This document shows, piece by piece, positions 1 to 64,000 of a DNA stretch of 64,000 bases. Positions within the stretch are counted from its first letter, which is position 1; the number at the start of each line of letters is the position of its first letter. The stretch comes from Sulfurimonas sp. CG01_land_8_20_14_3_00_36_23. Lineage in GTDB: Bacteria; Campylobacterota; Campylobacteria; Campylobacterales; Sulfurimonadaceae. The notes below the pieces were generated by a model, which worked only from the letters and a program-made list of their open reading frames with translations, did no database searches and was not told where the DNA came from. The stretch is from NCBI GenBank assembly GCA_002781365.1, contig PETN01000010.1, positions 13,556-77,555 of the forward strand, written 5' to 3'. Position numbers and translations under genes: made by a program.

Positions 1-2
1 AC

Positions 3-467
3 CAAATATCACTCCTTCAACCCTACAGTTCAAATATATCTAAACGATTTATAAAATCACAAAAACTCTTTATGACAGATAGCGGAATCTATTGCCATCT
101 ACTTGGCATAAACAATGCGAACGAGCTAATAAACTCCACTCATAAAGGGGATGTGATTGAAACTTTTGTATACAGTGAATTACTCAAACATGTTGGTTAT
201 AGCGAAACTCTTCCCAAGCTCTACCACTACAGAACAAACGATAAAAAAGAGATAGATTTCATAGTTGAAAAGGGTGATAAAATCCTTGCCATAGAGGTAA
301 AATCTTCGCAAACTATAAAGATAGATGCGTTTAAACATATTATAGATTTTCAAAATAAATCATCTCAAAATATACTCGGTATTGTATTTTACGGTGGAGA
401 TGACATCCTCTCATTTGGAGATGCACAACAACAAAGATATGCACTTCCTTTAAATCTATTTTTTTAA
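3..467 (+). CDS. AAA-family ATPase, C-terminal DUF4143 domain (5' truncated by window)
   Basis: Frame is open from position 3 (QISLLQPYSSNISKRFIKSQKLFMTDSG), typical of DUF4143; C-terminal EIDFIVE..ILAIEVK nuclease-like motif. Confidence 0.8.
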   Translation, partial: QISLLQPYSSNISKRFIKSQKLFMTDSGIYCHLLGINNANELINSTHKGDVIETFVYSELLKHVGYSETLPKLYHYRTNDKKEIDFIVEKGDKILAIEVKSSQTIKIDAFKHIIDFQNKSSQNILGIVFYGGDDILSFGDAQQQRYALPLNLFF

Positions 468-590
468 AGTGCTTCATTTTGTCGTAAAAACAACTATTGT
501 TTATAAAAAAAGAAGTGATAAAAGCCCTAGTTTTCCACTTATTTTTACATTCTAAAGAGAATGCAATTATAAATTATTTTTATATTACTG

Positions 591-610
591 TAAGTCATTT
601 TAGATAAAAT
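591..610 (+). promoter_or_regulatory. sigma70 promoter of metY (TAAGT + T-tract + TAAAAT)
   Basis: taagtcattttagaTAAAAT, about 30 nt before the start codon; Campylobacterota promoter layout. Confidence 0.55.
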
Positions 611-639
611 TACAGCATATTTTATCTTGGAGAAAGAAA

Positions 640-1905
640 ATGGATTTACAGACAAAAGCACTACATGCTGGCTATGAGAAAGATTCACAGGGGACAATGG
701 CTGTTCCTATCTACATGACAACTGCTTATGAATTTCGTGATGTTGAACATGCTGCAAATTTGTTTGCCCTAAAAGAGTTAGGCAATATCTACACACGTCT
801 GAACAATCCAACTACTGATGTTTTTGAGAAGCGTTTTGCAGAACTAGAGGGCGGAGAAGCGGCACTTGCAACTTCAAGCGGAATGAGTGCAATCTTTTTT
901 GCTATTGCAAATGCTGCTGAAGCAGGTGACAACATCGTATGTGCGAAACAACTTTATGGTGGAAGTTTAACGCAAACTGCACATACACTCAAACGTTTTG
1001 GAATCGAAGCGAGATTTTTTGATGTGCATCAACCAGAGCAGATTGAAGCACTTGTAGATGAGAAGACAAAAGTTATCTTTTTTGAGTCTTTAACAAACCC
1101 TAGTATTGATGTGGCAGATATTGAAGCTATCACTACTATCGCAAACAAATATGGAATCTTAACAGTTGTAGATAACACAGTTGCTACTCCTGTTTTATGC
1201 CGTCCTTTTGAGCATGGAGCGGACATCTCAGTTCACAGTGCATCTAAATATACAACAGGGCAAGGTCTTGCTATCGGCGGGATTTTAGTAGAGAGAAAAG
1301 GTCTTCTTGAAAAACTAAAAGGAAATGCACGTTACGCTCATTTTAATGAGCCAGATCACTCTTACCACGGTTTAGTTTATGTGGATGTTCCTCTTCCTCC
1401 TTTTACACTTCGCGCACGTCTCTCACTTCTTCGTGATTTAGGTGCAGTTGTATCTCCATTTAACTCTTGGCTTTTTATTCAAGGGATGGAGACACTTTCA
1501 CTTAGAATGAGAGAACACTCTAAAAATGCTCAAGAGCTTGCAGAATTTTTAGAGTCTCACCCTAAAGTAAAAAAAGTGAACTATCCAGGACTCAAAAGTA
1601 ACTCAAACTATGCAAACGCACAAAAATATTTTCAAGGCGGAGCATGTTCAGGACTTTTAAGTTTTGAAGTAGAGAGTTTAGAAGAGGCGACTAAAATTGT
1701 AGATGCGACTGAGCTTTACTCTTTAGTTGTGAACATAGGTGACTCAAAATCAATCATCACGCACCCTGCTTCTACAACACATCAACAACTAAGCCAAGAA
1801 GAACTTTTGGCATGTGGAGTTCCAGCTGGACTTATCAGAATCTCTTGCGGATTAGAGTCTATAAAAGATTTAATCGCAGATATAAAACAAGCTTTAGAAG
1901 CGTAA
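640..1905 (+). CDS. metY: O-acetylhomoserine aminocarboxypropyltransferase (OAH/OAS sulfhydrylase)
   Basis: GNIYTRLNNPT, SASKY PLP lysine, VNIGDSKS, THPASTTH; adjacent to metX. Confidence 0.92.
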   Translation: MDLQTKALHAGYEKDSQGTMAVPIYMTTAYEFRDVEHAANLFALKELGNIYTRLNNPTTDVFEKRFAELEGGEAALATSSGMSAIFFAIANAAEAGDNIVCAKQLYGGSLTQTAHTLKRFGIEARFFDVHQPEQIEALVDEKTKVIFFESLTNPSIDVADIEAITTIANKYGILTVVDNTVATPVLCRPFEHGADISVHSASKYTTGQGLAIGGILVERKGLLEKLKGNARYAHFNEPDHSYHGLVYVDVPLPPFTLRARLSLLRDLGAVVSPFNSWLFIQGMETLSLRMREHSKNAQELAEFLESHPKVKKVNYPGLKSNSNYANAQKYFQGGACSGLLSFEVESLEEATKIVDATELYSLVVNIGDSKSIITHPASTTHQQLSQEELLACGVPAGLIRISCGLESIKDLIADIKQALEA

Positions 1906-1920
1906 CCCACCATAGAAATA

Positions 1921-1960
1921 CTCTAAGGGGCTGGATTTTCAGCCCCTTAGAGACCTTTTT
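1921..1960 (+). terminator. Intrinsic terminator after metY
   Basis: 13-bp stem CTCTAAGGGGCTG/CAGCCCCTTAGAG (1921-1952), 6-nt loop, then ACCTTTTT. Confidence 0.75.
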
Positions 1961-1980
1961 ACCCCAATCAAAATTTGCAT

Positions 1981-2000
1981 TAAGTCATTTTCGCTAAAAT
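1981..2000 (+). promoter_or_regulatory. sigma70 promoter of metX
   Basis: taagtcattttcgcTAAAAT, 17/20 identical to the metY promoter. Confidence 0.55.
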
Positions 2001-2030
2001 AACACTACTATTTTATGGAGAAACAAGAAT

Positions 2031-3137
2031 TTGTCACTGAACCTACAAACCTATACAGAACATTTTACAAACCCTCTCTATCTCGATAGTGGTCGTATTT
2101 TAGAGCCTTATGATATTACGTATGAGACCTATGGCACTTTAAACGAAGAGAAAAGTAATGTCATTGTAGTTTGTCATGCGCTTACGGGTTCACATCACGC
2201 CGCAGGTACCTATGCTGATGATAATAAAACTGGCTGGTGGAATGGGCTGATAGGTCCAAACAAAGCTGTAGATACGGACAAATATTTTGTAATCTGTGCC
2301 AATGTCATAGGAAGTTGTTTTGGTTCAACAGGACCTATGAGTCTTATGCACCCACACCATGATCACTATCGCTACAAATTTCCAGTTGTCACCATCAAAG
2401 ATATGGTAAAAGCACAGAGAATTCTTTTTGACAGACTCGATATTCATCATGTACATGCAATCATCGGTGGCTCTATGGGTGGTATGCAAGCACTTCAGTT
2501 CGCGATTCACTACCCAAAATTTGCGACTAAAATCATCGCAATGGCAACAACCCATGCTACGCAACCTTGGGCGATAGCTTTTAACAAAGTGGCCCAAGAA
2601 GCAATCCTCAAAGACCCTGATTTCAAACAAGGCTACTATGACCCTGAGGTGATAAAAGAGCAAGGGCTATCGGGTATGGCGATTGGCAGAATGGCAGGAC
2701 ATTTAAGCTTCTTGTCACATGAGTCAATGAAGAGAAAATTTGATCGTGAGTATAAAAGCACCGATGGACTCTATGAGCTTTTTGGTAAATTTCAAGTGGA
2801 GTCCTACTTGGAATACAACGGAAATAACTTTGCAAAATGGTTTGACCCGCTGACCTATCTCTATATCATCAAAGCTATCAATATCTTTGACCTCTCACGT
2901 GGTTATGATTCTCTCGCTGAGGCACTCCAAAAAGTTCAGACAGAGCTTCATCTTATCAGCTTTAGCAACGACCTCTTGTTTAAAAGCTATGAGATGAAAG
3001 AGATAGATAACGTGCTGAGTGAGATAGGAAATACAAACCACACTTACCTCGATATAGAGAGTGACTATGGACACGATGCATTTTTGGTAGAACTAGATAA
3101 ATTTGATACGCATATAAAGGAGATTCTCCATGGCTAA
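2031..3137 (+). CDS. metX: Homoserine O-acetyltransferase
   Basis: CHALTG, GGSMGG nucleophile elbow, YGHDAFL; TTG start. Confidence 0.93.
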   Translation: MSLNLQTYTEHFTNPLYLDSGRILEPYDITYETYGTLNEEKSNVIVVCHALTGSHHAAGTYADDNKTGWWNGLIGPNKAVDTDKYFVICANVIGSCFGSTGPMSLMHPHHDHYRYKFPVVTIKDMVKAQRILFDRLDIHHVHAIIGGSMGGMQALQFAIHYPKFATKIIAMATTHATQPWAIAFNKVAQEAILKDPDFKQGYYDPEVIKEQGLSGMAIGRMAGHLSFLSHESMKRKFDREYKSTDGLYELFGKFQVESYLEYNGNNFAKWFDPLTYLYIIKAINIFDLSRGYDSLAEALQKVQTELHLISFSNDLLFKSYEMKEIDNVLSEIGNTNHTYLDIESDYGHDAFLVELDKFDTHIKEILHG

Positions 3138-3315
3138 AGAGAAGTTTGAAACAAAATTAGAGAGTGCAAAACAGATATTAGAGACGCTAATGAATCCTGA
3201 AATCACACTCGAAGAGAGTGTAAAAGCGTATGAGAAAGGGATGAGTGAACTTGCACAAGCGAGTAAAATGCTCGAAGAGGCACAGATAAAAATCACTGAG
3301 ATTAAAAGCAACTAA
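3130..3315 (+). CDS. xseB: Exodeoxyribonuclease VII small subunit
   Basis: FETKLESAKQILETL..ITLEESVKAYEKG pattern, 61 aa. Confidence 0.88.
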   Translation: MAKEKFETKLESAKQILETLMNPEITLEESVKAYEKGMSELAQASKMLEEAQIKITEIKSN

Positions 3316-3324
3316 GGAACGAGA

Positions 3325-4116
3325 TTGAGAGCAGCTGTTTTACAACTAAGTGCACAAGGTTTAAGCAGTACAAAACTCTATAACTATATACGCATCGCCC
3401 ATAAAAAAGGGGTTCGGGTTTTAGTTCTTGGAGAGTATATTCTCAACCCATTTTTTAAAGAGCTAGAGGCGATGTCTATCTCTATGATTCAAGAGCAGGC
3501 GGCACAACAGACAACCATTTTAAAAGAGTTATCTACAACCTACCAGATGACAATCATCGCACCTTTGATAATAGTCAAAAACAAAAAAATCTATAAAACC
3601 GTTGCTAAATTTGCTCCAAACTCAACCACCTACTACCAGCAACAGATTCTCATCAACTACCCACACTGGAATGAAGAGAAGTTCTTCGCCAATGAAGTGA
3701 AAAAACTTCAATCTCCTATGATTTTTAAAGTGGATGGATTTAAGTTTGCGGTTATGAGTGGGTTTGAGTTGCATTTTGATGAACTCTGGCACTCTGTCTC
3801 CGCTAAAAATGTGGATTGTGTTGTAGTTCCAAGTGTCTCGACTTTTGACTCTTACGAGAGATGGAAAGCGCTTATTTTGTCTCGTGCCTTCACACACAAC
3901 TGCTATATTTTAAGAGCAAACCGTATAGGCGAATACAAAGAGAAAGATTTGAACTGGAGCTTTTACGGAGACTCTATTTTAGCTTCACCCGATGGAGAGC
4001 TCCTCTCACATTTGGGCAATAAAGAGGAGCTTATGCTCGTAGATATGAGCCACACAGAAGTCGTCCAGTCTCGCCGTGCATGGGGTTTTAAAGAGATGTT
4101 AAACAGAAGAGTTTAA
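3325..4116 (+). CDS. Carbon-nitrogen hydrolase family protein
   Basis: LVLGEY, ANRIG, FYGDS..SPDG nitrilase-fold motifs. Confidence 0.8.
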   Translation: MRAAVLQLSAQGLSSTKLYNYIRIAHKKGVRVLVLGEYILNPFFKELEAMSISMIQEQAAQQTTILKELSTTYQMTIIAPLIIVKNKKIYKTVAKFAPNSTTYYQQQILINYPHWNEEKFFANEVKKLQSPMIFKVDGFKFAVMSGFELHFDELWHSVSAKNVDCVVVPSVSTFDSYERWKALILSRAFTHNCYILRANRIGEYKEKDLNWSFYGDSILASPDGELLSHLGNKEELMLVDMSHTEVVQSRRAWGFKEMLNRRV

Positions 4117-4147
4117 CACCAAAACACAAAATTATAAAGGCTTTCTT

Positions 4148-4819
4148 ATGATGCAATATTTTCACAGACAAGTACAACTTTGGGGAGAAGAGACGCAGAT
4201 GCTCCTTCAAACAAAAAGAGTAGCCATCATAGGTTCTGGAGGTCTTGGAAGCTCCTTAGCTTTTGCTTTGGGAGCGAGCGGAATAGGTGAAATCCACATG
4301 GTGGATTTTGATGAAGTAAGCCATCACAACATTCACCGCCAAATCGCTTTTAAGCTCGGGGATGAAAAGAAAAACAAAGCAGTTATCAATGCACAAATTA
4401 TCCAAGAGAGATCCCCTTTTGTAAAAGCATTTGCACATGAATGCGATTTTAATGCCTTCTCACAAAAAGGGATTGAAGTCGATTTGATTCTCGATGCAAC
4501 AGATAATCTTCCAAGCCGTGGAGAGATTAACGCCTATGCAAAAACAAAAGCTCTTCCTTGGGTCTATGGGAGTGTAGAGGCTTTTCACGGGCAAGTCGCT
4601 TTTATAGAGGAGTCCTCATTTAGTGATGCTTTTAAAATTATAAAAAAAGCACCTGCAGGGATTGCCGCACCTATCGTGATGCATATCGCCTCACTACAAG
4701 CAAATCTAGCACTAAGATATTTAGCAGGACTCACTGTTAAGAAAGATTTGCTCTACTATCTCTGCTTTAATGATGAGGGTGAATTGATTACGCAAAAATT
4801 TGGACTTCCAAAAGCGTAA
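4148..4819 (+). CDS. ThiF/MoeB family adenylyltransferase
   Basis: RQVQLWG, GSGGLG, VDFDEVSHHNIHRQ, DATDN. Confidence 0.85.
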   Translation: MMQYFHRQVQLWGEETQMLLQTKRVAIIGSGGLGSSLAFALGASGIGEIHMVDFDEVSHHNIHRQIAFKLGDEKKNKAVINAQIIQERSPFVKAFAHECDFNAFSQKGIEVDLILDATDNLPSRGEINAYAKTKALPWVYGSVEAFHGQVAFIEESSFSDAFKIIKKAPAGIAAPIVMHIASLQANLALRYLAGLTVKKDLLYYLCFNDEGELITQKFGLPKA

Positions 4820-4847
4820 GATTTAAAACTCTTTGTGTGTTTGAGAG

Positions 4848-4877
4848 TTGGCATGTGGAAATATTTCCACATGCCAA
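4848..4877. terminator. Perfect 30-bp palindrome made of two inverted copies of the 13-mer motif; likely bidirectional terminator
   Basis: TTGGCATGTGGAA-ATAT-TTCCACATGCCAA between convergent stops at 4819 (+) and 4906 (-). Confidence 0.75.
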
Positions 4878-4905
4878 AAAAGAGAAGGTTACATTGAAGA
4901 GAAGA

Positions 4906-5310
4906 TTAGAAAGAAGCGATATGTCGAGAAACTAAACGAATATCTTCTGCGCTCAATTTAGAGACTTGACCATGCATAATAGCTTTAAACTCGCCACCGT
5001 ATGTTCCATTTTGATAACCGACTAATGCCGCACTTACACGCTCAGCCGACCAACCATTAATAACTTGCGATTTTCCAAGTGCTGTATTTTTTGCATTGTG
5101 TCCGTGACAACTTGCACACGCTCTAAAGATGGTTGCACCATCATTTTGTACCACTTTTTTTGGCTCACTTAGTACAAGTTCTTGGGACTTCTCTTTAAAA
5201 ATTCCATCTGCTGAAACTTTTTGCAAGATATTTATATCATCACTGCATCCAGTAAATAAAAAAAGTAATATCGTTAAGGTTATGAGTTTCACACTAGCTT
5301 CCTTGTTCAA
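4906..5310 (-). CDS. Monoheme c-type cytochrome (c553-like), probable lipoprotein
   Basis: CASCH heme motif, distal Met (KAIMHGQ), LFTGC lipobox. Confidence 0.85.
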   Translation of the reverse strand: MNKEASVKLITLTILLFLFTGCSDDINILQKVSADGIFKEKSQELVLSEPKKVVQNDGATIFRACASCHGHNAKNTALGKSQVINGWSAERVSAALVGYQNGTYGGEFKAIMHGQVSKLSAEDIRLVSRHIASF

Positions 5311-5312
5311 AA

Positions 5313-6188
5313 TTATATTCTTACCTCTTTTTTGTTTAACAAAAGTGTTATCTTATCCATATCTACTTTAATTAAAAATATCCACTTTATTAATAAAACA
5401 AAAAACCACAAAAAGAGGAGCGGTAAAAGTATGGTTTGAACAATAAAAACGGTTATGAGCTGAATTATATTTTGTGAAGCCTCTTCTATGTTGTTTTGCA
5501 CGGCGCTAAGCTGTTTTGAGATATTAAAGCTCCCTGTCAACTCATCATATTTAGAGCGAACGTCTCCAAAAAAACCACTGCTTTTTTTAGACTCTACTAA
5601 CATTGTGCTTTGATTCTGAATCTCTTCTAATTTTACTTTTGTATTTTCCACCACCGCAGAGGAAGCTGTGTACTCTGGCTGTAAAACAGAGGTGTATAAA
5701 AGAGAGGAGCTATAGATAAACAAAATGGCTCCGAAGCGAAGGAGAAAAAGAAGCGCAAACACTTTAAGCGAAAAGATAAAAAATGTGTAGTTGGATGCTT
5801 TTTTAAACCAGAGCAGAAGAAGAGAGAGACCGACACTCGCTATGAGGGCAATTTGTAAAAACATCTTTGAGCTCAGCACCAGTAACAACTTTTGAATTCC
5901 CAAAGAGACAGAAGAGGCTAACATCACCCATGAAAATCGTTCCACCATGTCATTGAATGGGTCAAGTACCTCTCCGATACTAAAATTAAGCCCCACCCCA
6001 ACAGGTGTAAAAGAGAGTTCTGTGCCTTGAATAAGGGAGATAATTGCGTTGAGACCTTTTGCCAAACCAAAAGATATCATCGCTCTATTAAAAGTCTCAT
6101 CGTGGAGCTTTAGAGCCGTTTCGTCAAGATGTATTGTCATACTAAAAAGTAAAAGTAGGAGCAAAACCACACTCACAAAAATTCTCAT
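5313..6188 (-). CDS. Hypothetical multi-pass membrane protein
   Basis: Long hydrophobic segments; ATG at 6188 has an AGGAG SD. Confidence 0.7.
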   Translation of the reverse strand: MRIFVSVVLLLLLLFSMTIHLDETALKLHDETFNRAMISFGLAKGLNAIISLIQGTELSFTPVGVGLNFSIGEVLDPFNDMVERFSWVMLASSVSLGIQKLLLVLSSKMFLQIALIASVGLSLLLLWFKKASNYTFFIFSLKVFALLFLLRFGAILFIYSSSLLYTSVLQPEYTASSAVVENTKVKLEEIQNQSTMLVESKKSSGFFGDVRSKYDELTGSFNISKQLSAVQNNIEEASQNIIQLITVFIVQTILLPLLFLWFFVLLIKWIFLIKVDMDKITLLLNKKEVRI

Positions 6189-6260
6189 AAAGACTCCTAT
6201 CATCATCGCAAAGAGATTTTGGATATAATATCACGATTTTATAAGGACACGACTTAAACT

Positions 6261-7406
6261 ATGAATTTTGAACCCTATCCATTTGAAAAACTAAATATTT
6301 TACTTGATGAAATTACGCCAAATCCTAACTATAAGCCATCTGTTTTGACGATTGGTGAGCCTCAGTTTGAGACGCCTGATTTTATACAAAAAGCACTTTG
6401 TGACAGCTCTGCTTTGCTTAGAAGATACCCTAAAACTTCTGGCGAGGAGAGTCTCGTTGAAGCTCAATTGGAATTTGTTTCTAAAAGATTTAACACACAA
6501 CTCAAAACAGAACAAATTATTCCAACTTTTGGAACAAGAGAGGTACTCTTTAACTTTCCACAATTTTTACTTTTTGATGTAAAAGAGCCTGTTATGGCTT
6601 TTACAAACCCTTTTTATCAGATTTATGAGGGTGCGGCTATCGCCTCCAAAGCAAAAATGATTCTTTTAAATATGGATGAGAGTAACCAGTTTAAACCCGA
6701 GAGAGATGAAGAACTTTTAGCGCAATGTGACCTTGTTATCCTTAACTTTCCAAACAATCCAACTGGTTCTACCCTCACTGTAGAGGAGCTTGGTGTGTGG
6801 GTTTCACTCGCCCTAAAACACGATTTTGTGCTTATCAATGATGAGTGCTACAGTGAAATTTATACGGACAAGCCAATTCCCTCTCTTCTTGAGGCTTCCA
6901 CTTCTGTAGGAAACAGTGATTTTAAAAATGTTTTAGTCATCAACTCTATCTCTAAACGCTCCTCTGCACCAGGACTTCGTTCAGGTTTTATCGCAGGAGA
7001 TGCGGCTATTTTAAAAGAGTATATGAAGTACAGAACCTACATAGGGTGTGCTTCTCCACTTCCTCTTCAAAGTGCCGCAGCCGCTGCATGGAGAGAAGAG
7101 GAGCATGTTGCCCTCTCTCGAGCTGTTTATAAAAAGAACTTTGAGTTAGCAAAAGAGATTTTAGACATAGAGATTCCACATGCCACTTTTTACATCTGGC
7201 TCAAAGTCAAAAACCCACTCGAATTTACAAAAAAACTTTATAAAGAGTACAATGTAAAAGTACTCCCTGGAGAGTATCTCGCACGAGAAGATGCAAAGGG
7301 AGCAAATCCTGGCAAAGATTTTGTCCGTATTGCTTTAGTTGAAGAGAGTGAAAAGACCAAAGAAGCTTTGCTTAGAATAAAGGAGTGTTTACAATGCGTA
7401 AAATAG
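6261..7406 (+). CDS. dapC: Succinyldiaminopimelate transaminase (class I/II PLP aminotransferase)
   Basis: NFPNNPTG, NDECYSE, SISKRSSAPGLRSG. Confidence 0.85.
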   Translation: MNFEPYPFEKLNILLDEITPNPNYKPSVLTIGEPQFETPDFIQKALCDSSALLRRYPKTSGEESLVEAQLEFVSKRFNTQLKTEQIIPTFGTREVLFNFPQFLLFDVKEPVMAFTNPFYQIYEGAAIASKAKMILLNMDESNQFKPERDEELLAQCDLVILNFPNNPTGSTLTVEELGVWVSLALKHDFVLINDECYSEIYTDKPIPSLLEASTSVGNSDFKNVLVINSISKRSSAPGLRSGFIAGDAAILKEYMKYRTYIGCASPLPLQSAAAAAWREEEHVALSRAVYKKNFELAKEILDIEIPHATFYIWLKVKNPLEFTKKLYKEYNVKVLPGEYLAREDAKGANPGKDFVRIALVEESEKTKEALLRIKECLQCVK

Positions 7407-7897
7407 ATGATTTAAAAGCGAAAGTTTTAAAGGCACAAGAAAATTCGGACTTAGCTTCGCTCTATGTTTTAGAACAGCAGGCACATGAGATTTTTGATGA
7501 AGAGACACTCCATGGTTTTTATGCAAACATCCTTGATTTGGCACTCGAACGCTTAACAGACATCTTAGAAGCACACAGAGTAATGGATATGAATGAGGTT
7601 CAGGATTTTACAACACTTAGAGCACTCTATGAGTACGCAACTGAACACTACAGTGCTGGTCAAATGGCGGATGCAAGTGCTCTTTATGAAGTACTAAGCG
7701 GATTGAGCAATGATAAAAAGTTTTCAGACTCTCTCAAGTTTCACTGGATTGCCTCTGCACAAAACATCTCTTTGGATGATTTTATCTCAGAGATTGCAGA
7801 CCTTGACGCGACAGAAAAAGCAGGCACTTTTTATATAAGTTGCTTCTCTAAAGAGGCACAAAAATTGCTAGACAAACCCCAAATAGAGAGGGAGTAA
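7394..7897 (+). CDS. Hypothetical protein
   Basis: AGGAG SD at 7381 and ATG at 7394; sits in the dapC-murC operon. Confidence 0.7.
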   Translation: MRKIDDLKAKVLKAQENSDLASLYVLEQQAHEIFDEETLHGFYANILDLALERLTDILEAHRVMDMNEVQDFTTLRALYEYATEHYSAGQMADASALYEVLSGLSNDKKFSDSLKFHWIASAQNISLDDFISEIADLDATEKAGTFYISCFSKEAQKLLDKPQIERE

Positions 7898-7901
7898 CTA
7901 T

Positions 7902-9215
7902 ATGAAAATTCACTTTATCGGAATTGGCGGCATCGGTATCTCAGGACTTGCACAATACATGCATTACCAAGGGCATGAGGTAAGCGGTTCAGATATTTCA
8001 GACTCCCTTCTTACAAAAAACTTACGAAAACTAGGGATAAAAGTAACAGTTCCACATGCCAAAAGTGCTATAAGTGATCAGGATTTAGTAATCCACTCAG
8101 CGATTATCTCTCCCTTAAATCCAGAGATACTCCAAGCAAAAGAGAGAGGTATCGAAGTTTTAGCACGACGTGAAGCACTGCTTAGAATCCTTAACAAATC
8201 AAAAGTTTACTCTGTTGCAGGCGCACATGGAAAAAGTACAACGACGGCTATCTTAGCATCTATCATGCAAGGCTCGGCGATTATCGGCGCTGAGTCCAAA
8301 GCATTTGGTTCTAATGTAAGATACGATGAGACAACGGATGTAATGCTTTTTGAAGCAGATGAGAGTGATGGAAGTTTTATCAACTCCAATCCACACTGCG
8401 CCATAGTGATCAATGCTGAACCTGAGCACATGGAGTATTATGACTACAATTACGATAGATTTTATGACTCCTACACAAAATTTATAAGCTCTGCACCTTG
8501 CCGTGTTTTAAATGCAGAAGACCCATTTTTAGGGACACTCGTCGAGAAGATAGATGCGCATTGGCTCTACCCAAGCCGTGATATTGACAATCTAGAGTTC
8601 ATCCTGATTGAGGATGAACCGCATACACGCTTTACCTTAAAAGATTTGGGCACTTTTAATGTCTGGGGATTTGGAAGACATATCGCAATCGATGCCTCTT
8701 TAGCGATTTTAGCGGCACATGAGTCTATGAATATAGAGGAGATTCGAACGAATATTCTTACTTTCAAAGGTATCAAAAAACGCTTTGATATTGTAGGTTC
8801 ACAAATAGACAATGTCATTATTGATGATTATGGTCACCATCCAACAGAGATTAAAGCAACTTTTCAATCTGTGAGAGAGTATGCGGCACTCAAAGGTTTT
8901 GACAAGATTACAGCTATCTGGCAACCGCATAAATACTCTCGCACTATCGATAATCTCGAAGAGTTTATCAAATGTTTCCAAGGTGCAGAGGAGCTCATTA
9001 TCCTCCCTGTTTGGGCGGCAGGTGAAATACCAAGAGATATAGATTTCAAAGAGAAATTTAAAGGCTACAACCTTACAATGGCAGATACGATAAAAAGAGA
9101 GAAAAACAGTATCACTATCATTAAAGACAAAAAAGATTTACAGACTTTAGATAAGGGTCTCATCATTGGCTTTGGAGCTGGAGATTTAACCTATCAAATT
9201 AGAGGAATCGCTTAA
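7902..9215 (+). CDS. murC: UDP-N-acetylmuramate--L-alanine ligase
   Basis: HFIGIGGIGISG, GAHGKSTTT, EADESDG, DDYGHHPTE. Confidence 0.96.
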   Translation: MKIHFIGIGGIGISGLAQYMHYQGHEVSGSDISDSLLTKNLRKLGIKVTVPHAKSAISDQDLVIHSAIISPLNPEILQAKERGIEVLARREALLRILNKSKVYSVAGAHGKSTTTAILASIMQGSAIIGAESKAFGSNVRYDETTDVMLFEADESDGSFINSNPHCAIVINAEPEHMEYYDYNYDRFYDSYTKFISSAPCRVLNAEDPFLGTLVEKIDAHWLYPSRDIDNLEFILIEDEPHTRFTLKDLGTFNVWGFGRHIAIDASLAILAAHESMNIEEIRTNILTFKGIKKRFDIVGSQIDNVIIDDYGHHPTEIKATFQSVREYAALKGFDKITAIWQPHKYSRTIDNLEEFIKCFQGAEELIILPVWAAGEIPRDIDFKEKFKGYNLTMADTIKREKNSITIIKDKKDLQTLDKGLIIGFGAGDLTYQIRGIA

Positions 9216-9544
9216 TGGCATATATCGCAGGATTGGTAATTACAGGGCTTTTCTTTTTAAGCCTTCACTACTTTACAGAACTAAAAACTTCTCAAAAAGC
9301 AACTGTTACGGCTATTGTTTTGAGCATTATTTTATCAGCAGTCGCTTTTAATGCCTATAGCACTGCCCAAAGAGAGAGCATGATGAAGGCAGTCATAAAA
9401 TTCAATCAAAATAAAACTATCCGTTGTGATGGGGTGGATGTAAACAACTCTTTATACAGTATCAGTATAGGGACCTACACGTTTATAGGTAAAGAGAACA
9501 CTCCCAACTACGGACAGATGATTAGTGCATCCACTTGCGAGTAG
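9215..9544 (+). CDS. Hypothetical membrane protein
   Basis: Two N-terminal TM segments; coupled to the murC stop. Confidence 0.7.
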   Translation: MAYIAGLVITGLFFLSLHYFTELKTSQKATVTAIVLSIILSAVAFNAYSTAQRESMMKAVIKFNQNKTIRCDGVDVNNSLYSISIGTYTFIGKENTPNYGQMISASTCE

Positions 9545-11757
9545 AGAGTCAACCATCTAAAATTGAGTTGCTTATCGCTCAACTCGATTTAAACGAGCAT
9601 ATCAACGCCTTCAAATACTTCTTTTCAAGAGAACATTCGCTCTATATCGAGGGCGATCAAGAGCTTCACTTTCGCTACATCAAAGCACTCGATGCCATTG
9701 AGTTTAAAGCACCTCCAAAAATCTCAGACTTTACTAACATCTTAGGACACCTTAAAAAAAGAGGTGTTTTGAACTTTGAACAAGTTTTTGAGATTGTAAA
9801 AATTGTACGCTACTTCAGATACTTTAAAAACCGTGAACTCGATGGTATCATCGGTGAGTGGATGAGTAAGTTTGTCATCGATGAAAGATTTTTAGAGATA
9901 GAAAAGTACTTCACGCATGATGGCAAGTTTGAAGAGAATCTCGATGAGACACTTTTCAAACTCTCGCAACGTATCAAAGAGCATAAGAGCAGTATGAATG
10001 AGTCACTCAAAAGAGTGATGTCAAGCTCAAAACTTGCAGGATATTTAGTGGATTCCCAAGTCCATTTTATCAATAATGAGGAGTCTCTTTTGGTGCGTGG
10101 CGGATTTAACCATGTTCTCAAAGGTGCGGTCATCTCAAGAAGTACAGGCGGATTTTTCTACGTTTCCCCTGACATTATTTTAAAAACAAAAGAGTCTATT
10201 CGCTACATTGAGCAAGAGAGAGAGGCAATTTTTTACACCTATGCCAAAGAGTTCTCTTCAAAACTGACAGAACTCCTTAGCTTTATAGCTTTCATAGACA
10301 AAGAGTTTACGAAGTTTGACAACTACCAAGCCAGAGTTCTCTTTGCCAGAAGTAAAAACTACCAAATACTCAAATCCAAAAGTGACTCGAGAATCATTTT
10401 AGATGGTTTTATGCACCCTGCTCTACACAAACCAAAACCTATCCATGTTGATTTTTCTAAAAATATATTGATGATAACAGGTGTCAATGCAGGTGGAAAG
10501 ACGATGCTTCTTAAGTCGATTCTCTCTGCTGCTTTTATGGCTAAATATATCATTCCTATGAAGATTAATGAGAACAAATCCCATATAGGCTCCTTTAAAG
10601 TTATCTCCGCCATCATCGATGACCCGCAAAATGTCAAAAATGACATCTCTACTTTTGCAGGTCGTATGCAGGAGTTTTCCCGTATCTTTGAAAACAGGGC
10701 TGCCTTAGTTGGAGTCGATGAGATTGAGTTAGGTACAGATAGTGACGAAGCAGCGGCTCTCTTTAAAGTAATTCTCGATGATTTAGTCTCCAAGGGTCAA
10801 AAAGTAGTTGTAACCACACACCATAAAAGACTCGCAGCACTGATGGCTGACCGTGAAGATGTGGAACTTATGGCAGCTATCTATGATGAAGCGGCTAGAC
10901 TCCCAACCTACGAATTTATGCAAGGAATCATCGGAAAGAGTTACGCCTTTGAGACAGCAAGCCGCTATGGCATCTCAAACAAGATAGTCAATGAAGCCAA
11001 AAGTGTTTATGGCGATAACTCGGAGCGACTCAACCTTCTTATAGAGAGAGGTTCACAGCTTGAACGTGAGCTCAAACAAAAGCACAAACAAGTGGATGAG
11101 AAACTCGACGAATTGCACAAAAAAGAGCTCAATCTCCAAGAGGAGCGAGAGAAAATCTTTCTTGAGTTGCAAGAGCAAAAAAATGCCCTTATCAAGAGTT
11201 ATGAGGTAGCTATTTCTGAGGCGAAGTTAGCCGCAAAAGCGGGGGATACCACAGCAATACATAGAGCCATGAGTAGAGCCAACAAAGAGCTTCCAAAAGA
11301 GAAGAAAACCCAAAATGTTCGGCATGTGGAATTTAAAGTGGGAGACACGGTAAAGTACCACAGCAAAAAAGGTGTCATCATCTCTTTAACAGATAAAAAA
11401 GATGCGATGATAGAGGTAGAGGGGATGCGACTTCGTGTGCAGACAAGCCAGTTAAAGCATACGCAAATCATTCCACAAAAGCCAAAAACAGACTTCAAAC
11501 TTAATGTACAAAAAAGAGCTGGACTCAAGTGTGACTTACATGGAATGCGAGCCGAGGAAGCCGAAGAGGTTTTAGATACCTTCCTCTCAGATGCACTTTT
11601 AAATGGCTGGGATGAAGTAATTATTTATCACGGCATTGGAACTGGAAAACTCTCTTATGCTGTGAAAAACTTCCTCAAAACACACCCAAAAGTGAAAAAG
11701 TTTGAAGACGCGCCTCAACATATGGGTGGCTTCGGTGCAAAAATTGTCACGCTCTAA
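9535..11757 (+). CDS. mutS2: Endonuclease MutS2
   Basis: TGVNAGGKT P-loop, DEIELGTD, TTHHKRL, C-terminal Smr domain (DLHG..IYHGIGTG). Confidence 0.93.
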   Translation: MRVESQPSKIELLIAQLDLNEHINAFKYFFSREHSLYIEGDQELHFRYIKALDAIEFKAPPKISDFTNILGHLKKRGVLNFEQVFEIVKIVRYFRYFKNRELDGIIGEWMSKFVIDERFLEIEKYFTHDGKFEENLDETLFKLSQRIKEHKSSMNESLKRVMSSSKLAGYLVDSQVHFINNEESLLVRGGFNHVLKGAVISRSTGGFFYVSPDIILKTKESIRYIEQEREAIFYTYAKEFSSKLTELLSFIAFIDKEFTKFDNYQARVLFARSKNYQILKSKSDSRIILDGFMHPALHKPKPIHVDFSKNILMITGVNAGGKTMLLKSILSAAFMAKYIIPMKINENKSHIGSFKVISAIIDDPQNVKNDISTFAGRMQEFSRIFENRAALVGVDEIELGTDSDEAAALFKVILDDLVSKGQKVVVTTHHKRLAALMADREDVELMAAIYDEAARLPTYEFMQGIIGKSYAFETASRYGISNKIVNEAKSVYGDNSERLNLLIERGSQLERELKQKHKQVDEKLDELHKKELNLQEEREKIFLELQEQKNALIKSYEVAISEAKLAAKAGDTTAIHRAMSRANKELPKEKKTQNVRHVEFKVGDTVKYHSKKGVIISLTDKKDAMIEVEGMRLRVQTSQLKHTQIIPQKPKTDFKLNVQKRAGLKCDLHGMRAEEAEEVLDTFLSDALLNGWDEVIIYHGIGTGKLSYAVKNFLKTHPKVKKFEDAPQHMGGFGAKIVTL

Positions 11758-11769
11758 GATGAAGCGTTA

Positions 11770-12444
11770 ATGCAAATCATATTTGAGAACTCTGATTTTG
11801 TTATTTTTGACAAACCCGCAGGGCTTAACTTTCATAGCGAGGATAACGAGGCAGGCTTTGTAGTTTTAGCAACCAAACAGCTCAATCTCCCTCAACTCTA
11901 CAGTGTCCACCGCCTTGATAAGATGACATCGGGTTTAATCATCCTTGCAAAATCGAGCGAAATTGCCAATACCTTTGCAAAACTCTTTGAAGCCAAAGAG
12001 ATACAAAAATTTTATCTAGCTCTGAGTCTAAGAAAACCGAAAAAAAAGCAGGGTTGGGTCAAAGCAGATATGGCAAGTTCACGAAGAGGAACCTATAAAC
12101 TCATAGCAACCAAAGAGAACCCAGCCATCACCCAGTTTATCAGCACCTCTCTTCGTGTGGGAGAACGCCTCTTTTTAGTAAAGCCACACACAGGCAAAAC
12201 ACATCAGATACGCGTCGCCCTCAAAAGTATTGGTGCACCCATCGCAGGCGATATTCGCTATGCAAATGCCGAAGAAGCAAAAATGGAGGAGCGAGGCTAT
12301 CTACACGCTTTTGCACTCCACTTTAAGATGAGAGAAAAAGAGTTTACTTTTGTCTGTGCACCGCAAAATGGCGAAAGATTTTTATCAGAAGAGGCAAAAG
12401 AGCAAATAAAATTGTGGTCTGCGCCTTGGAAGATTATAAATTAA
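11770..12444 (+). CDS. RluA-family pseudouridine synthase
   Basis: DKPAGL, HRLDKMTSG, TGKTHQIRV, IAGDIRY. Confidence 0.9.
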   Translation: MQIIFENSDFVIFDKPAGLNFHSEDNEAGFVVLATKQLNLPQLYSVHRLDKMTSGLIILAKSSEIANTFAKLFEAKEIQKFYLALSLRKPKKKQGWVKADMASSRRGTYKLIATKENPAITQFISTSLRVGERLFLVKPHTGKTHQIRVALKSIGAPIAGDIRYANAEEAKMEERGYLHAFALHFKMREKEFTFVCAPQNGERFLSEEAKEQIKLWSAPWKIIN

Positions 12445-12475
12445 GCAGTTTTTTTATGTTACTTCCATAAAAGTT

Positions 12476-12484
12476 TGCTATAAT
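12476..12484 (+). promoter_or_regulatory. Extended -10 promoter (TGCTATAAT) of the MCP gene
   Basis: Exact TGnTATAAT about 70 nt upstream of ATG 12552. Confidence 0.65.
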
Positions 12485-12551
12485 TCGCGCAATCAAATAT
12501 TGCTCTTACAAAAGCAATGTTTTCAAACAAAAAAGGTAGGTAGGGTGAGAG

Positions 12552-14546
12552 ATGCAAAAAATTAGTTTAAGTAAGAAGATTAGTGCTGGATTTATATTCA
12601 TGCTACTGATTATTTCAATTATGGGTGGAATAGGTTATACAAGTATTGCAGATGCAATAGAAAACTCAGAAAAACTAGCTAAAGAGTATATGCCAGAAGT
12701 TGAGATAGCTGGACATATTAAAGAGAATTTCTCAGAAGCTCGTATTGAAGTATCGAAATTTCTCTTCAGTGAAGAGAAAGCATATAAAGAGGATGCAGAT
12801 AAACATTTTGCACTCACACACAAATATATTGATGAGGCAAAAGAGTTAGTCAAACAATACCCTCATTTAGTAAAACTAAACGAGGCAATTGTTCCAACGC
12901 AAGAGAAAATAGAAGCGTACGAAGATGCAGTCGCAGAAGTGGAGAAAGCTTTTAAGACAAAAGATATCGCCCGTGTAAGCTTGGATAAAAATGCAAAAGT
13001 CTATATAGAATTATCTGAAGCACTGATTCTCCAACAACAACGACTTCTTAAAGCGGAGCTTAAAAAAGGTGCAAAGCTTGAAGAGCGTATTGAAAAAATC
13101 TACTTAGCATACGAATCAGAACTTCACGCTGACGAAGCGATGATTGCGAACTTTAAATCTTCTGCAAGAAGAGACTCTGCTATTTTAGAAGAGGGACTCA
13201 AAATCTTTGACCACTTAGATGAGATGTATGCAAAAATTTTAAAAACAACACACAAGAAAGAGGATATTGCAGTAATTCATAAGATTGACGATGCTGGAAA
13301 GAACTATAAAAAAGAGCTTATAAAACTTCGCGCTGCTTCTCACAAAATTGAAGAGGCTACAAAAATATTAGTTTCAACGGGTAATGCTGCGGTAGAATCT
13401 GTAAATAAGATATATGATGCTGGTTTAAAAGGAGCTGTAGATTTAAGCGAACACTCAATTGATGAGTTAACACAATCAGAGACAATCATGCTAGTCGTAT
13501 TTTTCCTATCTACTCTTTTAGCTGTTGGTAATGCATACTACATTATCTCTTTTGGACTCAACAGACCTCTTACAAAGTTTAAAGATACACTACTTCAAAT
13601 AGGTCATAACAATGATTTAACGATTAAAGTAGATGAGAATGCTCCTTTAGAGTTGTCACAGATGGCATCAGCTTTCAATAATCTTCTCTCAAATCTTAAA
13701 GTCTTAATCCAAACAGCGAAACAGGGTTCAAGTGAAAATGCTTCAATCTCGCATGAACTCTCCACAACAGCTCTAGGTGTTGGAAACAATGTTGAAAAAT
13801 CTGTTAGTGTTATAGATAAAGCAACAATGCAAGCAAATAAGATAAAAGATGAAATCATGTCGGCTATTTTAGATGCGCAACGAAGCAAAAAAGATATTAT
13901 TCTTGCAAATGACAATCTCAATGCTGCAAGGGAAGATATTATTGCGCTTACTTCAAGAGTACAACAAAGTGCTGAGATAGAGATAGAACTTGCACAGAGA
14001 ATGGATACACTCTCTAATGAAGCAACAGCTGTAAAATCTGTTCTTGAAGTGATTGGCGATATAGCTGACCAAACAAACCTCTTAGCACTCAATGCGGCAA
14101 TTGAAGCAGCACGTGCAGGAGAGCATGGACGTGGTTTTGCTGTTGTAGCCGATGAAGTTAGAAAACTTGCAGAGAGAACGCAAAAATCTCTTACAGAGAT
14201 TAATGCAACTATCAATATTATCGTTCAATCTATCGGCGATGTAAGCGGTCAAATGAACTCTAACTCAGAAGAGGTTCAAGCACTTGCAGATGTTTCAAAC
14301 GATGTTGAAATGAAAATAAACTGTAGTGTTGAAATAGTTAACAAAGCTGTACAGGCAAGTGATAAAACTGTATCTGACTTTGAAAAGACTGGGCAAGATG
14401 TTGAGGCGATTGTAAATCAAGTTACAGAAATCAATACTCTCTCTTCTCAAAATGCTCGAAATGTTGAAGAGATTGTAGCTGCAACGGATCATCTAAACTC
14501 TATGACTGACGACCTTCATGCGAAACTTGAAACTTTTAGAACATAA
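12552..14546 (+). CDS. Methyl-accepting chemotaxis protein
   Basis: Two TMs, periplasmic helical domain, [42 protein letters not shown]. Confidence 0.95.
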
Positions 14547-15747
14547 GAGAGTAGCCATAATTGGAGCGGGAACTTCTGGACTTTTATGCGCCATTATCTG
14601 TGCAAAAAGTTCCTCTTCCGCCAAAAAAATTGACGTTGCAATTTACGAACAGAACCCTAAGCCTGCGAAAAAGATTTTAGTCTCAGGCAACGGGCGATGT
14701 AACATCACAAACATTTCCACATGCCAAGAGGATTACTTTAGTGAGAATCCCTCTTTTGTTAAATATGCTCTAGAAAACTTCTCATTTAACGAGTTTGAAA
14801 AGTTTACTTCGAGTATTGGTTTAATGCTAGACGTTAAAGAAGATGGAAAGGTTTATCCATTGAGCAATGAAGCCAAAAGTGTTGCTACGCTTTTAGAAAA
14901 CTATGCAAAAAGTCTAGGCGTTATTTTTCATACAGAGAATAAAGTCACCGATATAAAAAAACTACTCCAAGAGTATGACACTGTTGTTGTGGCAACAGGA
15001 AGTGAAGCGGCTTCGCATTTAGGTGGAAACAGTGATGGGCAAGCGTTCGCAAAAGAGTTTGGGCATACCATCATTTCAACCTACCCATCATTAGTTCAAC
15101 TACACTTAAACTCAAATACACATGCTAAGATGAGTGGTGCGAAAGTCGATGGAGAGGTCACACTTCTTATCAATAATAAAGTAACTTCCACATGCAGAGG
15201 CGATATTCTTTTTACAGAGTACGGTGTTTCAGGTTTTGCTGTTTTAGATATTTCGCAACAAGCTTCTGAAGCTTTAATGAACTTTCAGAGCGTTGATATT
15301 GTTCTAAATTTACTTCCAAAATATACGCCACAACAACTCTCAGCCCACATCATGAAGATGGCACAGCTCAATCCACATGCCAATATCTTAGATATTTTAC
15401 ATGGTCTCGTAGCACTCAAAATCGCTAAAACAGTTTTGGATGTCTTAGAAATTCCACATGCCAAAGCCTGCTTGGAAGTCGATACAAAACTCTCTAAAAG
15501 AATAGCCAACCAAATCCTCAATTGGAAGTTTGAAGTGAGCGATACGCACGGTTTTCGTCATGCAGAAGTGAGTGGCGGCGGTGTAGATACAAGAGAGATA
15601 AATCCAAAAACGATGGAGTCTCTTAAACAAAAAAATCTCTATTTCTGTGGAGAAGTTTTAGATGTCGTTGGTCGTCGTGGGGGTTTTAACTTTGCATGGG
15701 CATGGGCGAGTGCAGTGTGTGCGGCTGAGGATATAACAAAAGCTTAA
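14518..15747 (+). CDS. HI0933/BaiN-family flavoprotein (start uncertain)
   Basis: [48 protein letters not shown]. Confidence 0.88.
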
Positions 15748-15791
15748 ACAAAATAGAGATAAACTGAGCCATCATAAAAAAGGATTTCCAC

Positions 15792-16346
15792 ATGCCAATC
15801 TCTCTCATCGTTTTAGTCATAGTTACTCTTATCTTAGTCCTTATGTACAACTCACTTGTCTCAAAGAAAAATCAAGTAGAAAATATCTTTGCAAGTGTCG
15901 ATACCACTCTTAAAAAACGCTACGACCTCATCCCAAACCTTGTCGCCTCTGTGAGTAAATATATGGAGCATGAGAAGTCTCTGCTTGAAGAGGTTACAAA
16001 ACTTCGCGCAGATGCAAACAAGCCAAATATTTCAGATGCACAGAAGATTCAACTCGATGCAAAAGTGAGTTCTGCCCTTGGTTCTATCATGATTGCTGTA
16101 GAGAATTATCCAGATTTAAAAGCGAATGAAAATGTAATGCATCTTCAACACTCCCTCACCGAAATCGAAGAGCAAATCTCAGCTGCAAGACGCGCTTACA
16201 ATCAAGCTGTGACAGACTATAACAATGCCATAGAGATGATTCCAACGAACTTTATGGCTTCTGCTATGAACTACACTCGCAAAGAGGTTTTTGTTATCGT
16301 TGAGAGTGAGCGAAAAAATGTAAACGTAAAAGAGCTTTTCAACTAA
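15792..16346 (+). CDS. lemA: LemA family protein
   Basis: N-terminal TM, KRYDLIPNLV, ENYPDLKAN, ARRAYN. Confidence 0.92.
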   Translation: MPISLIVLVIVTLILVLMYNSLVSKKNQVENIFASVDTTLKKRYDLIPNLVASVSKYMEHEKSLLEEVTKLRADANKPNISDAQKIQLDAKVSSALGSIMIAVENYPDLKANENVMHLQHSLTEIEEQISAARRAYNQAVTDYNNAIEMIPTNFMASAMNYTRKEVFVIVESERKNVNVKELFN

Positions 16347-16349
16347 AGC

Positions 16350-17312
16350 ATGAAAACGCTTAGCCAATTAACAGACTTTTATTACAAAAATCTTTTTCCA
16401 ACTTTAGAGGCATTGGAGCTACAAAGAAAAAATCTTCGATATAGAGTTATTCTTGTGGGGCTCTTTTTTACTCTCGTCTGTGTGGTGCTCGTCTCACTTC
16501 TCCCTTTAGAGACAATGAATATAGAACTTTTCTCTGTTATTATATTTGCTTATTTTGCAATCGGTACACTTTTGTATAAGTTTTTAACACAAGAGTACAC
16601 CGATGAATTTAAAACAAAAGTCTTAAAACCACTCATCCATGCCATCGATGAAAAACTTATCTATACAACAGAGCTTCATGTCTCCCAGAGAATTTTTGAA
16701 CGCTCGGAACTTTTTACAAGCAGAGTCGATAAAATCAGTGGAAACGACCATGTAATGGGCTTAATTGATGGAACTAAAATCGAGTTTTCAGATATACATG
16801 CCCAGCAAAGGCACAAAAATTCAAAAGGAAAAGAGAGTTGGAGTACGATTTTTAGAGGTCTTTTTATTGTCGCTGATTTTAACAAAAACTTCATAGGAAG
16901 AACAGTTGTTCTCCCAGAGAGTGCTCAAAATATTTTTGGTGACCTCATCGGCAATTGGCTCCAATCGAAAAACTTCCTGCGAGAGGAGCTTGTCAAACTT
17001 GATGATAGTGCGTTTGAAAAAGAGTTTGTTGTCTACGCAACCGATCAGATTGAAGCGAGGTACATCCTCTCTCACTCTCTTATGCAGAGACTCCTCACCT
17101 TTAAAAAAAAGGCGAATCATCCTCTGTATATCTCCTTTATCGGTGGTTCTATCCACATGGCGATTGATTATGGTAAAGACCTCTTTGAACCATCTATCTT
17201 TCATTCACTATTAAAGTATAAAATTGCCATGGAGTATGTAAGTACACTTCACCTAGCTCTTGGAATCGTTGAAGAGTTAAAACTCAATCAAAAAATATGG
17301 AGTAAAAGATGA
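16350..17312 (+). CDS. DUF3137-like membrane protein
   Basis: Two TMs, FRGLFIVADFNKNF, FEKEFVVY..DQIEARYIL; follows lemA. Confidence 0.75.
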   Translation: MKTLSQLTDFYYKNLFPTLEALELQRKNLRYRVILVGLFFTLVCVVLVSLLPLETMNIELFSVIIFAYFAIGTLLYKFLTQEYTDEFKTKVLKPLIHAIDEKLIYTTELHVSQRIFERSELFTSRVDKISGNDHVMGLIDGTKIEFSDIHAQQRHKNSKGKESWSTIFRGLFIVADFNKNFIGRTVVLPESAQNIFGDLIGNWLQSKNFLREELVKLDDSAFEKEFVVYATDQIEARYILSHSLMQRLLTFKKKANHPLYISFIGGSIHMAIDYGKDLFEPSIFHSLLKYKIAMEYVSTLHLALGIVEELKLNQKIWSKR

Positions 17313-17355
17313 AAATAAATATAGCACGAAGAGCCATTAGAGATGGGTATCTCCT

Positions 17356-18144
17356 ATGAAGAGTGAAGTAGAGTTACTCAAACTGAGTATCAAAGATTTT
17401 TTCACGGCAAAGATGCTTCGCTACTCCATAGCCCCTTTTATCTTCACAATGCTCATTATGTATCTTCTTTTTTTTACTTTTGCAGGGCTTGGGCTAGATC
17501 AACTCGGCACTATGGATGTACAATCGACGCAGACAACCATGGAGAATGGTATCCCCCACACGGAGAGTACAAGCACTCAACTTGAAGGTAGCTCCATTGC
17601 GACCTATCTTATGAGTTTTGCAGCCACCTCTTGGCTGGTAGGTTTTTTTGTCTATACCGTTGGCGCTTTTTTCGTGCTCTATCTCTCTATCTTTGTAGCA
17701 CTACTCGTCATAGGCTTTATGACTCCTATGGTTCTCAAAGAGATACAAGCAAGACACTACCCAGATGTAGAGATGATTGGGCATTCTAATCTTTTAGAGG
17801 CACTCTTTCTTACCCTAAAATGGGCGCTTGGAATGCTTTTGCTCTTTTTAGTATTGATTCCTACCTATTTTATACCTCTCCTTAATATTGTCGCGCTCAA
17901 TCTCCCACTCTACTACTTCTTTCACAAGATGATGAGTTACGATATAGCCTCCACCATCTGCACAAGAGAAGAGAGTAAAAAGATAAAGTTTTTTAGTGCA
18001 AACCAAATCAGACTCAAGACTTTAGCCCTCTACTTACTCTCACTCATCCCCTTTGTTATCTTTTTTGCGGCTATCTTTTTTGTTATCTATTTAGGACACA
18101 CCTACTTTGTACAAACAAGAGCGATGAGAAATGAGAGAGATTAA
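17356..18144 (+). CDS. EI24/CysZ-like membrane protein
   Basis: Multi-TM, typical Campylobacterota EI24 layout. Confidence 0.65.
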   Translation: MKSEVELLKLSIKDFFTAKMLRYSIAPFIFTMLIMYLLFFTFAGLGLDQLGTMDVQSTQTTMENGIPHTESTSTQLEGSSIATYLMSFAATSWLVGFFVYTVGAFFVLYLSIFVALLVIGFMTPMVLKEIQARHYPDVEMIGHSNLLEALFLTLKWALGMLLLFLVLIPTYFIPLLNIVALNLPLYYFFHKMMSYDIASTICTREESKKIKFFSANQIRLKTLALYLLSLIPFVIFFAAIFFVIYLGHTYFVQTRAMRNERD

Positions 18145-18153
18145 AAAGAGTTA

Positions 18154-20235
18154 CTACTCCTCATCTTTGTCCATATCTTTTAAGACTAAGGCTCTATAGG
18201 CTTCATCTTTTGGGACTAAACCCGCCTCATATAAAAATTGGGAAGGGAGGAAGTTTGTCTTTTTTATCTTGTCATATTTTGCAAAACTGAGATATAAAAT
18301 ATCTTTGGCTCTTGTCACAGCCACATAAAAAAGTCTTCGCTCTTCATCTAAAGAGCCACCACGTTGCATCAGTTTTCTGTTTGGAAATCTTCCATCCATC
18401 AAATCCACAACATAGACCTCTTTATATTCCAACCCTTTGGAAGCGTGAACACTCAGGAGATTTACCCCCTCCCCTTGTGTTAAATCTGAAGAGCCTAAAA
18501 TCATGGCATTTAAAAACCTTTCATGCTCTGAGTAGGGTTTGGAAAGCTCCTCTAAGAGTACCATTTTTCTCGCTATGCGTGATAAGGCTTCTGTTTTTTG
18601 CTTCTCATCAATACTCCCATCTTTGAGCATCGCTCTTTTGGATGCTAAAGTATCTGAAATATATTTATATAAGGAGGATTCAGCAATCTTTTTCACTATG
18701 GTTCTCGGCTGTTTTACACCCTTTAAATCTCTATAGAGCAGATAAAAATCGTGTAAAAAGATGGCTCCCTCTTTGGTCAGTTTTGGATGTTTCAAGATTT
18801 GATTTTTCATGAACTTCTCTTCAAATCCGAGTCTTGCAAACTTTCCTACAGCTCCTAGTTCTAAAAACTCATCAAAGAGACCTAACTGATGTGACACTTT
18901 TCGTTTCTCAAAAGGGTTATGTATCGATGCATCAGGGGCATAAAGACCATAAAAGATAGAACTATGCCCTAAAGTTTTCAGTGCGAGGTACATCTCTTTT
19001 GCCATCGCACTACTGATACCACGCGCAAACTCAAAAAGATGGATGAACGCCATCATATCCGACTCATTAATCAAGAGCGTATATAAATCAAGAACTGCTT
19101 TGACCTCTCTGGAATCAAAAAAGCTGGTTCCCCCTTTTCTTTTACAGGCGATTCCAAGCTCTCTTAAGCCCACTTCGATTCCATCGGCTGAGGAGTTATT
19201 TCTAAAAATAACTGCTATCTCTTCCCTTGGCGTTTGCGAATCTCGAATCTGTGCCGCCATTGCATGGTACTGATCAAAGAGCTCATCGTATGTGAGAAGT
19301 TTAGGTGACTGTGCTTGGGCATTTCGCGTTACCTCAAGTTTTTTAGGATAGATTCTATCATTATGCTCAATCACTTTAGTAGCGAGTGAGAGTATAGGCA
19401 TCGTGGAGCGATAATTTTTTGTAAGGGTATGGACTTTGGCATGTGGAAACTTTGTAGAAAATGAGCCAATTATAGAAATATCTGCCCCATTAAAAGCATA
19501 AATACTCTGGTCATAATCTCCAACGCAAAAGAGTGAAGGCGGTTTCATCGCGTCTATGAGCGTACCTTGAAGTGCATTTGTATCTTGATATTCATCGACG
19601 AGAACTTCTTTGTAGCCTAAATCTTTTGTTTTACAAATCTCTCTAAAATTAAGAAGTAAATCATTAAAGTTGACAAAACCATACTCTTTTTTTAAAGACT
19701 CAAACTCATCCACAATATCTGCATAAATCATTGCAAAGAGTTCATGCTCAGGATACTTCTCTATAATCCACGCTTCAAAATCTCTCTGCAACTCCGTATT
19801 TTGATAAAAGGAGTAAACATCATAAAGATAGTTGCCCCCATACTGCGTAATCTCTGCGTTTATGTGCATAAAAGAGCGTTTTTCAAAGACAGATCTAAAA
19901 AGTGTTTTGAGTTCACGTTGTTGTTTTAAAACAACTTTTTGGTCATGTTTTTTAAGCCATCGGTAACTCACCGCATGGAAAGTTCCCGCATCGATTTTCG
20001 TCGCTATCTCTTTTCCAAAGTACTCCGCAACTCTCTCTATCATCTCCGCTGCTGCTTTGTTGGTAAAGGTAAGAAGTAAAATCTCTTCAGGCTTTACACC
20101 ATTAGCGAGGAGGTGTCCTATTCTACCGACAATTGTGGAGGTTTTTCCTGTACCTGCTGAAGCGATAATAAGGTTTTGAGTATGTGTAGAAGTTGCAGCA
20201 GCATATTGCTCAGAATTTAAACGAGACAGTGGCAA
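18154..20235 (-). CDS. UvrD/Rep-family ATP-dependent helicase
   Basis: ASAGTGKT, TFTNKAA, VDEYQDTN, VGDYDQSIY, NYRS, VHASKGLE, EERRLFYVAVTRAK. Confidence 0.92.
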   Translation of the reverse strand: MPLSRLNSEQYAAATSTHTQNLIIASAGTGKTSTIVGRIGHLLANGVKPEEILLLTFTNKAAAEMIERVAEYFGKEIATKIDAGTFHAVSYRWLKKHDQKVVLKQQRELKTLFRSVFEKRSFMHINAEITQYGGNYLYDVYSFYQNTELQRDFEAWIIEKYPEHELFAMIYADIVDEFESLKKEYGFVNFNDLLLNFREICKTKDLGYKEVLVDEYQDTNALQGTLIDAMKPPSLFCVGDYDQSIYAFNGADISIIGSFSTKFPHAKVHTLTKNYRSTMPILSLATKVIEHNDRIYPKKLEVTRNAQAQSPKLLTYDELFDQYHAMAAQIRDSQTPREEIAVIFRNNSSADGIEVGLRELGIACKRKGGTSFFDSREVKAVLDLYTLLINESDMMAFIHLFEFARGISSAMAKEMYLALKTLGHSSIFYGLYAPDASIHNPFEKRKVSHQLGLFDEFLELGAVGKFARLGFEEKFMKNQILKHPKLTKEGAIFLHDFYLLYRDLKGVKQPRTIVKKIAESSLYKYISDTLASKRAMLKDGSIDEKQKTEALSRIARKMVLLEELSKPYSEHERFLNAMILGSSDLTQGEGVNLLSVHASKGLEYKEVYVVDLMDGRFPNRKLMQRGGSLDEERRLFYVAVTRAKDILYLSFAKYDKIKKTNFLPSQFLYEAGLVPKDEAYRALVLKDMDKDEE

Positions 20236-20391
20236 TAGAGACTCCTTATGAAAGCCGTGATTATACCTTGTATAATTTAATATCCTCTAAGTTACATCTT
20301 TGCAATTGAGCAAAAAATTTTCTTTCATATTATAAAAGCAAAGAAATAAATGGTATACTTTATTTCAAATTTATTGAAGGAAGAAGTTGTA

Positions 20392-21213
20392 ATGGAAGTG
20401 AATGAAGGTAGCCTAAAGATAGTATCCGATGAAACAAAACATGATTTAAAAAATTTAGACATCGTTACACCTAAAATATATGCAACGCTCTTTCATAACC
20501 ATGCTCTTTCTCATGACCTTACCCCAGAAGAGAGTGAATCTCTTGCTGATGACTATCTCAACGAAAAACTCTCTCTACTTACAAGCCTCGGAGAAGAGAC
20601 ATCCAAAAATGCACTCCAGTTGAGTGACTCTGCTACTAGAGCAATCTCTGCAATTCAAAAAAAAGATGAAAACCTCTTAAATGAGATTTTAGTAGAGACA
20701 CAAGAGTTACGCAAAGAGATAGAAAAACTTAAAGAGTCTGTCTATAAAGATACTCTTACGAACACCCTCAATAGAAAATGGCTCTTTGACTCTATGTTAA
20801 ATACAGATGCAAGAAGCTTTAAAGAGGCTGGAACCATGGTACTCATAGACTTAAACTACTTTAAAATCATTAATGACACCTATGGGCATATCGTAGGAGA
20901 TAAAGTTCTGGTCTATCTCTCTCACGAACTCAAAAACCTCAGAGGACATGTCATCCGATATGGAGGAGATGAGTTCATTCTAATCTTTCCTAAAGGTGCG
21001 TCAGAACAGAAGGTAGATGCAAAAGTAAGTGCCTTAAGGGAACAACTACTCCATAAAAAAATAAAAGTAAAAGACCACCATTTTACACTCAGTTTCTCTT
21101 ACGGCATAGAAGCCTTTGAAGAAAAAAGTGACTTAAATAAAGTGATAGAAAATAGTGACAAAAAAATGTACGATGATAAATTAAAAATCAAAGAGAGAGT
21201 CCAAGGCATTTAA
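20392..21213 (+). CDS. Cytoplasmic diguanylate cyclase (GGDEF)
   Basis: DTLTNTLNR, DLNYFKIINDTYGHIVGD, RYGGDEF. Start moved to ATG 20392 (AAGGAAG SD) because the ATG at 20350 overlaps a TGGTATACT -10. Confidence 0.88.
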   Translation: MEVNEGSLKIVSDETKHDLKNLDIVTPKIYATLFHNHALSHDLTPEESESLADDYLNEKLSLLTSLGEETSKNALQLSDSATRAISAIQKKDENLLNEILVETQELRKEIEKLKESVYKDTLTNTLNRKWLFDSMLNTDARSFKEAGTMVLIDLNYFKIINDTYGHIVGDKVLVYLSHELKNLRGHVIRYGGDEFILIFPKGASEQKVDAKVSALREQLLHKKIKVKDHHFTLSFSYGIEAFEEKSDLNKVIENSDKKMYDDKLKIKERVQGI

Positions 21214-21275
21214 AACTAATCTCTTTTTAGCTATAATCGCGAAAATCAAAAGACTACTTTTACAAGGCGATTCAG

Positions 21276-23900
21276 ATGTCAAACGGCTATAACACACAAG
21301 AGACAGAAAACAATTTTTACAAAATTTGGGAGCAGAGAAGATACTTCGAAATAGATGGCAACAAAGCTATCCAAGAAGAGGGAAAAAATTTTTCTATCAT
21401 GATGCCTCCTCCAAATGTCACTGGTCGTCTGCATATCGGTCACGCACTTACCTTTACACTTCAAGATATTATCACACGTTACAAAAGAATGGATGGCTAT
21501 AAAACACTTTGGCAACCAGGAACCGATCACGCAGGAATCGCTACACAAAATGTTGTGGAGAAACAACTCCTTGCAGAAGGAACAACCAAAGAGGAAATCG
21601 GACGTGAAGCCTTCTTAAAGCGTGCTTGGGAGTGGAAAGCAGAGTCTGCTGGAATCATGACAGAACAACTCCGTAAAATGGGTGTATCTCCTGCTTGGGA
21701 GCGAGAGCGTTTTACAATGGATGCTGGGCTTCAAAAATCTGTTAAAGAGGCTTTTGTTCATCTTTACAATGAGGGTCTGATTATTCGTGGAAACTACATG
21801 GTGAACTGGTGTACACATGATGGTGCGCTCTCTGACATCGAAGTTGAACACGAAGATCATGATGGAAAATTTTACTACATGAAGTACCCATTTGCTGATG
21901 GCAGTGGGCATGTGGAAGTTGCAACAACAAGACCTGAAACATACTTTGGCGATACAGCTGTCATGGTACACCCTGATGATGAGCGCTATAAAGCTTTAAT
22001 CGGCAAAAAAATCAAACTTCCTCTTCTTGATAGAGAAGTAGCAATCATTGCCGATTCGCATGTGGAAATGGATTTTGGAACAGGTGTGGTAAAAGTAACT
22101 CCTGCGCATGACCAAAACGATTATGAAGTTGGAAAACGCCACGATTTAGAGTTTATTACTGTCTTTGATGAGAAAGGGATTTTAAACGACTATGCAGGAG
22201 AGTTCAAAGGTTTAGAGCGTCTTGAGGCGCGTGAAATTATTGTAAAACGTCTTGATGAAGAGGGCTTTATGATTAAAATTGAAGATCATAAACACCAAGT
22301 TGGACACTGTTACAGATGTAAAAATATTGTAGAGCCTTACATCTCAAAACAGTGGTTTGTTCGTAAAGAGGTAGCCGATAAATCCATCGAAAAAACAAAT
22401 GCTGGCGAAGCGAAGTTCTTCCCTCCTCACTGGATAAACTCCTACAACTCTTGGATGGGTGATTTACGTGACTGGTGTATCTCTCGTCAACTTTGGTGGG
22501 GACATCAGATTCCAGTATTTTACTGTGATGATTGTGAACACGAATTTGCAAGTCAAGAGGAGCGTCCAGAGAGTTGTCCTAAATGTGCCTCTAAAAATCT
22601 AACGCAAGACCCTGATGTTCTTGATACTTGGTTTAGCTCTGCTTTATGGCCTTTTTCAACTTTAGGTTGGGGTCAAGGCGATGTGGAGATGGACAAGCTT
22701 TTTCAATCCAACGATATGAAAGATTTCTATCCAAATACGCTTCTTATCACAGGTTTTGACATCCTTTTCTTTTGGGTTGCTAGAATGATGATGATGGGTG
22801 AGAACTTCAATGGAGAACTTCCATTTAACCACATCTACCTTCATGCACTCGTACGTGATGAGAATGGCGACAAGATGAGTAAATCCAAAGGAAATGTTAT
22901 TGACCCTTTAGATATGGTCAACAAATATAGTGCTGATATTTTGAGATTTACACTTGCAATCTCTGCAGCACAAGGGCGTGATATTCGTATGAGTACGGAA
23001 AAACTTGAACAAAACCGTAACTTTACAAACAAACTTATCAATGCAGCAAAATACCTTCAGATGAATGTAGAGACTTTTCCTGATATGAGCGGTTTTTGTG
23101 TTGAGACAGATTTGGGTCGTTACATGATGTCTCGTCTTAATTTTGCAACAAAAGAGGTTCGTGCGTCTCTTGATGAGTACAAATTTAATGATGCGGCACT
23201 TGTGATGTATAAATTTCTTTGGAATGAGTTTTGTGACTGGGGAATAGAGCTTAGTAAAGCAGATAAAGGCTCGATTGTAGAACTTGGTGCTATTTTTAAA
23301 GAGGCTATGAAACTTCTACATCCGTTTATGCCTTTCATCACAGAGTATCTCTACCATCAACTCTCTGGAACTTCACTTCAAGAGAGTGACTCTATTATGA
23401 TTCAGAAATTCCCTTTTAAAACAAAGCAGAGAAAAGAGGAGAGAAAATTTGAAATCATTATGGATGCGATTGTCTCTATCAGACGTGCAAAAGTTTTAGT
23501 TGACTTGGCAAACCAAAAAATCGAAAAAGCTTTTGTCAAAATCGATGGAGTAAGTGATGAAGACAGAGCGATGATGCTTCCTTTCATCACACGACTTGCA
23601 AAAGTTGAAGTTTTAGAGTTTACAGAGATAAAAGTAGAAAATGCAGTAAGCGATATTGCTGATTTTTGTGAGACTTTCATTCCGACAGATTCCATCGACT
23701 TAAGCTCTATTATCTCCAAGTTACAAAAACAGGATGAAAAACTGCAAAAAGAGATAGATAAACTCTCTAATATGCTAAGCAATGAGAGATTTGTAGCCAA
23801 TGCACCTGAAGATGTTCTCGCTAAAAACCGTGAGTTATTGGCGGATGCTTCAACAAAACAGAGTAAAGTCTTAGAACAACTCCACTCCCTTCAAAAATAA
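21276..23900 (+). CDS. valS: Valine--tRNA ligase
   Basis: PPPNVTGRLHIGH, PGTDHAGIATQ, DWCISRQLWWGH, KMSKS. Confidence 0.97.
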   Translation: MSNGYNTQETENNFYKIWEQRRYFEIDGNKAIQEEGKNFSIMMPPPNVTGRLHIGHALTFTLQDIITRYKRMDGYKTLWQPGTDHAGIATQNVVEKQLLAEGTTKEEIGREAFLKRAWEWKAESAGIMTEQLRKMGVSPAWERERFTMDAGLQKSVKEAFVHLYNEGLIIRGNYMVNWCTHDGALSDIEVEHEDHDGKFYYMKYPFADGSGHVEVATTRPETYFGDTAVMVHPDDERYKALIGKKIKLPLLDREVAIIADSHVEMDFGTGVVKVTPAHDQNDYEVGKRHDLEFITVFDEKGILNDYAGEFKGLERLEAREIIVKRLDEEGFMIKIEDHKHQVGHCYRCKNIVEPYISKQWFVRKEVADKSIEKTNAGEAKFFPPHWINSYNSWMGDLRDWCISRQLWWGHQIPVFYCDDCEHEFASQEERPESCPKCASKNLTQDPDVLDTWFSSALWPFSTLGWGQGDVEMDKLFQSNDMKDFYPNTLLITGFDILFFWVARMMMMGENFNGELPFNHIYLHALVRDENGDKMSKSKGNVIDPLDMVNKYSADILRFTLAISAAQGRDIRMSTEKLEQNRNFTNKLINAAKYLQMNVETFPDMSGFCVETDLGRYMMSRLNFATKEVRASLDEYKFNDAALVMYKFLWNEFCDWGIELSKADKGSIVELGAIFKEAMKLLHPFMPFITEYLYHQLSGTSLQESDSIMIQKFPFKTKQRKEERKFEIIMDAIVSIRRAKVLVDLANQKIEKAFVKIDGVSDEDRAMMLPFITRLAKVEVLEFTEIKVENAVSDIADFCETFIPTDSIDLSSIISKLQKQDEKLQKEIDKLSNMLSNERFVANAPEDVLAKNRELLADASTKQSKVLEQLHSLQK

Positions 23901-23909
23901 CTTCTTAGA

Positions 23910-23929
23910 GTTCCGAGTCTTCTCGGAAC
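23910..23929 (+). terminator. Hairpin after valS
   Basis: GTTCCGAG-TCTT-CTCGGAAC, 10 nt after the stop; weak U-tract. Confidence 0.5.
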
Positions 23930-24116
23930 AGATACATTTTCCCTTTTTCTCAACGCATTACTCCTACATAGTGTAGATAAGTGTAAGCTTTTATCAAGCA
24001 TAGAATATGCATAGAGGTTAGTAACTTCTTTTAAGAGCGCAATAGCATGCTCCATTTCCTTACAGTGCTTCAAAACAACCTTAATCGGATACAATCCACA
24101 ACTCAAGGAAATACGA

Positions 24117-24656
24117 ATGGCAACTCCAATCGACTACATAGAAGAAAATAAACTACAATGGCAACCCTCTTTTAAGGGTTCTCTCAAAACAGCAGGACGC
24201 TTTGGATATAGGGGAGACCTTATTATCACTCAGGGAGAATTTTTATCTCCACAAAAACAACTCCCTCCTAAAGTTATATTTAAACAAGCACTTGTAGTTG
24301 CAGATGAGAAATCAGCATTTTTATTTGCTGCAAATTTAGAGGACTTTGCGAACTTTGAAAAAGCCTTTGAACTGTACAAAGCTCTCCTAGTCCCTACAAC
24401 AATAGTAACGCTCTTTGTTGATAATTTAATAAGTGATTGTGTCTTTGAATACGAAGGCATTACTGTGTATGCCTTTGCACTAGATGAGAGCTCTGTTTGG
24501 AACGAGCTTATATCTTATGCTGATTTAGACAAAAAAGAGCTTAAACGCATGGATGCGGATGATAAACTAGATGCAATTTATGATGGGCTGAAAGTTAGCA
24601 CGCTCTATGCTGCCAAAAAAACCTACGAAGAGGCTTGTGCACTCAAAATGGGTTAA
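24117..24656 (+). CDS. Hypothetical protein
   Basis: AAGGA SD, 179 aa, host-like codon use. Confidence 0.7.
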   Translation: MATPIDYIEENKLQWQPSFKGSLKTAGRFGYRGDLIITQGEFLSPQKQLPPKVIFKQALVVADEKSAFLFAANLEDFANFEKAFELYKALLVPTTIVTLFVDNLISDCVFEYEGITVYAFALDESSVWNELISYADLDKKELKRMDADDKLDAIYDGLKVSTLYAAKKTYEEACALKMG

Positions 24657-24743
24657 ACTTTCTAACCTCAAAGTAAACCTTCATTACTCTTTAGATATAA
24701 TCGCGCAATTTCAAAAACACTCTCTAACTAAGGTTTTTTACAA

Positions 24744-26282
24744 TTGTTTGATTTAAAAAAATATACTGCAACAAATATCAAAAATGATATTTTATCTGGT
24801 CTCGTTGTCGCTGTAGCTTTAATTCCTGAAGCAATCGCATTCTCATTTATCGCTGGAGTGAGTCCTATTGTCGGTCTCTATACTGCTTTTATCCTCGGAC
24901 TTATCACCTCTCTTATCGGTGGTAAACCAGGAATGATTTCTGGAGCAACGGGTGCGGTTGCAATCGTTTTAGTTGGTCTCACGCTTGAGGTAACAACACT
25001 TCTCTCTGCACAAGGTTTGGCAACTGAAGCCATTGCAATGGGTGTTTTACACGCAATTCTTTTAGCAACTATACTTGCAGGATTGATTCAAATAAGCATA
25101 GGTGTTCTCAAACTTGGTAAGTTTATCCGTCTTGTTCCAACGCCTGCAATCCATGGTTTTGTAAATGGTCTTGCGATTGTGATAGCGACGGCGCAGTTTA
25201 AATTTTTTCAAGGGCAAGGTGCGACAATGTACATCTTAGTCGTGGCAACTATGGCTATCATGTATCTTCTTCCTAAATATACAAAAGCTGTACCTGCTGG
25301 ACTTGTCTCTATTGTTCTGCTTACTGTAGCTGTCTATTTTATGCAAATCGACACTCTTTTACTGAGTGGGTTGGCAGATATGAGCCAATTTGCGGGGCAG
25401 CTTCCAAGTTTTGCTATTCCTCACAATATCTTGAGTTTAGATGCTATCTTGATGGTCTTACCTTATGCAGTAATTATCGCTTTAGTTGGAATCATAGAGT
25501 CACTTCTTACCCTCTCAGTTTTAGATGAACTAAGCAATACCCGTGGTTCTGCAAACAAAGAGTGTATTGCACAGGGAACTGGAAATGTGGCATGTGGATT
25601 TTTTGGTGCAATGGCAGGCTGTGCAATGATTGGGCAGAGTATCATTAACTACACCTCAGGTGGAATTGGACGACTCTCCTCTTTTGTAGCGGCAGTAGGA
25701 CTTATCCTTCTTGTAGTTTCTATGAGTGGTGTTTTAAATACGATTCCTGTCGCTGTTTTGGTTGGAATCATGTTTATGGTAAGTATAGGCACTTTTGAGT
25801 GGTCAAGCTTCTCTCGTCTTAGCCATATTCCTCGAACAGATGCCTTTGTAATGGTTGCGGTTACTGTTATTACAGTTGTTGAAGATTTAGCGATTGCTGT
25901 GATTGCAGGTGTTATTATTTCTGCGCTTGCCTTTGCTTGGAAACATGCAAAAATCTGGTCAAAATCTCATGTTGAAGAGGATGGAACGAAAGTGTATGAG
26001 CTTGAAGGTCCACTCTTTTTTGGGAGTGCTACAACCTTTGCAGACAACTTTGACATCCTACAAGACCCACCAAAAGTAGTTATAGATTTTAAAGATGCGA
26101 GAGTAATGGATTCGAGTGGAGTTGAGGCGATAGATGCGATTACTAAGAAGTATGAGGAGGCAGGTAAAAACCTACTCCTTCGCCACCTCTCAGCAGATTG
26201 TAAAGCAATCCTGAGAAAAGCAGGACCTTACTGCTCTTACGAAGAGGATGATCCAACTTATAAAGTTGCCTTTAACTACTAA
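24744..26282 (+). CDS. SulP-family anion transporter with STAS domain
   Basis: DILSGLVVAVALIPEAIAF, GGKPGMISG, GCAMIGQS, GPLFFG STAS. Confidence 0.92.
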   Translation: MFDLKKYTATNIKNDILSGLVVAVALIPEAIAFSFIAGVSPIVGLYTAFILGLITSLIGGKPGMISGATGAVAIVLVGLTLEVTTLLSAQGLATEAIAMGVLHAILLATILAGLIQISIGVLKLGKFIRLVPTPAIHGFVNGLAIVIATAQFKFFQGQGATMYILVVATMAIMYLLPKYTKAVPAGLVSIVLLTVAVYFMQIDTLLLSGLADMSQFAGQLPSFAIPHNILSLDAILMVLPYAVIIALVGIIESLLTLSVLDELSNTRGSANKECIAQGTGNVACGFFGAMAGCAMIGQSIINYTSGGIGRLSSFVAAVGLILLVVSMSGVLNTIPVAVLVGIMFMVSIGTFEWSSFSRLSHIPRTDAFVMVAVTVITVVEDLAIAVIAGVIISALAFAWKHAKIWSKSHVEEDGTKVYELEGPLFFGSATTFADNFDILQDPPKVVIDFKDARVMDSSGVEAIDAITKKYEEAGKNLLLRHLSADCKAILRKAGPYCSYEEDDPTYKVAFNY

Positions 26283-26286
26283 TTTT

Positions 26287-27780
26287 TTACAAATCTTTTT
26301 GAACGACAATAAAGTTCTCAGGTCTTAGAGATTTGTACTGTGGCATACTCTGCCCAATCGTTGCATTGATGTAGGTTGGGTCAGCCACAACAAACTTTCT
26401 TGAACCTGCCCTCACAAGGTCTCCCTCCATGGGGACATTGAGCGCTGTTGTCATGTGGTCTTTGTACTTCACTCCGATAACCCCTACGCCAAAAAGTTCT
26501 TTTATAAGATAGGAAAACAAAATAGCTCTATCTTCACAGTCGGACTTCTCAAAGTAGAGTGTCTCTTGAGCAAACATCACTTTTTCTCTTCCAAACTGCT
26601 GGTCATCTATCTGATATTCAAAAGATTTTTGAACAAAATGGAGTACAAAATTCATAGCGTCACTCGCATGTTTTCCATCCACATACTTTTTTAAAGCTGT
26701 TGCTATTTCTTTGTAGGTCAGGGCATCTACAGGTGCATTGAAAAATGTCTCATAATCCGCTTGCGGATAGGTAGCCATAAAATTTATAAGATTTTGATTA
26801 TAAGAGAGAGGAACCGTGTACTCTTTTCCAAGCTCTTTGAAACTCAAAGTTTTACTCTTTATATCAGAGTTGAAGAGTGGTAGTTTTGGCAAAGCTAAAT
26901 CAAGTGCTTTGTCTGCCCCAGGATAGCTTTGCTCATAGGAGTAGAGATTTCCTACACTCCCTTTTGCGTAGTTAGAAACCACATAATATTTCTTCCCGCC
27001 AAAAGTATAATTTGGGGTAGAATAGATAACCTTTTGAGAGTAATGCATGAGTATTGTATGCTTATTGGCAAGTCCAATTTTCACTGCATAGCCCAATTTG
27101 TTAAACAAAAACCAGCTTAAAAGTCTGGAGTCATCCTCATTTTTGAAGATATGATTTGAAACATCTAAAACAAGAAGATAGAGACCCCAATCATTGAGTT
27201 GCATCTCTTTACCCACTTTGAGCAATTCAGAGACAAGTACTTCATATTCGCTTGAAGCGGCAGTATCAAAAAAGTTTGAAATCCCTTTTTGATTTTGAGG
27301 GTAAAACTTTGCACCTTCCAAGCCGCGTGGCATATCAAATCCAAGAGTTGTACCATAAAAATCTAGCATAATTGCTTTTGTAACTTTTGATTCTTTAGGC
27401 TCAGGTTTGAGTTCAACAACAATAATTGGCTTCTCAACTACTTCTTTTTGTGGAGGGACTTTTATCGACGCCACTTCAATACGTACTTTTGGACCTACGC
27501 TTTTAACTGGCAGAGGTTTTGCTTGTGCTATCGATTTTGGTTTTGGTTTTTCATATAGAGGAGTACCCTTATAAACATTGTACTCTTTCCATTGCGCTTT
27601 TAAGTATTTATTGAAGGCTTCATCTTTTTCATCTTTATACTTTTGAAATGAAGCAACTTCAGTTCTTTTAAAATCTTCAAAACTTTGTGCGCTAAGTGAA
27701 GAGACACCGAACAATAAAACTAGACTAAAATGGCCAAACTGCTTGAATAATTTTCGTACCCCAACCCTGTTGTGTTGCAT
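26287..27780 (-). CDS. Exported hypothetical protein with transglutaminase-like Cys motif
   Basis: Signal-like N-terminus, SDCEDRA motif; ATG 27780 has AAGGAG SD inside flgH. Confidence 0.7.
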   Translation of the reverse strand: MQHNRVGVRKLFKQFGHFSLVLLFGVSSLSAQSFEDFKRTEVASFQKYKDEKDEAFNKYLKAQWKEYNVYKGTPLYEKPKPKSIAQAKPLPVKSVGPKVRIEVASIKVPPQKEVVEKPIIVVELKPEPKESKVTKAIMLDFYGTTLGFDMPRGLEGAKFYPQNQKGISNFFDTAASSEYEVLVSELLKVGKEMQLNDWGLYLLVLDVSNHIFKNEDDSRLLSWFLFNKLGYAVKIGLANKHTILMHYSQKVIYSTPNYTFGGKKYYVVSNYAKGSVGNLYSYEQSYPGADKALDLALPKLPLFNSDIKSKTLSFKELGKEYTVPLSYNQNLINFMATYPQADYETFFNAPVDALTYKEIATALKKYVDGKHASDAMNFVLHFVQKSFEYQIDDQQFGREKVMFAQETLYFEKSDCEDRAILFSYLIKELFGVGVIGVKYKDHMTTALNVPMEGDLVRAGSRKFVVADPTYINATIGQSMPQYKSLRPENFIVVQKDL

Positions 27781-28447
27781 GATCCACCGCTCCTTCTGTC
27801 TTGTAAAGTATCTTCGCTTCACTCATTTGTGCAGATGTTATACTGTTAAGTTGATCTATATCGTAAGGGCGGATAACACCACTTATCTGTATAATCTGCT
27901 TCTGGTCATCTACTAAGATTTCTCTTTTTCCAGCAATAAAGTAGTTGCCATTTTGAAGAACTTTCACTATTCTAGCAGAAATCGTTGTAGTAAAGGTAGC
28001 ATTTTTCGTTGCGCTCCCCGAACCACTAAAGGCACTAGTACTGTTACTTGTCAGTCCAATACCTGCAAAACCATTTAAACTTGAAGCTACTGCATCCACG
28101 GCTGGATTTGTACCAGCAGAGGTAAAAGTACCACCCCCAAGATTTGAACTATCACTTGAACTCAAACTTTTTGCACCAGTGTTTGTACTAGATGTTATCT
28201 CAGAGATTACTACTCTGACGATGTCATTGACATGCATCGCTTTATGGTCTGTGAAGAGTGGGTTATCACCCTGCCCAAAGATACTTCCTACTGAAGCGAA
28301 ATCAACTTTATCTTCACGGGCTGGCATCTCCTCGACATAAACAGGAGGCTCGAAACTGATTTCTGGGTCTGTTAAGTTTGCTGTACACCCACTCATGAAG
28401 AGTATGGCGAAGAAGGGAATGCAGAGTGTTAAAAATCTTTTTATCAT
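27725..28447 (-). CDS. flgH: Flagellar L-ring protein
   Basis: MSGC lipobox, DHKAMHVNDIV, ISARIVKVLQNGNYFIAGKRE, ISGVIRPYDI. Confidence 0.93.
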   Translation of the reverse strand: MIKRFLTLCIPFFAILFMSGCTANLTDPEISFEPPVYVEEMPAREDKVDFASVGSIFGQGDNPLFTDHKAMHVNDIVRVVISEITSSTNTGAKSLSSSDSSNLGGGTFTSAGTNPAVDAVASSLNGFAGIGLTSNSTSAFSGSGSATKNATFTTTISARIVKVLQNGNYFIAGKREILVDDQKQIIQISGVIRPYDIDQLNSITSAQMSEAKILYKTEGAVDHATQQGWGTKIIQAVWPF

Positions 28448-28487
28448 GTATATCCCTTGGAGAGTAGTCTATTGTTTAGTTATAATA

Positions 28488-28505
28488 AAGCAAATTTAGT
28501 TCCAA
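28488..28505 (-). promoter_or_regulatory. sigma54 (-24/-12) promoter of flgH
   Basis: Minus strand TTGGAACTAAATTTGCTT = GG-N10-GC, matching the Campylobacter/Helicobacter RpoN consensus, 40 nt upstream of flgH. Confidence 0.8.
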
Positions 28506-28514
28506 GGAAAAGAT

Positions 28515-28958
28515 TTGAGCTTACGAGAAACAATCAACAACGACGTAAAAGAGGCTATGAAGGCAAAAGAGACAAAAAAGAGAGATGCACTTCGTCTTTT
28601 AACAAGCGCTTTTAAACAGATAGAGGTCGATGAGAGAAAAGAGTTAAGTGATGAGGATGTCATCAAAATCATCCAAACGCAAGTCAAAAGACGCAATGAT
28701 GCGGCAACTCAATATAGAGATGCAGGTCGTGATGATTTATTACAAATAGAACTTGATGAGATTTCATTTTATGAAGTCTATCTCCCTGCGCAAATGAGTG
28801 ATGAGGAACTCAGCAGTGCGCTTAAAGAGATTATCGCAAAAGTCGGAGCGACAACTGCAAAAGACATGGGAAAAGTGATGGGTGCTGCGAGTAAAGAGTT
28901 AGCAGGAAAAGCAGATGGAAAAAGAATCAGTGAGTGTGTTAAGAGTTTGTTGGCATAA
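28515..28958 (+). CDS. GatB/YqeY domain protein
   Basis: KEAMKAKE..LR, DMGKVMG, KADGKRIS. Confidence 0.9.
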   Translation: MSLRETINNDVKEAMKAKETKKRDALRLLTSAFKQIEVDERKELSDEDVIKIIQTQVKRRNDAATQYRDAGRDDLLQIELDEISFYEVYLPAQMSDEELSSALKEIIAKVGATTAKDMGKVMGAASKELAGKADGKRISECVKSLLA

Positions 28959-28965
28959 TTTTAAT

Positions 28966-29000
28966 CTTGGCATGTGGAAGTATAACTTCCACATGCCAAA
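28966..29000. terminator. Inverted pair of the 13-mer motif; likely bidirectional terminator
   Basis: TTGGCATGTGGAAGT-ATA-ACTTCCACATGCCAA (28967-28999), 15-bp stem between convergent yqeY and trpC stops. Confidence 0.75.
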
Positions 29001-29004
29001 CTCC

Positions 29005-29790
29005 TTAACCAAACTTCAGTTTTTTAAGCGCCGCTTCTTCATCCTCTTCTCTCATCAAAGACTCTCCAACCAAGAAAGCATCGACACCCGCTTTACTTAA
29101 ATCTTCAAGTTGCCCATGTTCGTAGATACCACTCTCAGCTACAATGATTTTACCATTTGGTATCAATGGGATGAGTTCATACGAGAGGTTCATATTCATC
29201 TCAAAAGTTTGGAGGTTTCTGTGGTTGATGCCTATGATGTCACTTCCTGCGTAGATTGCTTTTACTAAGTCAGTTTTATCATGCACTTCTACCAAAGCTT
29301 CCATGCCTAAGTGTCTTGTGTAGGCAAGTAACTCTTTGAGTTCGCTCTTGCTGAGTGCCGCAGCTATAAGAAGGATAAAGTCTGCCCCATGAACGAGTGC
29401 TTCTAAAACTTGATACTTGGAGACGATGAAATCTTTTCTTAAAAGTGGGATACCCACATATCTTCTTATTTGACCCAGATAGTCTAGACTTCCTTGAAAA
29501 AAGTGAGGTTCTGTCAAGATAGAGATAGCACTCGCCCCTCCTCTCTCGTAACTCTGAGCAATAGCAATCGGGTCAAAATCTTCACGGATAACACCCTTAG
29601 AAGGAGAAGCTTTTTTCACCTCTGAGATGATTCTGTAAGGATCCTCTTGCGTCGCTTTTAAGTAGGGAATAACATCTCTTGGAACTCTTGCATTAAAAGC
29701 GAGAGAGCGACCAAGCCAATCGAGTGAAAACTCTTTTTCTCTCTTAACTAAATCCTCTTTTGTCTTTTTTATAATCTCATCTAAAATCAT
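29005..29790 (-). CDS. trpC: Indole-3-glycerol phosphate synthase
   Basis: [38 protein letters not shown]. Confidence 0.95.
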
Positions 29791-31115
29791 TTTTTTTCTT
29801 TGCCTTTTTTCTTTGTGGTTTTTTTCTTTTTACTTTTCTTCTTTAGAGACTTTTTCTTCATCTTGTCAAAACACGTTTTGATACTTTTGAGATGAAAGAG
29901 TACCTCTTTATCATCTCCACCCTCTAGTTTAGAAACTTTTTTTATCAGTGTATAAGCCCTCTTACAATCTCCAAGCTTATAATAGCCCCATGCCAAGGAG
30001 TCCAAATAAAAAGCCGATTTAGGATCAGACTTTAAAGCCATACGAACATACTTGATCCCTTTTTTTACATTGAGTTTATGCTCTATCAGAAGATAACCCA
30101 GATAGTTAAGATAGAGCGGACTTTGCTCAATCTTAACTACTTTTTCCAGCTTGTGCATGACACGGCTCAGCATTGCTTTATCTTTTTTCTCAGAACTCTC
30201 ATACTCATAAATGGCACTCTGCCCAAGATAGGAGACATCCCCTGTTTTTGCATAGAGTTTATCTGCTAAAGGAAATGCTTTTGTGTAGTTTTTTGCATTC
30301 ATATAGAGTTGAAGAAGCAGAGCATCATCAATCTCTCCGCTCTCTAAAAATTCTGTCAATTTTAAATAATCTTTCTTATAACCATAAATCTGTACTATTT
30401 TGCTTGAGACCTCTTCTGTATCTTCTATCTCATAGAGGCGAAGGTAAACAGAAAGGAGTCCATCTATATCGTTTTCATTACTGTAAAATCCTGCTAATCT
30501 TAAACAAATCAGCTTTGAACAGCCATGCATTCTTGTATGCGTTTCTAATTGAGCAATGGCATCTTTTTCTCGTTTGAGATTTACATATAAGATAATCGCC
30601 ATCTTATCGAGCACCACTTCGCTGTAGTCCTGAGTATAAGCGCTCTCAAGATACTTCACAGCCGTGTCAAATTTTTTCTGTTTGATGTAGATGTCGCTTA
30701 CAAGAATATAGTCATCCACCTCTTTCGTTGCTTCGACTAATCGAATCGCTAACATTTTTGCCTCTTCTAACTTTTCAAGTTGCATCAAGGCGATAACTTT
30801 CATGCGAACTAGCACATAATCTTCTAAAGAGTCGCCGATTATCTCATCTACTCTGCTTACGACTTTACTATTTTCAGAAGAGGCTAAATTGTTTTGAAGG
30901 GAGCGGTAGAGGTACTCTTTTTTATCTGATTTTACATAAAGTGTGTTGAAGATGCTTGAGGAAGCGTTGTATTCATTGAGTTGTTCAGCTCTAAGGCCAT
31001 AAAGAATGTAGGTATCTTCATCCTCAAAAACTTTTTCATTTGGTTTTACCTGAGGAGATGAGACACATCCAGAAAAAACAAGTAACAATAGAAACGATAA
31101 AACTGTTTTAATCAT
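29787..31115 (-). CDS. TPR-repeat lipoprotein
   Basis: VFSGC lipobox, LNYLGY..., [16 protein letters not shown] signature. Confidence 0.8.
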
Positions 31116-31488
31116 CTTGAATCCCTGGACACTCTAACTTTAGTTCATCCACTCTTGTTTTAAAATAATCCCAAAACGGGAAGGTCTTACATTGCAGAGG
31201 TCTTGCATCATAGATGGAGCAGCCATTAGTCGCTCTACTGTAAAATGCGCACTCATAAGAGTCGCTATATTTCACTTCTTTTATGGAGTACTTGTACCCA
31301 TTTTTGAAAAGATATTTTGCCATAAAGTCACTAACTTCTAAATTTAAGAGTTTAGATATTTTCTCTATCTCCTCTTGTGTAACATAAATATACCCACTCT
31401 CTCCAGTACAGCACTTTCCTTGGCATGTGGAACAGGCAGATGGATTGAACGAGTAACTAAAACCCTCTTCTCTCATCAAATCAGACAT
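31108..31488 (-). CDS. YkgJ/FliB-like zinc/iron cysteine-cluster protein
   Basis: CSTCQGKCC, CAFY..GCSIYDARPLQCKTFPFW. Confidence 0.85.
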   Translation of the reverse strand: MSDLMREEGFSYSFNPSACSTCQGKCCTGESGYIYVTQEEIEKISKLLNLEVSDFMAKYLFKNGYKYSIKEVKYSDSYECAFYSRATNGCSIYDARPLQCKTFPFWDYFKTRVDELKLECPGIQDD

Positions 31489-32171
31489 TTAATACTCTGT
31501 GTTTTAGCTTTTTTGTAAATTGCTTCTGCCTTTTGTGAGACTTCATTGCCCTCAAAACTAATAAATGGCTCCCATACTTTCATAAGTGATTTTGAACCGT
31601 TTCTTGCATGTATCATCACTAACGAAGCCTTTTTATCTATTTTTGGATGCACAAACTGAACATCTATCACTCGCAAATTTACTTTATCTAGTTCAGCACA
31701 TATCAGACCAAACTGAGAGGCATCATAACAGAAGATGAAATGAGATTGTGGTTTTAAAACTCTTGAAACTTTTTTAAAAAAATCTTTTATTGGCAAGTTG
31801 ATATTATACCTTGCATTAAACAACATCTCATCTTCACTTCTGGATGCCCCATCATGATAAAAGGGAGGATTTGAGATGATATAATCATACTTCACATCTT
31901 CAGCAAGTTCTAAAAAATCACCCTCATGCATCTTGTACTCTATCTTGTTAACTCTCGCATTTGTTTGAGCGTAGTGAATAAAGGGTTCTTGCTTTTCCAC
32001 AGCTTCTAATTTTACTTTTTTATTGTCTCTTGCAACTAAGAGTCCTAAAACCCCACAACCAGCACCTACATCAAGCACTCTTCCCTTAGGTTTAAAAGAG
32101 TCTATGAAGTCATATAAGAAGATGGAGTCACTGTTATAACAGTATCCTGACTCTGGCTGATAAAGAAGCAT
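31476..32171 (-). CDS. tRNA1(Val) A37 N6-methyltransferase-like
   Basis: YQPESGYCYNSDS, LDVGAGCG, ISNPPFY. Confidence 0.8.
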   Translation of the reverse strand: MLLYQPESGYCYNSDSIFLYDFIDSFKPKGRVLDVGAGCGVLGLLVARDNKKVKLEAVEKQEPFIHYAQTNARVNKIEYKMHEGDFLELAEDVKYDYIISNPPFYHDGASRSEDEMLFNARYNINLPIKDFFKKVSRVLKPQSHFIFCYDASQFGLICAELDKVNLRVIDVQFVHPKIDKKASLVMIHARNGSKSLMKVWEPFISFEGNEVSQKAEAIYKKAKTQSIKCLI

Positions 32172-32236
32172 AGAATGAAGTGCCTTGAAAAAATTTTAGA
32201 TATAATTTTGCAATTATACCAAAGAGGCATTAAACT

Positions 32237-32953
32237 ATGATAATTATTCCCGCGAGATTGGCATCAACGAGGTTTCCACAAAAAGTATTAGCTGATATTG
32301 GCGGCTTGCCGATGGTCGTTAGAACTGCAAAAAGAGTAGCACATTTAGATAGAGTTGTTGTTGCGGCAGATGATGAGCTTATCATTTCCACATGCCAAGC
32401 TCATGGCATTGAAGCTATGCTCACATCGACAACACATAAGAGCGGAACAGATAGAATCCATGAGTGCGCTACTATTTTGGAACTCGATGAGGATGAAATC
32501 ATCATTAATGTACAAGCGGATGAACCTTTTATAGAGCCTGATGTTGTACAAGTACTGATGTCAAAACTTCAAACACTTCAAAAAAAGGGCGAACCTTTTA
32601 TAATGGGAAGTTGCTACAATGCCATCAATGCAGAGTCTGCACAAGACCCTAATCTCGTAAAGGTTGTTCTCGATGATGAAGAGAATGCGATTTACTTTTC
32701 TCGCTCTTGCATACCCTACAACCGTAGTGGAAGAGCCTCTTACTTTGGGCATATCGGGATTTATGGATTTAGTAAAAGAAGTTTAAAAGAGTTTTGTAAT
32801 TTAGCGGATGCACCCATAGAAGATATAGAAGGCTTAGAACAACTCCGTGCAATCTATCATCAAAAGAAAATCACAATGTTAAAAGTATCTAGTACAGGAT
32901 TTGGTATTGATACGCCTGAAGATTTAAAAAGAGCTATAGAGATTTTTCTTTAG
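32237..32953 (+). CDS. kdsB: 3-deoxy-manno-octulosonate cytidylyltransferase
   Basis: IIPARLASTRFPQK, SGTDRI, NVQADEP, LEQLRA. Confidence 0.95.
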   Translation: MIIIPARLASTRFPQKVLADIGGLPMVVRTAKRVAHLDRVVVAADDELIISTCQAHGIEAMLTSTTHKSGTDRIHECATILELDEDEIIINVQADEPFIEPDVVQVLMSKLQTLQKKGEPFIMGSCYNAINAESAQDPNLVKVVLDDEENAIYFSRSCIPYNRSGRASYFGHIGIYGFSKRSLKEFCNLADAPIEDIEGLEQLRAIYHQKKITMLKVSSTGFGIDTPEDLKRAIEIFL

Positions 32954-32986
32954 TTTTGGAAAGGTAGATAGAGAATAAAGGAAGAT

Positions 32987-33011
32987 GATTAAACCTTAAA
33001 AAGGTTTAATC
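32987..33011. terminator. AT-rich hairpin between convergent kdsB and rpsO
   Basis: GATTAAACCTT-AAA-AAGGTTTAATC, 11-bp stem. Confidence 0.6.
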
Positions 33012-33023
33012 GAGAGAAGAAAA

Positions 33024-33299
33024 TTAGATATTATCGCGGATACCTAAATCTGCTACTAATTTCAAGTAAGCATCTTTTTGTGTTCTTTTGAAATACTTCA
33101 TAAGACGACGACGTTGACCAACTAATTTCAATAGACCAAGTCTAGAAGCGTGATCTTTTTTGAATACTTTAAGGTGTTCTGTTAATTCAACAATTCTTGC
33201 TGTTAATAATGCAATTTGAACTTCACTTGAACCAGTGTCAGTTGCATTGCGACCATATTTTGTAACTATTTCTTGTTTTTTTGCCGAATCTAAAGCCAT
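33024..33299 (-). CDS. rpsO: 30S ribosomal protein S15
   Basis: [32 protein letters not shown]. Confidence 0.97.
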
Positions 33300-33447
33300 A
33301 ATAGCCTCCTGATGGGTATAATAATCTAACTAGAATGCATTGAGTGCACAATGTTGAGTCGGAATTTTACCCAAATTTTTCTTTATTTTTATTTATCTTA
33401 TCTCATTTATCTGTTATAAAGCATATTAAATGAGATTGGAAGTGCGT

Positions 33448-33729
33448 TTATTCGGGTAATTGAATGAAATAATCTACATCGTTATGAGTTACTTTTATTC
33501 GTGCATTTTCTGATTGGATTACTCGGTTTTGTTCGTTTAGATCAGCCAATATCTCTGGATTGTTTTTAAAAGTTTCTCTTAGAATCTCTTTTATGATACT
33601 AAAATGTAAATACTCTTCTAATTCGTGGTAAAGGGAGTTATCTCCACCACTTTTTTTTCTAGACTCTTCTGTTGAGTTTATTAAATCTGAAAAATCATTT
33701 GTTTCTATCATCTTTTGAATATCTAACAT
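33448..33729 (-). CDS. Small hypothetical protein
   Basis: 93 aa ORF with AAGGA SD; no recognisable motif. Confidence 0.6.
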   Translation of the reverse strand: MLDIQKMIETNDFSDLINSTEESRKKSGGDNSLYHELEEYLHFSIIKEILRETFKNNPEILADLNEQNRVIQSENARIKVTHNDVDYFIQLPE

Positions 33730-33754
33730 CTCTATTTATCCTTTTTACACTTTT

Positions 33755-34705
33755 TTATCGAAACATCTCAATCATTTTCCTAAGCAGCGTAGCATCTACA
33801 TGCGCATTCATAGTTGTTTTTATCAGTAACAAGGCTTCAAAAGATGTCATCGGCTCTTTATAGCTTCTCCTACTAGTTAAGGCATCAAAAATATCACACA
33901 AGCCTATAATACGAGCATAATATGGAATGGCCTTGCCCTGCATTTTAAATGGGTAGCCCGTGCCATCCATTTTTTCATGGTGATGTCTTATCCCCTCTAA
34001 AACTTTTCTATTTTTTATCCCGAGCTTCAGCCCGATTGTATATCCAAATGCAGGATGTTTCTTCATCTCTTCAAACTCTCCATCCGTGAGTTTTCCATTT
34101 TTATTGATAATTTTAGAATCTATCTTACTTTTACCTAAATCATGTAAAAGTGCAGCTTCGCCTAATTCTGACAACTCTTGTGATGGAAGTTTCAAAAAAG
34201 AGCCTAAACTGAGGGCATAGATAGCCACATTGATGGAGTGTGTATGCGTATAATAATCATGTGTTGCAATACTCAGAAGAGACTTAATTGTGTAGTTGTC
34301 ATTTAAGATGGCTGCTACCATATCATTTACGACTTCTTTGGATGCTTCATAATGAGCTAAAGTCTCAGGATTACTAAAGAAGTTGTTTAAAATGTCAGAA
34401 GCATTACTATAAATAGCCCCAGCCTGTTCTTCAAAACTTATATTTTGGATGACATCTATTTTTTGTGCACCTAAAAGATTTGTCTTCATGTACTCATATT
34501 TTGAATGCTCTGATTCAAGAACATAGAGGAGCTCTTCTGTATCTATAATCACTTTTTCAGTCTTAGTTATAGGGAGTCCAGACTCTTTAAAGCAATGCAT
34601 CTCTGTTTTTGACTTAGAGGGGGTAAAGATGTTAAATTGACATACCATTCCTTCTTCGATAATACTTTTATCTATAGGAATATATTTAGTCGATTTTGTA
34701 TGCAC
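33755..34705 (-). CDS. HD-GYP domain c-di-GMP phosphodiesterase
   Basis: YTHTHSINV, LLHDLGK, HHEKMDGTGYP, DIFDALTSRRSYK. Confidence 0.9.
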   Translation of the reverse strand: MHTKSTKYIPIDKSIIEEGMVCQFNIFTPSKSKTEMHCFKESGLPITKTEKVIIDTEELLYVLESEHSKYEYMKTNLLGAQKIDVIQNISFEEQAGAIYSNASDILNNFFSNPETLAHYEASKEVVNDMVAAILNDNYTIKSLLSIATHDYYTHTHSINVAIYALSLGSFLKLPSQELSELGEAALLHDLGKSKIDSKIINKNGKLTDGEFEEMKKHPAFGYTIGLKLGIKNRKVLEGIRHHHEKMDGTGYPFKMQGKAIPYYARIIGLCDIFDALTSRRSYKEPMTSFEALLLIKTTMNAHVDATLLRKMIEMFR

Positions 34706-34775
34706 TTTACACCTTTTTTATAAAATAATTTCACAAACATTATCTAGGAACCACGCCTAAAAATAAAATCTTGAA

Positions 34776-34808
34776 ATTATATTTTGAATCGGTATCAAAA
34801 AAGTATCA
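34776..34808 (-). promoter_or_regulatory. -10 box plus 11-bp-period direct repeat upstream of the HD-GYP gene
   Basis: Minus strand TGATAC-N5-TGATAC (34792-34808), 10 nt upstream of TATAAT (34776-34781). Confidence 0.5.
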
Positions 34809-34900
34809 TTTTTTGTTAAAGATGATTACTGTCTTATTTTGAATTTTGTGAATTATTAAAGTGGAAGTGTATAGCTCTTATTTTATCTTAACGTATGGCA

Positions 34901-35588
34901 TTAAAAAATGATTTTATACCCCTCGTTAAAGAGATTTACAATACTACCTTCTGGTAGTTTCTTTCGTAATCTTTTGACCATATTTTTTAGGCCGTTAATG
35001 CTATTTGTTTCTTCATATTCACAAATATGTTCAAAAATTTCATCATAAGTAAAGACTCTATTTTTATGGGAGAAGAGAAGGTCCAATAAAATTTTCTCTT
35101 TTTTTGTAAGTTTAATGAGTGTATTGTGATGTTTGAGCTCTTTTAATTCCACATGCCAACTATAAATTTTGGGGTAACTCTATTTTTTGTAGAGGCATTA
35201 CATTGTATTGTAATAACTCCTTGATAGTTAATTCTAACGCTTCATTTAAATCTTTACTACTGACAGGTTTGACTAAATATTGTGTAAGTTTTAATTGTAT
35301 AGCCTCAAGTAGAAATGATTTATCTGTGTGTGCTGTTAGCATAATTGCTTTGGTTGTATGATCATTTTCTCTGATTTTTTTAAGTAGTTCTAAGCCTGTC
35401 AATTTTGGGAGATTTATATCTACTATCATAAGATCTGGTTTTTTTATCTTATAGAGGGCATATGCTTCTTCTCCATCTTTTGCCTCATATACTTCACTAA
35501 ACATCATTTTTAAATAGGCTACATAATTTTCTCTTATTACTTGGTCATCTTCAACAAATAGTATCTTATAGGGGTAGAGAGTTTTCAT
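34901..35588 (-). pseudogene. OmpR-family response regulator split by a +1 frameshift
   Basis: REC domain (VEDD, VDINLP, KP) ends ...PQNL*; removing one base at 35164-35166 gives PQNYSWHVELKELK and joins the wHTH ORF (LTKKE..., LRKKL, EGYKI) into 228 aa. Confidence 0.8.
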
Positions 35589-35590
35589 AC

Positions 35591-38284
35591 TTATGCTTTT
35601 TCCTCTGGTATTTCAATCGTAAAACATGCCCCGCATTCTCTGTTTTGCACACTAAGTTTCCCCTTTAAACCATTATCAATAATCTTTTTCGCCATATAAA
35701 GTCCTAGACCTGTTCCTTGTGATTTGTATTTTGTAGTAAAATAGGGTTCAAATATTTTATCTATAATCTTACTATCTATTCCCAGAGCATTGTCCGTTAT
35801 AGATATGAAGAAAAGATCTTCATCGTTTTTTGCTGCAATAGTAATAGTAGGTGATTTTATTTGCATAGTTGTTAAAGCATCAATGGAGTTATTTAGAAGT
35901 ATTAAAATAACTTGTTGCAACTCATCTAAATAATTAAAACACTCGAGTGCTTCATCTATATCAAGTTCGATTTTTATGTGATGTTCACGCAGAGTTCCTT
36001 TGAGAATATCAAGAGACTTTTCTACTGCTTTACGGAGTTGAAATAGACTTTTTTGTTTATTTGGATGAAAAAAGTTTTTAAAATCATCAATAGTTTTTGA
36101 CATATATTTTGTAAGAGATTCTATTTCTAAGAGTTTATCTCTTGCGGTGCTATTTTTAAAATCACTTTGAGCTAAAGTTGCATCAATCAGAAGTATAAAA
36201 GAGTTTATTTGTGCTAATGGCTGTCTCCATTGATGTGCAATATTTTCTATCATTTCACCCATTTGTGCTAATTTACTTTGATGCATCAGCATGATTTGAT
36301 TCTCTATATTTTTTTGAATCTCATCTTTTACTCTCTCTTCGAGAGAATTATTCAACTCTTCTAATTGCTGTTTTGCAACTTTAAGTAGCTCTGCTTTTTC
36401 TTGAAGCAATGATTTACTTTTTTTCAACTCTCTTTGAGCTAACTCTTTGTTTTTTATCTCCTCTTTAAGTTTTACATTCCAATAGATAAAAATACTTAGC
36501 AAGATTATAGAAAGCACTGTTATTTGTGCAACTAGTCGATAGTCTGCTTTTAATTGATACTGAATATTGTTCCATTTATTCATCAAAAGTGCTCGGGTAC
36601 CATTATCAATAGACAATAGAGCTTTTTCTAAAATTTCATTTAAAATAGGTTCATCGTTTCTTGAAGCTACACTTAGATAGAACTTTTCCGAAAATTGTCC
36701 CGTAATACTGATATCTTTCATACTGTTTTTTACTATCTCATAATTAATAACATTAGAATTATCTAAAAAACCAAAAAGTTTTCCCTGTTGCACATAAGCT
36801 AATCCTTCTTGGATAGATTCAACTTCAACTAAATTAATATTTGGGTATTTGCTTCTTAATAATTCCTCTTTTGAATAGTTTTTCACAATGCCTAAGCGCT
36901 TCTCTTGTATGTAGTTTAAGTTATCTACAAAAGGTATTCCTACTTTTGTTGCCACCACTAAAGGTGGAACGATGTAAGGTGTCGTAAAGTTAAGATATTT
37001 CTCTCTCAAAGGTGTTTTTTCTGCAAGAGCCAACATATCACACTCTCTATTTTTTATCTTTTCTATAGAGTCTAACCATCTGTTTGTTTTAACAAGGTGT
37101 ATAGGAGTATCCATTTTTTCAGAAATCAAATGCATAAATTCAGCCGCTATACCAATATGTTTTTCCCCTTCAATTTTTTCTAAAGGCATCCAGTTTGGAT
37201 CGACACACATTTTTAATACTTTTTTTTGTTGAAGGTACTTTTGTTGTTGGGCAGTTAGCTCTATGGGATTTTCTTTTGTTTTATAGATGAAAGATACTAG
37301 GTTTTCTTTAGATTCTCTTGGTATCGACAAGGATTGTGCAAAAGTATCTGCGATTATCTCTACCCTTTCTAAATCTATACTTCCTATGGGGTAAACATTT
37401 GTCAGCATTAGAGCCTCTATTTGCTTTGCTTCAAAAAGAAGGGCCTCTTTTGACTTATGTTGTGTGTTGTACTTTTGCATAATAATTTCAACGAGTTCCT
37501 CTTTGTGCTCTAAAGCATACTCCCAACCCCGTATAGATGCTTTTCGGAAATGTTCAACACGCTCAGGATTGTTTTCAAGTTCGCTCTTCGTAGTAAAAAG
37601 ATTTAAATCATAAAAATTTCTTCCAAAAACTGCAGGGTCTAAAATATTATATTGAATGCCGAGTTGATTTAATGTGTAAAGTTCATTTGTTTTGAAAACA
37701 CTTATGGCATCCACTTCTTTATTGATAAAACTCTCAATACTAAATTTTCTTGGAATATTTATAAAATCTTTTGTGGCTATATTAAATATATCCAACATTG
37801 GTAAAATAGCTTGTTGATGACTACCATCAAGCAGACCCATAATCTTTTTACCCTTTAAATCAGCAGGTGAACTTATATGTGGCTGTGTTACTAGAACTAA
37901 AGGAGATTGTTTAAAAAAATTTGCAACAAAAACAAGCGGTTTTCCACTCATATATTCTGAAATCAAACTAGAGTATGTGAGTCCATACTCTGCATTTCCT
38001 TTGAAGATTTCATCTACGATATTCATTTGTGAATCATATTCTATCAGCTCTACATCAAGTCCGACTTCTTTATAAAATCCTCTCTCTTTTGCTGCATAAA
38101 AGCCTGCAAATTCAAATTGGTGCTTCCATTGGAGTTGAAGTTTTATTTTCTCATTCTCTTTCATTATATGCGTTAGCTTATTCAAAGGCTCTTCTGCCAT
38201 AAGCGAAACAAAGAGAAACTGAAACAATAAGATAAATTTTAAACTCTGTTTTAGTAGAGTATTAAAAATAACTTTTTTATACAT
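35591..38284 (-). CDS. Sensor histidine kinase with NMT1/THI5-like and PBP periplasmic domains
   Basis: LQLQWKHQFEFAGFYAA (NMT1-like), CVDPNWMP (PBP), IAHQWRQPL, NNSIDA, DNALG, FTTK..GTGLGL. Confidence 0.9.
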   Translation of the reverse strand: MYKKVIFNTLLKQSLKFILLFQFLFVSLMAEEPLNKLTHIMKENEKIKLQLQWKHQFEFAGFYAAKERGFYKEVGLDVELIEYDSQMNIVDEIFKGNAEYGLTYSSLISEYMSGKPLVFVANFFKQSPLVLVTQPHISSPADLKGKKIMGLLDGSHQQAILPMLDIFNIATKDFINIPRKFSIESFINKEVDAISVFKTNELYTLNQLGIQYNILDPAVFGRNFYDLNLFTTKSELENNPERVEHFRKASIRGWEYALEHKEELVEIIMQKYNTQHKSKEALLFEAKQIEALMLTNVYPIGSIDLERVEIIADTFAQSLSIPRESKENLVSFIYKTKENPIELTAQQQKYLQQKKVLKMCVDPNWMPLEKIEGEKHIGIAAEFMHLISEKMDTPIHLVKTNRWLDSIEKIKNRECDMLALAEKTPLREKYLNFTTPYIVPPLVVATKVGIPFVDNLNYIQEKRLGIVKNYSKEELLRSKYPNINLVEVESIQEGLAYVQQGKLFGFLDNSNVINYEIVKNSMKDISITGQFSEKFYLSVASRNDEPILNEILEKALLSIDNGTRALLMNKWNNIQYQLKADYRLVAQITVLSIILLSIFIYWNVKLKEEIKNKELAQRELKKSKSLLQEKAELLKVAKQQLEELNNSLEERVKDEIQKNIENQIMLMHQSKLAQMGEMIENIAHQWRQPLAQINSFILLIDATLAQSDFKNSTARDKLLEIESLTKYMSKTIDDFKNFFHPNKQKSLFQLRKAVEKSLDILKGTLREHHIKIELDIDEALECFNYLDELQQVILILLNNSIDALTTMQIKSPTITIAAKNDEDLFFISITDNALGIDSKIIDKIFEPYFTTKYKSQGTGLGLYMAKKIIDNGLKGKLSVQNRECGACFTIEIPEEKA

Positions 38285-38508
38285 CTGACGTAGATTCCAT
38301 CCCTTTTGCTATAACATCATCAATCATATACTTAACTTTTTGTATTTTATTATAAAAATTCAAGTAAATATTCTTTTTAAATTCGGATGTAATATTATCA
38401 TTATGTTTATTCATTGATGATAAGTTGTTCTTTTAAAGAATAACAATCTTTTTCAGCTTCTTTAGATATAATCAACTTACAATTTATAAAATAAATGAAA
38501 GAACCTAT

Positions 38509-38913
38509 ATGTTAATAACACGTGCCAGCGAATATGCTATTTTATCTCTAATAGTTTTATCAAAATCAGATATTCCTGTTGATAGCGAATCTCTTTCCCG
38601 CGAACTCTCCATACCAAAAAGCTTTTTAGCAAAAATACTCCAGGCTCTTGCTAAAAATGGTATTTTATACTCGTATAAAGGTGTAAATGGTGGGTTTAAA
38701 CTCGCACATGCGCCTAAAGATATCAGTATGTTGCAAGTCATGACTTCGGTTGAGGGAAAGGCTCCTTCTGTTTTTGAATGTGCTCCTGCTATTACAAGTT
38801 GCCCTTCAGACAAAGGTTCCATCTGCTCTATCTGGCCATTTTTAAATAAGCTTCAAGGTAAAATAGACTCGTTTTTAGCAGAGTTATCTCTCGCTGATAT
38901 TATGGAAGAGTAG
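38509..38913 (+). CDS. Rrf2-family transcriptional regulator
   Basis: [31 protein letters not shown]. Confidence 0.9.
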
Positions 38914-38917
38914 AACT

Positions 38918-41098
38918 TTGGCAAAAAAATTCACATTAAGACAACAGGTTGGTACAACACTCAACTTTTTAATCGGTCAAAGAGATATAAGTGTCGTCCT
39001 ATTTGTAATGGCAATTTTAGCGATAATTATCGTCCCTTTACCCTCTGGAATCTTAGATTTATTACTTACTGTTTCAATGGCTATTGCTGTTCTCATTTTA
39101 CTCATTTCACTCTATGTTCCTAAACCTACAGACCTAACAACCTTTCCAACACTCATTCTTATCATAACGCTTTTTAGGCTCTCACTCAATATCGCAACGA
39201 CAAGGATGATTTTAAGCAATGGACATGAAGGCCCTGATGCTGTGAGTGATATTATTACAAGCTTTGGAAACTTTGTTGTTGGTGGAAATTATGTCATCGG
39301 TATCATTCTTTTTGCCATCTTAGTACTTATCAACTTTATGGTTGTAACCAAAGGTTCTACGAGAGTTGCAGAAGTTGCTGCACGTTTTGTACTTGATTCT
39401 ATGCCTGGAAAGCAGATGGCAGTTGATGCAGATTTAAATGCTGGTTTGATTGATGATGCCCAAGCGAAAAAAAGACGTGCAGAGATTCTCCAAGATGCAA
39501 ACTTTTATGGAGCGATGGATGGATCGAGTAAGTTTGTTAAAGGTGATGCTGTTGCCGGAATCATCATTACACTTATTAACATTATCGGCGGCTTCTTAAT
39601 CGGTGTCTTTCAACATGATATGAGTGTGGCTGATAGTGCTTCAACATTTACTCTACTAACAATTGGAGATGGTCTTGTTGGACAGATTCCAGCGCTCATT
39701 ATCTCTACTGCAACGGGTATTATGATAACGCGTTCTTCAAGCGATGGAGACAACTTTGCAGAGGGTACAATCAACCAGATAATGGGAAATGCAAAAATCA
39801 TGCTGATTGTTGGGTTTATCATGATTTTATTTGCTTTGGTACCAGGTTTACCGACTGCTTCCATGGGCTTTGTTGGGATTATTTTTGCACTTCTTGGTTG
39901 GTCCATCTATAAGTATGAAAAAGGTGAACTCAGCATACTCGATGTTGAGGGTATTCTTACTAAAAAGACACCTGCGCAACAAGAGCAAGAGAGAGCCGCT
40001 TCAAAACCAAAGAAAACAAATGAAGAGATAGCAAAAGAAGAAGAAGTTGCCCTTGAAGATATTTTAAAAGTTGAGATGCTTGAACTTACCTTGGGATATC
40101 AGTTGATTCGTTTGGCAGATAGCTCTCAGGGAGGAGATTTACTTGAGAGAATCCGTTCTATGCGAAGAAAAATAGCAAGCGACTTTGGCTTTTTAATGCC
40201 ACAAGTGCGTATAAGAGATAACCTACATCTTCTACCAAGTCAATATCAGATTTTACTCAAAGGAATCGCTATTGGTGAGGGGAAAATCATGTCCGATAGG
40301 TTTTTGGCAATGGATAGCGGTATGGCAACAGGCGAGCTTGAAGGGGAGCCTACAAAAGAGCCTGCATTTGGACTGGATGCACTTTGGATATATCCCGACC
40401 AGAAAGAGGATGCGATTATAAATGGCTACACTGTTGTAGATCCAGCAACCGTTATATCAACACATATGAGTGAGCTTATTAAACGTAATGCTGAAGAGTT
40501 ATTAACACGCCAAGAGGTACAAACTCTTGTAGATAAGATTAAAGTGGACTTTCCAGTTATTATTGATGATGTTCAAAAAGTTGCAAATATTGGTCTGATT
40601 CAAAGAATTTTAAAAGCTCTTTTACATGAAAAAATACCGCTTAAAGATATGCTCACTATCCTTGAAACTATTGCAGATATAGCGGAATATACAAAAAGTG
40701 TAGAGCTTATCACAGAGCAAGTAAGAGCAAAACTCTCTCGTGTCATTACGCAGATGTACGCATCAGAAGATGGAGTGATTCGACTCCTCACTTTTGAGAC
40801 AGCTTCGGAGCAAATGATGCTTGAGAAGTCACAAGAGAAAGATGGCATAAGAAACCTGCTTTTAAATGTAGGTGAGATAAATGCACTCATTCAAGCAACA
40901 AGTAAAAAAGCAGCAGAGCTACTTCAAAAAGGAGTTTCTCCTGTTGTCATCATCGTTGACCCAGCACTTCGCAGAGGAATAGCCGAGATATTTGAGAGAT
41001 TTTCACTTGATGTTATCGTACTTTCACATGCCGAGATAGACTCAAGTGCAACCTTTGAAGTTATGGGTTCCATTTCTATACAAAGCAGTAAAACGTAA
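38918..41098 (+). CDS. flhA: Flagellar export gate protein FlhA
   Basis: [48 protein letters not shown]. Confidence 0.97.
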
Positions 41099-41160
41099 AT
41101 TAAAGTCACTTAGCTTTAGAGCTAGCTGTTCATCACTATTCAACACTACAAAGGAAAATA

Positions 41161-42240
41161 ATGCAAGAGACGATTCACCACTTATCACATATAGATTTAG
41201 ATGGCTACAGTTGCCAGTTAATTATGAAATACACTCCCTATAAAATTACAAACTATAATGCGAATTACGGTCCTGAGGTTAAATCAAAACTAGACTTAAT
41301 TTTAGAAAATATAAACAAAAATTCAGAGAGTGCTCTTATCCTCATTACAGACCTTAATCTAACAGCAGATGAGTCAAGATGGCTTCATGGTGAAGTTGCT
41401 AAAATGAATGATGCAAACAAAGAAGTAAAAATAACGCTTCTTGACCATCACGGAAGTGGTGAAGAGAGTGCTAAGAAGTTTGAATGGTACTATCTTGATA
41501 CACAAAGATGTGCAACAAAAATCACTTACGACTACGCAAAAGAGAACTTTAAACTCGATGAACCTACTTGGATGAATGCCTATGTGAACATAGTCAATGC
41601 AGTAGATTTATGGAAAATAGAAGAGCATGACAACTTTGAATTTGGAAAAGTCTGCATGCGCCTTGTTACTGAAACGAGAGAATTGAACCGTGTTATGTTT
41701 GCGGCTGAAGATGAACACTACAAAATTGCTCTGCTTCTTGAAGCTACTAAATACATAGGCAAAGAGAATGCAAATATATTGCTAGATGAAAATATTCATG
41801 CAATCAAAAAAGAGTTTTTCAAAACAGAGAAAAATGACACCTTAGATAATCTTGCCACTGAATATGTTGTGAAATTGCTAGGCGATAAAAAAGATACACA
41901 TACCATCTATTACAAAGGCTACCGTGGCTTCTTAAGTTATGGTGTTGGAAATACTTCTATCGTAGGCAATGGCTTTCTAGTCGCGTACCCTGAGTATGAT
42001 TTTATCGTGGATGTGAGTTACAAAGGGACAATGAGCCTTAGAGCAAACAATCAGGTAAGTGTCGCTCAAATCTCTAAGGAGTGGTCAAATGGCGGTGGAC
42101 ATCCAAATGCGGCAGGAGGAAGAATTATAGGCTTTAAAGAGCAGTTTCGTTATGATAAAGTGAAACAACAGATAGAGTCTTTAATCTATGATAAAGAGTC
42201 TGTTGCAGGTAAACTAGAGTACAAAACACAAGAAGCTTAA
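41161..42240 (+). CDS. DHH-family phosphoesterase (NrnB-like nano-RNase)
   Basis: SHIDLDG, ITDL, LLDHH, GGGHPNAAGG. Confidence 0.85.
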   Translation: MQETIHHLSHIDLDGYSCQLIMKYTPYKITNYNANYGPEVKSKLDLILENINKNSESALILITDLNLTADESRWLHGEVAKMNDANKEVKITLLDHHGSGEESAKKFEWYYLDTQRCATKITYDYAKENFKLDEPTWMNAYVNIVNAVDLWKIEEHDNFEFGKVCMRLVTETRELNRVMFAAEDEHYKIALLLEATKYIGKENANILLDENIHAIKKEFFKTEKNDTLDNLATEYVVKLLGDKKDTHTIYYKGYRGFLSYGVGNTSIVGNGFLVAYPEYDFIVDVSYKGTMSLRANNQVSVAQISKEWSNGGGHPNAAGGRIIGFKEQFRYDKVKQQIESLIYDKESVAGKLEYKTQEA

Positions 42241-42262
42241 GAGGTCTTTATTTTTCAGATGC

Positions 42263-42302
42263 TTTGGCATGTGGAAATGTATTAGCATGTGGAAATGTAT
42301 TA
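42263..42302. repeat. 18-bp tandem duplication holding two motif copies
   Basis: GCATGTGGAAATGTATTA at 42267-42284 and 42285-42302, between convergent stops. Confidence 0.9.
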
Positions 42303-43694
42303 ATTATTAGCAAAATATCTCTCTATCCCATCCGCTATACCTAAAGCCAATCTCTTTTGATACTGCGTACTCACTAATCTTTTTGCTTCCATTGGATGAG
42401 AGATAAACCCAACTTCAACCAAAACAGAGGGCATTTGTGCACCTACTAAAACCCAAAATGGCCCTTCTCTTACACCACCGTCAGTTATATCAGTATAACT
42501 AGAAGTCAATGATGCGAGCATGCCTCTTTGCACATCAATAGCTAATTTATTCGATGCGAGTATTTTATGATGATTCAAAAAGTTAAGAAAGCTCTGTTTT
42601 CCATATTTATTCATATCACTCATATCAGCAGAGTTCTCTTTCTCCGCGATTAATTCTGCTTTTTCTGAACGCGAAGGAGATAAAAAATAGCACTCTACTC
42701 CTTTGGCTTGTTGTGCTTTACTCTCTTCTACTGCATTTGCATGAATACTAATAAAGATATCTGCATCTTTTTTATTTGCGTGTTCAGTTCTATTGCTAAG
42801 TTTTATAAACTTATCGTTCTCTCTGCTCATATAAACTTTATATCCACGAGATTTTAAAATAGTTTTCAATCGCTTTGCAATATCTAAGACAACAATTTTT
42901 TCTCTATACTTTCTGTATCCAACAGCACCTGGGTCTTTCCCACCATGCCCTGCATCAATCATAATGGTCTTATCTCTCTTGCTTACCTTTGAAGGAGTTG
43001 CTTCGGATTTGATTGCTTCTTTTGGAATAATTGCACTCTCTGGTAGTTCTATGTTGATAATTAACTTATTATGCTCTTGCTTAAAATGAAGATTGAGTTT
43101 ATCACTATTTTCAAATACAAGCCTCAATGTATTAGGATTGAATTGTGCAAGTTTAATTCTAGAAATACCCTCTTTTCTTAAATTTTCAGACTTTGTAAGC
43201 ATGGAAGCATGAATATCAAATACATATTTGTACTTATTCTCTTTTTTATCATGAAGCGTAAAATAGTTTATCTGATTGGATGCTAACTTTTTATCAAAAA
43301 TAAGAATAAGCCTCTCATCCCTCCAACGAATGGATTCTAATTTATGAGAGGATTGTATTTGAATATCTTCATTTGTGGTATCGAAATTTTTGGAGGTAGG
43401 TGCATTAAAAGATGTATCTGGTTTCATGTTTAAGAGTTCATCTGAATACTGAGAAACGTCTATGTGAAGTTTATTTCCACTCTTTACAATTCCCTGCAAA
43501 GAACTCACTCTAAGATTTGTATCATCTGACATTATCGCACGAAGGTATAAATTTTTGTAGTCATTATATGCACGAAACTGATCACTTTTACTATTCGTTT
43601 GCATAAAGGCGTCAGCTCTTTTTAAAATCTCGCTATCACTTAAAGCATGCACAGAGAGAGCTACTAAAAAAAGTGAGAGGAGTAAGCGAATCAT
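42300..43694 (-). CDS. amiA: N-acetylmuramoyl-L-alanine amidase with AMIN domain
   Basis: IDAGHGGKDPGA, FISIHAN, PSVLVEVGFI. Confidence 0.9.
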   Translation of the reverse strand: MIRLLLSLFLVALSVHALSDSEILKRADAFMQTNSKSDQFRAYNDYKNLYLRAIMSDDTNLRVSSLQGIVKSGNKLHIDVSQYSDELLNMKPDTSFNAPTSKNFDTTNEDIQIQSSHKLESIRWRDERLILIFDKKLASNQINYFTLHDKKENKYKYVFDIHASMLTKSENLRKEGISRIKLAQFNPNTLRLVFENSDKLNLHFKQEHNKLIINIELPESAIIPKEAIKSEATPSKVSKRDKTIMIDAGHGGKDPGAVGYRKYREKIVVLDIAKRLKTILKSRGYKVYMSRENDKFIKLSNRTEHANKKDADIFISIHANAVEESKAQQAKGVECYFLSPSRSEKAELIAEKENSADMSDMNKYGKQSFLNFLNHHKILASNKLAIDVQRGMLASLTSSYTDITDGGVREGPFWVLVGAQMPSVLVEVGFISHPMEAKRLVSTQYQKRLALGIADGIERYFANN

Positions 43695-43701
43695 TATCTG
43701 A

Positions 43702-44793
43702 TTATTCGCCTTGCATTAGTTTGTTTATTAACTCTTTTACAGAAATAATTTCGTTTAATCTATAACCATTTGTACCAGAGAAAAAGAGTCCAAACTCTCT
43801 ATCTCCTTCATAAGCATCACTCAATCGATCTGCTATACAAAAGCCAACAGCTTTTGCCTCTTCACCACGATGACATGGGGCCACACAGTTAGAGATACAT
43901 TTAATCGCAGGACCTTCGCGTTCTTCAACTAACTTCGTAAGGTTTGTTCTTACACCACGGGCAGGATAACCAACTGGAGATCCCATAAGTTGAATATCTT
44001 CTTCTTTAGCTTGCAGCAATACATCTTTAAAATTATCATGTGCGTCGCACTCATGCGTACCTATGAAACGAGTTCCCATTTGAACACCTGAAGCACCAAG
44101 CGCTAACATCTCTTCTATATCTTTTTTATCCCAAACACCACCAGCTGCAATCACTGGAATATCTCCCCATAAAGCAGCCTCTTCCACAACAGGCTTTACA
44201 AGATTTTCTAACTGATTTTCAGGTAAAGCACACTGCTCATAAGTAAAACCTTGGTGCCCTCCACTCTTAGGGCCTTCGAGTATAACAGCATCAGGAAGTC
44301 TGTCATATCTTTTTTGCCATCTTTTACATATAATTTTCAAAGCTTTTGCAGAGGAGACTATAGGAATAAGTGCTACATCTGGATAATCAGCTGTAAATTC
44401 AGGCATATTTGTAGGAAGTCCTGCCCCTGTAATAATCATATCTGCACCAGCTTCACAAGCATCTGTAACCACTCTTCCATAGTCATTAATAGCGTACAAA
44501 ACATTTACAGCTAAAGGTTTATCTCCACATATCTTTCTTGCATTTTTAATAATGGCATGAAGACCCTCTTTGGAATAAAAATTTAACGCATCGAGTGGTC
44601 TATCCGCTACTAACTTTTTAGCATAACTTTTTTTCTCATAATAACCAGTTCCAACACTGCTAATAACACCAAGTCCACCTTCAAGAGAGACTGTACCAGC
44701 TAGCTTATCCCAGCTGATACCAACGCCCATTCCACCTTGAACAATAGGCTTTTCTATAATATGTTTACCAATTTTTAACGATTGAAAGCTCAT
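43702..44793 (-). CDS. fabX: Nitronate-monooxygenase-family flavoprotein, probable FabX
   Basis: PIVQGGMGVGIS, EGPKSGGHQG, GVQMGTRF, CISNCVAPC; amiA-X-tyrS-spoT-rpoZ-pyrH order as recalled for H. pylori. Confidence 0.7.
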   Translation of the reverse strand: MSFQSLKIGKHIIEKPIVQGGMGVGISWDKLAGTVSLEGGLGVISSVGTGYYEKKSYAKKLVADRPLDALNFYSKEGLHAIIKNARKICGDKPLAVNVLYAINDYGRVVTDACEAGADMIITGAGLPTNMPEFTADYPDVALIPIVSSAKALKIICKRWQKRYDRLPDAVILEGPKSGGHQGFTYEQCALPENQLENLVKPVVEEAALWGDIPVIAAGGVWDKKDIEEMLALGASGVQMGTRFIGTHECDAHDNFKDVLLQAKEEDIQLMGSPVGYPARGVRTNLTKLVEEREGPAIKCISNCVAPCHRGEEAKAVGFCIADRLSDAYEGDREFGLFFSGTNGYRLNEIISVKELINKLMQGE

Positions 44794-45992
44794 TAAATCA
44801 CCTTTAATTTTGCGAATTTTCTTTTACCGACTTGAAGTATATAATCGCCACTACCTAATTGTAATTGCTCGTCCGATATCTTTTCTTGGTTTATTTTAAC
44901 AGCACCTTGCTTAATATCTCTTCTTGCTTGTGAAGTTGAGGGAGAAATATTACATTCAACTAAGGCTTTGGCTATCCATGTTTCACCTTCAAGAGAGAAT
45001 TCATTCATCTCTGTTGGAATTTGACTTTTTGCATGTACTCTTTCAAACTCTAGTTTTGCATTATAAGCCGCTTCCTCCGAGTGAAAACGCGTCACTATTT
45101 CAGAAGCAAGACTCTCTTTTACTTTTTTAGGATGCACAGAACCATCAGCAACACCATTTTTTAAAGCTTCAATCTCATCTAAAGATTTTGTGCTTAGAAG
45201 TTCATAATATCTCCACATAAGTTCATCAGAAACACTTAACACTTTTCCAAACATCTCATTTGGCTCATCCGCAACACCAATATAATTTCCTAAGGATTTA
45301 CTCATCTTTTGAACACCATCAAGACCTTCTAAAATAGGCATCATTAAAACAGCTTGTTGTTTTTTACTATTGTAGGCTTTTTGAAGTTGTCTTCCCATAA
45401 GCAGATTAAACTTCTGATCTGTTCCACCTATCTCTATATCTGAGTTTAAATAGACACTGTCATACCCTTGAAGAAGTGGATACATAAACTCACTTGTTGC
45501 AATAGGCGTATTTGATTTAAATCTTTTAGAAAAATCATCTCTCTCCAACATTCTAGCAACTGTGAGGTGTGAAGCTAAAGTAATCATATCTGCAGCACTC
45601 ATCTTTCCTAGCCAATCATCGTTATAAACGATGTCAGTTTTACTCTCATCGAGAATTTTAAAGGCTTGTGTTGTATAACTTTTTATATTCTTTTCAATCT
45701 CTTCTTTACTTAATACTTTACGTGTTATATTTTTACCAGTTGGGTCACCGATGGTTGCAGTGAAGCTACCTATAAGAAATTGAACTCTCGCCCCATATTT
45801 TTGAAACACCGCTAATTTTTGCAAAAGCACGGTATGTCCAAGGTGTAAATCAGGTGCAGTTGGGTCGAATCCTGCTTTTACTGTATACGTTTGTCCATTT
45901 TCAAAATAAGCACCCAATAATTTTTCAACTCTTTGAGTATCTATAACCTCGGCACTGCCTCTGTTTATCTCTTTTAAAGCTTCTACTATCAT
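44793..45992 (-). CDS. tyrS: Tyrosine--tRNA ligase
   Basis: GFDPTAPDLHLGH, YPLLQGYD, GGTDQKFN, KMSKS, S4 domain. Confidence 0.97.
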   Translation of the reverse strand: MIVEALKEINRGSAEVIDTQRVEKLLGAYFENGQTYTVKAGFDPTAPDLHLGHTVLLQKLAVFQKYGARVQFLIGSFTATIGDPTGKNITRKVLSKEEIEKNIKSYTTQAFKILDESKTDIVYNDDWLGKMSAADMITLASHLTVARMLERDDFSKRFKSNTPIATSEFMYPLLQGYDSVYLNSDIEIGGTDQKFNLLMGRQLQKAYNSKKQQAVLMMPILEGLDGVQKMSKSLGNYIGVADEPNEMFGKVLSVSDELMWRYYELLSTKSLDEIEALKNGVADGSVHPKKVKESLASEIVTRFHSEEAAYNAKLEFERVHAKSQIPTEMNEFSLEGETWIAKALVECNISPSTSQARRDIKQGAVKINQEKISDEQLQLGSGDYILQVGKRKFAKLKVI

Positions 45993-46016
45993 AATTCTTT
46001 ATTCTCTTTCTTTTAG

Positions 46017-48170
46017 TTATTTTTTATACGCATCATCTTTTCGTATAAGATGGATGACTTTTATGTTGTTCTCAATCTTTGAGCGTAAGGAGTTAATATT
46101 GCCCTCTTTAGAGTTAAAACCTATCTCACAATATTTTATGTAATCACTACTTCGTTTTCCTAATTCTATAGAACCGATATCTATGTCTAATTTTACCAAA
46201 TAGGCTAAAAACTCAGCTAAAGCACCTTTTTCATTATGCAGAGAAACAATAAGATTATATTGATAAATAATCTCTTTCTCCCATCGAATGAATACCATAG
46301 GCTGATTTTCATCTAACATTTTTGCCGCACTTTTACACATTTTATGATGGACATGCACTTTGCTTTTTTCTAAAAATGCCATTATCTCATCGCCAGCTTT
46401 TGGGTGACAACAATAGTCAAATACAACATCCGTTATGTTGGATACGCTAAAGACTTCAAGTCCTGAGACAATTTTAGATTTAAGTTTAAATCTATGTCTT
46501 GATAAAAAGCCTTTAAATCTATTGTTTTTACTAATATCTTGCGTGTACATATAAATAACATTACGAAAACTCTCTATATCGTATGCGATAGTAAAACGTG
46601 TATCATAATGGTTTGTGTCAAACCACTCTTCAACTCTGGATTTATTTAAGCTCATTGCTGTAGCCACAATGTTTATGCTTGATTTAATGTTAATCTCTTT
46701 AATTCTGTTATTACAGTTTAAACGCATGTTTGTTGTAGCTCTAGATGTTTTAACAGCATCTATCCAACTACATCTTGTAATAATGTCATTTGATAGATTT
46801 ATCTTAACAATGTCGCCATTGTGAACTTCGCTAAGAAGGGATGCTTTACTTTTGTTAATCAAACACGAAGATGCTTTATTCCCGACTTCCGAATGCACTG
46901 CATATGCAAAATCAAGTGCAACTGCCCCGCGAGGAAGAGTAAAAGGATCACCTGTAGGAGAAAAAACTGATATATCCTTTGAGTATATGTCATTTTTTAC
47001 AAGTTCATAAAAATCTTCTACTGACTCATTTTGATATTGTAAGTTACTTAGCCAATCCAGCTTAATACCATTGCCACCACTCTTATATTTCCAATGCGCT
47101 GCAACACCTAACTCTGCAGTATTATGCATCTCATACGTTCTAATTTGCACTTCAAAAATAGCTGTACTATAAAAGACTGTTGTATGAATCGTCTGATAAC
47201 CATTCTCTTTTGGAACGGCTACATAGTCCTTAAACCTTGAAGAGAGTGGCTGAAAATTAAGATGTATAAGACCTAGGATAGTATAACATTTCACTGCATC
47301 TTGCGTTAAAATTCTCACTGCCAAGAGATCAAGGACTTCCTCAATTCCAACACCTTTTCTTTGCATTTTTAGGTAAATGGAGTAACGATGTTTTACGCGG
47401 CTGAGAACTTCAAAATCATCTTCACAAAAACCATTTGTTACCAAGATTCTATGGATAGATTGTTTGAACTCATTTAATTTTATTTCAAGTGCATGATAGT
47501 TACTGTCAAGATAGTTATCTATATGGTGTTTTTCTTCTTTAAAAAGGTAGGAGAAGCTTAAGTCTTCTAATATATTTTTTAAAAAAGAGATACCAAGTCT
47601 ATGTGCGATAGGAGCATATACTACAAGTGTTTCTTCAGAAATTCTTTTTTGCTTATGCTCTGGCAATGCATTTAAAGTTAGCATGTTATGAAGTCTATCG
47701 CACAGCTTAACAACTAAGACACGGACATCCTCTGTACTTGCCAATAACATTTTTCTAAAAGAGAGTGCTGAAATAACAATTCTCTCGTTAGAAGAAGAGG
47801 GAATAAGTTCAGAATCTCTTATTCTGTCTATCTTAGTTAATCCATCTACTAAATGCGCAACATCTTTGCCAAATTTAGTTTCAACATCCATACTTGTTAT
47901 TTCAGTATCTTCAACAATATCGTGAAGTAATCCTGATATTGCCATTGATTCGTCATTAGTAATTGTGGCGACGATACATGCAACTAAAATGGGATGGACA
48001 ATGTAGGGCTCACCACTTTTTCTAAACTGATTTTCATGTGCTTTTTGAGCATATTTCAGTGCTTCTTCTAAAAGTTCAGAGTGAGGAATGATGGAATAGA
48101 GATATTTTGTTGCTGAGTCAACATCATGGAGATGTTTTATTTTCTCAATATCTACTTGACTCAGTGGCAA
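46017..48170 (-). CDS. spoT: RelA/SpoT (p)ppGpp synthetase/hydrolase
   Basis: RKSGEPYIVHP, LLHDIVED, FKDY..PKENGYQ, AAHWKYK, TGS and ACT domains. Confidence 0.95.
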   Translation of the reverse strand: MPLSQVDIEKIKHLHDVDSATKYLYSIIPHSELLEEALKYAQKAHENQFRKSGEPYIVHPILVACIVATITNDESMAISGLLHDIVEDTEITSMDVETKFGKDVAHLVDGLTKIDRIRDSELIPSSSNERIVISALSFRKMLLASTEDVRVLVVKLCDRLHNMLTLNALPEHKQKRISEETLVVYAPIAHRLGISFLKNILEDLSFSYLFKEEKHHIDNYLDSNYHALEIKLNEFKQSIHRILVTNGFCEDDFEVLSRVKHRYSIYLKMQRKGVGIEEVLDLLAVRILTQDAVKCYTILGLIHLNFQPLSSRFKDYVAVPKENGYQTIHTTVFYSTAIFEVQIRTYEMHNTAELGVAAHWKYKSGGNGIKLDWLSNLQYQNESVEDFYELVKNDIYSKDISVFSPTGDPFTLPRGAVALDFAYAVHSEVGNKASSCLINKSKASLLSEVHNGDIVKINLSNDIITRCSWIDAVKTSRATTNMRLNCNNRIKEINIKSSINIVATAMSLNKSRVEEWFDTNHYDTRFTIAYDIESFRNVIYMYTQDISKNNRFKGFLSRHRFKLKSKIVSGLEVFSVSNITDVVFDYCCHPKAGDEIMAFLEKSKVHVHHKMCKSAAKMLDENQPMVFIRWEKEIIYQYNLIVSLHNEKGALAEFLAYLVKLDIDIGSIELGKRSSDYIKYCEIGFNSKEGNINSLRSKIENNIKVIHLIRKDDAYKK

Positions 48171-48176
48171 AACAGA

Positions 48177-48398
48177 CTACTTTTCTATATCTGTAAAGCC
48201 TTTAACCACGATAAGACCTTCCGCTATTTCCATCAATGCCAAATCCGCAGCTTTTATACTTTTTGGATCAATATTCAGTTTACTTGTTGCTCCGTTTAAA
48301 AGCTCATCCATTCTCTTTGCTACAGCTATAGCCAACTGATAATTATCCATACTTGGATTGTTTTTTAATATCTTTGCTGTTAATTCTTCAACTCTCAT
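48177..48398 (-). CDS. rpoZ: RNA polymerase omega subunit
   Basis: YQLAIAVAKR, ALMEIAEG; between pyrH and spoT. Confidence 0.9.
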   Translation of the reverse strand: MRVEELTAKILKNNPSMDNYQLAIAVAKRMDELLNGATSKLNIDPKSIKAADLALMEIAEGLIVVKGFTDIEK

Positions 48399-48426
48399 TT
48401 TCTTACTTCCTTATTTTATTTTAAGA

Positions 48427-49245
<819 letters not shown>

Positions 49246-49540
49246 TTAATTTTCTCATGTTCACGCTAACCCTTGTACTGTTACACTTCTTCATTACTTC
49301 AAAATTACTTCTTATATTAAACTAATATTAAATATAGACTATTAATTATTTTATTTCAGATAGGATAAAGTAATCTAGAATGATTTAACTCTTCTAAGAT
49401 AAGCTAGATTTATAACATTGTCATACTGTTATACATTTCTAGTTGTGAGTTTGACATACTTTCAGAATTTGTATTATTTATCAGAATAGATTTTACATTC
49501 ATATTATTTACGTTTAAAACGTGTCAAAAGGAAATATCAA

Positions 49541-51007
49541 ATGAAAACATTTAAACAATATTCAAATTCAGCCATCTTCTCTATGCTATTTATGCTGACA
49601 ATTTTTACAGCGGGTTGTGGAAGCAGTGGAAGTAGTACGGTAGTAACTGAAAATAATTCTACAAATAGTTCTACGCCCACAGTTATATCAACTGTTCCTA
49701 TTAATGGCGCCACAGGCATAGCCCTTAATACAAATATCACTGCCTTTTCTGATCAAGTATTTGATTCAACAACTGTTAGTGCTACTACTTTTACACTTGC
49801 ACATGGTTCAACAGCAGTTACAGGTGCTGTCACCTCTGAAGGCAACACTACAATGCTTTTCAACCCTACAACTAACCTTCTAGCTAATACGCTCTATACA
49901 GCAACAATCACGACAGCTGTTCTTGATGCAAATAGTACTACTCTTTTAGACGCTAATATGATTTGGAGTTTTACAACAGGAGCGACAGTGGACACTATTG
50001 CCCCTACTGTAACGTTAACCTATCCTGACACTAATGCTACAAATGTATCGATTGACAGAAGTGTCACTGCCCTCTTTAGTGAAGCACTTGATCCTTCCAC
50101 CGTCAGTCCAACTACTTTTACTTTGGCTACGACACTTGGTTCAACTCCTGCATCTGGCACAGTAAGTTATTCTGGCAATACTATGGTTTTAAAACCTACT
50201 GTAAATCTTGCTGCAAGTACTCAATATACTGCGACAATTACAACAAGTGTTACAGACTTAGCTGGAAATGCATTAGCAGTTGCTAAGGTTTGGACTTTTA
50301 CAACAGGGACAACCGTCGCATCAGTGTTAGCTCCAGTAAATCTTGGCACAGCAGGAAATTATGTAATCCTTGCTAAAACAGCCGTATCTACAACTGGTAC
50401 AACTGCAGTAACTGGGGATATAGGTGTTAGCCCAGCAGCTAGAACTTACGTAACAGGATTTTCTGATACGCTTTTTAGTGATGGTACCTATTCAACATCT
50501 CCTCTGGTAACAGGAAAAATATATGCATCTAATATGGCAGTGCCAACTCCATCGAACTTAACAACCTCAGTCAGCAACATGGAAACTGCATATACAGATG
50601 CTGCAGGACGTACAACACCTGATTTTACGGAACTCTATGCAGGAGATGTGAGCGGTAAAATTCTTGCTCCAGGTCTTTATAAATGGGGTACAGGGCTTTT
50701 AATAACAAATGCGGGTGTAACTATTACAGGGAGTGCAACTGACATCTGGATTTTCCAAATAGCTGGTGACCTGACTGTAAACAATGGTGCTATTGTAACC
50801 CTCGCAGGCGGTGCCTTAGCTAAAAATATTTTCTGGCAAGTTGCAGGAGGTACAGGTGTATCTCTTGGAACAACAGCGGATTTCAAAGGTATAGTATTGG
50901 CACAAAAAGGTATCGTTGTCAATACAGGGGCAAGAGTTAAGGGAAGACTCTTAGCGCAAACAGCAGTCACTCTAGATGCAAATGCGGTTACACAACCTGC
51001 TAATTAA
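49541..51007 (+). CDS. Lipoprotein with two Big_5 Ig-like domains and a C-terminal DUF3494 ice-binding domain
   Basis: TAGC lipobox; two PTV..P.NGAT...W.FTTG repeats; VNLGTAGNYVILAKT, TGDIGVSP, AYTDAAGR, PGLYKW, WIFQIAG, NIFWQVAG, GRLLAQTAVTL. Confidence 0.9.
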   Translation: MKTFKQYSNSAIFSMLFMLTIFTAGCGSSGSSTVVTENNSTNSSTPTVISTVPINGATGIALNTNITAFSDQVFDSTTVSATTFTLAHGSTAVTGAVTSEGNTTMLFNPTTNLLANTLYTATITTAVLDANSTTLLDANMIWSFTTGATVDTIAPTVTLTYPDTNATNVSIDRSVTALFSEALDPSTVSPTTFTLATTLGSTPASGTVSYSGNTMVLKPTVNLAASTQYTATITTSVTDLAGNALAVAKVWTFTTGTTVASVLAPVNLGTAGNYVILAKTAVSTTGTTAVTGDIGVSPAARTYVTGFSDTLFSDGTYSTSPLVTGKIYASNMAVPTPSNLTTSVSNMETAYTDAAGRTTPDFTELYAGDVSGKILAPGLYKWGTGLLITNAGVTITGSATDIWIFQIAGDLTVNNGAIVTLAGGALAKNIFWQVAGGTGVSLGTTADFKGIVLAQKGIVVNTGARVKGRLLAQTAVTLDANAVTQPAN

Positions 51008-51026
51008 CACCAAGACAATATATTCG

Positions 51027-51049
51027 CTCTGAAGGTTCTTTCCTTCGGA
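51027..51049. terminator. Hairpin between convergent ice-binding and diguanylate cyclase genes
   Basis: CTCTGAAGG-TTCTT-CCTTCGGAG, one G-U pair. Confidence 0.55.
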
Positions 51050-51121
51050 GTGACTCATAATCACATTCTAGTATGCAAAATTCTAAGGCATTTTTTTTCA
51101 AAAGGGGAGAAGATTATTACT

Positions 51122-52990
51122 TTACTCTTTTGCGCTATAAAAGATAATTCTATTTCTCCCAGCCTCTTTAGCCTTATACATTGCTGCATCCGCATGTTTC
51201 AGAAGAGTCTCTTCACTCTCTTCGCCTTCTTTAAAAACACACACTCCAATACTCGCGCTACAGTGATGCTCAATTTTTGAAATTTTATCACAATTGGTAT
51301 CAAAAAAATAAGTAGCAGATAAAGCAAAAAGAATTTTTTTTGCTAAAATATTTACTTCTGCACTCGACTTCTCTTTATTTTCATCTAGTTCATTTACAAT
51401 CACCACAAACTCATCACCGCCGATACGTGCCACCGTGTCCATTTCTCGCACACAATTTTTTAATCTTCTTGCTACTTCTATCAATAGTAAATCGCCCATA
51501 GAATGTCCATGAGTATCATTTAGCGGCTTAAAATTATCCAAATCAAGATAGATAATTGCAGCGTAATTTTTCCTTCGTTTAGAATCTACGATTGTTTGTC
51601 TTAGTCTATCTTGAAGAAGACGGCGATTAGGTAATTGGGTAAGTGGGTCATAAAATGCAAGTTCACGTATCTTATCTTGCATCTCTTTACGCTCAGTAAC
51701 ATCTCTACTAATACCGTGATAGCCTATAATATTTCGATTTTCATCAAGCTCCGGCTTTGATATAATTTCTCCCCATATAAGAGAACCATTTTTACATTTA
51801 TGTTGTATCTCAAGTGTTGAATAAGATTCATAAATTCCGTTTTTTTCATCTTCCTCTCGTTGGCGCATTCTTTCCATGGCTGTAGTAATGCCTTCATCTG
51901 TAAATAACTCAAAAATATGGTGCCCAATCAACTCATCCGGCTGAAAGCCTATAATTCGCTTCACCGATGGACTTATATAGGTGAAGTTAAAATGTTTATC
52001 TGTTTTCCAGATTACATCTACCATATCTTCAGTAAGATTACGGTAGTGTGCTTCACTCTCTTTGAGCTTCTTTTGCGCTTTTTTACGATAGCTTATTTCA
52101 AGTTTTAATCTATATATCCAATAACCTACAATAGAAAAAAGTATTAAAACAGCTAAAGCATATTTGATAAGTGTCTCACTTTTCAACCCTTGTTCAATAT
52201 TTAACCAAGGGTTAAAAATCATATTCGTTTCATTTTTTGGAATTGTTGCGATGGCTTTTGTTAAAATAGAGGCTAATGGTTCATTGCCTTTTGTAAATGC
52301 AAAGCTTTGATGACTTATATATTCTGTTTGACCTGAAAAACGGAGGGTGTCAAAACTGTTTGTCTTGATTGAATAATCTGCAACATTAGCATCTCCGACA
52401 TAAGCATCTACTACAGCATCAGAAACCATTTTTAAAGCTTCTTTTGTATTTTTTGCAGTCACAATTCTAATCTTAGGATAGTTATTTTTCATAAACTCTT
52501 CCATAAAATATCCTTTTTCTACGGATACTCGTTTATTTGAGAGTTGCTTTAAACTACCAATAAAAGTGCCTTTTCCATTATCAATAATAATAGTTGGTGC
52601 ATCTCTATATGGCTCACTAAAAGTGAGGTATTCAGACCGTTCAGGTGTTTTTACAATACTTGTTAGCATATCCAATTTGTTCTGTTGTGCCATATTTAGT
52701 AGTTCAATCCAAGACTTGTCTTTTATAATTTCAAACCGTAGACCAAGACTTTTTTCAAGTCTATGCATGTAATCTACCACCATGCCGATATACTCACCAT
52801 CTTGATTAGTCCACTCATAAGGTGCGTAATCAGGGTCCATGCCTACTTTTATAATCGGGTGCGCAGAAATCCAGATTTTTTCATTTTGGGTAAATTCTAG
52901 TTGTGCTGATTTATCGGTAAGTGGCTCTGCAAAGAGTAATAAAGAAAAGAATATGCAAAAGAAAAAATACAAACGTCCAAATTTATACAT
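51122..52990 (-). CDS. Diguanylate cyclase with periplasmic binding domain and PAS
   Basis: GMDPDYAPYEW (PBP), TM, PAS (YISPS..GF), YDPLTQLPNR, ARIGGDEF. Confidence 0.92.
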   Translation of the reverse strand: MYKFGRLYFFFCIFFSLLLFAEPLTDKSAQLEFTQNEKIWISAHPIIKVGMDPDYAPYEWTNQDGEYIGMVVDYMHRLEKSLGLRFEIIKDKSWIELLNMAQQNKLDMLTSIVKTPERSEYLTFSEPYRDAPTIIIDNGKGTFIGSLKQLSNKRVSVEKGYFMEEFMKNNYPKIRIVTAKNTKEALKMVSDAVVDAYVGDANVADYSIKTNSFDTLRFSGQTEYISHQSFAFTKGNEPLASILTKAIATIPKNETNMIFNPWLNIEQGLKSETLIKYALAVLILFSIVGYWIYRLKLEISYRKKAQKKLKESEAHYRNLTEDMVDVIWKTDKHFNFTYISPSVKRIIGFQPDELIGHHIFELFTDEGITTAMERMRQREEDEKNGIYESYSTLEIQHKCKNGSLIWGEIISKPELDENRNIIGYHGISRDVTERKEMQDKIRELAFYDPLTQLPNRRLLQDRLRQTIVDSKRRKNYAAIIYLDLDNFKPLNDTHGHSMGDLLLIEVARRLKNCVREMDTVARIGGDEFVVIVNELDENKEKSSAEVNILAKKILFALSATYFFDTNCDKISKIEHHCSASIGVCVFKEGEESEETLLKHADAAMYKAKEAGRNRIIFYSAKE

Positions 52991-53122
52991 GTTTTCTCCT
53001 CCTTGTCTTCTAAAAATTATACATTAGATTTCTTGCATACCTATAAAACAACTTAAAACCTCCATCAACGTTCACTCCAATACATATAAGTTTAAATCTC
53101 AAACTAAGCCTTTATTCTCTCT

Positions 53123-53184
53123 TGCTATACTTTTAAGATGTATTCTTGAAAGCATGATTTTAAAACTCATCGTTTTAAAATCAT
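53123..53184 (+). promoter_or_regulatory. Extended -10 followed by a 13-bp inverted repeat
   Basis: TGCTATACT 53123-53131; ATGATTTTAAAAC-TCATC-GTTTTAAAATCAT 53154-53184. Confidence 0.5.
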
Positions 53185-53271
53185 TATTTCTCAACACCAT
53201 TTTCGCTCTCATATTTCTGGAATAGTCTTCAAAAACTCCACTATTTCTTTCCTTTGGCTATAATTCCATCA

Positions 53272-55254
53272 ATGAAGAAGAAACCAGATTTTAAAGTAGT
53301 ATCACCTTATAAGCCAGCAGGTGATCAGCCTACAGCTATTAAAGCACTCACAGACTCTATACTCAAAGGGAATCGTTATCAAACACTTGAAGGTGTTACC
53401 GGTAGTGGTAAAACCCACACGATGGCACGTATTATAGAGAATGTAAAGATGCCTACCATCATTATGACTCATAACAAAACATTAGCCGCACAGCTCTACT
53501 CCGAATTTCGTCAGTTTTTTCCAAACAATCATGTTGAATATTTTGTGTCGTACTATGATTATTATCAGCCAGAAGCGTACATTCCTCGTCAAGATTTATT
53601 TATAGAAAAAGATAGTGCTATCAATGATGAACTTGAGCGTATGAGACTCTCTTCTACGGCAAATCTTCTCTCTTATGATGATGTTATCGTTATAGCTTCT
53701 GTCTCTGCGAACTATGGTTTGGGAGACCCTGAAGAGTATCTCAATATGGTTCAAGCGTTAGAAGTTGGAGATGAGATTAACCAAAAAACACTTTTACTTC
53801 GCCTTGTTGAGATGGGTTACTCTAGAAATGACAGTTATTTTGATAGTGGACATATTCGTGTAAATGGAGAGAGTTTAGATATTTACCCACCCTACTTCGA
53901 ACAAGAAGCTATTCGTATTGAGTTTTTTGGAGATGAGATTGAGGCTATTTACACCTTTGATACTATTGACAATAAACGACTTGAAGATCACAAAAAATTT
54001 ACCATCTATGCAACATCACAGTTTAGCGTATCTCAGGAAAAGATGAGTGTTGCGATTAAACGCATAGAAGAGGAGCTTGATGAAAGACTTGCTTACTTTA
54101 CAAGTCAAGGAAAACTTTTAGAGCATCAAAGACTCAAACAGAGAGTTGAGTTTGATTTAGAGATGCTTCAAACTACTGGCATGTGTAAAGGAGTTGAAAA
54201 CTACTCACGCTTACTTACAAACAAGAAAACAGGAGAAGCACCTTTTACCCTGCTCGATTATTTTGCACAAAACAACAAAGAGTATCTCGTTATAGTAGAT
54301 GAATCTCATGTTTCACTGCCGCAATATAGGGGAATGTATGCTGGTGATAGAGCGAGAAAAGAGGTTTTAGTGGAGTATGGGTTTAGACTGCCAAGTGCCC
54401 TAGACAACCGCCCACTCAAAGCAGATGAGTATATCAATAAAGCACCACACTATCTTTTTGTATCAGCAACTCCATCCGCGTACGAGCTTGAGATGTCAAG
54501 TGTAACTGCATCTCAAATCATCCGTCCAACTGGACTACTTGACCCTATCATAGAGATAAAATCATCAGATAACCAAGTTGAAGATATTCACGATGAGATT
54601 AAAAAAATAATTGTAAATGATGAGAGAGTTCTCATTACAGTTTTAACGAAAAAAATGGCTGAGGCCCTTACAAAGTATCTAGCCGACTTAGGTATAAAAG
54701 TTCAGTATATGCACTCAGATATTGACACTATTGAGAGAAATCAGATTATTCGCGCTTTACGAGTTGGTGAGTTTGATGTACTTATTGGAATCAATCTTCT
54801 TCGAGAGGGGTTAGATTTACCAGAAGTCAGCTTAGTTGCCATTTTAGATGCTGATAAAGAGGGGTTTTTAAGAAGTGAGACGGCTTTGGTACAAACAATC
54901 GGTCGAGGAGCTAGAAATTCAAAGGGTAGAGTTATTTTGTATGCAAACAAAATAACAGGTTCGATGCAAAGAGCGATAGATAAAACAACTGCAAGACGAG
55001 AGATTCAAGAAGCACATAATAAAGCGCATGGAATCACTCCAACTACAACAAAACGCTCTCTTGATGAAAATTTAAAACTAGAAGAGCATGGCGACCTCTA
55101 CCAAAAACATAAAAAAATGGATAAAATACCTGCAGCAGAAAAAAAAGCGATAACAAAAGAGCTTATGCTCAAGATGAAACAAGCGGCAAAAGAGTTAAAC
55201 TTTGAAGAAGCCGCTCGTCTTCGTGATGAAATAATGAAAATTAAACAACTTTAG
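53272..55254 (+). CDS. uvrB: Excinuclease ABC subunit B
   Basis: [43 protein letters not shown]. Start set at ATG 53272 because TTG 53254 overlaps the TATAAT box. Confidence 0.96.
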
Positions 55255-55261
55255 GATATAC

Positions 55262-55831
55262 ATGGAAGAAACATTTAGTAATTTAGCTACTTATGGGTAT
55301 ATAGGGCTTTTCCTTTATTCACTTGGCGGTGGTTTTGTGGCACTGATAGGTGCAGGGGTCTTATCTTTTATGGGAAAAATGGATTTGTCACTCTCAATAA
55401 TGATAGCTTTTTTTGCAAATGCCTTAGGTGATGTTTTACTTTTTTATATGGCAAGATATCAAAAAAGTATGATGATGGAGGGGCTGAGAAAACACAGAAG
55501 AAAACTTGCACTTTCTCACCTCTTAATGAAAAGATATGGTTCATGGATTATCTTATTTCAAAAATTTGTTTACGGGATAAAAACACTGATTCCAATTGCT
55601 ATTGGTCTTACAAAATATGACTTTAAAAAATTTATAATATTAAATATTCTAAGTGCAGCTGTTTGGGCTTTAACATTTGGGCTTGGAAGTTACTATTCTG
55701 GAAGTTTTTTAGTAAAAGTTGCGGAAACCATAGGGGATAAACCTTGGATAGCACCTATTATTTTGTTTGTTTTTGGTGGACTTTTGTGGCTCTATCTCAC
55801 TCAAGCTACAAAGAGAAAAAAAAGAGTTTAG
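55262..55831 (+). CDS. DedA family membrane protein
   Basis: GD..LF..ARY, KRYG...FQKFVYGIKTLIP..IG. Confidence 0.85.
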   Translation: MEETFSNLATYGYIGLFLYSLGGGFVALIGAGVLSFMGKMDLSLSIMIAFFANALGDVLLFYMARYQKSMMMEGLRKHRRKLALSHLLMKRYGSWIILFQKFVYGIKTLIPIAIGLTKYDFKKFIILNILSAAVWALTFGLGSYYSGSFLVKVAETIGDKPWIAPIILFVFGGLLWLYLTQATKRKKRV

Positions 55832-55834
55832 TTT

Positions 55835-55862
55835 TTCCACATGCTAAAACAGAAAGTTTTAG
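55835..55862. terminator. Variant motif copy plus short hairpin between convergent dedA and pckA
   Basis: TTCCACATGCTAA 55835-55847 overlapping CTAAAAC-AGAAA-GTTTTAG 55844-55862. Confidence 0.5.
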
Positions 55863-57449
55863 TTAACTTTCTATTTTAGGGCCTGCAGCCGAATAATCAA
55901 ATTCACTGTCTGCGGTTTGATATTTTTTGAAATTATCTATAAACATCTGAGCCAATTTATCTCTCGCTTTATCAAATTCATTTACATCACTCCATGCTTC
56001 TCTTGGGGAAAGCACTTTAGGATTAATATCACCAAGAGTTGTCGGAACATTTAATCTAAATGTTGTTGTCGTGATAAATTCACTCTCATTGATTGAACCA
56101 TCTAAGACTGCGTTTATACAAGCTCTTGTATCTTTAATACTCATACGCTTTCCAATACCATATGGACCACCTGCCCAACCAGTATTTACAAGATACACAT
56201 TGACACCATGCTTATCTATTTTATCTCCTAAAAGCTTTGCATAGACAGTAGGATGAAGAGGTAAGAAAGCTTCTCCAAAACATGAACTAAATGTTGCAAC
56301 TGGCTCAGTAATACCACGCTCTGTTCCTGCAACCTTTGCAGTATATCCACTTAAAAAATAGTACATTGCTTGTTCTTTTGTAAGCTTTGAGACGGGAGGG
56401 AGGACACCAAAAGCATCCGCAGTTAAGAAAATTATATTTTTAGGATGTCCTGCACTTAAAGATTCTTTGTGATTTTCAATATGTTCAATTGGGTAAGAAG
56501 CACGTGTATTTTCTGTTTTTGAACCATCTTCATAATCAACTTCGCCTTCTCCATACATCACAACATTTTCTAAAAGAGCACCAGCTCTAATAGCATTGTA
56601 TATTTCAGGTTCACTTTTTTCATCAAGATTGATAACTTTAGCATAACATCCACCTTCAAAATTGAAGACACCATGATTATCCCAACCATGCTCATCATCC
56701 CCGATTAAAGCACGATGTGGATCTGTTGAAAGTGTCGTTTTACCTGTCCCACTTAAACCAAAGAAGAGCGCTGTATCTCCATCTTTACCAACATTTGCAG
56801 AACAGTGCATTGCAAGTTTACCCTCGAGTGGCAACCAGTAGTTCATCATTGAAAAAATTCCTTTTTTCATCTCTCCACCGTACCACGTTCCACCAATAAT
56901 TGCGATATTGTTTTCAACATCAAATAGAACAAACACTTCAGAGTTCATTCCATGTTCTTCCCACTTTTCATTCACTGCTTTACATGCATTTAAAACTGTA
57001 AAATCTGAGTTAAACACTTCTAGTTCTGATTCAGTAGGACGGATAAACATATTTTTCACAAAGTGTGATTGCCATGCTATTTCGGAGATAAAACGGATAG
57101 ATTTTTTTGAAGCTGCACTTGCACCACAGAAAACGTCTGTTATGTACAAATCTTTGTTTGAGAGTTGTTCTTGCGCGACAGCTAAAAGTTCTGCAAAAAC
57201 TTCTGCACTAATTTTCTTGTTTACATCACCCCATGCTATATATTTATTTGAAGGGTCTGCATTAACAAAATATTTATCTTTTGGACTACGACCAGTAAAG
57301 ATACCAGTATCAACAGCGGTTGCGCCTTTTTTTGTAAGCGTACACTCACCATTTTCCAGTTCATGTTTGATTAGTTCATCATAACTTAGATTATGATAAA
57401 CCTTTCCAACATTTTTTATGCCTATATCTTCTAACTCAGTCAAATTCAT
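55863..57449 (-). CDS. pckA: Phosphoenolpyruvate carboxykinase (ATP)
   Basis: [39 protein letters not shown]. Confidence 0.97.
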
Positions 57450-57633
57450 ATTGTACCTTCTAGTATTTTAAAATGTAAAAACATACATTTTTGATAGCTA
57501 GAATTATACACTGAGTAAACATAAAATACATATAAATATTTTGGAGTTTTTCTAAGTTTTAGCAATAAAATTACTTTAAGTATTTTTGGATAAAATCCCA
57601 TTCTGTATTTGGATATAACATGAAATATAGTAA

Positions 57634-57708
57634 GCTCGATTAACTCAGCGGTAGAGTGCCTCCATGACATGGAGGTGGTCACTAGTTCGAATCTAGTATC
57701 GAGCACCA
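57634..57708 (+). tRNA. tRNA-Val (GAC)
   Basis: Acceptor GCTCGAT/ATCGAGC, D-stem ACTC/GAGT, anticodon stem CCTCC/GGAGG with loop ATGACAT, T-arm ACTAG-TTCGAAT-CTAGT, encoded ACCA; promoter TAAAAT at 57591. Confidence 0.93.
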
Positions 57709-57770
57709 CCAAAAAAAAGCTTCCCCTTTAAACCTATTTGTACAACCGTAGACTCCCTATTTCATACGCT

Positions 57771-58352
57771 TTAGTCCATTTGATATTTAAAAATTATACT
57801 TGCATAGCCGTTTATAAGAGTGCCTAATTTATAAGTATTTGCATTAGTAATTACTTCAGAATTGATATTCATAAGTCTAGCACCCAATTCTAAATCTACT
57901 GTATCACCAAGATGGATATTGAGTCCAGCATCTGCACCCACATATTGATTGTAAGCTTGTACACTCTCACTACTTGCTCCTACAAACTTCAAATCTAAAA
58001 CACCAGCATTTACTCCAAGAAAAAAGTTTGCATACTGACTTACATTGAACAGATATTGTATCTCTGCGCCATATGAACGCATATAATCAAAGTCAGTAGC
58101 ATAAAACATACGTGTGCTCAAAAAAATTCTATACTCTTCTGTTTCGGCTCCGATTTTGACACCACCATAATTCATAGTTACTTTTTCTTGAACAACAGTA
58201 GAAGGTCCTGACTCATAGTCAAAAGTACTTTGTCCACCTTCAAATCCAACTAATGAATTTGTCTTAATTTCAAATTCATCCATCTCCGCTAAAAGAGGTG
58301 TAGCCATTAAAGCAGTTGCAATTATCATGTTTTTAAATATATTTTTTATCAT
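57771..58352 (-). CDS. Outer-membrane beta-barrel family protein
   Basis: Signal peptide, alternating amphipathic strands, aromatic C-terminal strand. Confidence 0.7.
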   Translation of the reverse strand: MIKNIFKNMIIATALMATPLLAEMDEFEIKTNSLVGFEGGQSTFDYESGPSTVVQEKVTMNYGGVKIGAETEEYRIFLSTRMFYATDFDYMRSYGAEIQYLFNVSQYANFFLGVNAGVLDLKFVGASSESVQAYNQYVGADAGLNIHLGDTVDLELGARLMNINSEVITNANTYKLGTLINGYASIIFKYQMD

Positions 58353-58498
58353 CTGTTTTCCTTATTTTTCACTTAAGTAAATTACTTTTCTTCTTGGTAC
58401 TCATTATACCTTGTAACTTTTAAAGCATAGATTAAACTTCAATTTATCTATATCGGTTTTCTGAGCTAAATGCTTAACCAATTCTAGCAAGCCTACGC

Positions 58499-59668
58499 TT
58501 ATCTTTTATTGATTGCTAAGGCAGAGTTTACCCCACTACTAAAAGCCCATTGAAAATTATAACCGCCGAGTTCACCAGTAATATCTACCACTTCACCGAT
58601 GCAGTATAAATTTTCCACATGCCGTGATTCTAATGTTTTTGGATTTAGATTTTCAGTTAAAATACCACCACGGCTCACCTCTGCTTTAGTAAAACCAAAA
58701 TTTCCTGCCGGTGCAAATTCATAATTGTGAATCCTTTCGAGTTGTTTTTTGGCATGCCTGCCCTCTTTGGTTGAGGGTTGATTGAGTCTCTTGCATGCTA
58801 CATCCTCTATATCTAGCGCTATTAAAATTTCTTTTGATAGCCTTTTTGCAAGTGGTATCACAGAACTGAGTAGTTTATTGCTTCCTTTAATGAGTTCAAA
58901 TATATTCTCATTTGGCAAAAAGTCTATACTTATATTTCCTTTTTTCCAATAAAGTGAAGCGGACAAAACCGCAGGTCCACTGATACCACGATGTGCAAAA
59001 AGCATCTCCTCTTTTAAAACTTTATCTTCTACTTTGATATGTACATAAGCACTCAGTCCACTTAAACTTTTCATCCAAAACTGCTCTTTTTGGAGTGTCA
59101 TTCCGACAAGAGCTGGAGTAAACTCTTTTACACTAAGTCCAAAGCTTTTTGCTATCTCTAAGCCTATTTCACTTGCACCGAGAGTTTTATAACTTTTTCC
59201 ACCAGTTGCTAAAACAAGTTTTTTTGATTTCAAAACACCGTTTGAAGTTTTTATTTCAAAAATATCATTCGCTTTATGTACCTCTAAAATCTCTCTATTT
59301 AAAAGCATTTCCACATGCCGAGAATTTCTTTTAAGAACATCTATCATCTCGTCTGAACTCTCTTTACAAAAGTAGTAACGATTTTTTCTGATTACAGGTT
59401 TTACTCCGTTATTATGTAAAAAGTGTAGTAAATCATCTTTGGAAAAAGTCTGAAGAGAGTGAGAAATAAACTCTGCATCTCCGTCATAGTTATCTACACT
59501 TACGTTTACATTGGTAATATTACATTTTCCACCACCTGAAATTTTTAATTTACAGGCAACTTTAGAGTTAACATCCACAGCTCCAACTTTATATTTTTTA
59601 TCTAAATAAGCAGCGCACATGAGCCCGCTTGCCCCAGCACCGAGAATAATTACATCATATATTTTCAT
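58499..59668 (-). CDS. HI0933/BaiN-family flavoprotein (second paralogue)
   Basis: ILGAGASG, KLKISGGGKCNITN, FAHRGISGP, GEVVDITGELGGYNFQWA. Confidence 0.9.
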   Translation of the reverse strand: MKIYDVIILGAGASGLMCAAYLDKKYKVGAVDVNSKVACKLKISGGGKCNITNVNVSVDNYDGDAEFISHSLQTFSKDDLLHFLHNNGVKPVIRKNRYYFCKESSDEMIDVLKRNSRHVEMLLNREILEVHKANDIFEIKTSNGVLKSKKLVLATGGKSYKTLGASEIGLEIAKSFGLSVKEFTPALVGMTLQKEQFWMKSLSGLSAYVHIKVEDKVLKEEMLFAHRGISGPAVLSASLYWKKGNISIDFLPNENIFELIKGSNKLLSSVIPLAKRLSKEILIALDIEDVACKRLNQPSTKEGRHAKKQLERIHNYEFAPAGNFGFTKAEVSRGGILTENLNPKTLESRHVENLYCIGEVVDITGELGGYNFQWAFSSGVNSALAINKR

Positions 59669-59719
59669 CTTCACATTATACGATATAATACGAAAATAAT
59701 TTAATATAAAAGTAGCAAT

Positions 59720-61033
59720 ATGAGCAATAAACTACACATAGTCTCTCTAGGCTGTACGAAAAATCTTGTAGATACCGAAGTAATGATGGGAAAACTCCAA
59801 AATTTCGAACTAACTGATAACTCAGGAGAAGCGGATGTCATCATAGTCAATACTTGTGGATTTATAGATGCGGCTAAAGCAGAATCTGTAAACACGGTAC
59901 TTAATTTACACGAAGGACGCAAAGAAGATTCAGTTTTAGTTATGGCTGGTTGTTTAAGTGAAAGATATAAAGAAGACCTTATGGCTGATATGCCAGAAGT
60001 TGATATATTTACTGGGGTTGGTGACTATGACAGAATTGATGACCTTTTATCTGAAAAAAAGAGCAGATTTTCTGAGAAAGTTTTTTTGATAGATGGAGCG
60101 GAGAGAGTTGTTACTGGTTCCACCTATCATGCCTATGTAAAACTCTCTGAGGGTTGTAACCAAACATGTAGTTTTTGTGCGATTCCATCTTTTAAAGGGA
60201 AGCTCAACTCTAGAAACTTAGACTCAATTGCCAAAGAAGTGGAAGGTTTGGTCGCTAAAGGCTATTATGACTTCTCTTTTGTTTCACAAGATAGCAGTTC
60301 TTACCTTCGTGATCAAAATATTAAAGATGGGCTAAGTCTTCTTATTCAAAGGATTGAACTTATTGAGGGTGTAAAAAGTGCAAGGATTCTTTATCTTTAC
60401 CCTTCTACTACAACGATACAATTACTAAAAAATATAGCTAAAAGTGAAATTTTTCATAACTATTTCGATATGCCGATTCAGCATATTAATGATGAGATGC
60501 TCCATATGATGAGAAGAGGTTTCGGCAAAGATAAAACGCTTGAACTTCTCAACTTTATGCGCTCTTTGCCTAACTCTTTTGTCCGTACAAGTTTTATCGT
60601 TGGTCATCCAAATGAAACAGAGGAGATGTTTGAGGAGATGTGTGAATTTGCTTCAAGTTTTGGGTTTGACAGAATCAATGTTTTCTCCTATTCAGATGAA
60701 GAAACAACTCCAGCCTACGACATGAGCAATAAAATATCGGCAGAACTTATTGCAAGCAGAGCAGAAATCCTTGGAGAGATAGCTTCAGAGTGCACTGAGC
60801 TCTCTCTACGCAAAGAGGTTGGTCAAGATATTGAACTTGTTATTGATGGGGAGAGTGAGGAGCATGAGTATCTTTTAAGTGCGAGAAAACTTCTCTGGGC
60901 ACCTGAAATTGATGGTGAAATTTATGTAAATGACAGAACAAAAGAAGAGGAACTCGATTTTGGAGTTATTTACAGAGCAAAAGTAACCGATCTGATTGGC
61001 AATATTTTAACTGCCACAGTAGACAATGCTTGA
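59720..61033 (+). CDS. rimO: Ribosomal protein S12 methylthiotransferase
   Basis: SLGCTKNLVDTE, NTCGFI, EGCNQTCSFCAIP, APEIDG. Confidence 0.95.
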   Translation: MSNKLHIVSLGCTKNLVDTEVMMGKLQNFELTDNSGEADVIIVNTCGFIDAAKAESVNTVLNLHEGRKEDSVLVMAGCLSERYKEDLMADMPEVDIFTGVGDYDRIDDLLSEKKSRFSEKVFLIDGAERVVTGSTYHAYVKLSEGCNQTCSFCAIPSFKGKLNSRNLDSIAKEVEGLVAKGYYDFSFVSQDSSSYLRDQNIKDGLSLLIQRIELIEGVKSARILYLYPSTTTIQLLKNIAKSEIFHNYFDMPIQHINDEMLHMMRRGFGKDKTLELLNFMRSLPNSFVRTSFIVGHPNETEEMFEEMCEFASSFGFDRINVFSYSDEETTPAYDMSNKISAELIASRAEILGEIASECTELSLRKEVGQDIELVIDGESEEHEYLLSARKLLWAPEIDGEIYVNDRTKEEELDFGVIYRAKVTDLIGNILTATVDNA

Positions 61034-62027
61034 AAATTCATCTCTAGAAATTCTAAAAAATAAGAAAAACCTCCTAGCCTTTTCAGCGGGAGTAGATTCA
61101 ACTGCTCTCTTCTTTTTACTTCTACAGAACAACATTCCATTTGATATTGCAATAGTCAATTACAATGTCAGAGAGCAGAGTCAAGAAGAGCTGCAATACG
61201 CGCATGAGTTAGCAAGCACGCACAACCTTAAAATTCACTCTTTGAATGCCCCAAAAATAGATAAAAACTTTGAAGCAAAAGCCAGAGAAATCAGATACAA
61301 CTTTTTTGAAGAACTTATTAAGAATCATGGCTATGAGAACTTAATTACTGCACACCATCTTGGGGATAGGTTCGAGTGGATGCTTATGCAATTTTGTAAA
61401 GGTGCTGGCTGTGCTGAGATTGCAGGTATGCAAAGAGTGCAACACAGAGACTCCTACACACTCGTGCGCCCACTACTGAAGTTAGACAAAAAAGAGTTAT
61501 TCGCCTATTTAGATGCGAACAAGATTAAATATTTTGAAGATGAGAGTAATCTTGATGAGGATATAAAAAGAAACTCTTTTCGTCACAGTTATGCTTCTCC
61601 ACTTTTAGAGAAATACCTAGCGGGAATCAAAAAGAGTTTTGACTATTTAGATGAAGATAGAGCCTCTTTAATTCAAGAAGCAGAGATAAACAATATAGAT
61701 GCGTTTGCGTACTTCAAAATGCAACACAATAGAAGATCTGACATTTTTATAATAGACAAATATTTAAAATCAAAATCTTATATGCTAAGTGCAAGTGAAA
61801 GAGAACTGCTTAAAACAGTAAATGTTGCGGTTGTTGGGAGAAAGTTTGTAATCAATATAGAGAGATGTTTTGTATTTATTCTTCCCTATCTACAAAAGAG
61901 TTTCCACATGCCAAAAGAGTTTAAAGAGGAGTGCAGAGTATTAAAGATAGAACCAAAACTACGACTCTACCTCTACAAGAATCCAGAGGCTTTTTTAAAG
62001 ATAAAAGAGCTACTTCGTACTATTTGA
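61026..62027 (+). CDS. tilS: tRNA(Ile)-lysidine synthetase
   Basis: AFSAGVDS, AREIRY, TAHHLGD, RPLL, FEDESN..RNSFR. Confidence 0.93.
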   Translation: MLENSSLEILKNKKNLLAFSAGVDSTALFFLLLQNNIPFDIAIVNYNVREQSQEELQYAHELASTHNLKIHSLNAPKIDKNFEAKAREIRYNFFEELIKNHGYENLITAHHLGDRFEWMLMQFCKGAGCAEIAGMQRVQHRDSYTLVRPLLKLDKKELFAYLDANKIKYFEDESNLDEDIKRNSFRHSYASPLLEKYLAGIKKSFDYLDEDRASLIQEAEINNIDAFAYFKMQHNRRSDIFIIDKYLKSKSYMLSASERELLKTVNVAVVGRKFVINIERCFVFILPYLQKSFHMPKEFKEECRVLKIEPKLRLYLYKNPEAFLKIKELLRTI

Positions 62028-62552
62028 GTCTCTGTTTGCGCAGTAAACTTTCATCGTAAAACTAGAACGAATTGTTTGTGCTTCTCTTTTAAAATGTATC
62101 GGAAAATTTACACCAATTATCCAATCACTTTTGTTGATTGCATCCAAGAAATCATAAAAACTTTTTGGTGAATTAATCTGTGAACTCGTTTCAACTTCAT
62201 AAACCAAAAACTCCTCTTCTTTATCTTTAGAATCTTTAATCTGCGCAAGAGAGAGTGAATCAAAGTAAACTTTATGTTGTTTTTCAAATCTTTGAGCATT
62301 AAATGTGTTATCAAAAGAGGTAATAATATGCCTATGATCACTTTGAAGTTTTTTCAAAATTTCCAAAGTCTCATCATGGAAGTTTTGATATTTTTTTAGC
62401 TCAAAGTTATCATTTCTTAATTCTAGTTTTTGTTCTCTGTACTCTTTCCCTTTAGGTATCAAAACTAAAAATGAAAATAGAAGAACAAAAATAAGTAAAA
62501 GTGTTGATAATATCAGTAAATATATATTTTGACGAGCAATATTAATCTTCAT
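62010..62552 (-). CDS. PilO/GspM-like bitopic membrane protein
   Basis: N-terminal TM, coiled coil, ferredoxin-like C-terminus (FYDFLDAIN..II.V); third gene of a coupled trio. Confidence 0.55.
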   Translation of the reverse strand: MKINIARQNIYLLILSTLLLIFVLLFSFLVLIPKGKEYREQKLELRNDNFELKKYQNFHDETLEILKKLQSDHRHIITSFDNTFNAQRFEKQHKVYFDSLSLAQIKDSKDKEEEFLVYEVETSSQINSPKSFYDFLDAINKSDWIIGVNFPIHFKREAQTIRSSFTMKVYCANRDSNSTK

Positions 62553-63117
62553 TACTTGTCTCCTCAATATTCTTGTTTTGCTTAGCATCCGCATCATTAT
62601 AGGTACTCAATCCATCATCTTCGATATAGTTCGTGGAAACAAACCTAAGCCATCCATTTTTATCAGGGTAAAAGCTACTATAGCTCTTATGAAAGATAGA
62701 ACGAAGAGGGGCTTGGAGCATAAAGTTATATACATCCTCGTTTGGAGTGATACCATGAAGTATCAAGCCATTTTCAAGCAATGAAGCTTCTGACAAAGTT
62801 ATTCTTTGTGGAACCAAATCAAATAGATTCGCGATAGAATCTTTTAGAACAATATTTTGCGTATAAATTCTCTCAGAGAGTAGTGCTTCTTTCTCTATAA
62901 AAGTAATTTGTGTATTCATGGAAGATTGTGAGATACTTAAATTTTCTCGCTCTTGATATATCTCTGCTTTATCTTGCGCAAATCTATACTCTTTAAAAAG
63001 TAAAAAAGCATATGTCAACAATAACATACAGAGTGTGATTCCAAAAAAGATAAAGAGTAGCTGTAACTCAGGAGTGATAATACTCTTTTTTCTGGCTTTA
63101 GTATAACTGTATTTCAT
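62542..63117 (-). CDS. PilN-like bitopic membrane protein
   Basis: Basic N-terminus, TM, coiled coil, ITLSEASLLENGLILHG; ATGA overlap with the upstream stop. Confidence 0.55.
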   Translation of the reverse strand: MKYSYTKARKKSIITPELQLLFIFFGITLCMLLLTYAFLLFKEYRFAQDKAEIYQERENLSISQSSMNTQITFIEKEALLSERIYTQNIVLKDSIANLFDLVPQRITLSEASLLENGLILHGITPNEDVYNFMLQAPLRSIFHKSYSSFYPDKNGWLRFVSTNYIEDDGLSTYNDADAKQNKNIEETSNED

Positions 63118-63998
63118 TCTAACTCCGCCTTTGCTAAAGCACAAACTTCACTAGGTAAATCAATTCGACGAACAAAAACATTCAAGAACATCTCATCTTC
63201 TAAATATCTCTTCAAGTCACTACTTACACCAACACCATCCGCTATAAAGACGGATTCAATAAATTTGCTTTGAAATTTATCATCTTTGTAAAAACGATTT
63301 ACAGAACTTTTAATGAGTGAAAACCTTTGATAATCTTCATTAAATCCTTCCGAATCATTTCCTGAATACTCATTATCATCTTTTATATAGTCCTCTTCAT
63401 CTTCCTCTTTTATATCAGAGAAATCATCCATATCATCAAATGAGTCTAAGTCTTCTATATCTCCAAAATCATCTAACTCACCTATATCAGCATCATCTTC
63501 AATATTAATATCATCTAGATTTACACTTGACTCTAAGTCAAAATCTTGCATTGAATCATCATCCATTGAAAGGTCATCTTTATCTTTAGCGTGATTCAAA
63601 TCTAAATGCTCGCTAAAGAGTAACTCAGAGTGATCAAAAACACTTAGACTAATAAAGCTCTCTTCAATCAATAAATACATCGACATATGCGTATCAATTT
63701 TATCTTTGAAAAATCTAGCTAAAAGCACAAAAGGGGAAAATACAAAGTCAAGCCCTATTCGTCCATATACTTTTTGTAAGGTGTGCAAATCTATACTTGA
63801 AGTATAGTACGTCCATCTATCCGCATAACAGAGATGTTTTGAAGAGCTGACATCAAAAAAATCTACTATCTCTCGACTTTTGCATGTTGCTACCGCACCT
63901 TGTGCAAGAGAAGTATCTAAGATTGATATATAAAAGTAAGGGGATTCATTGACATAGGTATGTATAAAATTATACATTTTTGCATTTATTGTAGTGGT
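63114..63998 (-). CDS. PilM-like cytoplasmic protein with acidic insert (5' truncated by window)
   Basis: Frame is open to the window edge; C-terminal IESVFIADG.G..DLKRYL resembles the PilM/FtsA tail. Confidence 0.5.
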   Translation of the reverse strand, partial: TTTINAKMYNFIHTYVNESPYFYISILDTSLAQGAVATCKSREIVDFFDVSSSKHLCYADRWTYYTSSIDLHTLQKVYGRIGLDFVFSPFVLLARFFKDKIDTHMSMYLLIEESFISLSVFDHSELLFSEHLDLNHAKDKDDLSMDDDSMQDFDLESSVNLDDINIEDDADIGELDDFGDIEDLDSFDDMDDFSDIKEEDEEDYIKDDNEYSGNDSEGFNEDYQRFSLIKSSVNRFYKDDKFQSKFIESVFIADGVGVSSDLKRYLEDEMFLNVFVRRIDLPSEVCALAKAELE

Positions 63999-64000
63999 AT

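What the first reader, a model, noticed from the sequence alone, without database searches (positions are those of the whole stretch)
1809..61912. Dispersed 11-13 bp motif TTCCACATGCC(AA): candidate undescribed DNA uptake sequence in a Campylobacterota
Seen: at least 19 exact 11-mers (12 on +, 7 on -), of which 14 extend to TTCCACATGCCAA, plus at least 9 copies with one mismatch. That is about one exact copy per 3.4 kb. A rough zero-order expectation at about 35% GC is about 0.01 copies per window, so enrichment is roughly 1000-fold. The motif is non-palindromic, occurs in both orientations, sits inside core genes (dapC, murC, mutS2, helicase, valS, kdsB, tilS) and forms inverted pairs between convergent genes. 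Established: this combination defines the Neisseria DUS (GCCGTCTGAA) and Pasteurellaceae USS (AAGTGCGGT), which bias natural transformation toward self DNA. Known Campylobacterota selectivity is instead methylation-based (C. jejuni CtsM, RAATTY). Inference: an independently evolved, sequence-specific self-DNA uptake signal. The alternative is a genome-wide binding site for an unknown chromosome protein.
Basis: partly seen in the sequence, partly recalled or inferred. Interest (0 to 1): 0.96.

Follow-up and report, generated by a model that had tools for sequence, protein, structure and literature searches.

The report
Uptake-sequence-like DNA word in Sulfurimonas
This uncultured sulfur bacterium (Sulfurimonas) carries the word TTCCACATGCCAA about 500 to 1,000 times more often than chance across its whole genome, showing nearly all the sequence hallmarks of the "self-DNA" uptake tags known only from Neisseria and Haemophilus relatives, but nobody has tested whether it steers DNA uptake.

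Summary

The enrichment is genome-wide:
- The 2.43 Mb genome holds 742 11-mers and 905 copies of the 10-mer core TCCACATGCC, against 0.5-6 expected.
- The logo is about 16 bp (ATTTCCACATGCCAAA), with no conserved flanks.
- There is no replication-strand bias (301 leading, 325 lagging).

Its behaviour matches DUS/USS:
- It is 10-fold denser between convergent genes than in coding DNA.
- 77 close inverted pairs form hairpins.
- Copies arise by point substitutions, some of which change amino acids. PHA and ACG are the most over-represented tripeptides.
- It is sparse in defence, polysaccharide and mobile islands, and also in the most conserved operons.

Thirteen of 194 Sulfurimonas species carry hundreds to 1,300 copies, and sister lineages carry remnants or other words (TTTCACATGCCAA, CTTACATGTAAG, AAACGCAG). 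ComEC, DprA, secretins, a T2SS/Cts-like cluster and pilins are present. None of the nine pilin-like proteins tested has a ComP-type domain.

Best reading: a DUS/USS-like uptake sequence (about 0.55), with uptake untested. No searched paper describes it. This scan had already noted the same word in other Sulfurimonas genomes.

The parts
4848..4877 (.). Inverted pair TTGGCATGTGGAA-ATAT-TTCCACATGCCAA between convergent ORFs 4148..4819(+) and 4906..5310(-). Perfect 13-bp hairpin with no U tract.
   Evidence: dG -21 kcal/mol, z -5.7 and -7.1
7174..7184 (+). Exact 11-mer inside dapC (6261..7406 +), sense strand
8050..8062 (+). Exact 13-mer inside murC (7902..9215 +), sense strand
11319..11331 (-). 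Exact 11-mer inside mutS2 (9535..11757 +), antisense
14715..14727 (+). Exact 13-mer inside the flavoprotein gene 14518..15747(+). The same gene holds a further exact copy at 15452-15464 and near copies at 15186 and 15371.
15452..15464 (+). Exact 13-mer, second copy in gene 14518..15747(+)
15786..15798 (+). Exact 13-mer at the junction of ORFs 14518..15747 and 15792..16346
19436..19448 (-). Exact 13-mer, sense strand of the UvrD/PcrA-type helicase gene (18154..20235 -), encoding F-P-H-A-K. About 45 motif-poor relatives have P-D/E/N-A (CCA GAT GCA) at this position.
21905..21917 (-). Exact 11-mer antisense in valS, coding strand GGG CAT GTG GAA = GHVE. It is shared by 12 of the 13 motif-rich species. 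Motif-poor relatives have GGT TTT GTA, GGA AGC GTT or GGA CAT GTA.
22055..22067 (-). One-mismatch copy (TTCCACATGCGAA) antisense in valS (S-H-V-E)
28967..28999 (.). Inverted pair TTGGCATGTGGAAG-TATAA-CTTCCACATGCCAA between convergent ORFs 28515..28958(+) and 29005..29790(-). 15-bp hairpin.
   Evidence: dG -24.8 and -25.2 kcal/mol
31420..31432 (-). Exact 13-mer, sense strand of the 126-aa ORF 31108..31488(-), which has no NCBIfam match
32386..32398 (+). Exact 13-mer inside kdsB (32237..32953 +)
35147..35159 (+). Exact 13-mer immediately 3' of ORF 35160..35588(-), intergenic
42264..42294 (-). Two direct copies 18 bp apart, one exact and one TTCCACATGCTAA, between convergent ORFs 41161..42240(+) and 42300..43694(-). 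A small version of the tandem arrays found elsewhere in the genome.
58613..58623 (+). Exact 11-mer antisense in flavoprotein gene 58499..59674(-)
59309..59321 (+). Exact 11-mer antisense in flavoprotein gene 58499..59674(-)
61902..61914 (+). Exact 13-mer inside tilS (61026..62027 +)
1809..1819 (-). One-mismatch copy (CTCCACATGCC) in the O-acetylhomoserine sulfhydrylase gene 640..1905(+)
25589..25599 (-). One-mismatch copy (ATCCACATGCC) in ORF 24744..26282(+)
41022..41032 (+). One-mismatch copy (TTTCACATGCC) in ORF 38918..41098(+)
54178..54188 (-). One-mismatch copy (TTACACATGCC) in ORF 53254..55254(+)
55835..55847 (+). One-mismatch copy (TTCCACATGCTAA), intergenic between convergent ORFs 55262..55831(+) and 55863..57449(-)

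Best explanation
ATTTCCACATGCCAAA, with the core TCCACATGCC, is a DNA-uptake-sequence-like 'self' word of one group of Sulfurimonas species. The proposed mechanism has four steps. (1, inferred) Competent cells bind double-stranded DNA through a receptor on a type IV pilus or a T2SS/Cts-like pseudopilus that prefers this word. The DNA passes a secretin, ComEC imports one strand, and DprA and RecA recombine it. (2, footprint shown) Fragments that carry the word are taken up and recombined more often, so any mutation that creates or improves a copy is driven through the population. Copies therefore accumulate wherever they are tolerated: gene 3' spacers, often as inverted pairs that double as hairpins, and weakly constrained codons. 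(3, shown) Recently acquired DNA and the most constrained genes stay poor in copies. (4, pattern shown, cause inferred) Changes in receptor specificity give dialects in sister lineages, and loss of the bias lets copies decay.
For: Abundance: 742 11-mers and 905 10-mer cores in 2.43 Mb, against 0.5-6 expected under Markov orders 0-4. It is the top k-mer for k = 9-14. Anatomy: information is confined to about 16 bp with no conserved flanks. Positions 2-10 are 98-100% invariant when the rest of the word matches. No replication polarity: 301 leading against 325 lagging, while genes split 1140 against 467 in the same test. Placement: coding DNA has 0.27 copies per kb, convergent spacers 2.8, tandem spacers 1.5 and divergent spacers 0.86. 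There are 127 neighbouring pairs within 60 bp against 18 expected, 77 of them inverted, mostly intergenic, and the two inverted pairs in the window fold as perfect hairpins. DNA-level drive: PHA (279 against 29 expected) and ACG (198 against 26) are the two most over-represented tripeptides; 81-92% of them use the motif's codons, against 3-10% expected from codon usage. At orthologous sites in valS and the helicase gene, motif-rich species carry the word where dozens of relatives have other synonymous codons or other residues, with no indel. Islands: the deserts include a type I RM/GmrSD/Fic island, a likely type III RM, two low-GC polysaccharide clusters, a TnsA/SocA contig and a transposase/phage-like region. 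Windows below 31% GC hold 0.3 copies per 5 kb against 1.4-2.7 elsewhere. Phylogeny: 13 of 194 Sulfurimonas species have 260-1,307 core copies, 12 have 33-183 and the rest 0-15, with the reversed-word control at 0-3. Rich species sit in three subclades beside poor sisters. Other lineages carry TTTCACATGCCAA, CTTACATGTAAG or AAAACGCAG. Machinery: ComEC, DprA, 3 secretins, 4 T2SSE ATPases, about 10 prepilin-like proteins and a T2SS/Cts-like cluster. All of this parallels published DUS/USS features: terminator pairs, frame bias and dialects (bioRxiv 10.1101/2025.10.24.684340; PMC3630211; PMC2817400).
Against: No uptake or transformation experiment exists, and the organism is an uncultured MAG. The hairpins lack U tracts, so a terminator role is not shown. 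The deserts also include core operons (atp/parAB, SecA/IDH and UvrA by Pfam; nuoLMN, rpoBC and gltBD read by eye only), so 'foreign DNA lacks it' is only part of the pattern. Spacing is over-dispersed (23 gaps of 9 kb or more against 12.7 expected) rather than even. Intergenic tandem arrays of 5 or more units with a 17-18 bp period have no parallel that I know of in DUS/USS and would also suit a binding-site array. No ComP_DUS domain was found in the nine pilin-like proteins tested, so no receptor is identified. Cyanobacterial HIP1 shows that a hyper-abundant word can exist without proven uptake specificity (PMC4390886, PMC5861425). A comparable claim for Thiovulum in this scan was later priced at only 22/100.
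Confidence: 0.55

Rival explanations
1. A HIP1-like word. The word would be kept abundant by a methylation-, nicking- or repair-linked biased gene conversion acting on resident DNA, for example a very-short-patch-type repair tied to a methyltransferase that reads the CATG-containing core. No selectivity at the uptake step would be involved.
For: Copies arise in place by point substitutions, and several are T-to-C on the motif strand (GTA to GTG, GGA to GGG in valS). The core contains the palindrome CATG. One sister dialect is a true palindrome, CTTACATGTAAG, as HIP1 is. HIP1 abundance tracks cognate methyltransferases (PMC4390886). GATC, CCGG and GGCC are strongly avoided (obs/exp 0.17-0.20), so this genome is under heavy restriction-modification pressure.
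Against: The specificity spans 10 near-invariant contiguous bases plus flanks, which, to my knowledge, is longer than the recognition sites usual for methyltransferases or Vsr-type enzymes. The substitutions that create copies also include G-to-C and A-to-C (GAT to CAT, GCA to GCC). CATG itself is neither avoided nor enriched outside the word (obs/exp 0.79). To my knowledge, VSP-type repair has not been reported to give enrichment anywhere near this scale (hundreds-fold). HIP1 itself is now reported to improve transformation (bioRxiv 10.1101/2024.09.10.611283), so this rival partly merges with the main reading.
Confidence: 0.2
2. A genome-wide binding site for an abundant chromosomal DNA-binding protein, such as a nucleoid-organising, condensin-loading or 'self'-marking defence protein. 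Each copy would be kept by selection.
For: The sharp 10-bp specificity is typical of protein recognition. Intergenic tandem arrays with a 17-18 bp period resemble binding-site arrays. Copies cluster in pairs.
Against: About 900 near-exact 10-13-mers placed without regard to region, strand or gene is unlike matS, parS, SlmA, Noc or KOPS. Copies are forced into proteins at the cost of amino-acid changes. Close sister species have lost about 90% of copies or switched to another word. That is hard to reconcile with an essential architectural role. The word avoids the most expressed and conserved operons.
Confidence: 0.15
3. Remnants or ends of a tiny mobile element (REP, MITE or IS target), or a polar recombination or translocation signal (Chi, KOPS).
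For: The copy number is high, and some copies form inverted pairs in spacers as REPs do.
Against: There are no conserved flanks beyond 16 bp. 65% of copies lie in frame inside genes. Orthologous alignments show substitutions, not insertions. There is no strand polarity. No Rfam family matches in the window except one tRNA.
Confidence: 0.03

Closest known systems
DNA uptake sequence (DUS, GCCGTCTGAA / AT-DUS and its dialects) of Neisseriaceae, read by the minor pilin ComP
   Same: A 10-13 bp non-palindromic word with hundreds to thousands of copies. It occurs on both strands without replication polarity, in genes and spacers, and as inverted pairs at gene 3' ends. It shows reading-frame bias and lineage-specific dialects among related species (PMC3630211; bioRxiv 10.1101/2025.10.24.684340).
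   Different: The sequence is unrelated and the phylum is different (Campylobacterota). No ComP_DUS domain was found in the nine pilin-like proteins tested. Density is lower, about 1 per 2.7 kb. The hairpins lack U tracts. Tandem arrays with a 17-18 bp period occur. Uptake bias is untested.
Uptake signal sequence (USS, AAGTGCGGT core with flanking AT tracts) of Pasteurellaceae
   Same: A strict core with softer A/T-rich flanks (ATTT...AAA here). Most copies are in coding DNA. The proteome is reshaped by motif-encoded tripeptides that sit at less constrained positions, as described in PMC2817400. The molecular-drive logic is the same.
   Different: The sequence and lineage are unrelated. The core here is longer and far less tolerant of mismatches (98-100% at 9 positions). 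The receptor is unknown in both.
HIP1 (GCGATCGC) of cyanobacteria
   Same: A hyper-abundant word in genes and spacers, conserved at the DNA level, with its function long unresolved and now linked to transformation and HGT (PMC5861425; PMC4390886; bioRxiv 10.1101/2024.09.10.611283; PMC13756078).
   Different: HIP1 is an 8-bp palindrome, found phylum-wide and tied to the orphan methyltransferases DmtA and DmtC. The word here is non-palindromic, 13-16 bp, confined to some species of one genus, and no methyltransferase link has been tested.
Methylation-based self recognition in Campylobacter jejuni (CtsM, RAATTY) with the Cts T2SS/T4P-like uptake system
   Same: Same phylum. G000 has a T2SS/Cts-like cluster (GspG-like pseudopilin, GspF-like platform, secretin, ATPase and further pseudopilins), a short ComEC and DprA. 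C. jejuni DNA uptake uses such a system and discriminates self DNA at the first step (PMC8468864, PMC10046745).
   Different: The C. jejuni mark is an epigenetic tag on a frequent 6-bp site and leaves no hyper-abundant long word. Here the signal would be written in the base sequence itself.

Membership tests
DUS/USS-type DNA uptake sequences | Genome-wide hyper-abundance of one short word (hundreds to thousands of copies, far above Markov expectation) | tested here: met
   742 11-mers and 905 10-mers in 2.43 Mb against 0.5-6 expected; top k-mer for k = 9-14
DUS/USS-type DNA uptake sequences | Both orientations, no replication-strand polarity, no regional restriction | tested here: met
   301 leading against 325 lagging, with genes at 1140 against 467 as positive control; present on nearly all contigs
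DUS/USS-type DNA uptake sequences | Short word only, with no larger repeat unit; copies arise by substitution within genes and spacers | tested here: met
   Logo confined to about 16 bp; orthologous sites differ by point substitutions without indels
DUS/USS-type DNA uptake sequences | Enrichment at gene 3' ends, often as inverted pairs forming terminator-like hairpins | tested here: met
   Convergent spacers 2.8 per kb against coding 0.27 per kb; 77 inverted pairs within 60 bp; hairpins of -21 to -25 kcal/mol. Termination itself is not shown and there is no U tract.
DUS/USS-type DNA uptake sequences | Reading-frame bias and motif-encoded peptides over-represented in the proteome | tested here: met
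   Frame preferences; PHA, ACG, WHV, GMW and HMP are the top tripeptides, and for the four of these whose codons were counted (PHA, ACG, GMW, HMP) 81-92% are encoded by motif codons
DUS/USS-type DNA uptake sequences | Scarcity in recently acquired or mobile DNA | tested here: met
   Motif-free stretches: RM/GmrSD/Fic island, type III RM, polysaccharide clusters, TnsA/SocA contig, transposase/phage-like region. Conserved core operons are also poor, so this is not the only cause.
DUS/USS-type DNA uptake sequences | Lineage-specific distribution with dialects in related taxa | tested here: met
   13 of 194 species rich, 12 intermediate, the rest at background; ValS tree; other words in other lineages
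DUS/USS-type DNA uptake sequences | Host has the machinery for natural transformation | tested here: met
   ComEC, DprA, secretins, T2SSE ATPases, prepilins and a T2SS/Cts-like cluster.
DUS/USS-type DNA uptake sequences | Uptake or transformation is measurably biased toward DNA that carries the word | not testable with these tools
   Needs competition or uptake assays in a cultured strain
Neisseriaceae DUS/ComP system (homology) | A ComP-type minor pilin (Pfam ComP_DUS) as receptor | tested here: not met
   Nine pilin-like proteins of G000 (eight with an N_methyl match) scanned against Pfam show no ComP_DUS hit at the thresholds used: E <= 1e-6 for three proteins, E <= 0.05 for six. Two further N_methyl ORFs were not scanned.
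HIP1-type highly iterated palindromes | Palindromic word recognised by cognate orphan methyltransferases | tested here: not met
   The word is non-palindromic. The methyltransferase link was not tested.
Chi / KOPS-type polar signals | Strong skew toward the leading strand | tested here: not met
   301 against 325
REP / MITE-type dispersed repeats | Intergenic location and a conserved structured unit longer than the core | tested here: not met
   65% of copies lie inside ORFs; no flank conservation; no Rfam match

The most novel reading that the evidence does not exclude
Sulfurimonas has independently evolved true sequence-specific DNA uptake signals, a third origin after Neisseriaceae and Pasteurellaceae. 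They would be read by a non-ComP receptor of a Cts/T2SS-like or type IV pilus machine. Receptor changes would have produced a family of dialects around an ACATG core (TTCCACATGCCAA, TTTCACATGCCAA, CTTACATGTAAG) plus unrelated words (AAACGCAG). These words would then act as barriers to gene flow that track speciation in an environmental chemolithoautotroph.
Probability: 0.45. Interest if true: 0.9.

Novelty: new variant of a known kind. Interest (0 to 1): 0.8.

Why it matters
Sequence-specific DNA uptake is known from only two families of host-associated Proteobacteria. Its receptor is firmly known in only one of them. Its evolutionary purpose (sex, repair, food, or pure molecular drive) is still debated.

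A third, independent case would be valuable for three reasons:
- It lies in free-living sulfur oxidisers of another phylum.
- It has many dialects and several rich/poor sister pairs within one genus. These give natural replicates for finding the receptor by comparative genomics and for testing the drive model.
- It could show whether uptake words delimit species in the environment.

It would also give geneticists a simple handle, adding the word to donor DNA, for transforming Sulfurimonas strains that carry it.

Tried and rejected
1. MITE/REP reading. Rejected: no flank conservation, copies in frame in genes, and orthologous substitutions rather than insertions.

2. Chi/KOPS reading. Rejected by the GC-skew test.

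3. A replacement word in the intermediate clade (G019, G103, G181, G191, G153). In 22.6 kb of G181 there is no copy of the word and no convincing substitute; AGTTGCAA occurs only 9 times. I read this clade as decay or loss.

4. The CATG methylation or avoidance idea. CATG has obs/exp 0.79, which is uninformative.

5. Recent transfer as the reason why G000, G087 and G129 share the helicase PHA site. Helicase identities are ordinary, so this is not supported.

6. Phage test. A scan of viral contigs for TTTCCACATGCCAA gave only single, chance-level hits. No Sulfurimonas phage could be identified, so the test is uninformative.

7. It has no Pfam support.

8. A ComP homologue. None was found among the pilin-like proteins tested.

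9. The literature. No paper links DUS/USS to Sulfurimonas or Campylobacterota, and the word occurs only in unrelated primer contexts.

As a result I could not do de novo k-mer surveys of relatives, window-wide orthologous-site comparisons, gene/word co-occurrence, a ComEA or Vsr search, or RNA-read tests of the hairpins.

Full report
**Observation.** The window holds 19 exact TTCCACATGCC, 12 on + and 7 on -, against 0.01 expected from dinucleotide shuffles. It holds 14 exact TTCCACATGCCAA and exactly 9 further 11-mers with one mismatch. NCBIfam confirms the genes named: O-acetylhomoserine sulfhydrylase, DapC, MurC, MutS2, a UvrD/PcrA-type helicase, KdsB and TilS. ValS was used as query. Rfam finds only one tRNA in the window, so no known RNA family explains the word.

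**Genome-wide picture.** The window is C78:13556-77555 of a 2.43 Mb, 102-contig genome with 35.9% GC.
- The genome has 742 copies of the 11-mer, 534 of the 13-mer and 905 of the 10-mer core TCCACATGCC. Substrings of the word are the most frequent k-mers for every k from 9 to 14.
- Markov models of order 0-4 predict 0.5-2.2 copies of the 11-mer.
- A logo built on 925 copies of the 9-mer core shows information only from -4 to +11. This gives ATTTCCACATGCCAAA and flat background beyond it, so there is no larger repeat unit.
- With the other 12 positions of the 13-mer fixed, positions 2-10 are 98-100% invariant. Position 1 admits A, position 11 admits T, and positions 12-13 are looser.
- Density is 0.1-0.8 per kb on almost all contigs of 10 kb or more.

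- The enrichment is not confined to the window.
- Using local GC skew to assign the leading strand, 301 copies are leading and 325 lagging. The same procedure puts 1140 of 1607 ORFs on the leading strand, so the test has power and the word has no Chi- or KOPS-like polarity.
- There is no regional restriction.

**Placement.** I used a simple ORF-based gene set of 2,287 ORFs covering 91% of the genome.
- 585 copies lie wholly in ORFs (313 sense, 272 antisense, with clear frame preferences). The other 320 are intergenic or straddle an ORF end.
- Per kb, coding DNA has 0.27 copies, divergent spacers 0.86, tandem spacers 1.5 and convergent spacers 2.8. Thirty per cent of convergent spacers carry at least one copy.
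- Neighbouring copies within 60 bp number 127 against 18 expected. Of these, 77 are inverted, 53 in the arrangement TTGGCATGTGGAA-loop-TTCCACATGCCAA, and they are mostly intergenic.
- The two inverted pairs in the window fold as perfect 13- and 15-bp hairpins of -21 and -25 kcal/mol, far below the shuffles. They have no U tract, so intrinsic termination is not shown.
- The 50 direct pairs include intergenic tandem arrays of five or more units with 17-18 bp periods. The spacer differs from array to array, and several sit at contig ends. The pair at 42264-42294 is a two-unit example.

**A force acting on DNA, not on protein.**
- PHA (279 observed, 29 expected from amino-acid frequencies) and ACG (198 against 26) are the two most over-represented tripeptides of the proteome. 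WHV, GMW and HMP follow.
- For the tripeptides whose codons were counted (PHA, ACG, GMW, HMP), 81-92% are written with exactly the motif's codons, against 3-16% expected from codon usage.
- At the valS site (window 21905-21917), 12 of the 13 word-rich species have GGG CAT GTG GAA (GHVE). Motif-poor relatives have GGT TTT GTA GAA, GGA AGC GTT GAA, or the same peptide written GGA CAT GTA GAA.
- At the helicase site (19436-19448), G000, G087 and G129 have CCA CAT GCC (PHA). About 45 other genomes have P-D/E/N-A, mostly CCA GAT GCA.
- No indels are involved. Copies are therefore made in place by synonymous and non-synonymous point substitutions. This is the behaviour described for USS/DUS in PMC2817400.

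**Where the word is missing.** Gaps of 9 kb or more between relaxed sites number 23 against 12.7 expected. They fall into two classes.
- Accessory DNA:
  - a whole 17-kb contig with a type I RM system, GmrSD and Fic (31% GC);
  - a stretch whose two largest ORFs I read, by eye, as a type III RM pair (the Mod-like one matches phage DNA-methyltransferase families);
  - two polysaccharide clusters (28-29% GC);
  - a TnsA/SocA contig;
  - a transposase/phage-like stretch.
- The most conserved operons: atp/parAB, SecA/IDH and UvrA by Pfam. nuoLMN, rpoBC and gltBD I recognised from their sequences without a family search.
- Windows below 31% GC hold 0.3 copies per 5 kb, against 1.4-2.7 elsewhere.

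Scarcity in foreign DNA is therefore real, but it is not the only cause of deserts.

**Phylogenetic distribution.** ValS places the genome in Sulfurimonas, with best identity of 90-92%.
- Among 194 species genomes of the genus, 13 hold 261-1,307 copies of the 10-mer, 12 hold 33-183 and the rest 0-15. The reversed-word control gives 0-3 everywhere. Genomes of 16 other genera of the order have 0-1.
- On a quick single-gene ValS tree, the rich species fall into three subclades plus one basal species, interleaved with poor lineages. Each subclade contains a poor or intermediate sister: G063 beside G062/G100, G088 beside G169, and a five-species clade beside G068/G180/G102.
- In 22.6 kb of one intermediate genome there is no copy and no replacement word, which I read as decay.
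- Other lineages carry other words in their valS loci:
  - TTTCACATGCCAA in L050;
  - CTTACATGTAAG in a clade nested among the rich species and in L066;
  - AAAACGCAG in L012, L063 and L021.
- Three of these words share ACATG. That may mark a common receptor contact, or it may be chance.

**Machinery.** G000 encodes a short ComEC, DprA, three secretins, four T2SSE-family ATPases and about ten prepilin-like proteins.
- One cluster, C44:36-50 kb, is T2SS/Cts-like. It has a GspG-type pseudopilin, a GspF-type platform, a secretin, an ATPase and further pseudopilins.
- Another, C1:114.5-118.5 kb, has minor-pilin-like proteins next to a DUF6701 protein.
- C1:59.4-60.5 kb has two pilin genes.
- None of the nine pilin-like proteins tested has a ComP_DUS domain. 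If there is a receptor, it is not a recognisable ComP homologue.

**Interpretation.** The combination seen here is known in the literature only for DUS and USS (PMC3630211; PMC2817400; bioRxiv 10.1101/2025.10.24.684340):
- a hyper-abundant, non-palindromic, strand-neutral word of 13-16 bp;
- substitutional origin inside genes, with a proteome footprint;
- hairpin pairs at 3' ends;
- scarcity in foreign islands;
- dialects and decay in sister species;
- a complete competence gene set.

I therefore favour an uptake-bias-driven word, at about 0.55. Uptake itself is inferred, not shown.

The main rival is a HIP1-like drive linked to methylation or repair, at 0.2. It is kept alive by the CATG in the core, the palindromic sister dialect and the T-to-C changes in valS. 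It is weakened by the length and strictness of the word and by the other substitution types.

An abundant DNA-binding protein comes next, at 0.15. It would explain the tandem arrays, but not the rapid loss or switching between sister species, nor the cost to proteins.

Mobile-element and polar-signal readings are rejected.

**Literature and earlier scan notes.** No paper in the searchable library links uptake sequences to Sulfurimonas or Campylobacterota, and the word itself appears only in unrelated primer contexts. Known self-recognition in the phylum is the methylation mark of C. jejuni (PMC8468864; PMC10046745).

This scan had already noted the same word in other Sulfurimonas genomes, and other words in other lineages. 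I re-derived both points from sequence here. A similar Thiovulum claim was later priced at 22/100 for the bold reading, which tempered my odds.

**Limits.** Comparisons with relatives therefore rest on the valS neighbourhood, which covers three motif sites. The tree is a quick single-gene tree. Gene calls are ORF-based. Gene/word co-occurrence and transcript-end tests could not be run.

Noticed in passing
G000 contigs C13:1-100, C94:1-90, C86:4700-4793, C37:2058-2160, C75:35310-35400 (outside the window); small version at window 42264-42294: Intergenic tandem arrays of 5 or more motif units with a 17-18 bp period. The spacer differs from array to array: (GTTTGGCATGTGGAAAT)n, (GTTCGGCATGTGGATTT)n, (CCGGGTTGATTCCACATG)n. 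Three lie at contig ends, so they probably broke the assembly. I know of no such arrays in DUS/USS genomes. They could be slippage products favoured by the drive, or binding-site arrays.
   Followed up: partly
whole genome G000: GATC, CCGG and GGCC are strongly avoided (obs/exp 0.17, 0.17 and 0.20 under a second-order model). This points to long-standing restriction pressure on these sites. CATG is near neutral at 0.79.
   Followed up: no
G000 contig C61 (17.3 kb, whole contig): A motif-free, 31% GC defence island: type I RM (HsdM, HsdS, and a 1,056-aa ORF read by eye as HsdR), a GmrSD-type endonuclease and a Fic protein, plus a large helicase-like ORF.
   Followed up: partly
G000 C44:38592-39032 (-): A pseudopilin of the T2SS/Cts-like cluster begins MRKTFPHAKEAFTLIE. 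A copy of the word (FPHAK) is written into the leader just before the prepilin cleavage motif of a candidate uptake-machine component.
   Followed up: no
G000 C22:46400-58000: A motif-free stretch of many short co-oriented ORFs. It has an IS110-like transposase, a protein matching phage families (phrog_1159, endonuclease-like) and a DNA methyltransferase fragment. It is probably an integrated mobile element.
   Followed up: partly
loci L012, L063, L021; L030, L034, L040, L051, L056, L066; L046, L027; L006, L047; L050: Other Sulfurimonadaceae carry their own over-represented words in the valS neighbourhood: AAAACGCAG; CTTACATGTAAG (8-15 copies of its ACATGTAA core per 5-9 kb locus); AAACGCC(A); ATGATGCA / ATAGATGC; TTTCACATGCCAA. 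Only the first three were looked at in any detail.
   Followed up: partly
A tyrosine-recombinase-like ORF follows beyond the window end (by eye).
   Followed up: partly
window 57634-57705 (+): A tRNA gene, the only Rfam match in the window.
   Followed up: no

Follow-up and report, generated by a model that had tools for sequence, protein, structure and literature searches.

The 64,000-nucleotide stretch of DNA analysed here (the window; C78:13556-77555) belongs to a Sulfurimonas assembly, G000, of 2.43 Mb in 102 contigs with a G+C content of 35.9%. Within it, a ThiF-family gene and a cytochrome c gene converge on an 86-bp intergenic gap, in the centre of which lies a palindrome, TTGGCATGTGGAA-ATAT-TTCCACATGCCAA (Table 1). 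Both arms are exact copies of one 13-mer on opposite strands and, because the ATAT spacer is itself self-complementary, all 30 bp of the DNA form a perfect palindrome. A first-pass annotation of the window had described the palindrome, its construction from two head-to-head motif copies and its position between two convergent genes; the coordinates and the Pfam matches of both gene products bear this description out. The annotation had also placed a run of five A to the right of the palindrome. An A-run is present there, but it comprises four A beyond the arm, or six when the AA of the arm itself is counted. Read as RNA, either strand forms a stem of 13 bp closed by a loop of 4 nt. The 86-bp gap folds at between −23 and −28.5 kcal/mol, with a z score of about −5.6 relative to shuffled sequences, and the centroid fold of its − strand consists of this stem only, at −21 kcal/mol. 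A second head-to-head pair of the same word, independently built, lies in another convergent gap of the window. As the annotation had stated, the two hairpins have nothing in common beyond their two word copies; loops and flanks differ.

Table 1 Coordinates of the features described in the text. Positions without a contig or locus prefix refer to the window.
Feature	Position	Strand	Details
ThiF-family gene, 3′ end toward the hairpin	4148-4819	+	PF00899, E 4e-39
Convergent intergenic gap, 86 bp, palindrome centred	4820-4905	.	28 nt to each stop codon
Left arm, TTGGCATGTGGAA	4848-4860	-	exact 13-mer match; equals TTCCACATGCCAA read on the − strand
Spacer ATAT, 4-nt loop of the RNA hairpin	4861-4864	.	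self-complementary
Right arm, TTCCACATGCCAA, second word copy	4865-4877	+	exact 13-mer match
Cytochrome c gene, 3′ end toward the hairpin	4906-5310	-	PF00034, E 4e-5
Second head-to-head pair of the same word	28967-28999	.	loop GTATAAC; another convergent gap
Canonical two-way terminator	1921-1952		CTCTAAGGGGCTGG..CCAGCCCCTTAGAG
Tandem word arrays	42264-42294; G000 C13:1-100, C86:4700-4793, C94:1-95, C37:2050-2170, C75:35320-35420
Triple word array, G138	G138 C42:5751-5799
‘PilMNO-like’ trio	62010-63998; L102:1170-3061		three small overlapping genes
Secretin of C15	G000:C15:83006-84298		431 aa
comEC pieces, G114	G114 C15:14716-15228 and 23346-24113		about 8 kb apart
Word-free surface-polysaccharide cluster	G000:C8:1736-18118		28.9% GC
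Word-free defence island	G000:C61:1-17253		31% GC
Word-free rTCA block	G000:C10:3534-24996		21 kb

The arms are copies of a word that is dispersed over the whole genome. Its consensus is ATTTCCACATGCCAAA, built around the 10-mer core TCCACATGCC, and its logo reads A-T-T-TCCACATGCC-A-A-A; nothing is conserved outside the logo, which sets the limit at approximately 16 bp. The word, 13–16 bp long, is asymmetric and is not itself a palindrome. With at most one mismatch, the 13-mer occurs 23 times in the 64-kb window, compared with 0.13 occurrences expected. Genome-wide, GCATGTGGA is found 1,083 times, the 10-mer core 905 times and the 13-mer 534 times, corresponding to observed/expected ratios of approximately 530 for the 10-mer and 9,500 for the 13-mer under a zero-order expectation (about 0.06 copies for the latter). 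The word is the top k-mer of the genome at k = 9 to 15. Its two orientations are balanced, with 277 copies of the 13-mer on the + strand and 257 on the − strand. Orientation relative to the sign of the local GC skew (183/183 and 83/62) reveals no replication skew, and there is little link to the strand of the surrounding genes (318/273). Approximately 590 copies (65%) lie wholly within open reading frames (ORFs), with a strong frame preference, and 31% lie in the intergenic 9% of the genome, giving the word a density per kb in spacers five times that in genes. None of the IMG/VR phage contigs was dense in the word.

The word is reflected in codon choice. In an alignment of the ValRS gene from 61 genomes, word-bearing genomes read GGG CAT GTG GAA at a conserved G-H-V-E site: GTG is used in 12 of the 15 that have these residues, compared with 0 of the 12 word-free genomes with the same residues (nominal p 4e-5, which is overstated since relatives are not independent). 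Synonymous codons are thus bent to spell the word. At a second ValRS site, where nearly all other genomes have GAT (D), G000 has GAA (E), completing CATGTGGAA. Word-free stretches of at least 14 kb number nine, compared with about two expected, and three of them were annotated. One is a surface-polysaccharide cluster of low G+C content, and another is a defence island that encodes a type I restriction–modification system (HsdM/S/R), HamA with a helicase (Hachiman), GmrSD and Fic. The longest is not foreign DNA: it is a core block of the reductive tricarboxylic acid cycle (rTCA), with genes for monomeric IDH, MDH, fumarase, succinyl-CoA synthetase and 2-oxoacid:ferredoxin oxidoreductase, which suggests that strong coding constraint excludes the word from it.

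Single copies are found within genes and in spacers, but pairs are placed more narrowly. We took non-overlapping long ORFs as gene calls (2,300 genes covering 91% of the genome) and defined pairs as neighbouring word copies at most 60 bp apart. Head-to-head pairs (53) outnumber tail-to-tail pairs (24; p = 0.0013). The genome-wide census of inverted pairs at gene ends that the first-pass annotation had proposed shows the predicted enrichment, most clearly between convergent genes: head-to-head pairs occupy 16 of 194 convergent gaps (8.2%), 21 of 1059 tandem gaps (2.0%) and 3 of 252 divergent gaps (1.2%; convergent versus divergent, p = 2.7e-4), and only five lie within genes. Pair density is 0.24 per kb in spacers and 0.002 per kb in genes, a difference of approximately 100 times. 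In tandem gaps, the pairs are close to the upstream stop codon. Single copies are spread approximately evenly over convergent, tandem and divergent gaps, and the skew is therefore a property of pairs. Pairs at first seemed to favour the 3′ side of + strand genes (19 versus 2), but the difference shrank to 17 versus 7 in a mismatch-tolerant count and was taken as chance.

Word pairs account for a large share of the hairpins that follow genes. Among 869 gene 3′ ends with a gap of at least 25 nt, 275 have a stable hairpin (−7 kcal/mol or better), and at least 75 of these hairpins (27%) are word pairs, a lower bound because some pairs with 9-mer arms were scored as ‘other’. At convergent ends, the share is 51 of 129 (40%). 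The word-pair hairpins have a mean energy of −20.5 kcal/mol, compared with −11.9 kcal/mol for the rest, and begin a median of 12 nt past the stop codon. Across the genome, there are 108 perfect inverted repeats when arms must be 12 nt or longer and loops 10 nt or shorter, and 56 of them are built from the word. Within pairs, the core is invariant and the arms are near-perfect word copies, and the stem consequently offers no covariation evidence.

These hairpins do not look like textbook terminators. The stem at 4848-4877 is symmetric, stable and G+C-containing, lies 28 nt past both stop codons and has the same fold in both transcripts, as in a bidirectional intrinsic terminator; unlike intrinsic terminators, it has no U-tract on either strand, the tails being AAAAAAGAG (+) and CUCUCAAAC (−). 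The flanking T-run and A-run are on the wrong sides for both transcripts, and a scan for canonical terminators did not call the site. The reading of the hairpin as a canonical terminator was therefore rejected; the same scan found 17 terminator-like sites in the window, no more than in shuffled sequences (14.7). It does call a textbook two-way terminator with T-rich tails, one of the few canonical terminators in the first 20 kb of the window. Five or more T in the 8-nt tail are found in 12% of word hairpins and in 12–18% of the other 3′ hairpins. As the other 3′ hairpins are equally T-poor, hairpins without U-tracts are the style of this genome rather than a special defect of the word pairs. 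A search of Rfam returned only sub-threshold chance matches (U7 snRNA, 27.5 bits, compared with a gathering score of 34). From its position and stability, it is plausible that the hairpin at 4848-4877 forms or protects the 3′ ends of both transcripts.

The word is patchily distributed among relatives. At up to two mismatches, it is enriched in at least 17 (17–18) of the 151 genomes of the genus that were sampled, with 128 to 1,603 matches compared with about 20–50 for the control. The identical 13-mer is present in bulk in G138 and G093, and the 10-mer core ranks first among k-mers in unbiased samples of G101, G165 and G117. In G101, pairs also lie directly past stop codons, at non-orthologous places. 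By contrast with these genomes, a sample of G019 contained scattered one- and two-mismatch variants only, and counts are similarly low in the other members of its clade (G109, G114 and G146), which looks like decay of the word after the drive had ended. On the ValRS tree, word-bearing genomes are clustered without forming one clade (7 changes, compared with 16.3 for shuffled labels).

Other members of the genus carry a second word, the palindrome TACATGTA, which takes the form CTACATGTAG in G060 and TTACATGTAA in G016. It is found in approximately 26 genomes at 10–25 times the control (440–850 sites per genome, compared with 30–70 for the reversed control), mostly in genes; carriers of this type of word include G060, G016, G092, G145, G136 and G009. 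The two words, TTCCACATGCCAA and TACATGTA, are mutually exclusive, except in G125, which has both, and they have ACATG in common. The palindrome at 4848-4877 itself is young. At the orthologous junction of G138, the nearest relative that carries the word (L097, G138:C103), just 3′ of the ThiF orthologue, there is a different, 8-bp hairpin, CAAGTGGA-GAAT-TCCACTTG, and in G093, G060 and G092 the gene order at the ThiF/cytochrome c junction differs; the palindrome is thus lineage-specific. Compared with the word, each arm of the G138 hairpin has a change, and the two changes face each other in the stem (CATG to CAAG/CTTG) with pairing kept, a single case.

The reading that we prefer, to which we give a probability of about one half, is that two inverted copies of a word resembling an uptake sequence make up the palindrome, which may serve as a two-way 3′ hairpin. 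We propose that a lineage-specific, hyper-abundant word would have been distributed over the genome by a DNA-level process. We infer that this process would most likely be the preferential uptake, in natural transformation, of DNA that carries the word, with recombination as the next step, a molecular drive as proposed for the DNA uptake sequences (DUS) of Neisseriaceae and the uptake signal sequences (USS) of Pasteurellaceae. Single copies would settle at any tolerated site. Two copies placed head to head would form a 13–15-bp G+C-containing stem, and such pairs would be retained almost only just past stop codons, chiefly between convergent genes. There, the stem-loop would most likely act as a 3′-end hairpin for both transcripts, either as a terminator that functions without a U-tract or as a block to 3′ exonucleases.

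The resemblance to DUS and USS is extensive. In both cases, a short asymmetric word is over-represented, at approximately one copy per 2–3 kb, and occurs on both strands without polarity. Approximately two thirds of the copies are genic, spacers are enriched and coding sequence is bent to spell the word. Inverted pairs form head-to-head stems just past stop codons and make up at least a quarter of 3′ hairpins, and the words are common to related species, with dialects, and depleted in some islands, although the distribution in Sulfurimonas is patchier than that in Neisseriaceae. USS account for up to 22% of terminators, and DUS for up to 37% (PMC13020248). More than 70–90% of DUS and USS in inverted repeats lie within predicted terminators, and the distribution of DUS and USS between genes and intergenic DNA is similar to that of the word described here (10.1101/2025.10.24.684340). 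There are also differences. The Sulfurimonas sequence is unrelated to DUS and USS (TTCCACATGCCAA, compared with GCCGTCTGAA or AAGTGCGGT) and comes from another phylum, Campylobacterota; the Sulfurimonas words are patchy within one genus, at least two of them are dissimilar, and tandem arrays are present. Surveys from 2025–2026 name only Neisseriaceae and Pasteurellaceae (PMC13020248; 10.1101/2025.10.24.684340), and in our literature search neither uptake sequences nor this word came up in any paper on Sulfurimonas or other Campylobacterota.

A further difference from DUS and USS concerns the receptor, as no ComP/ComN-type receptor was found among the filament proteins tested in Sulfurimonas. 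G000 encodes ComEC, an 83-aa ComEA-type protein, DprA, an MSHA-type pilus, a T2SS-like cluster and approximately nine pilin-like proteins. ComEC is present in 117 of 118 genomes of the genus, independent of the word. In G114, comEC is split into two pieces, with a stop codon in the second; it is intact in the sister genomes G109 and G019. The T2SS-like secretin of C44 occurs in 97 of 151 genomes regardless of the word, and the secretin of C15 is sporadic (14 of 151) and does not track it either; most matches to the C15 secretin elsewhere contain stop codons, and its possible sources are a mobile element and a filamentous phage. Two minor pilins are conserved equally in strong-word and decayed-word genomes. 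Thus, none of the four type IV filament proteins examined for presence (two secretins and two minor pilins) tracks the word, and nearly every genome of the genus has the competence genes, with or without the word, so that these do not discriminate. We rejected two other candidates. A 159-aa pilin encoded next to priA was promising as a receptor in five genomes, but its identity fails to follow the word across the genus. A ‘PilMNO-like’ trio of genes in the window yielded no Pfam match; it lies directly 3′ of a gene for a XerC/D-type tyrosine recombinase.

That the competence components examined do not track the word is one of several points in favour of the main rival reading, a HIP1-like iterated word spread by a substitution-biased process unrelated to uptake, which we consider possible but less probable. 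The drive might be, for example, methylation-linked or very-short-patch-type repair, or the binding of an abundant chromosomal protein, and inverted pairs would simply be accepted at gene 3′ ends, or be of use there as hairpins. HIP1 (GCGATCGC) is a cyanobacterial word that, like the Sulfurimonas word, is hyper-abundant both within and outside coding DNA, symmetric between strands, specific to clades and spelled out by bent codons. Both are substituted into genes and spacers. HIP1 is not known to have a role in uptake. The sister words of other Sulfurimonas species (TACATGTA, CTACATGTAG and TTACATGTAA) resemble HIP1 further in being truly palindromic and, in addition, are mostly genic, and ACATG, which includes the methylation target CATG, is found in both Sulfurimonas words. 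However, the TTCCACATGCCAA word is asymmetric and, at 13–16 bp, longer than typical methyltransferase sites and unlike the HIP palindromes. Its five-fold enrichment per kb in spacers and its long hairpin pairs at gene 3′ ends are features of DUS and USS and not of HIP1. The hairpin reading is unchanged under a HIP1-like origin of the word.

In transformation of Campylobacter jejuni, of the same phylum, DNA is discriminated by CtsM-dependent methylation at RAATTY, a short sequence mark that governs uptake. The RCATGY/CATG contained in the word described here is a plausible site of methylation, CATG being a common methylation target. The C. jejuni mark is, however, a methylated site of 6 bp, unlike the hyper-abundant 13–16-bp word described here.

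It is improbable, in our estimate, that the hairpin itself was the selected object, as a terminator or RNA stabilizer, with the word serving as its most available building block. The skew towards 3′ gaps of pairs but not of single copies, the high stability of word-pair hairpins and the G138 junction, where a stem is kept although its sequence has changed (CAAGTGGA/TCCACTTG), would all fit. This explanation, however, leaves the approximately 590 genic copies and the bent codons unaccounted for, and arms selected for pairing would need only to be complementary, whereas those observed are near-perfect copies of the word. It is also compatible with either explanation of the word, and in that sense is not a full rival. 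Finally, a mobile palindromic element of the REP/BIME or MITE type, suggested by an intergenic palindrome repeated at many loci, and a polar signal of the Chi/KOPS type can be set aside with near certainty, as copies share no flanks, terminal repeats or target duplications, their loops vary, two thirds of them are in frame in conserved genes, where they arose by substitution, and there is no strand or replichore polarity. The first-pass annotation had likewise argued against a REP or MITE origin, and the end of conservation at approximately 16 bp, the 65% of copies within ORFs and the presence of copies as point substitutions in conserved genes agree with it. These results support the view that the palindrome was assembled from two copies of the dispersed word that are independent of each other and was not copied as a REP/MITE unit.

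Returning to the uptake reading, we advance tentatively a wider proposal for the genus: Sulfurimonas may have its own self-DNA uptake words, as a third independent lineage to do so after Neisseriaceae and Pasteurellaceae, may have swapped TTCCACATGCCAA and TACATGTA between groups of species and may have recruited inverted pairs as two-way 3′ hairpins lacking U-tracts, which would make up a quarter to 40% of the stable post-gene stem-loops. For decades, only two families, both of Proteobacteria, have been known for sequence-specific DNA uptake. Were the uptake reading true of Sulfurimonas, whose members are free-living and oxidize sulfur, the origin and turnover of uptake specificity would be directly testable, because word-bearing species, species with a decayed word and species with another word are found in one genus, and adding the word to donor DNA would be a practical route to genetic tractability in Sulfurimonas. 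A substantial part of the hairpins at gene ends would also be accounted for in these genomes; standard terminator finders miss word-pair hairpins because these have no U-tracts. Were the word unrelated to uptake, it would instead represent a second example of a HIP-like genome-wide word, outside the cyanobacteria.

The word also forms head-to-tail arrays, which neither DUS nor USS are known to form. Their period is 17–18 bp, for example (GTTTGGCATGTGGAAAT)n, with 5–6 or more units (Table 1). Several arrays reach the ends of contigs and probably break the assembly, as in C13, C86 and C94. Possible origins or roles are slippage, iteron-like protein binding or a function as ‘super-uptake’ sites. 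A similar triple array is present in G138.

Follow-up and report, generated by a model that had tools for sequence, protein, structure and literature searches.

The DNA word TTCCACATGCCAA occurs at ~930 copies in one Sulfurimonas genome and is almost certainly kept at that number by a pressure acting at the DNA level, with recoding, amino acid replacement and flank relaxation multiplying the peptides compatible with it. The peptides multiplied in the proteome are P-H-A, x-A-C-G, [W/R/G]-H-V-E, x-H-M-P, S-T-C-x and G-M-W. Three routes are used: peptides that already fit are recoded synonymously, often by rare codons; amino acids are replaced at poorly conserved positions; and the flank bases of the word are relaxed. 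By analogy, the most likely cause of the pressure, which we favour with modest confidence, would be the uptake-sequence mechanism of the Neisseriaceae and Pasteurellaceae. Competent cells would favour word-carrying DNA for uptake, homologous recombination would spread word-creating mutations through the population as a molecular drive, and purifying selection would remove the copies that damage proteins.

The core CCACATGCC is present in 933 copies in the 2.43 Mb Sulfurimonas genome, against ~5 expected from composition. Within the window, the whole 64-kb stretch of DNA that was analysed, there are 22 cores against 0.16 ± 0.37 in dinucleotide shuffles. The ORFs contain ~65% of the genome's cores and ~330 copies lie between genes. 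Written with its flanks the word is (a)TTTCCACATGCCAA(a), its strict part being TCCACATGC, and the information around the word is limited to ~16 bases. The 13-mer occurs 534 times genome-wide, the full 13-mer being kept in 81% of intergenic versus 45% of coding copies. Variants with a single mismatch at word positions 2–10 are nearly missing from this genome, while one-mismatch variants are much commoner in Haemophilus; the scarcity points either to a very sharp specificity or to a different kind of drive. Searching publications for the word turned up nothing but primers and unrelated matches.

An initial annotation of the window had listed motif copies together with the peptides that they encode. 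All of them were found within 1–2 bases of the positions given and in the frame claimed, with the qualification that the copies at 15186 and 22057 are variants and that the copy at 35147 lies outside the protein. The sites are as follows.

1809..1819 (-): L-A-C-G copy in the plus-strand gene 640..1905, CTT TTG GCA TGT GGA, with C in place of T as the 5' flank base.
4850..4875: two perfect copies as an intergenic inverted pair in a convergent gap.
7174..7184 (+): P-H-A copy in a class I/II aminotransferase gene (Pfam), 6261..7406, ATT CCA CAT GCC ACT.
8050..8060 (+): P-H-A copy in MurC, 7902..9215, with Ser changed to Ala relative to the P-H-S of the outgroup.
11321..11331 (-): R-H-V-E copy in MutS2, 9535..11757, its Arg encoded by CGG; CGG CAT GTG GAA versus ATT CAA CAA/GAA GAG (I-Q-Q/E-E) in G043/G053.
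14715..14725 (+): S-T-C-Q copy in an HI0933-like flavoprotein, 14518..15747, found only in this genome and G062 among 12 aligned.
15186..15196 (+): S-T-C-R, the one-mismatch variant CCACATGCA; the outgroup has TCT ACA TGT there, its own word.
15371..15381 (+): P-H-A copy (N-P-H-A-N), where relatives have M-P-E/D-F-T.
15452..15462 (+): P-H-A copy common to G062, G083 and G180; in G055 P-H-A remains but the word is absent (CCT CAC GCA).
15786..15796 (+): copy in a short intergenic gap, its final bases overlapping the predicted ATG of ORF 15792..16346.
19438..19448 (-): F-P-H-A-K copy in a UvrD/PcrA helicase, 18154..20235(-); P-H-A in every aligned motif-rich genome, and P-D-A or P-N-A, with a few P-A-A or A-D-A, in word-free genomes including another genus; Asp/Asn to His via GAT/AAT to CAT.
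21907..21917 (-): G-H-V-E copy in ValS, 21276..23900, made by synonymous changes (GGA to GGG, GTA to GTG) in an ancestral peptide.
22057..22067 (-): S-H-V-E in ValS, the one-mismatch variant CCACATGCG; relatives have H-V-D.
25589..25599 (-): V-A-C-G copy in a SulP transporter, 24744..26282; outgroups have T-C-G, a change of Thr to Ala.
28969..28997: another inverted pair between genes, again in a convergent gap.
31422..31432 (-): S-T-C-Q copy in ORF 31108..31488(-).
32386..32396 (+): S-T-C-Q copy in gene 32237..32953, made from an ancestral S-T-C by synonymous TCT to TCC and TGT to TGC, with a flank change of Lys to Gln.
35147..35157 (+): copy at the 5' edge of ORF 34901..35152(-); x-H-V-E is not translated, the His codon lying upstream of the ORF start because the sole possible start is a GTG within the motif.
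42266..42294 (-): two direct copies between genes at a spacing of 18 bp, the second being a variant ending ATGCT.
58613..58623 (+): R-H-V-E copy with CGG in a second HI0933-like gene, 58499..59674(-).
59309..59319 (+): R-H-V-E copy with CGG in the same HI0933-like gene, 58499..59674(-).
61902..61912 (+): F-H-M-P-K copy in a TilS-like PP-loop gene, 61026..62027.

Five of the six reading frames are used in the window, as first proposed, and genome-wide the sixth, G-M-W, is also used. The counts over all six are PHA 227, ACG 158, xHVE 80, HMP 53, STC 49 and GMW 39, in ORFs from a crude in-house ORF caller whose frames have independent validation only from aligned orthologues. Within-gene synonymous shuffling gave 58 ± 7 cores in the coding DNA of the genome against 598 observed, far short of the observed count, and 1000 synonymous shuffles of the CDSs of the window gave 0.93 ± 0.94 cores (maximum 5) against 15, which bears out the earlier proposal that the pressure acts on DNA. 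At peptide sites compatible with the core, 604/731 carry it (83%), where 36 (5%) would be expected from codon usage. Selection for a peptide common to the copies, or a simple bias in codon usage or composition, would fit the prominence of P-H-A as the commonest reading, but it is the least probable explanation of all and can practically be discounted: the copies occupy all six frames and the DNA between genes, so that, as had been claimed, no single peptide accounts for the repeat; the motif-site codons are often rare (GCC, GGG, GTG, TCC, TGC, CGG); and neither the count nor the occupancy is reproduced by shuffling or codon usage.

The Arg codon is CGG at all three R-H-V-E sites (11321, 58613, 59309), as the initial annotation stated. 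CGG is the rarest Arg codon genome-wide at 1.1% (AGA 54%, CGT 22%, CGA 10%, CGC 8%, AGG 6%); it accounts for 9/710 Arg codons in the window, 3/9 of these being at the R-H-V-E sites, and 20/285 CGG codons overlap a core. The codon ahead of H-V-E has to be NGG because it includes the GG of the core, however, and the CGG observation is thus partly true by definition. The informative fact is therefore the replacement of the flank A, which gives Trp, by G, rather than the choice of CGG. The 3' flank base is A41/G20/C17 in the x-H-V-E frame and A184/G36/C3 in the P-H-A frame.

The compatible peptides number 100.5 per 100,000 aa in this genome and 129.5 in G180, against 22.4 in G053 and 22.2 in G043, and are thus 4.5–5.8 times commoner than in relatives without the word. 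Because G053 and G043 both carry the TACATGTA word, they were dropped as word-free baselines for S-T-C and H-V-E, and G185, a genome in which no abundant word was found, was substituted. Every one of the six tripeptides is raised relative to G185, by 2.4- to 9-fold, as had been predicted for the comparison with relatives.

Substitutions are also concentrated at the motif sites of orthologues, again as anticipated. The peptide is identical at 14/149 motif sites in G053, 6/70 in G043 and 4/55 in G185 (7–9%), against 58.4 ± 5.7, 27.7 ± 4.1 and 21.9 ± 3.2 identical random windows of the same genes, respectively (~40%). The motif-rich G180 has the identical peptide at 22/37 sites and an intact DNA core at 24/37. 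Motif sites carry less conservative substitutions (mean BLOSUM62 -0.85 versus +0.17), and residue conservation there is 0.45–0.50 versus 0.68–0.73 for the rest of the same proteins. Polarising the substitutions by G053 and G043 was uninformative, the two genomes being sisters; polarising by G053 and G185, over only 68 residues, showed G000-specific changes enriched 2 times and the 'all differ' class 4 times. Amino acid changes are needed for most coding copies. Judging from the sequences, many S-T-C and H-V-E sites may be inherited from the outgroup's related word, since they lie at CTACATGTA in the outgroup.

The word is distributed evenly over the strands, with 471 copies of the 10-mer on one and 434 on the other. 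Being short, over-represented, non-palindromic and located within genes, the word has the look of a polar chromosomal signal, such as Chi for AddAB/RecBCD or an FtsK-orienting motif of the KOPS type. Such a signal is very improbable, as there is no polarity: neighbouring copies have the same orientation in 49.3% of cases, orientation does not track GC skew (r = -0.10), and the 22 copies in the window divide into 13 plus-strand and 9 minus-strand ones.

Copies per kb fall from 3.18 in gaps between convergent genes to 1.45 between tandem and 0.86 between divergent genes; all intergenic gaps together have 1.40, ~5 times the 0.27 of coding DNA. Inverted pairs 13–20 bp apart number 32 genome-wide, 13% of convergent gaps containing an inverted pair, and there are 27 direct pairs at 17–18 bp. 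The many intergenic copies, some in pairs capable of forming hairpins, could suggest that a mobile or repeated element (REP, MITE or similar) inserted many times and left these traces. We consider this origin highly unlikely, as conservation ends at ~16 bases, 65% of copies are in frame within conserved genes of unchanged length, only point substitutions distinguish orthologous sites, and copies are shared at orthologous codons between species. Inside syntenic blocks, copies are half as dense in accessory genes, at 0.17 versus 0.32 per kb, a moderate effect drawn from partial orthologue sets; a reduced density in accessory genes would also be expected from any drive that depends on residence time. 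The traits shared with DUS/USS are copy number, strand balance, enrichment between genes and at 3' ends, lineage specificity with dialects, a proteome imprint and scarcity in accessory genes.

Across 194 genomes of the genus, more than 250 copies are present in 13, 30–200 in ~12 and 0–14 in the rest, and the motif-rich genomes all lie within one clade. Dialects are found in related lineages, namely ACATGCCAAG, TCTACATGCC and (tC)TACATGTA(Ga), and ACATG is common to all related words. The last of these is palindromic, in which it is closer to HIP1 than to a USS, and occurs in the sister/outgroup lineage of G053 and G043 at 221 copies in 800 kb versus 31 expected. Thus TTCCACATGCCAA belongs to the clade of the present genome, the palindrome TCTACATGTAGA to G053/G043, the hybrid TCTACATGCC to G169, and ACATGCCAAG to the lineage of G193, G140 and G160, which is the earliest branch within the genus in the tree computed here. 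For the G019 group (141–183 copies) no consistent dialect was found, the sister clade's sites being irregularly degraded. A maximal-order Markov k-mer scan is ill-suited to such long words, as sub-words absorb the signal. Lineages of the genus therefore carry the word, related dialects, unrelated words or none that was detected. We tentatively suggest that the Sulfurimonas words may be an evolving series round a CATG centre, with some orthologous codons 'translated' between dialects.

These dialects also bear on the one rival of some weight. The cyanobacterial word HIP1 is GCGATCGC, and like it the present word is hyperabundant in coding DNA, occupies several frames and affects codons and peptides. 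A resident process other than uptake could drive the same accumulation and leave the same imprint, for example biased mismatch or very-short-patch repair, a reader of the central CATG linked to methylation, or a role in recombination or chromosome biology. The palindromic relative (tC)TACATGTA(Ga) in the outgroup lineage, the ACATG in every related word, the near absence of one-off variants, which fits a process correcting towards the word, and a receptor search that gave no candidate are all in keeping with such a process. We nevertheless regard it as rather unlikely. The present word is asymmetric, CCACATGCC differing from its own reverse complement and so not being a perfect palindrome of the HIP1 type; unlike HIP1, it shows strong enrichment in intergenic DNA and at 3' ends, with the convergent gaps and inverted pairs typical of DUS/USS; we know of no repair system that recognises a word of 10–13 bases; and uptake machinery is encoded.

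That machinery, on which the preferred uptake-sequence reading would depend, includes the ComEC N-terminal domain, DprA, three secretins and a Cts-like (T2SS-like) cluster of the GspD/E/G type with minor pseudopilins. It is necessary and not specific, as genomes without the word also have such genes. A search of the complete genome for the ComP_DUS receptor (PF16732) gave nothing at E ≤ 1. A minor pseudopilin beside a GspE-like ATPase (C44:38592-39032), the one tested across the genus, was rejected as receptor as it is present in 110/194 genomes including word-free ones, and this search yielded no candidate tracking the word. A PilM/N/O-like trio at 62010-63998 was set aside as evidence for a competence pilus, having no Pfam match at E ≤ 0.01. 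The literature searched yielded no uptake or transformation data for Sulfurimonas.

The DUS of the Neisseriaceae is GCCGTCTGAA, with dialects within the family, and is read by the minor pilin ComP. The Sulfurimonas system resembles it in the length of the word (10–13 bases), its occurrence hundreds to thousands of times over the two strands, the inverted pairs at gene ends and the clade-specific dialects, and differs in that one related dialect is palindromic and a T2SS-like, Cts-type cluster is found instead of a ComP_DUS homologue. The USS of the Pasteurellaceae is AAGTGCGGT or ACAAGCGGT with AT-rich flanks. Both systems have a G+C-rich core with A/T-rich flanks, a majority of copies within genes and no assigned receptor, although the Sulfurimonas word lacks a long phased AT-rich flank past ~4 bases per side and has far fewer imperfect copies. 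To our knowledge, work on uptake sequences and the burden they place on proteins has been confined to these two families of host-associated Proteobacteria.

The proteome imprint of DUS/USS type that the initial annotation recognised matches the published pattern and is stronger here (Findlay & Redfield 2009, PMC2817400). As in that study, word-specified tripeptides are enriched, frame use is unequal and copies are rarer in genes without homologues, and the 65% of copies in ORFs equals the figure for the USS of H. influenzae. The study reported tripeptides 'approximately doubled' and near-equal conservation at motif sites, whereas the Sulfurimonas peptides show the 4.5–5.8-fold excess given above, with P-H-A up to 9 times commoner, and conservation at motif-site residues falls clearly below that of the remaining protein. 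Sulfurimonas also belongs to a different phylum from the organisms of that study.

The finding extends the imprint, in stronger form, to a new setting, the free-living, sulfur-oxidising Campylobacterota, in which housekeeping enzymes have acquired rare codons as well as Trp, Cys and Met. The genus allows comparative tests of the rate at which a drive rewrites a proteome, of shifts in word specificity and of the aftermath of word loss, in relic P-H-A peptides and decaying copies. Should the words prove to be uptake tags, they would make up a third uptake-sequence system, independent of the other two, and Campylobacterota would gain their first. The reader of the words would then be a component of the Cts/T2SS-like machine, possibly sensitive to symmetry or methylation, rather than a ComP-type pilin, and the genus would be a natural record of receptor specificity and whole-proteome co-evolution.

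The peptides listed in the initial annotation all decode to a single DNA word with the core CCACATGCC, which occurs 22 times in the window compared with 0.16 ± 0.37 times in dinucleotide-preserving shuffles. The genome containing the window (G000; 2.43 Mb, 35.9% G+C, 102 contigs) holds 933 cores, and the logo of the word reads a-t-T-T-CCACATGCC-A-A-a with no conservation beyond. The 13-mer TTCCACATGCCAA is present in 534 copies. Its single-base variants at positions 2–10 are nearly absent, with 0–8 copies each; tolerated changes are T to A at position 1 (93 copies) and C to T at position 11 (33 copies), and positions 12–13 are variable too. Codons were recomputed at each listed site, and every one is real and in the frame assigned to it, although those at 15186 and 22057 are one-mismatch variants. 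The copy at 35147, recorded as x-H-V-E, is present, at the GTG start codon of a small ORF, but this peptide is not translated from it. The use of five of the six reading frames was borne out within the window; the genome uses six, read as P-H-A (227), x-A-C-G (158), x-H-V-E (80), x-H-M-P (53), S-T-C-x (49) and G-M-W (39).

Synonymous shuffling, in which codons were permuted within each gene with protein sequence and codon usage kept, does not reproduce the motif count: the genome has 598 coding cores against 58 ± 7 after shuffling, and the coding sequences of the window have 15 against 0.93 ± 0.94. This null is conservative because already altered proteins are retained. The core is present at 604 of the 731 peptide sites able to encode it (83%), where codon usage predicts 36 (5%), and the full 13-mer is found at 81% of intergenic copies versus 45% of coding copies. 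Shuffling, occupancy and flanks agree that the pressure acts on DNA.

The effect on codon choice is visible at the R-H-V-E sites of the window, all three of which had been described as using CGG for Arg, as each does:

R-H-V-E sites in the window
MutS2: one site, CGG CAT GTG GAA
HI0933-like gene: two sites, CGG CAT GTG GAA

CGG was rightly called unusual, being the rarest Arg codon in the genome (285 codons, 1.1%), and 20 of the 285 overlap a core. Within the window it accounts for 9 of 710 Arg codons, three of which are the R-H-V-E sites. Since the core contributes GG, only an NGG codon is possible ahead of H-V-E; with the consensus base A in the flank this codon would read Trp, and Arg occurs with flank G. 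Across the genome the flank base is A41/G20/C17/T2 in the x-H-V-E frame and A184/G36/C3/T4 in the P-H-A frame. Given the forced GG and this shift of the flank, the CGG sites represent a compromise, the protein altering the flank of the word and the word imposing a rare codon.

The imprint on the proteome was compared with partial genomes, using gene calls from a simple in-house ORF caller. G053 (800 kb), G043 (400 kb) and G185 (400 kb) lack this word and G180 (262 kb) is motif-rich.

Peptides per 100,000 amino acids
Core-compatible peptides: G000 100.5; G180 129.5; G053 22.4; G043 22.2
P-H-A: G000 38.5; G185 4.2
A-C-G: G000 26.9; G185 6.7
H-V-E: G000 17.0; G185 5.9
S-T-C: G000 10.2; G185 4.2
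H-M-P: G000 8.5; G185 2.5
G-M-W: G000 6.2; G185 0.8

All six tripeptides in this list are higher in G000 than in G185, where a search of the 400 kb for an abundant word found none. The plain tripeptides S-T-C and H-V-E show no excess over G053 and G043 because the palindrome of those genomes, (tC)TACATGTA(Ga), itself encodes S-T-C and H-V-E.

Orthologues were paired as reciprocal best hits and motif sites were scored for an identical peptide in the relative, with random windows of the same genes as the null.

Motif sites with an identical peptide in the relative
G053, without this word: 14 of 149; random windows 58.4 ± 5.7; residue identity 0.50, background 0.70
G043, without this word: 6 of 70; random windows 27.7 ± 4.1; residue identity 0.47, background 0.73
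G185, without this word: 4 of 55; random windows 21.9 ± 3.2; residue identity 0.45, background 0.68
G180, motif-rich: 22 of 37; random windows 16.0 ± 2.8; residue identity 0.76, background 0.76

The proposed alignment of orthologues shows that substitutions cluster at motif sites: in the three genomes without the word, peptides there are far less often identical than random windows. The DNA core is intact in G180 at 24 of the 37 sites. Identity in the ±10-residue flanks of motif sites is about 0.645, so that these sites lie in somewhat variable regions. Set against G053, no amino-acid change is required at 9% of sites; a single change is required at 34%, two at 33% and three or four at 24%. 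Differences at motif sites are unusually radical, with a mean BLOSUM62 score of -0.85 vs +0.17. Three-way polarisation with G053 and G185, covering only 68 residues, gave a 2-fold enrichment of G000-specific states and a 4-fold enrichment of positions where all differ; the copies thus occupy variable positions, and part of the change is derived in G000.

A FastTree phylogeny of up to 16 syntenic proteins around ValS (5053 columns, 44 taxa, rooted with three other genera) places all motif-rich genomes in one clade with SH support of 0.99, and both G053/G043 and the G185 group fall outside it. UvrD contains P-H-A (CCA CAT GCC) in all motif-rich genomes aligned; word-free genomes, another genus included, contain P-D-A or P-N-A and in a few cases P-A-A or A-D-A, and the Asp/Asn to His substitution is, as read from this alignment, a derived change. 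For ValS, the G-H-V-E peptide is ancestral, and the word arose when GGA became GGG and GTA became GTG, both synonymous and both towards rarer codons. In MutS2, I-Q-Q/E-E is replaced by R-H-V-E, and site-level alignments give Ser to Ala in MurC and Thr to Ala in SulP. Two motif sites of the HI0933-like gene are found only in G000 and its sister G062. The same gene in G055 (locus L161), a word-free genome nested in the motif clade, keeps P-H-A coded as CCT CAC GCA, an apparent remnant of the imprint in which synonymous changes have erased the word.

The copies are placed without regard to strand: 49.3% of neighbouring copies share an orientation, orientation does not track GC skew (r = -0.10), and copies of the 10-mer are split 471 to 434 between the two strands. 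A role like that of the polar motifs Chi or KOPS is rejected by this absence of polarity. A mobile element is ruled out: conserved flanks are lacking, the copies keep the reading frame, and point substitutions account for the differences between orthologous sites. The word is about 5 times denser in intergenic than in coding DNA, with 3.18 copies per kb in convergent 3' gaps (the highest), 1.45 in tandem gaps and 0.86 in divergent gaps, and an inverted pair is present in 13% of convergent gaps. The most conserved genes have the lowest density, and inside syntenic blocks genes without an outgroup orthologue have half the usual density, 0.17 vs 0.32 per kb. The 16.3 kb from 42276 to 58613 of the window contain no core and are among the eight longest such stretches in the genome. 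This stretch includes an accessory insert, and its second half (49.5–58.4 kb) has no orthologues in the fetched syntenic regions of G053, G043 or G180. Elsewhere in the genome, two contigs of 10 kb or more have zero copies, C12 with 11 kb and C61 with 17 kb, and C10:3535-24997 is a 21 kb gap; such regions could be recent acquisitions. A head-to-tail pair is located at 42266-42294 of the window. Direct pairs at a fixed spacing of 17–18 bp number 27 genome-wide, which makes the one in the window an instance of a repeated arrangement, not an assembly artefact.

Across 194 genomes of the genus, the 10-mer exceeds 250 copies in 13, has 30–200 in about 12 and 0–14 in the rest. Words reported from other Sulfurimonas genomes, and read in the same way, are AAACGCAG, TACATGTA and ACATCCCAAG. 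The sequences examined from G053 (C1:700001-1500000) and G043 (C1:1500001-1900000), with loci L054–L113, lack CCACATGCC and have their own hyperabundant palindrome. G053 contains 221 copies of TACATGTA in 800 kb vs 31 expected, and 70 of the 10-mer form vs 0.8; in G000 TACATGTA is depleted (22 vs 85 expected). The dialect ACATGCCAAG, which shares the 3' half of the G000 word, occurs 605, 465 and 138 times in the whole genomes of G193, G140 and G160 (loci L148–L150), vs 3 times in G053, and that lineage is the earliest branch within the genus in the tree. A hybrid, TCTACATGCC, has 83 copies in G169. At the motif positions of G000, G053 contains CTACATGTA at 7 of 17 H-V-E, 5 of 7 S-T-C, 2 of 61 P-H-A and 1 of 45 A-C-G sites; the shared H-V-E and S-T-C places suggest that some members of the word set may have passed from one dialect into another.

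Three genomes nested in the motif clade but without the word (G176, G070 and G023; loci L155, L170 and L171) have an unrelated short word, AAACGCA(G), with 84 copies in 59 kb where a rough hand estimate from base composition gives ~7. This could be a word switch within the clade. The subclade of G019, G103, G181 and G191 (L142, L144–L146) has only 141–183 copies, and where its sister clade has motif sites this subclade shows irregularly degraded forms of the word, as would be expected from decay after loss of the drive, unlike a new dialect.

These features of the word in G000 all match the genomic signature of the DNA uptake sequences of Neisseriaceae (DUS) and Pasteurellaceae (USS), and an uptake-sequence mechanism is the best explanation of the pressure and its probable cause. 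Because single-base variants are so scarce and the sister dialect TACATGTA is a palindrome, a driver resembling that of the cyanobacterial palindrome HIP1, acting without uptake, is a rival explanation, though an unlikely one. With regard to uptake, G000 has genes for a ComEC-like protein, DprA and three secretins, together with a GspD/GspE/GspG-type cluster that includes minor pseudopilins. This set resembles the Cts system used for transformation by Campylobacter jejuni. A search of G000 for a ComP homologue found none, and a minor pseudopilin surveyed across the genus was rejected as candidate reader, as it does not track the word. This minor pseudopilin, of the T2SS/Cts-like cluster (C44:38592-39032; L173:1581-2018, minus strand), starts M-R-K-T-F-P-H-A-K, and the candidate uptake machinery thus itself holds a copy of the word. 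Three overlapping genes at 62010-63998 of the window had no Pfam match at E ≤ 0.01.

The proteome imprint of uptake sequences was described by Findlay & Redfield (PMC2817400), and the pattern in G000 agrees with it; no paper on uptake sequences in Sulfurimonas or Campylobacterota was found in the limited collection searched. Shuffling, occupancy, tripeptides and orthologues agree in supporting the reading of the initial annotation, namely DNA-level pressure with a proteome imprint of the DUS/USS type. This imprint is almost certainly real and strong, and what is added here is its quantification at the protein level together with the links between dialects.

Follow-up and report, generated by a model that had tools for sequence, protein, structure and literature searches.

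The convergent genes yqeY and trpC of this Sulfurimonas genome are separated by a gap of 46 nt that is occupied by a perfect hairpin, and the questions raised by this locus are how the hairpin arose and what it may do between two gene ends. We addressed them in the window, which is the whole 64-kb stretch of DNA analysed, in the entire genome (2.43 Mb in 102 contigs, 35.9% G+C) and in related species of the genus.

The hairpin between yqeY and trpC

The yqeY-family gene (28515-28958, plus strand; Pfam YqeY PF09424, 7.9e-50) and trpC, which encodes indole-3-glycerol phosphate synthase (29005-29790, minus strand; Pfam IGPS PF00218, 5.9e-87), have their stop codons 8 and 5 nt, respectively, from an inverted repeat at 28967-28999 with the structure TTGGCATGTGGAAGT-ATA-ACTTCCACATGCCAA. 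The left arm (28967-28981, plus strand, TTGGCATGTGGAAGT) is a forward copy of a word found throughout the genome, the right arm (28985-28999, minus strand, ACTTCCACATGCCAA as read on the plus strand) is a reverse-complement copy of the same word, and the loop ATA (28982-28984) lies between them. A repeat search found the 15-bp arms to be 100% complementary around the 3-nt loop, and the sequence and the search both agree with the first-pass annotation, which had described this stem and loop in the convergent gap.

The only other perfect close inverted repeat of 15 nt in the window was found at 4848-4877. It is a second inverted pair of the word with the same arm order, no spacer, inner bases of AAAT/ATTT and unrelated flanks; the orientation of the arms is thus shared by the two pairs while their inner bases and loops differ, as had been noted at first pass, and they have nothing in common except the word itself. 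With up to two mismatches, the 15-mer arm was found at 22 places in the window, where 0.22 would be expected, and none of 100 shuffles gave a count as high. The G/C after GGAA in both arms of the yqeY-trpC pair was a single case, where 0.3 such pairs were expected by chance.

As RNA, the hairpin had folding z-scores of -5.6 and -5.2, one for each strand. We nevertheless rejected a canonical intrinsic terminator: a stable stem-loop is present near both stop codons, but neither strand has a U-tract after the stem (the plus strand continues with ACTCCTTAAC and the minus strand with GATTAAAATT) and a consensus terminator scan made no call at this hairpin. The number of terminator-like sites in 20 kb was not above chance (16 against 11.6 +/- 3.7). 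No Rfam family matched the hairpin site; the sole Rfam match within the window was a tRNA gene at 57634-57705.

The genome-wide word

The most frequent 10-mer of the genome is GGCATGTGGA, which occurs 905 times (plus strand, 434; minus strand, 471), and the density of the word is about one copy per 2.5 kb. The sequence logo of its copies reads tTTGGCATGTGGAAaT and is flat past about 16 bp. The word is a lineage-specific sequence of 13-16 bp (tTTGGCATGTGGAAaT), and the hairpin consists of two inverted copies of it. The 5' flank takes the variant form ATCT in about one fifth of the copies, and the centre of the word contains the palindrome CATG. According to a crude ORF call, by which 90% of the genome is coding, 64% of the copies are located wholly within ORFs, in all six frames. 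The orientation of the copies was independent of local GC skew, with an odds ratio of 1.00, so the word is not a polar signal of the Chi or KOPS type. We also set aside an alternative word, CTTACATGTAAG, which had at most 25 sites per genome in this genus.

Two coding copies in the window were compared with their orthologous loci. The copy at 31420-31434 (plus strand), which reads S-T-C-Q, was made by substitutions, with indels in none of the 71 orthologues. The copy at 32384-32398 (minus strand) is common to L059 and G180 and encodes C-Q here and C-K in most relatives, and none of its 65 orthologous loci had an indel. At both sites the word-poor relatives have the same codons in other bases, with a K-to-Q cost of the word at one of them. 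In a comparison with G180, where 22 kb could be aligned at about 77% DNA identity, five of seven word sites were common to the two genomes with 11-12 of 12 bases, and G180 carried extra word sites that are absent from this genome; this genome also has orthologous word sites in common with G180, L041 and L059. Substitution without indels, together with the common and the differing sites, indicates that copies originate in place, persist and undergo turnover, and origin from a mobile unit is thus not the general rule.

Direct tandem pairs of the word within 120 nt were also frequent, the genome having 33 on its plus and 38 on its minus strand (for example, 42264-42296 of the window). Many of them have a gap of 5-6 nt and hence a period of 17-18 nt, which suggests slippage duplication.

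The two longest word-free stretches of this genome (G000) are each about 21 kb long. One of them (L113, G000:C10:3533-23532) contains SecA and rTCA-cycle genes and the other (L111, G000:C6:8962-28961) an MSHA-like type IV pilus cluster, and neither is obviously foreign. Foreign DNA was rejected as an explanation for such stretches since the longest encodes SecA and rTCA-cycle enzymes, that is, core genes, so the expectation that the word is absent from imported DNA gained no support.

Inverted pairs across the genome

In a census based on the 12-mer with at most one mismatch (973 copies in the genome), we obtained 91 close inverted pairs with gaps of 0-39 nt, of which 61 had the arm order of the yqeY-trpC pair and 30 the reverse order (P = 0.0015). 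In the commoner order, TTT precedes the stem and AAA follows it. The yqeY-trpC pair is one ordinary member of this set of about 90 pairs. By location, 29 pairs were found in convergent gaps, 39 in tandem gaps, 4 in divergent gaps and 9 within genes, and this distribution differed from the shares of intergenic DNA (chi-square P = 2e-10), divergent gaps being under-used. The pairs are located mostly 0-30 nt past a stop codon, at a median distance of 23 nt. While 44% of the intergenic copies had an inverted partner within 45 nt, only 4% of the coding copies did, and among the intergenic copies inverted partners outnumbered direct partners by 162 to 49 (P = 3e-15).

Across the pairs of the genome we found no conserved body outside the word, the logo being flat beyond it, and no target-site duplications were seen by eye in the flanks of the pair list. 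Pairing between the arms, extended inward or outward, showed no extra or compensatory complementarity genome-wide relative to pairings in which the arms had been shuffled (P = 0.82 and 0.67), and neither this analysis nor the outer arms at the yqeY-trpC junction gave any sign of selection on the stem outside its 8-9-bp core. An all-against-all comparison of the flanks of 61 pairs (1830 comparisons) yielded a mean of 11.8 matches out of 30, with few outliers, some of which were plain duplicates. Variable spacers, the occurrence of both orders and arms that are only as alike as the word predicts together indicate that a pair represents two independent draws of the word that were kept because they are inverted, which argues against a MITE or REP origin. 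We rejected such an origin for the set also on the grounds that most word copies are inside genes and that neither a conserved body nor target-site duplications were seen. The first-pass annotation had proposed that the hairpins were assembled independently from the motif and not copied as a mobile unit, and the varied spacers and arm orders of the genome-wide collection support this.

The yqeY-trpC and rplQ junctions in related species

An inverted word pair with the same arm order was found at the yqeY-trpC junction of six other word-rich species (G180, G082, G062, G100 (= L041), G095 and L059). In the pairs of the word-rich species at this junction, the cores CATGTGG and TCCACATG are invariant, the outer arms, inner bases and loops vary, and decay of one outer arm, without compensation, was seen in several species. 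Independent assembly, as proposed at first pass, needs a qualification here, in that the pair did not form afresh in this genome: it is old and is present at the orthologous junction in six species. Hairpins of unrelated sequence occupy the junction in word-less relatives. Among the word-rich species, G169 has another kind of hairpin at this junction, and G063, which is sister to G062 and G100, comes from a lineage in which the word has decayed and has only 34 word copies, has a strong non-word hairpin. Of the yqeY-trpC gaps of 15-200 nt, 21 of 23 folded far better than their shuffles, among them 14 of the 16 without the word.

In the L003, L012, L021, L073, G181, G103 and G191 loci (L191, L193, L194), trpC and yqeY are split by a gene of about 2.2 kb, which, from motifs recognized by eye, looks like one for a GGDEF/EAL signalling protein.

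Another word pair is located 9 nt past rplQ, at the end of the rpsD-rpoA-rplQ operon (L176:1755-1782; G000:C1:17254-17281). This genome and G169 have a word pair at this position where other relatives have GC-rich stem-loops. In G068, G180, G102, G082, G181 and G019, a TTTTTTGGGC-loop-GCCCAAAA hairpin is followed by one word copy, and other hairpins were found after rplQ in G062, G100 and G083. In the native, non-word hairpins T precedes the stem, A follows it and a trailing U-tract is missing, features that they have in common with the word pairs of the commoner order. Given that word pairs or unrelated hairpins occur in the same slot, the constant feature is a hairpin after the gene, and a word pair is one way to make it. 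To judge from these comparisons, the word pair is used as a gene-end hairpin where the word is maintained. One slot would thus hold unrelated hairpins in species without the word and word pairs in species with it, and words resembling uptake tags would be recruitable as structural gene-end elements. The gene-end hairpins of this group would also work, or are at least kept, without a canonical U-tract.

The pairs could alternatively lack any function in RNA or at gene ends, if word copies merely pile up in the least-constrained DNA and become inverted by chance. This would agree with the missing U-tract, with arms whose complementarity is only that predicted by the word, with outer arms that decay uncompensated in relatives and with the occurrence of direct tandem pairs. 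Chance inversion does not, however, account for the more than threefold excess of inverted over direct partners among intergenic copies, nor for pairs that shun divergent gaps and stay close to stop codons, and it leaves unexplained both the structured junctions of 14 of the 16 word-less relatives and the word pair that takes the place of GC-rich stem-loops after rplQ. We regard it as unlikely and retain the gene-end hairpin as the putative role of the pairs.

Distribution and decay of the word in the genus

We counted the exact 12-mer in 194 Sulfurimonas species and found at least 99 copies in 13 of them, 21-58 copies in 9 and at most 15 copies in the rest, with 0-1 copies per genome for a reversed control 12-mer. 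Four species (G181, G019, G103 and G191) with 45-54 exact copies form a well-supported subclade that is nested among G095, G068, G102 and G180. When up to two mismatches were allowed, the word was found about 757 times in that subclade, 1938 times in G180, about 200 times in two word-poor genomes and 67-96 times for the controls. Variant words, or 'dialects', were rejected as the cause of the intermediate counts, because a search of 100 kb from each of the genomes G019, G181 and G191 gave no dominant alternative. As an illustration, about 47 of 679 exact 12-mers would remain after an assumed neutral divergence of 20%. The four species look like a decaying cloud of copies left after maintenance stopped, and a decayed cloud of near-copies implies that the word needs active maintenance. 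From its distribution, this maintenance appears to have been lost more than once. A single origin of the word-rich state was also rejected, as a trpC tree and a two-protein tree (31 genomes) scatter the word-rich species, with deep forks that are poorly resolved.

An 11-mer, GCAGAAGATAC, occurred 19 times in 100 kb of one of these genomes (G181:C1:1-100000, L097-L101) and is probably derived from a repetitive coding region.

A candidate uptake word

The genome encodes ComEC, DprA, three secretins, four T2SSE-family ATPases (PF00437) and ten pilin-like genes, and it has an MSHA-like type IV pilus cluster as well as a T2SS/Cts-like cluster. None of the ten pilin-like genes could be tied to the word as its receptor. 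A marker of the MSHA cluster was present in 170 of 194 genomes and hence does not single out the word-rich species. ComEC, secretins and pilins are still encoded in the decayed subclade, and a gross loss of the competence machinery therefore does not explain why the word was lost there. On both counts we rejected the presence of these genes as a correlate of the word.

To our knowledge, the only process that yields the whole pattern is biased DNA uptake combined with recombination, as for the DUS and USS. On balance we lean towards a candidate DNA-uptake word that would have been co-opted, in inverted pairs, as a bidirectional gene-end hairpin without a U-tract, both functions being putative. 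Point substitutions create word copies in place and some Sulfurimonas species maintain them actively, and sequence-biased DNA uptake with subsequent homologous recombination would write and preserve the word in the manner of DUS and USS. Intergenic copies are retained preferentially as inverted pairs just past stop codons, and the pair studied here would fill a bidirectional gene-end hairpin slot for the convergent yqeY and trpC transcripts, where it may act as a terminator or as a protector of 3' ends that does without a U-tract. If the word is an uptake tag, the hairpin also carries two such tags. The set of pairs appears from its sequence features to belong to an undescribed uptake-sequence-like system. 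In a bolder form, which we put forward only tentatively, tTTGGCATGTGGAAaT would be a true DNA-uptake signal in a subset of Sulfurimonas, the first known from Campylobacterota and from any group other than Neisseriaceae and Pasteurellaceae, with inverted pairs replacing gene-end hairpins without a U-tract and, in sublineages without uptake specificity, with the tag decaying near neutrally and the slots being refilled.

The word might instead be the site of an abundant DNA-binding protein, or serve another kind of genome maintenance that does not involve uptake, with the pairs as dimer sites. A word that is maintained, yet decays in lineages that keep their competence genes, would suit such a role, as would the palindrome at its centre and the fact that no receptor or uptake bias is known for it. 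On the other hand, a binding protein would have to be reconciled with about 900 sites, mostly within genes, in all frames and at a cost in amino acids, whereas the site sets of parS, matS and SlmA are far smaller. The replication-related polarity of Chi or KOPS is also missing, and spacers that range from 0 to 39 nt are a misfit for a fixed dimer geometry. We consider a binding site improbable and return to the candidate uptake word in comparing it with known systems.

For Neisseria and Haemophilus it is established that DUS and USS occur as inverted pairs at the ends of genes; the DUS of Neisseriaceae reportedly form inverted repeats at gene ends, and inverted pairs of the USS of Pasteurellaceae are said to act as terminators. 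The DUS of Neisseriaceae resemble the word in that they are 10-12 bp long, have a density of about one copy per 1-3 kb, are found on either strand in genic and intergenic DNA alike, often form inverted pairs right after genes when intergenic, and are lineage-specific. They differ in sequence (GGCATGTGGAA versus GCCGTCTGAA) and in phylum, which is Campylobacterota here, and in contrast to them the word is patchy within one genus, is in decay in one subclade and has no U-tract after the stem. The receptor of the Neisseria DUS is the minor pilin ComP, whereas no ComP-like receptor was identified in this genome. The USS of Pasteurellaceae are likewise about two thirds coding, show no strand polarity and form inverted pairs downstream of genes, but their AT-rich flank reportedly supplies a T-run after the stem, whereas in the commoner order here the stem is preceded by TTT and followed by AAA.

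REP/BIME elements of enterobacteria and MITEs are similar to the pairs in forming hairpins in short post-gene gaps, where they could protect mRNA 3' ends, and the loops or flanks shared by a minority of the pairs here are a further likeness. REP elements and MITEs are, however, strictly intergenic and have a conserved body, with target-site duplications in the case of MITEs, whereas here the word recurs alone and is mostly genic. HIP1 (GCGATCGC) of cyanobacteria is, like the word, a hyper-abundant short word of unproven function in genes and spacers, but it is an 8-bp palindrome, whereas the word is asymmetric, is about 13-16 bp long and forms a hairpin only when paired.

Our search of the literature turned up no paper on an uptake sequence in Sulfurimonas or Campylobacterota, and we know of sequence-specific DNA uptake from two bacterial families only. 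If the uptake reading is true, the word would be a third, independent case of an uptake signal, found in environmental sulfur oxidisers, and would widen the phenomenon, and the lineages of natural 'loss' (G181, G191, G019 and G103; e.g. L090-L106) could be used in a search for the receptor.

Possible copying between hairpins

The yqeY-trpC pair has a likeness to the pair after rplQ (G000:C1:17254) that extends beyond the word. Their left flanks are alike in 14 of 15 bases, ACTCCTT is common to their right flanks, and 52 nt can be matched at 86.5% identity, which ranks 9th among the 1830 flank comparisons. The left flank of the yqeY-trpC pair also differs from that of all relatives that were compared at this junction. 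Because the common flank includes the TAA stop and the frequent ATCT variant, it contains fewer independent bases than the count implies, and the loops of the two pairs differ. On this likeness, it is plausible that ectopic copying or conversion has taken place between these hairpins. Separately, about 10 long-loop pairs with gaps of 14-21 nt have a related loop, TTTAGGTTTTT, in either orientation, and match one another over 45-106 nt.

Derivation of the hairpin itself from the rplQ pair, as a small palindromic unit that is mobile or copy-pasted (like a MITE, a REP or a terminator cassette), would account for the common flanks, for a left flank foreign to the junction in other species and for the existence of the long-loop pairs, but it is quite unlikely given that the flank match is inflated, that the loops of the two pairs differ, that no target-site duplication was seen by eye, that the flanks of most pairs are unrelated, that an orthologous pair is already present at this junction in other species and that most word copies lie within genes and arose without indels. 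Independent assembly from the word, as claimed at first pass, is thus upheld for most pairs by their spacers, their arm orders and the lack of a common body, and is qualified by the sharing of flanks or loops in some. A longer shared body, named in that annotation as the mark of a MITE or REP, was found in the long-loop pairs and not in the yqeY-trpC pair. The long-loop pairs, which include those at G000:C30:5787, C30:7641, C30:22899, C96:165, C52:17789, C32:1520 and C32:2648 among others, could be a small copy-pasted hairpin family inside the larger set.
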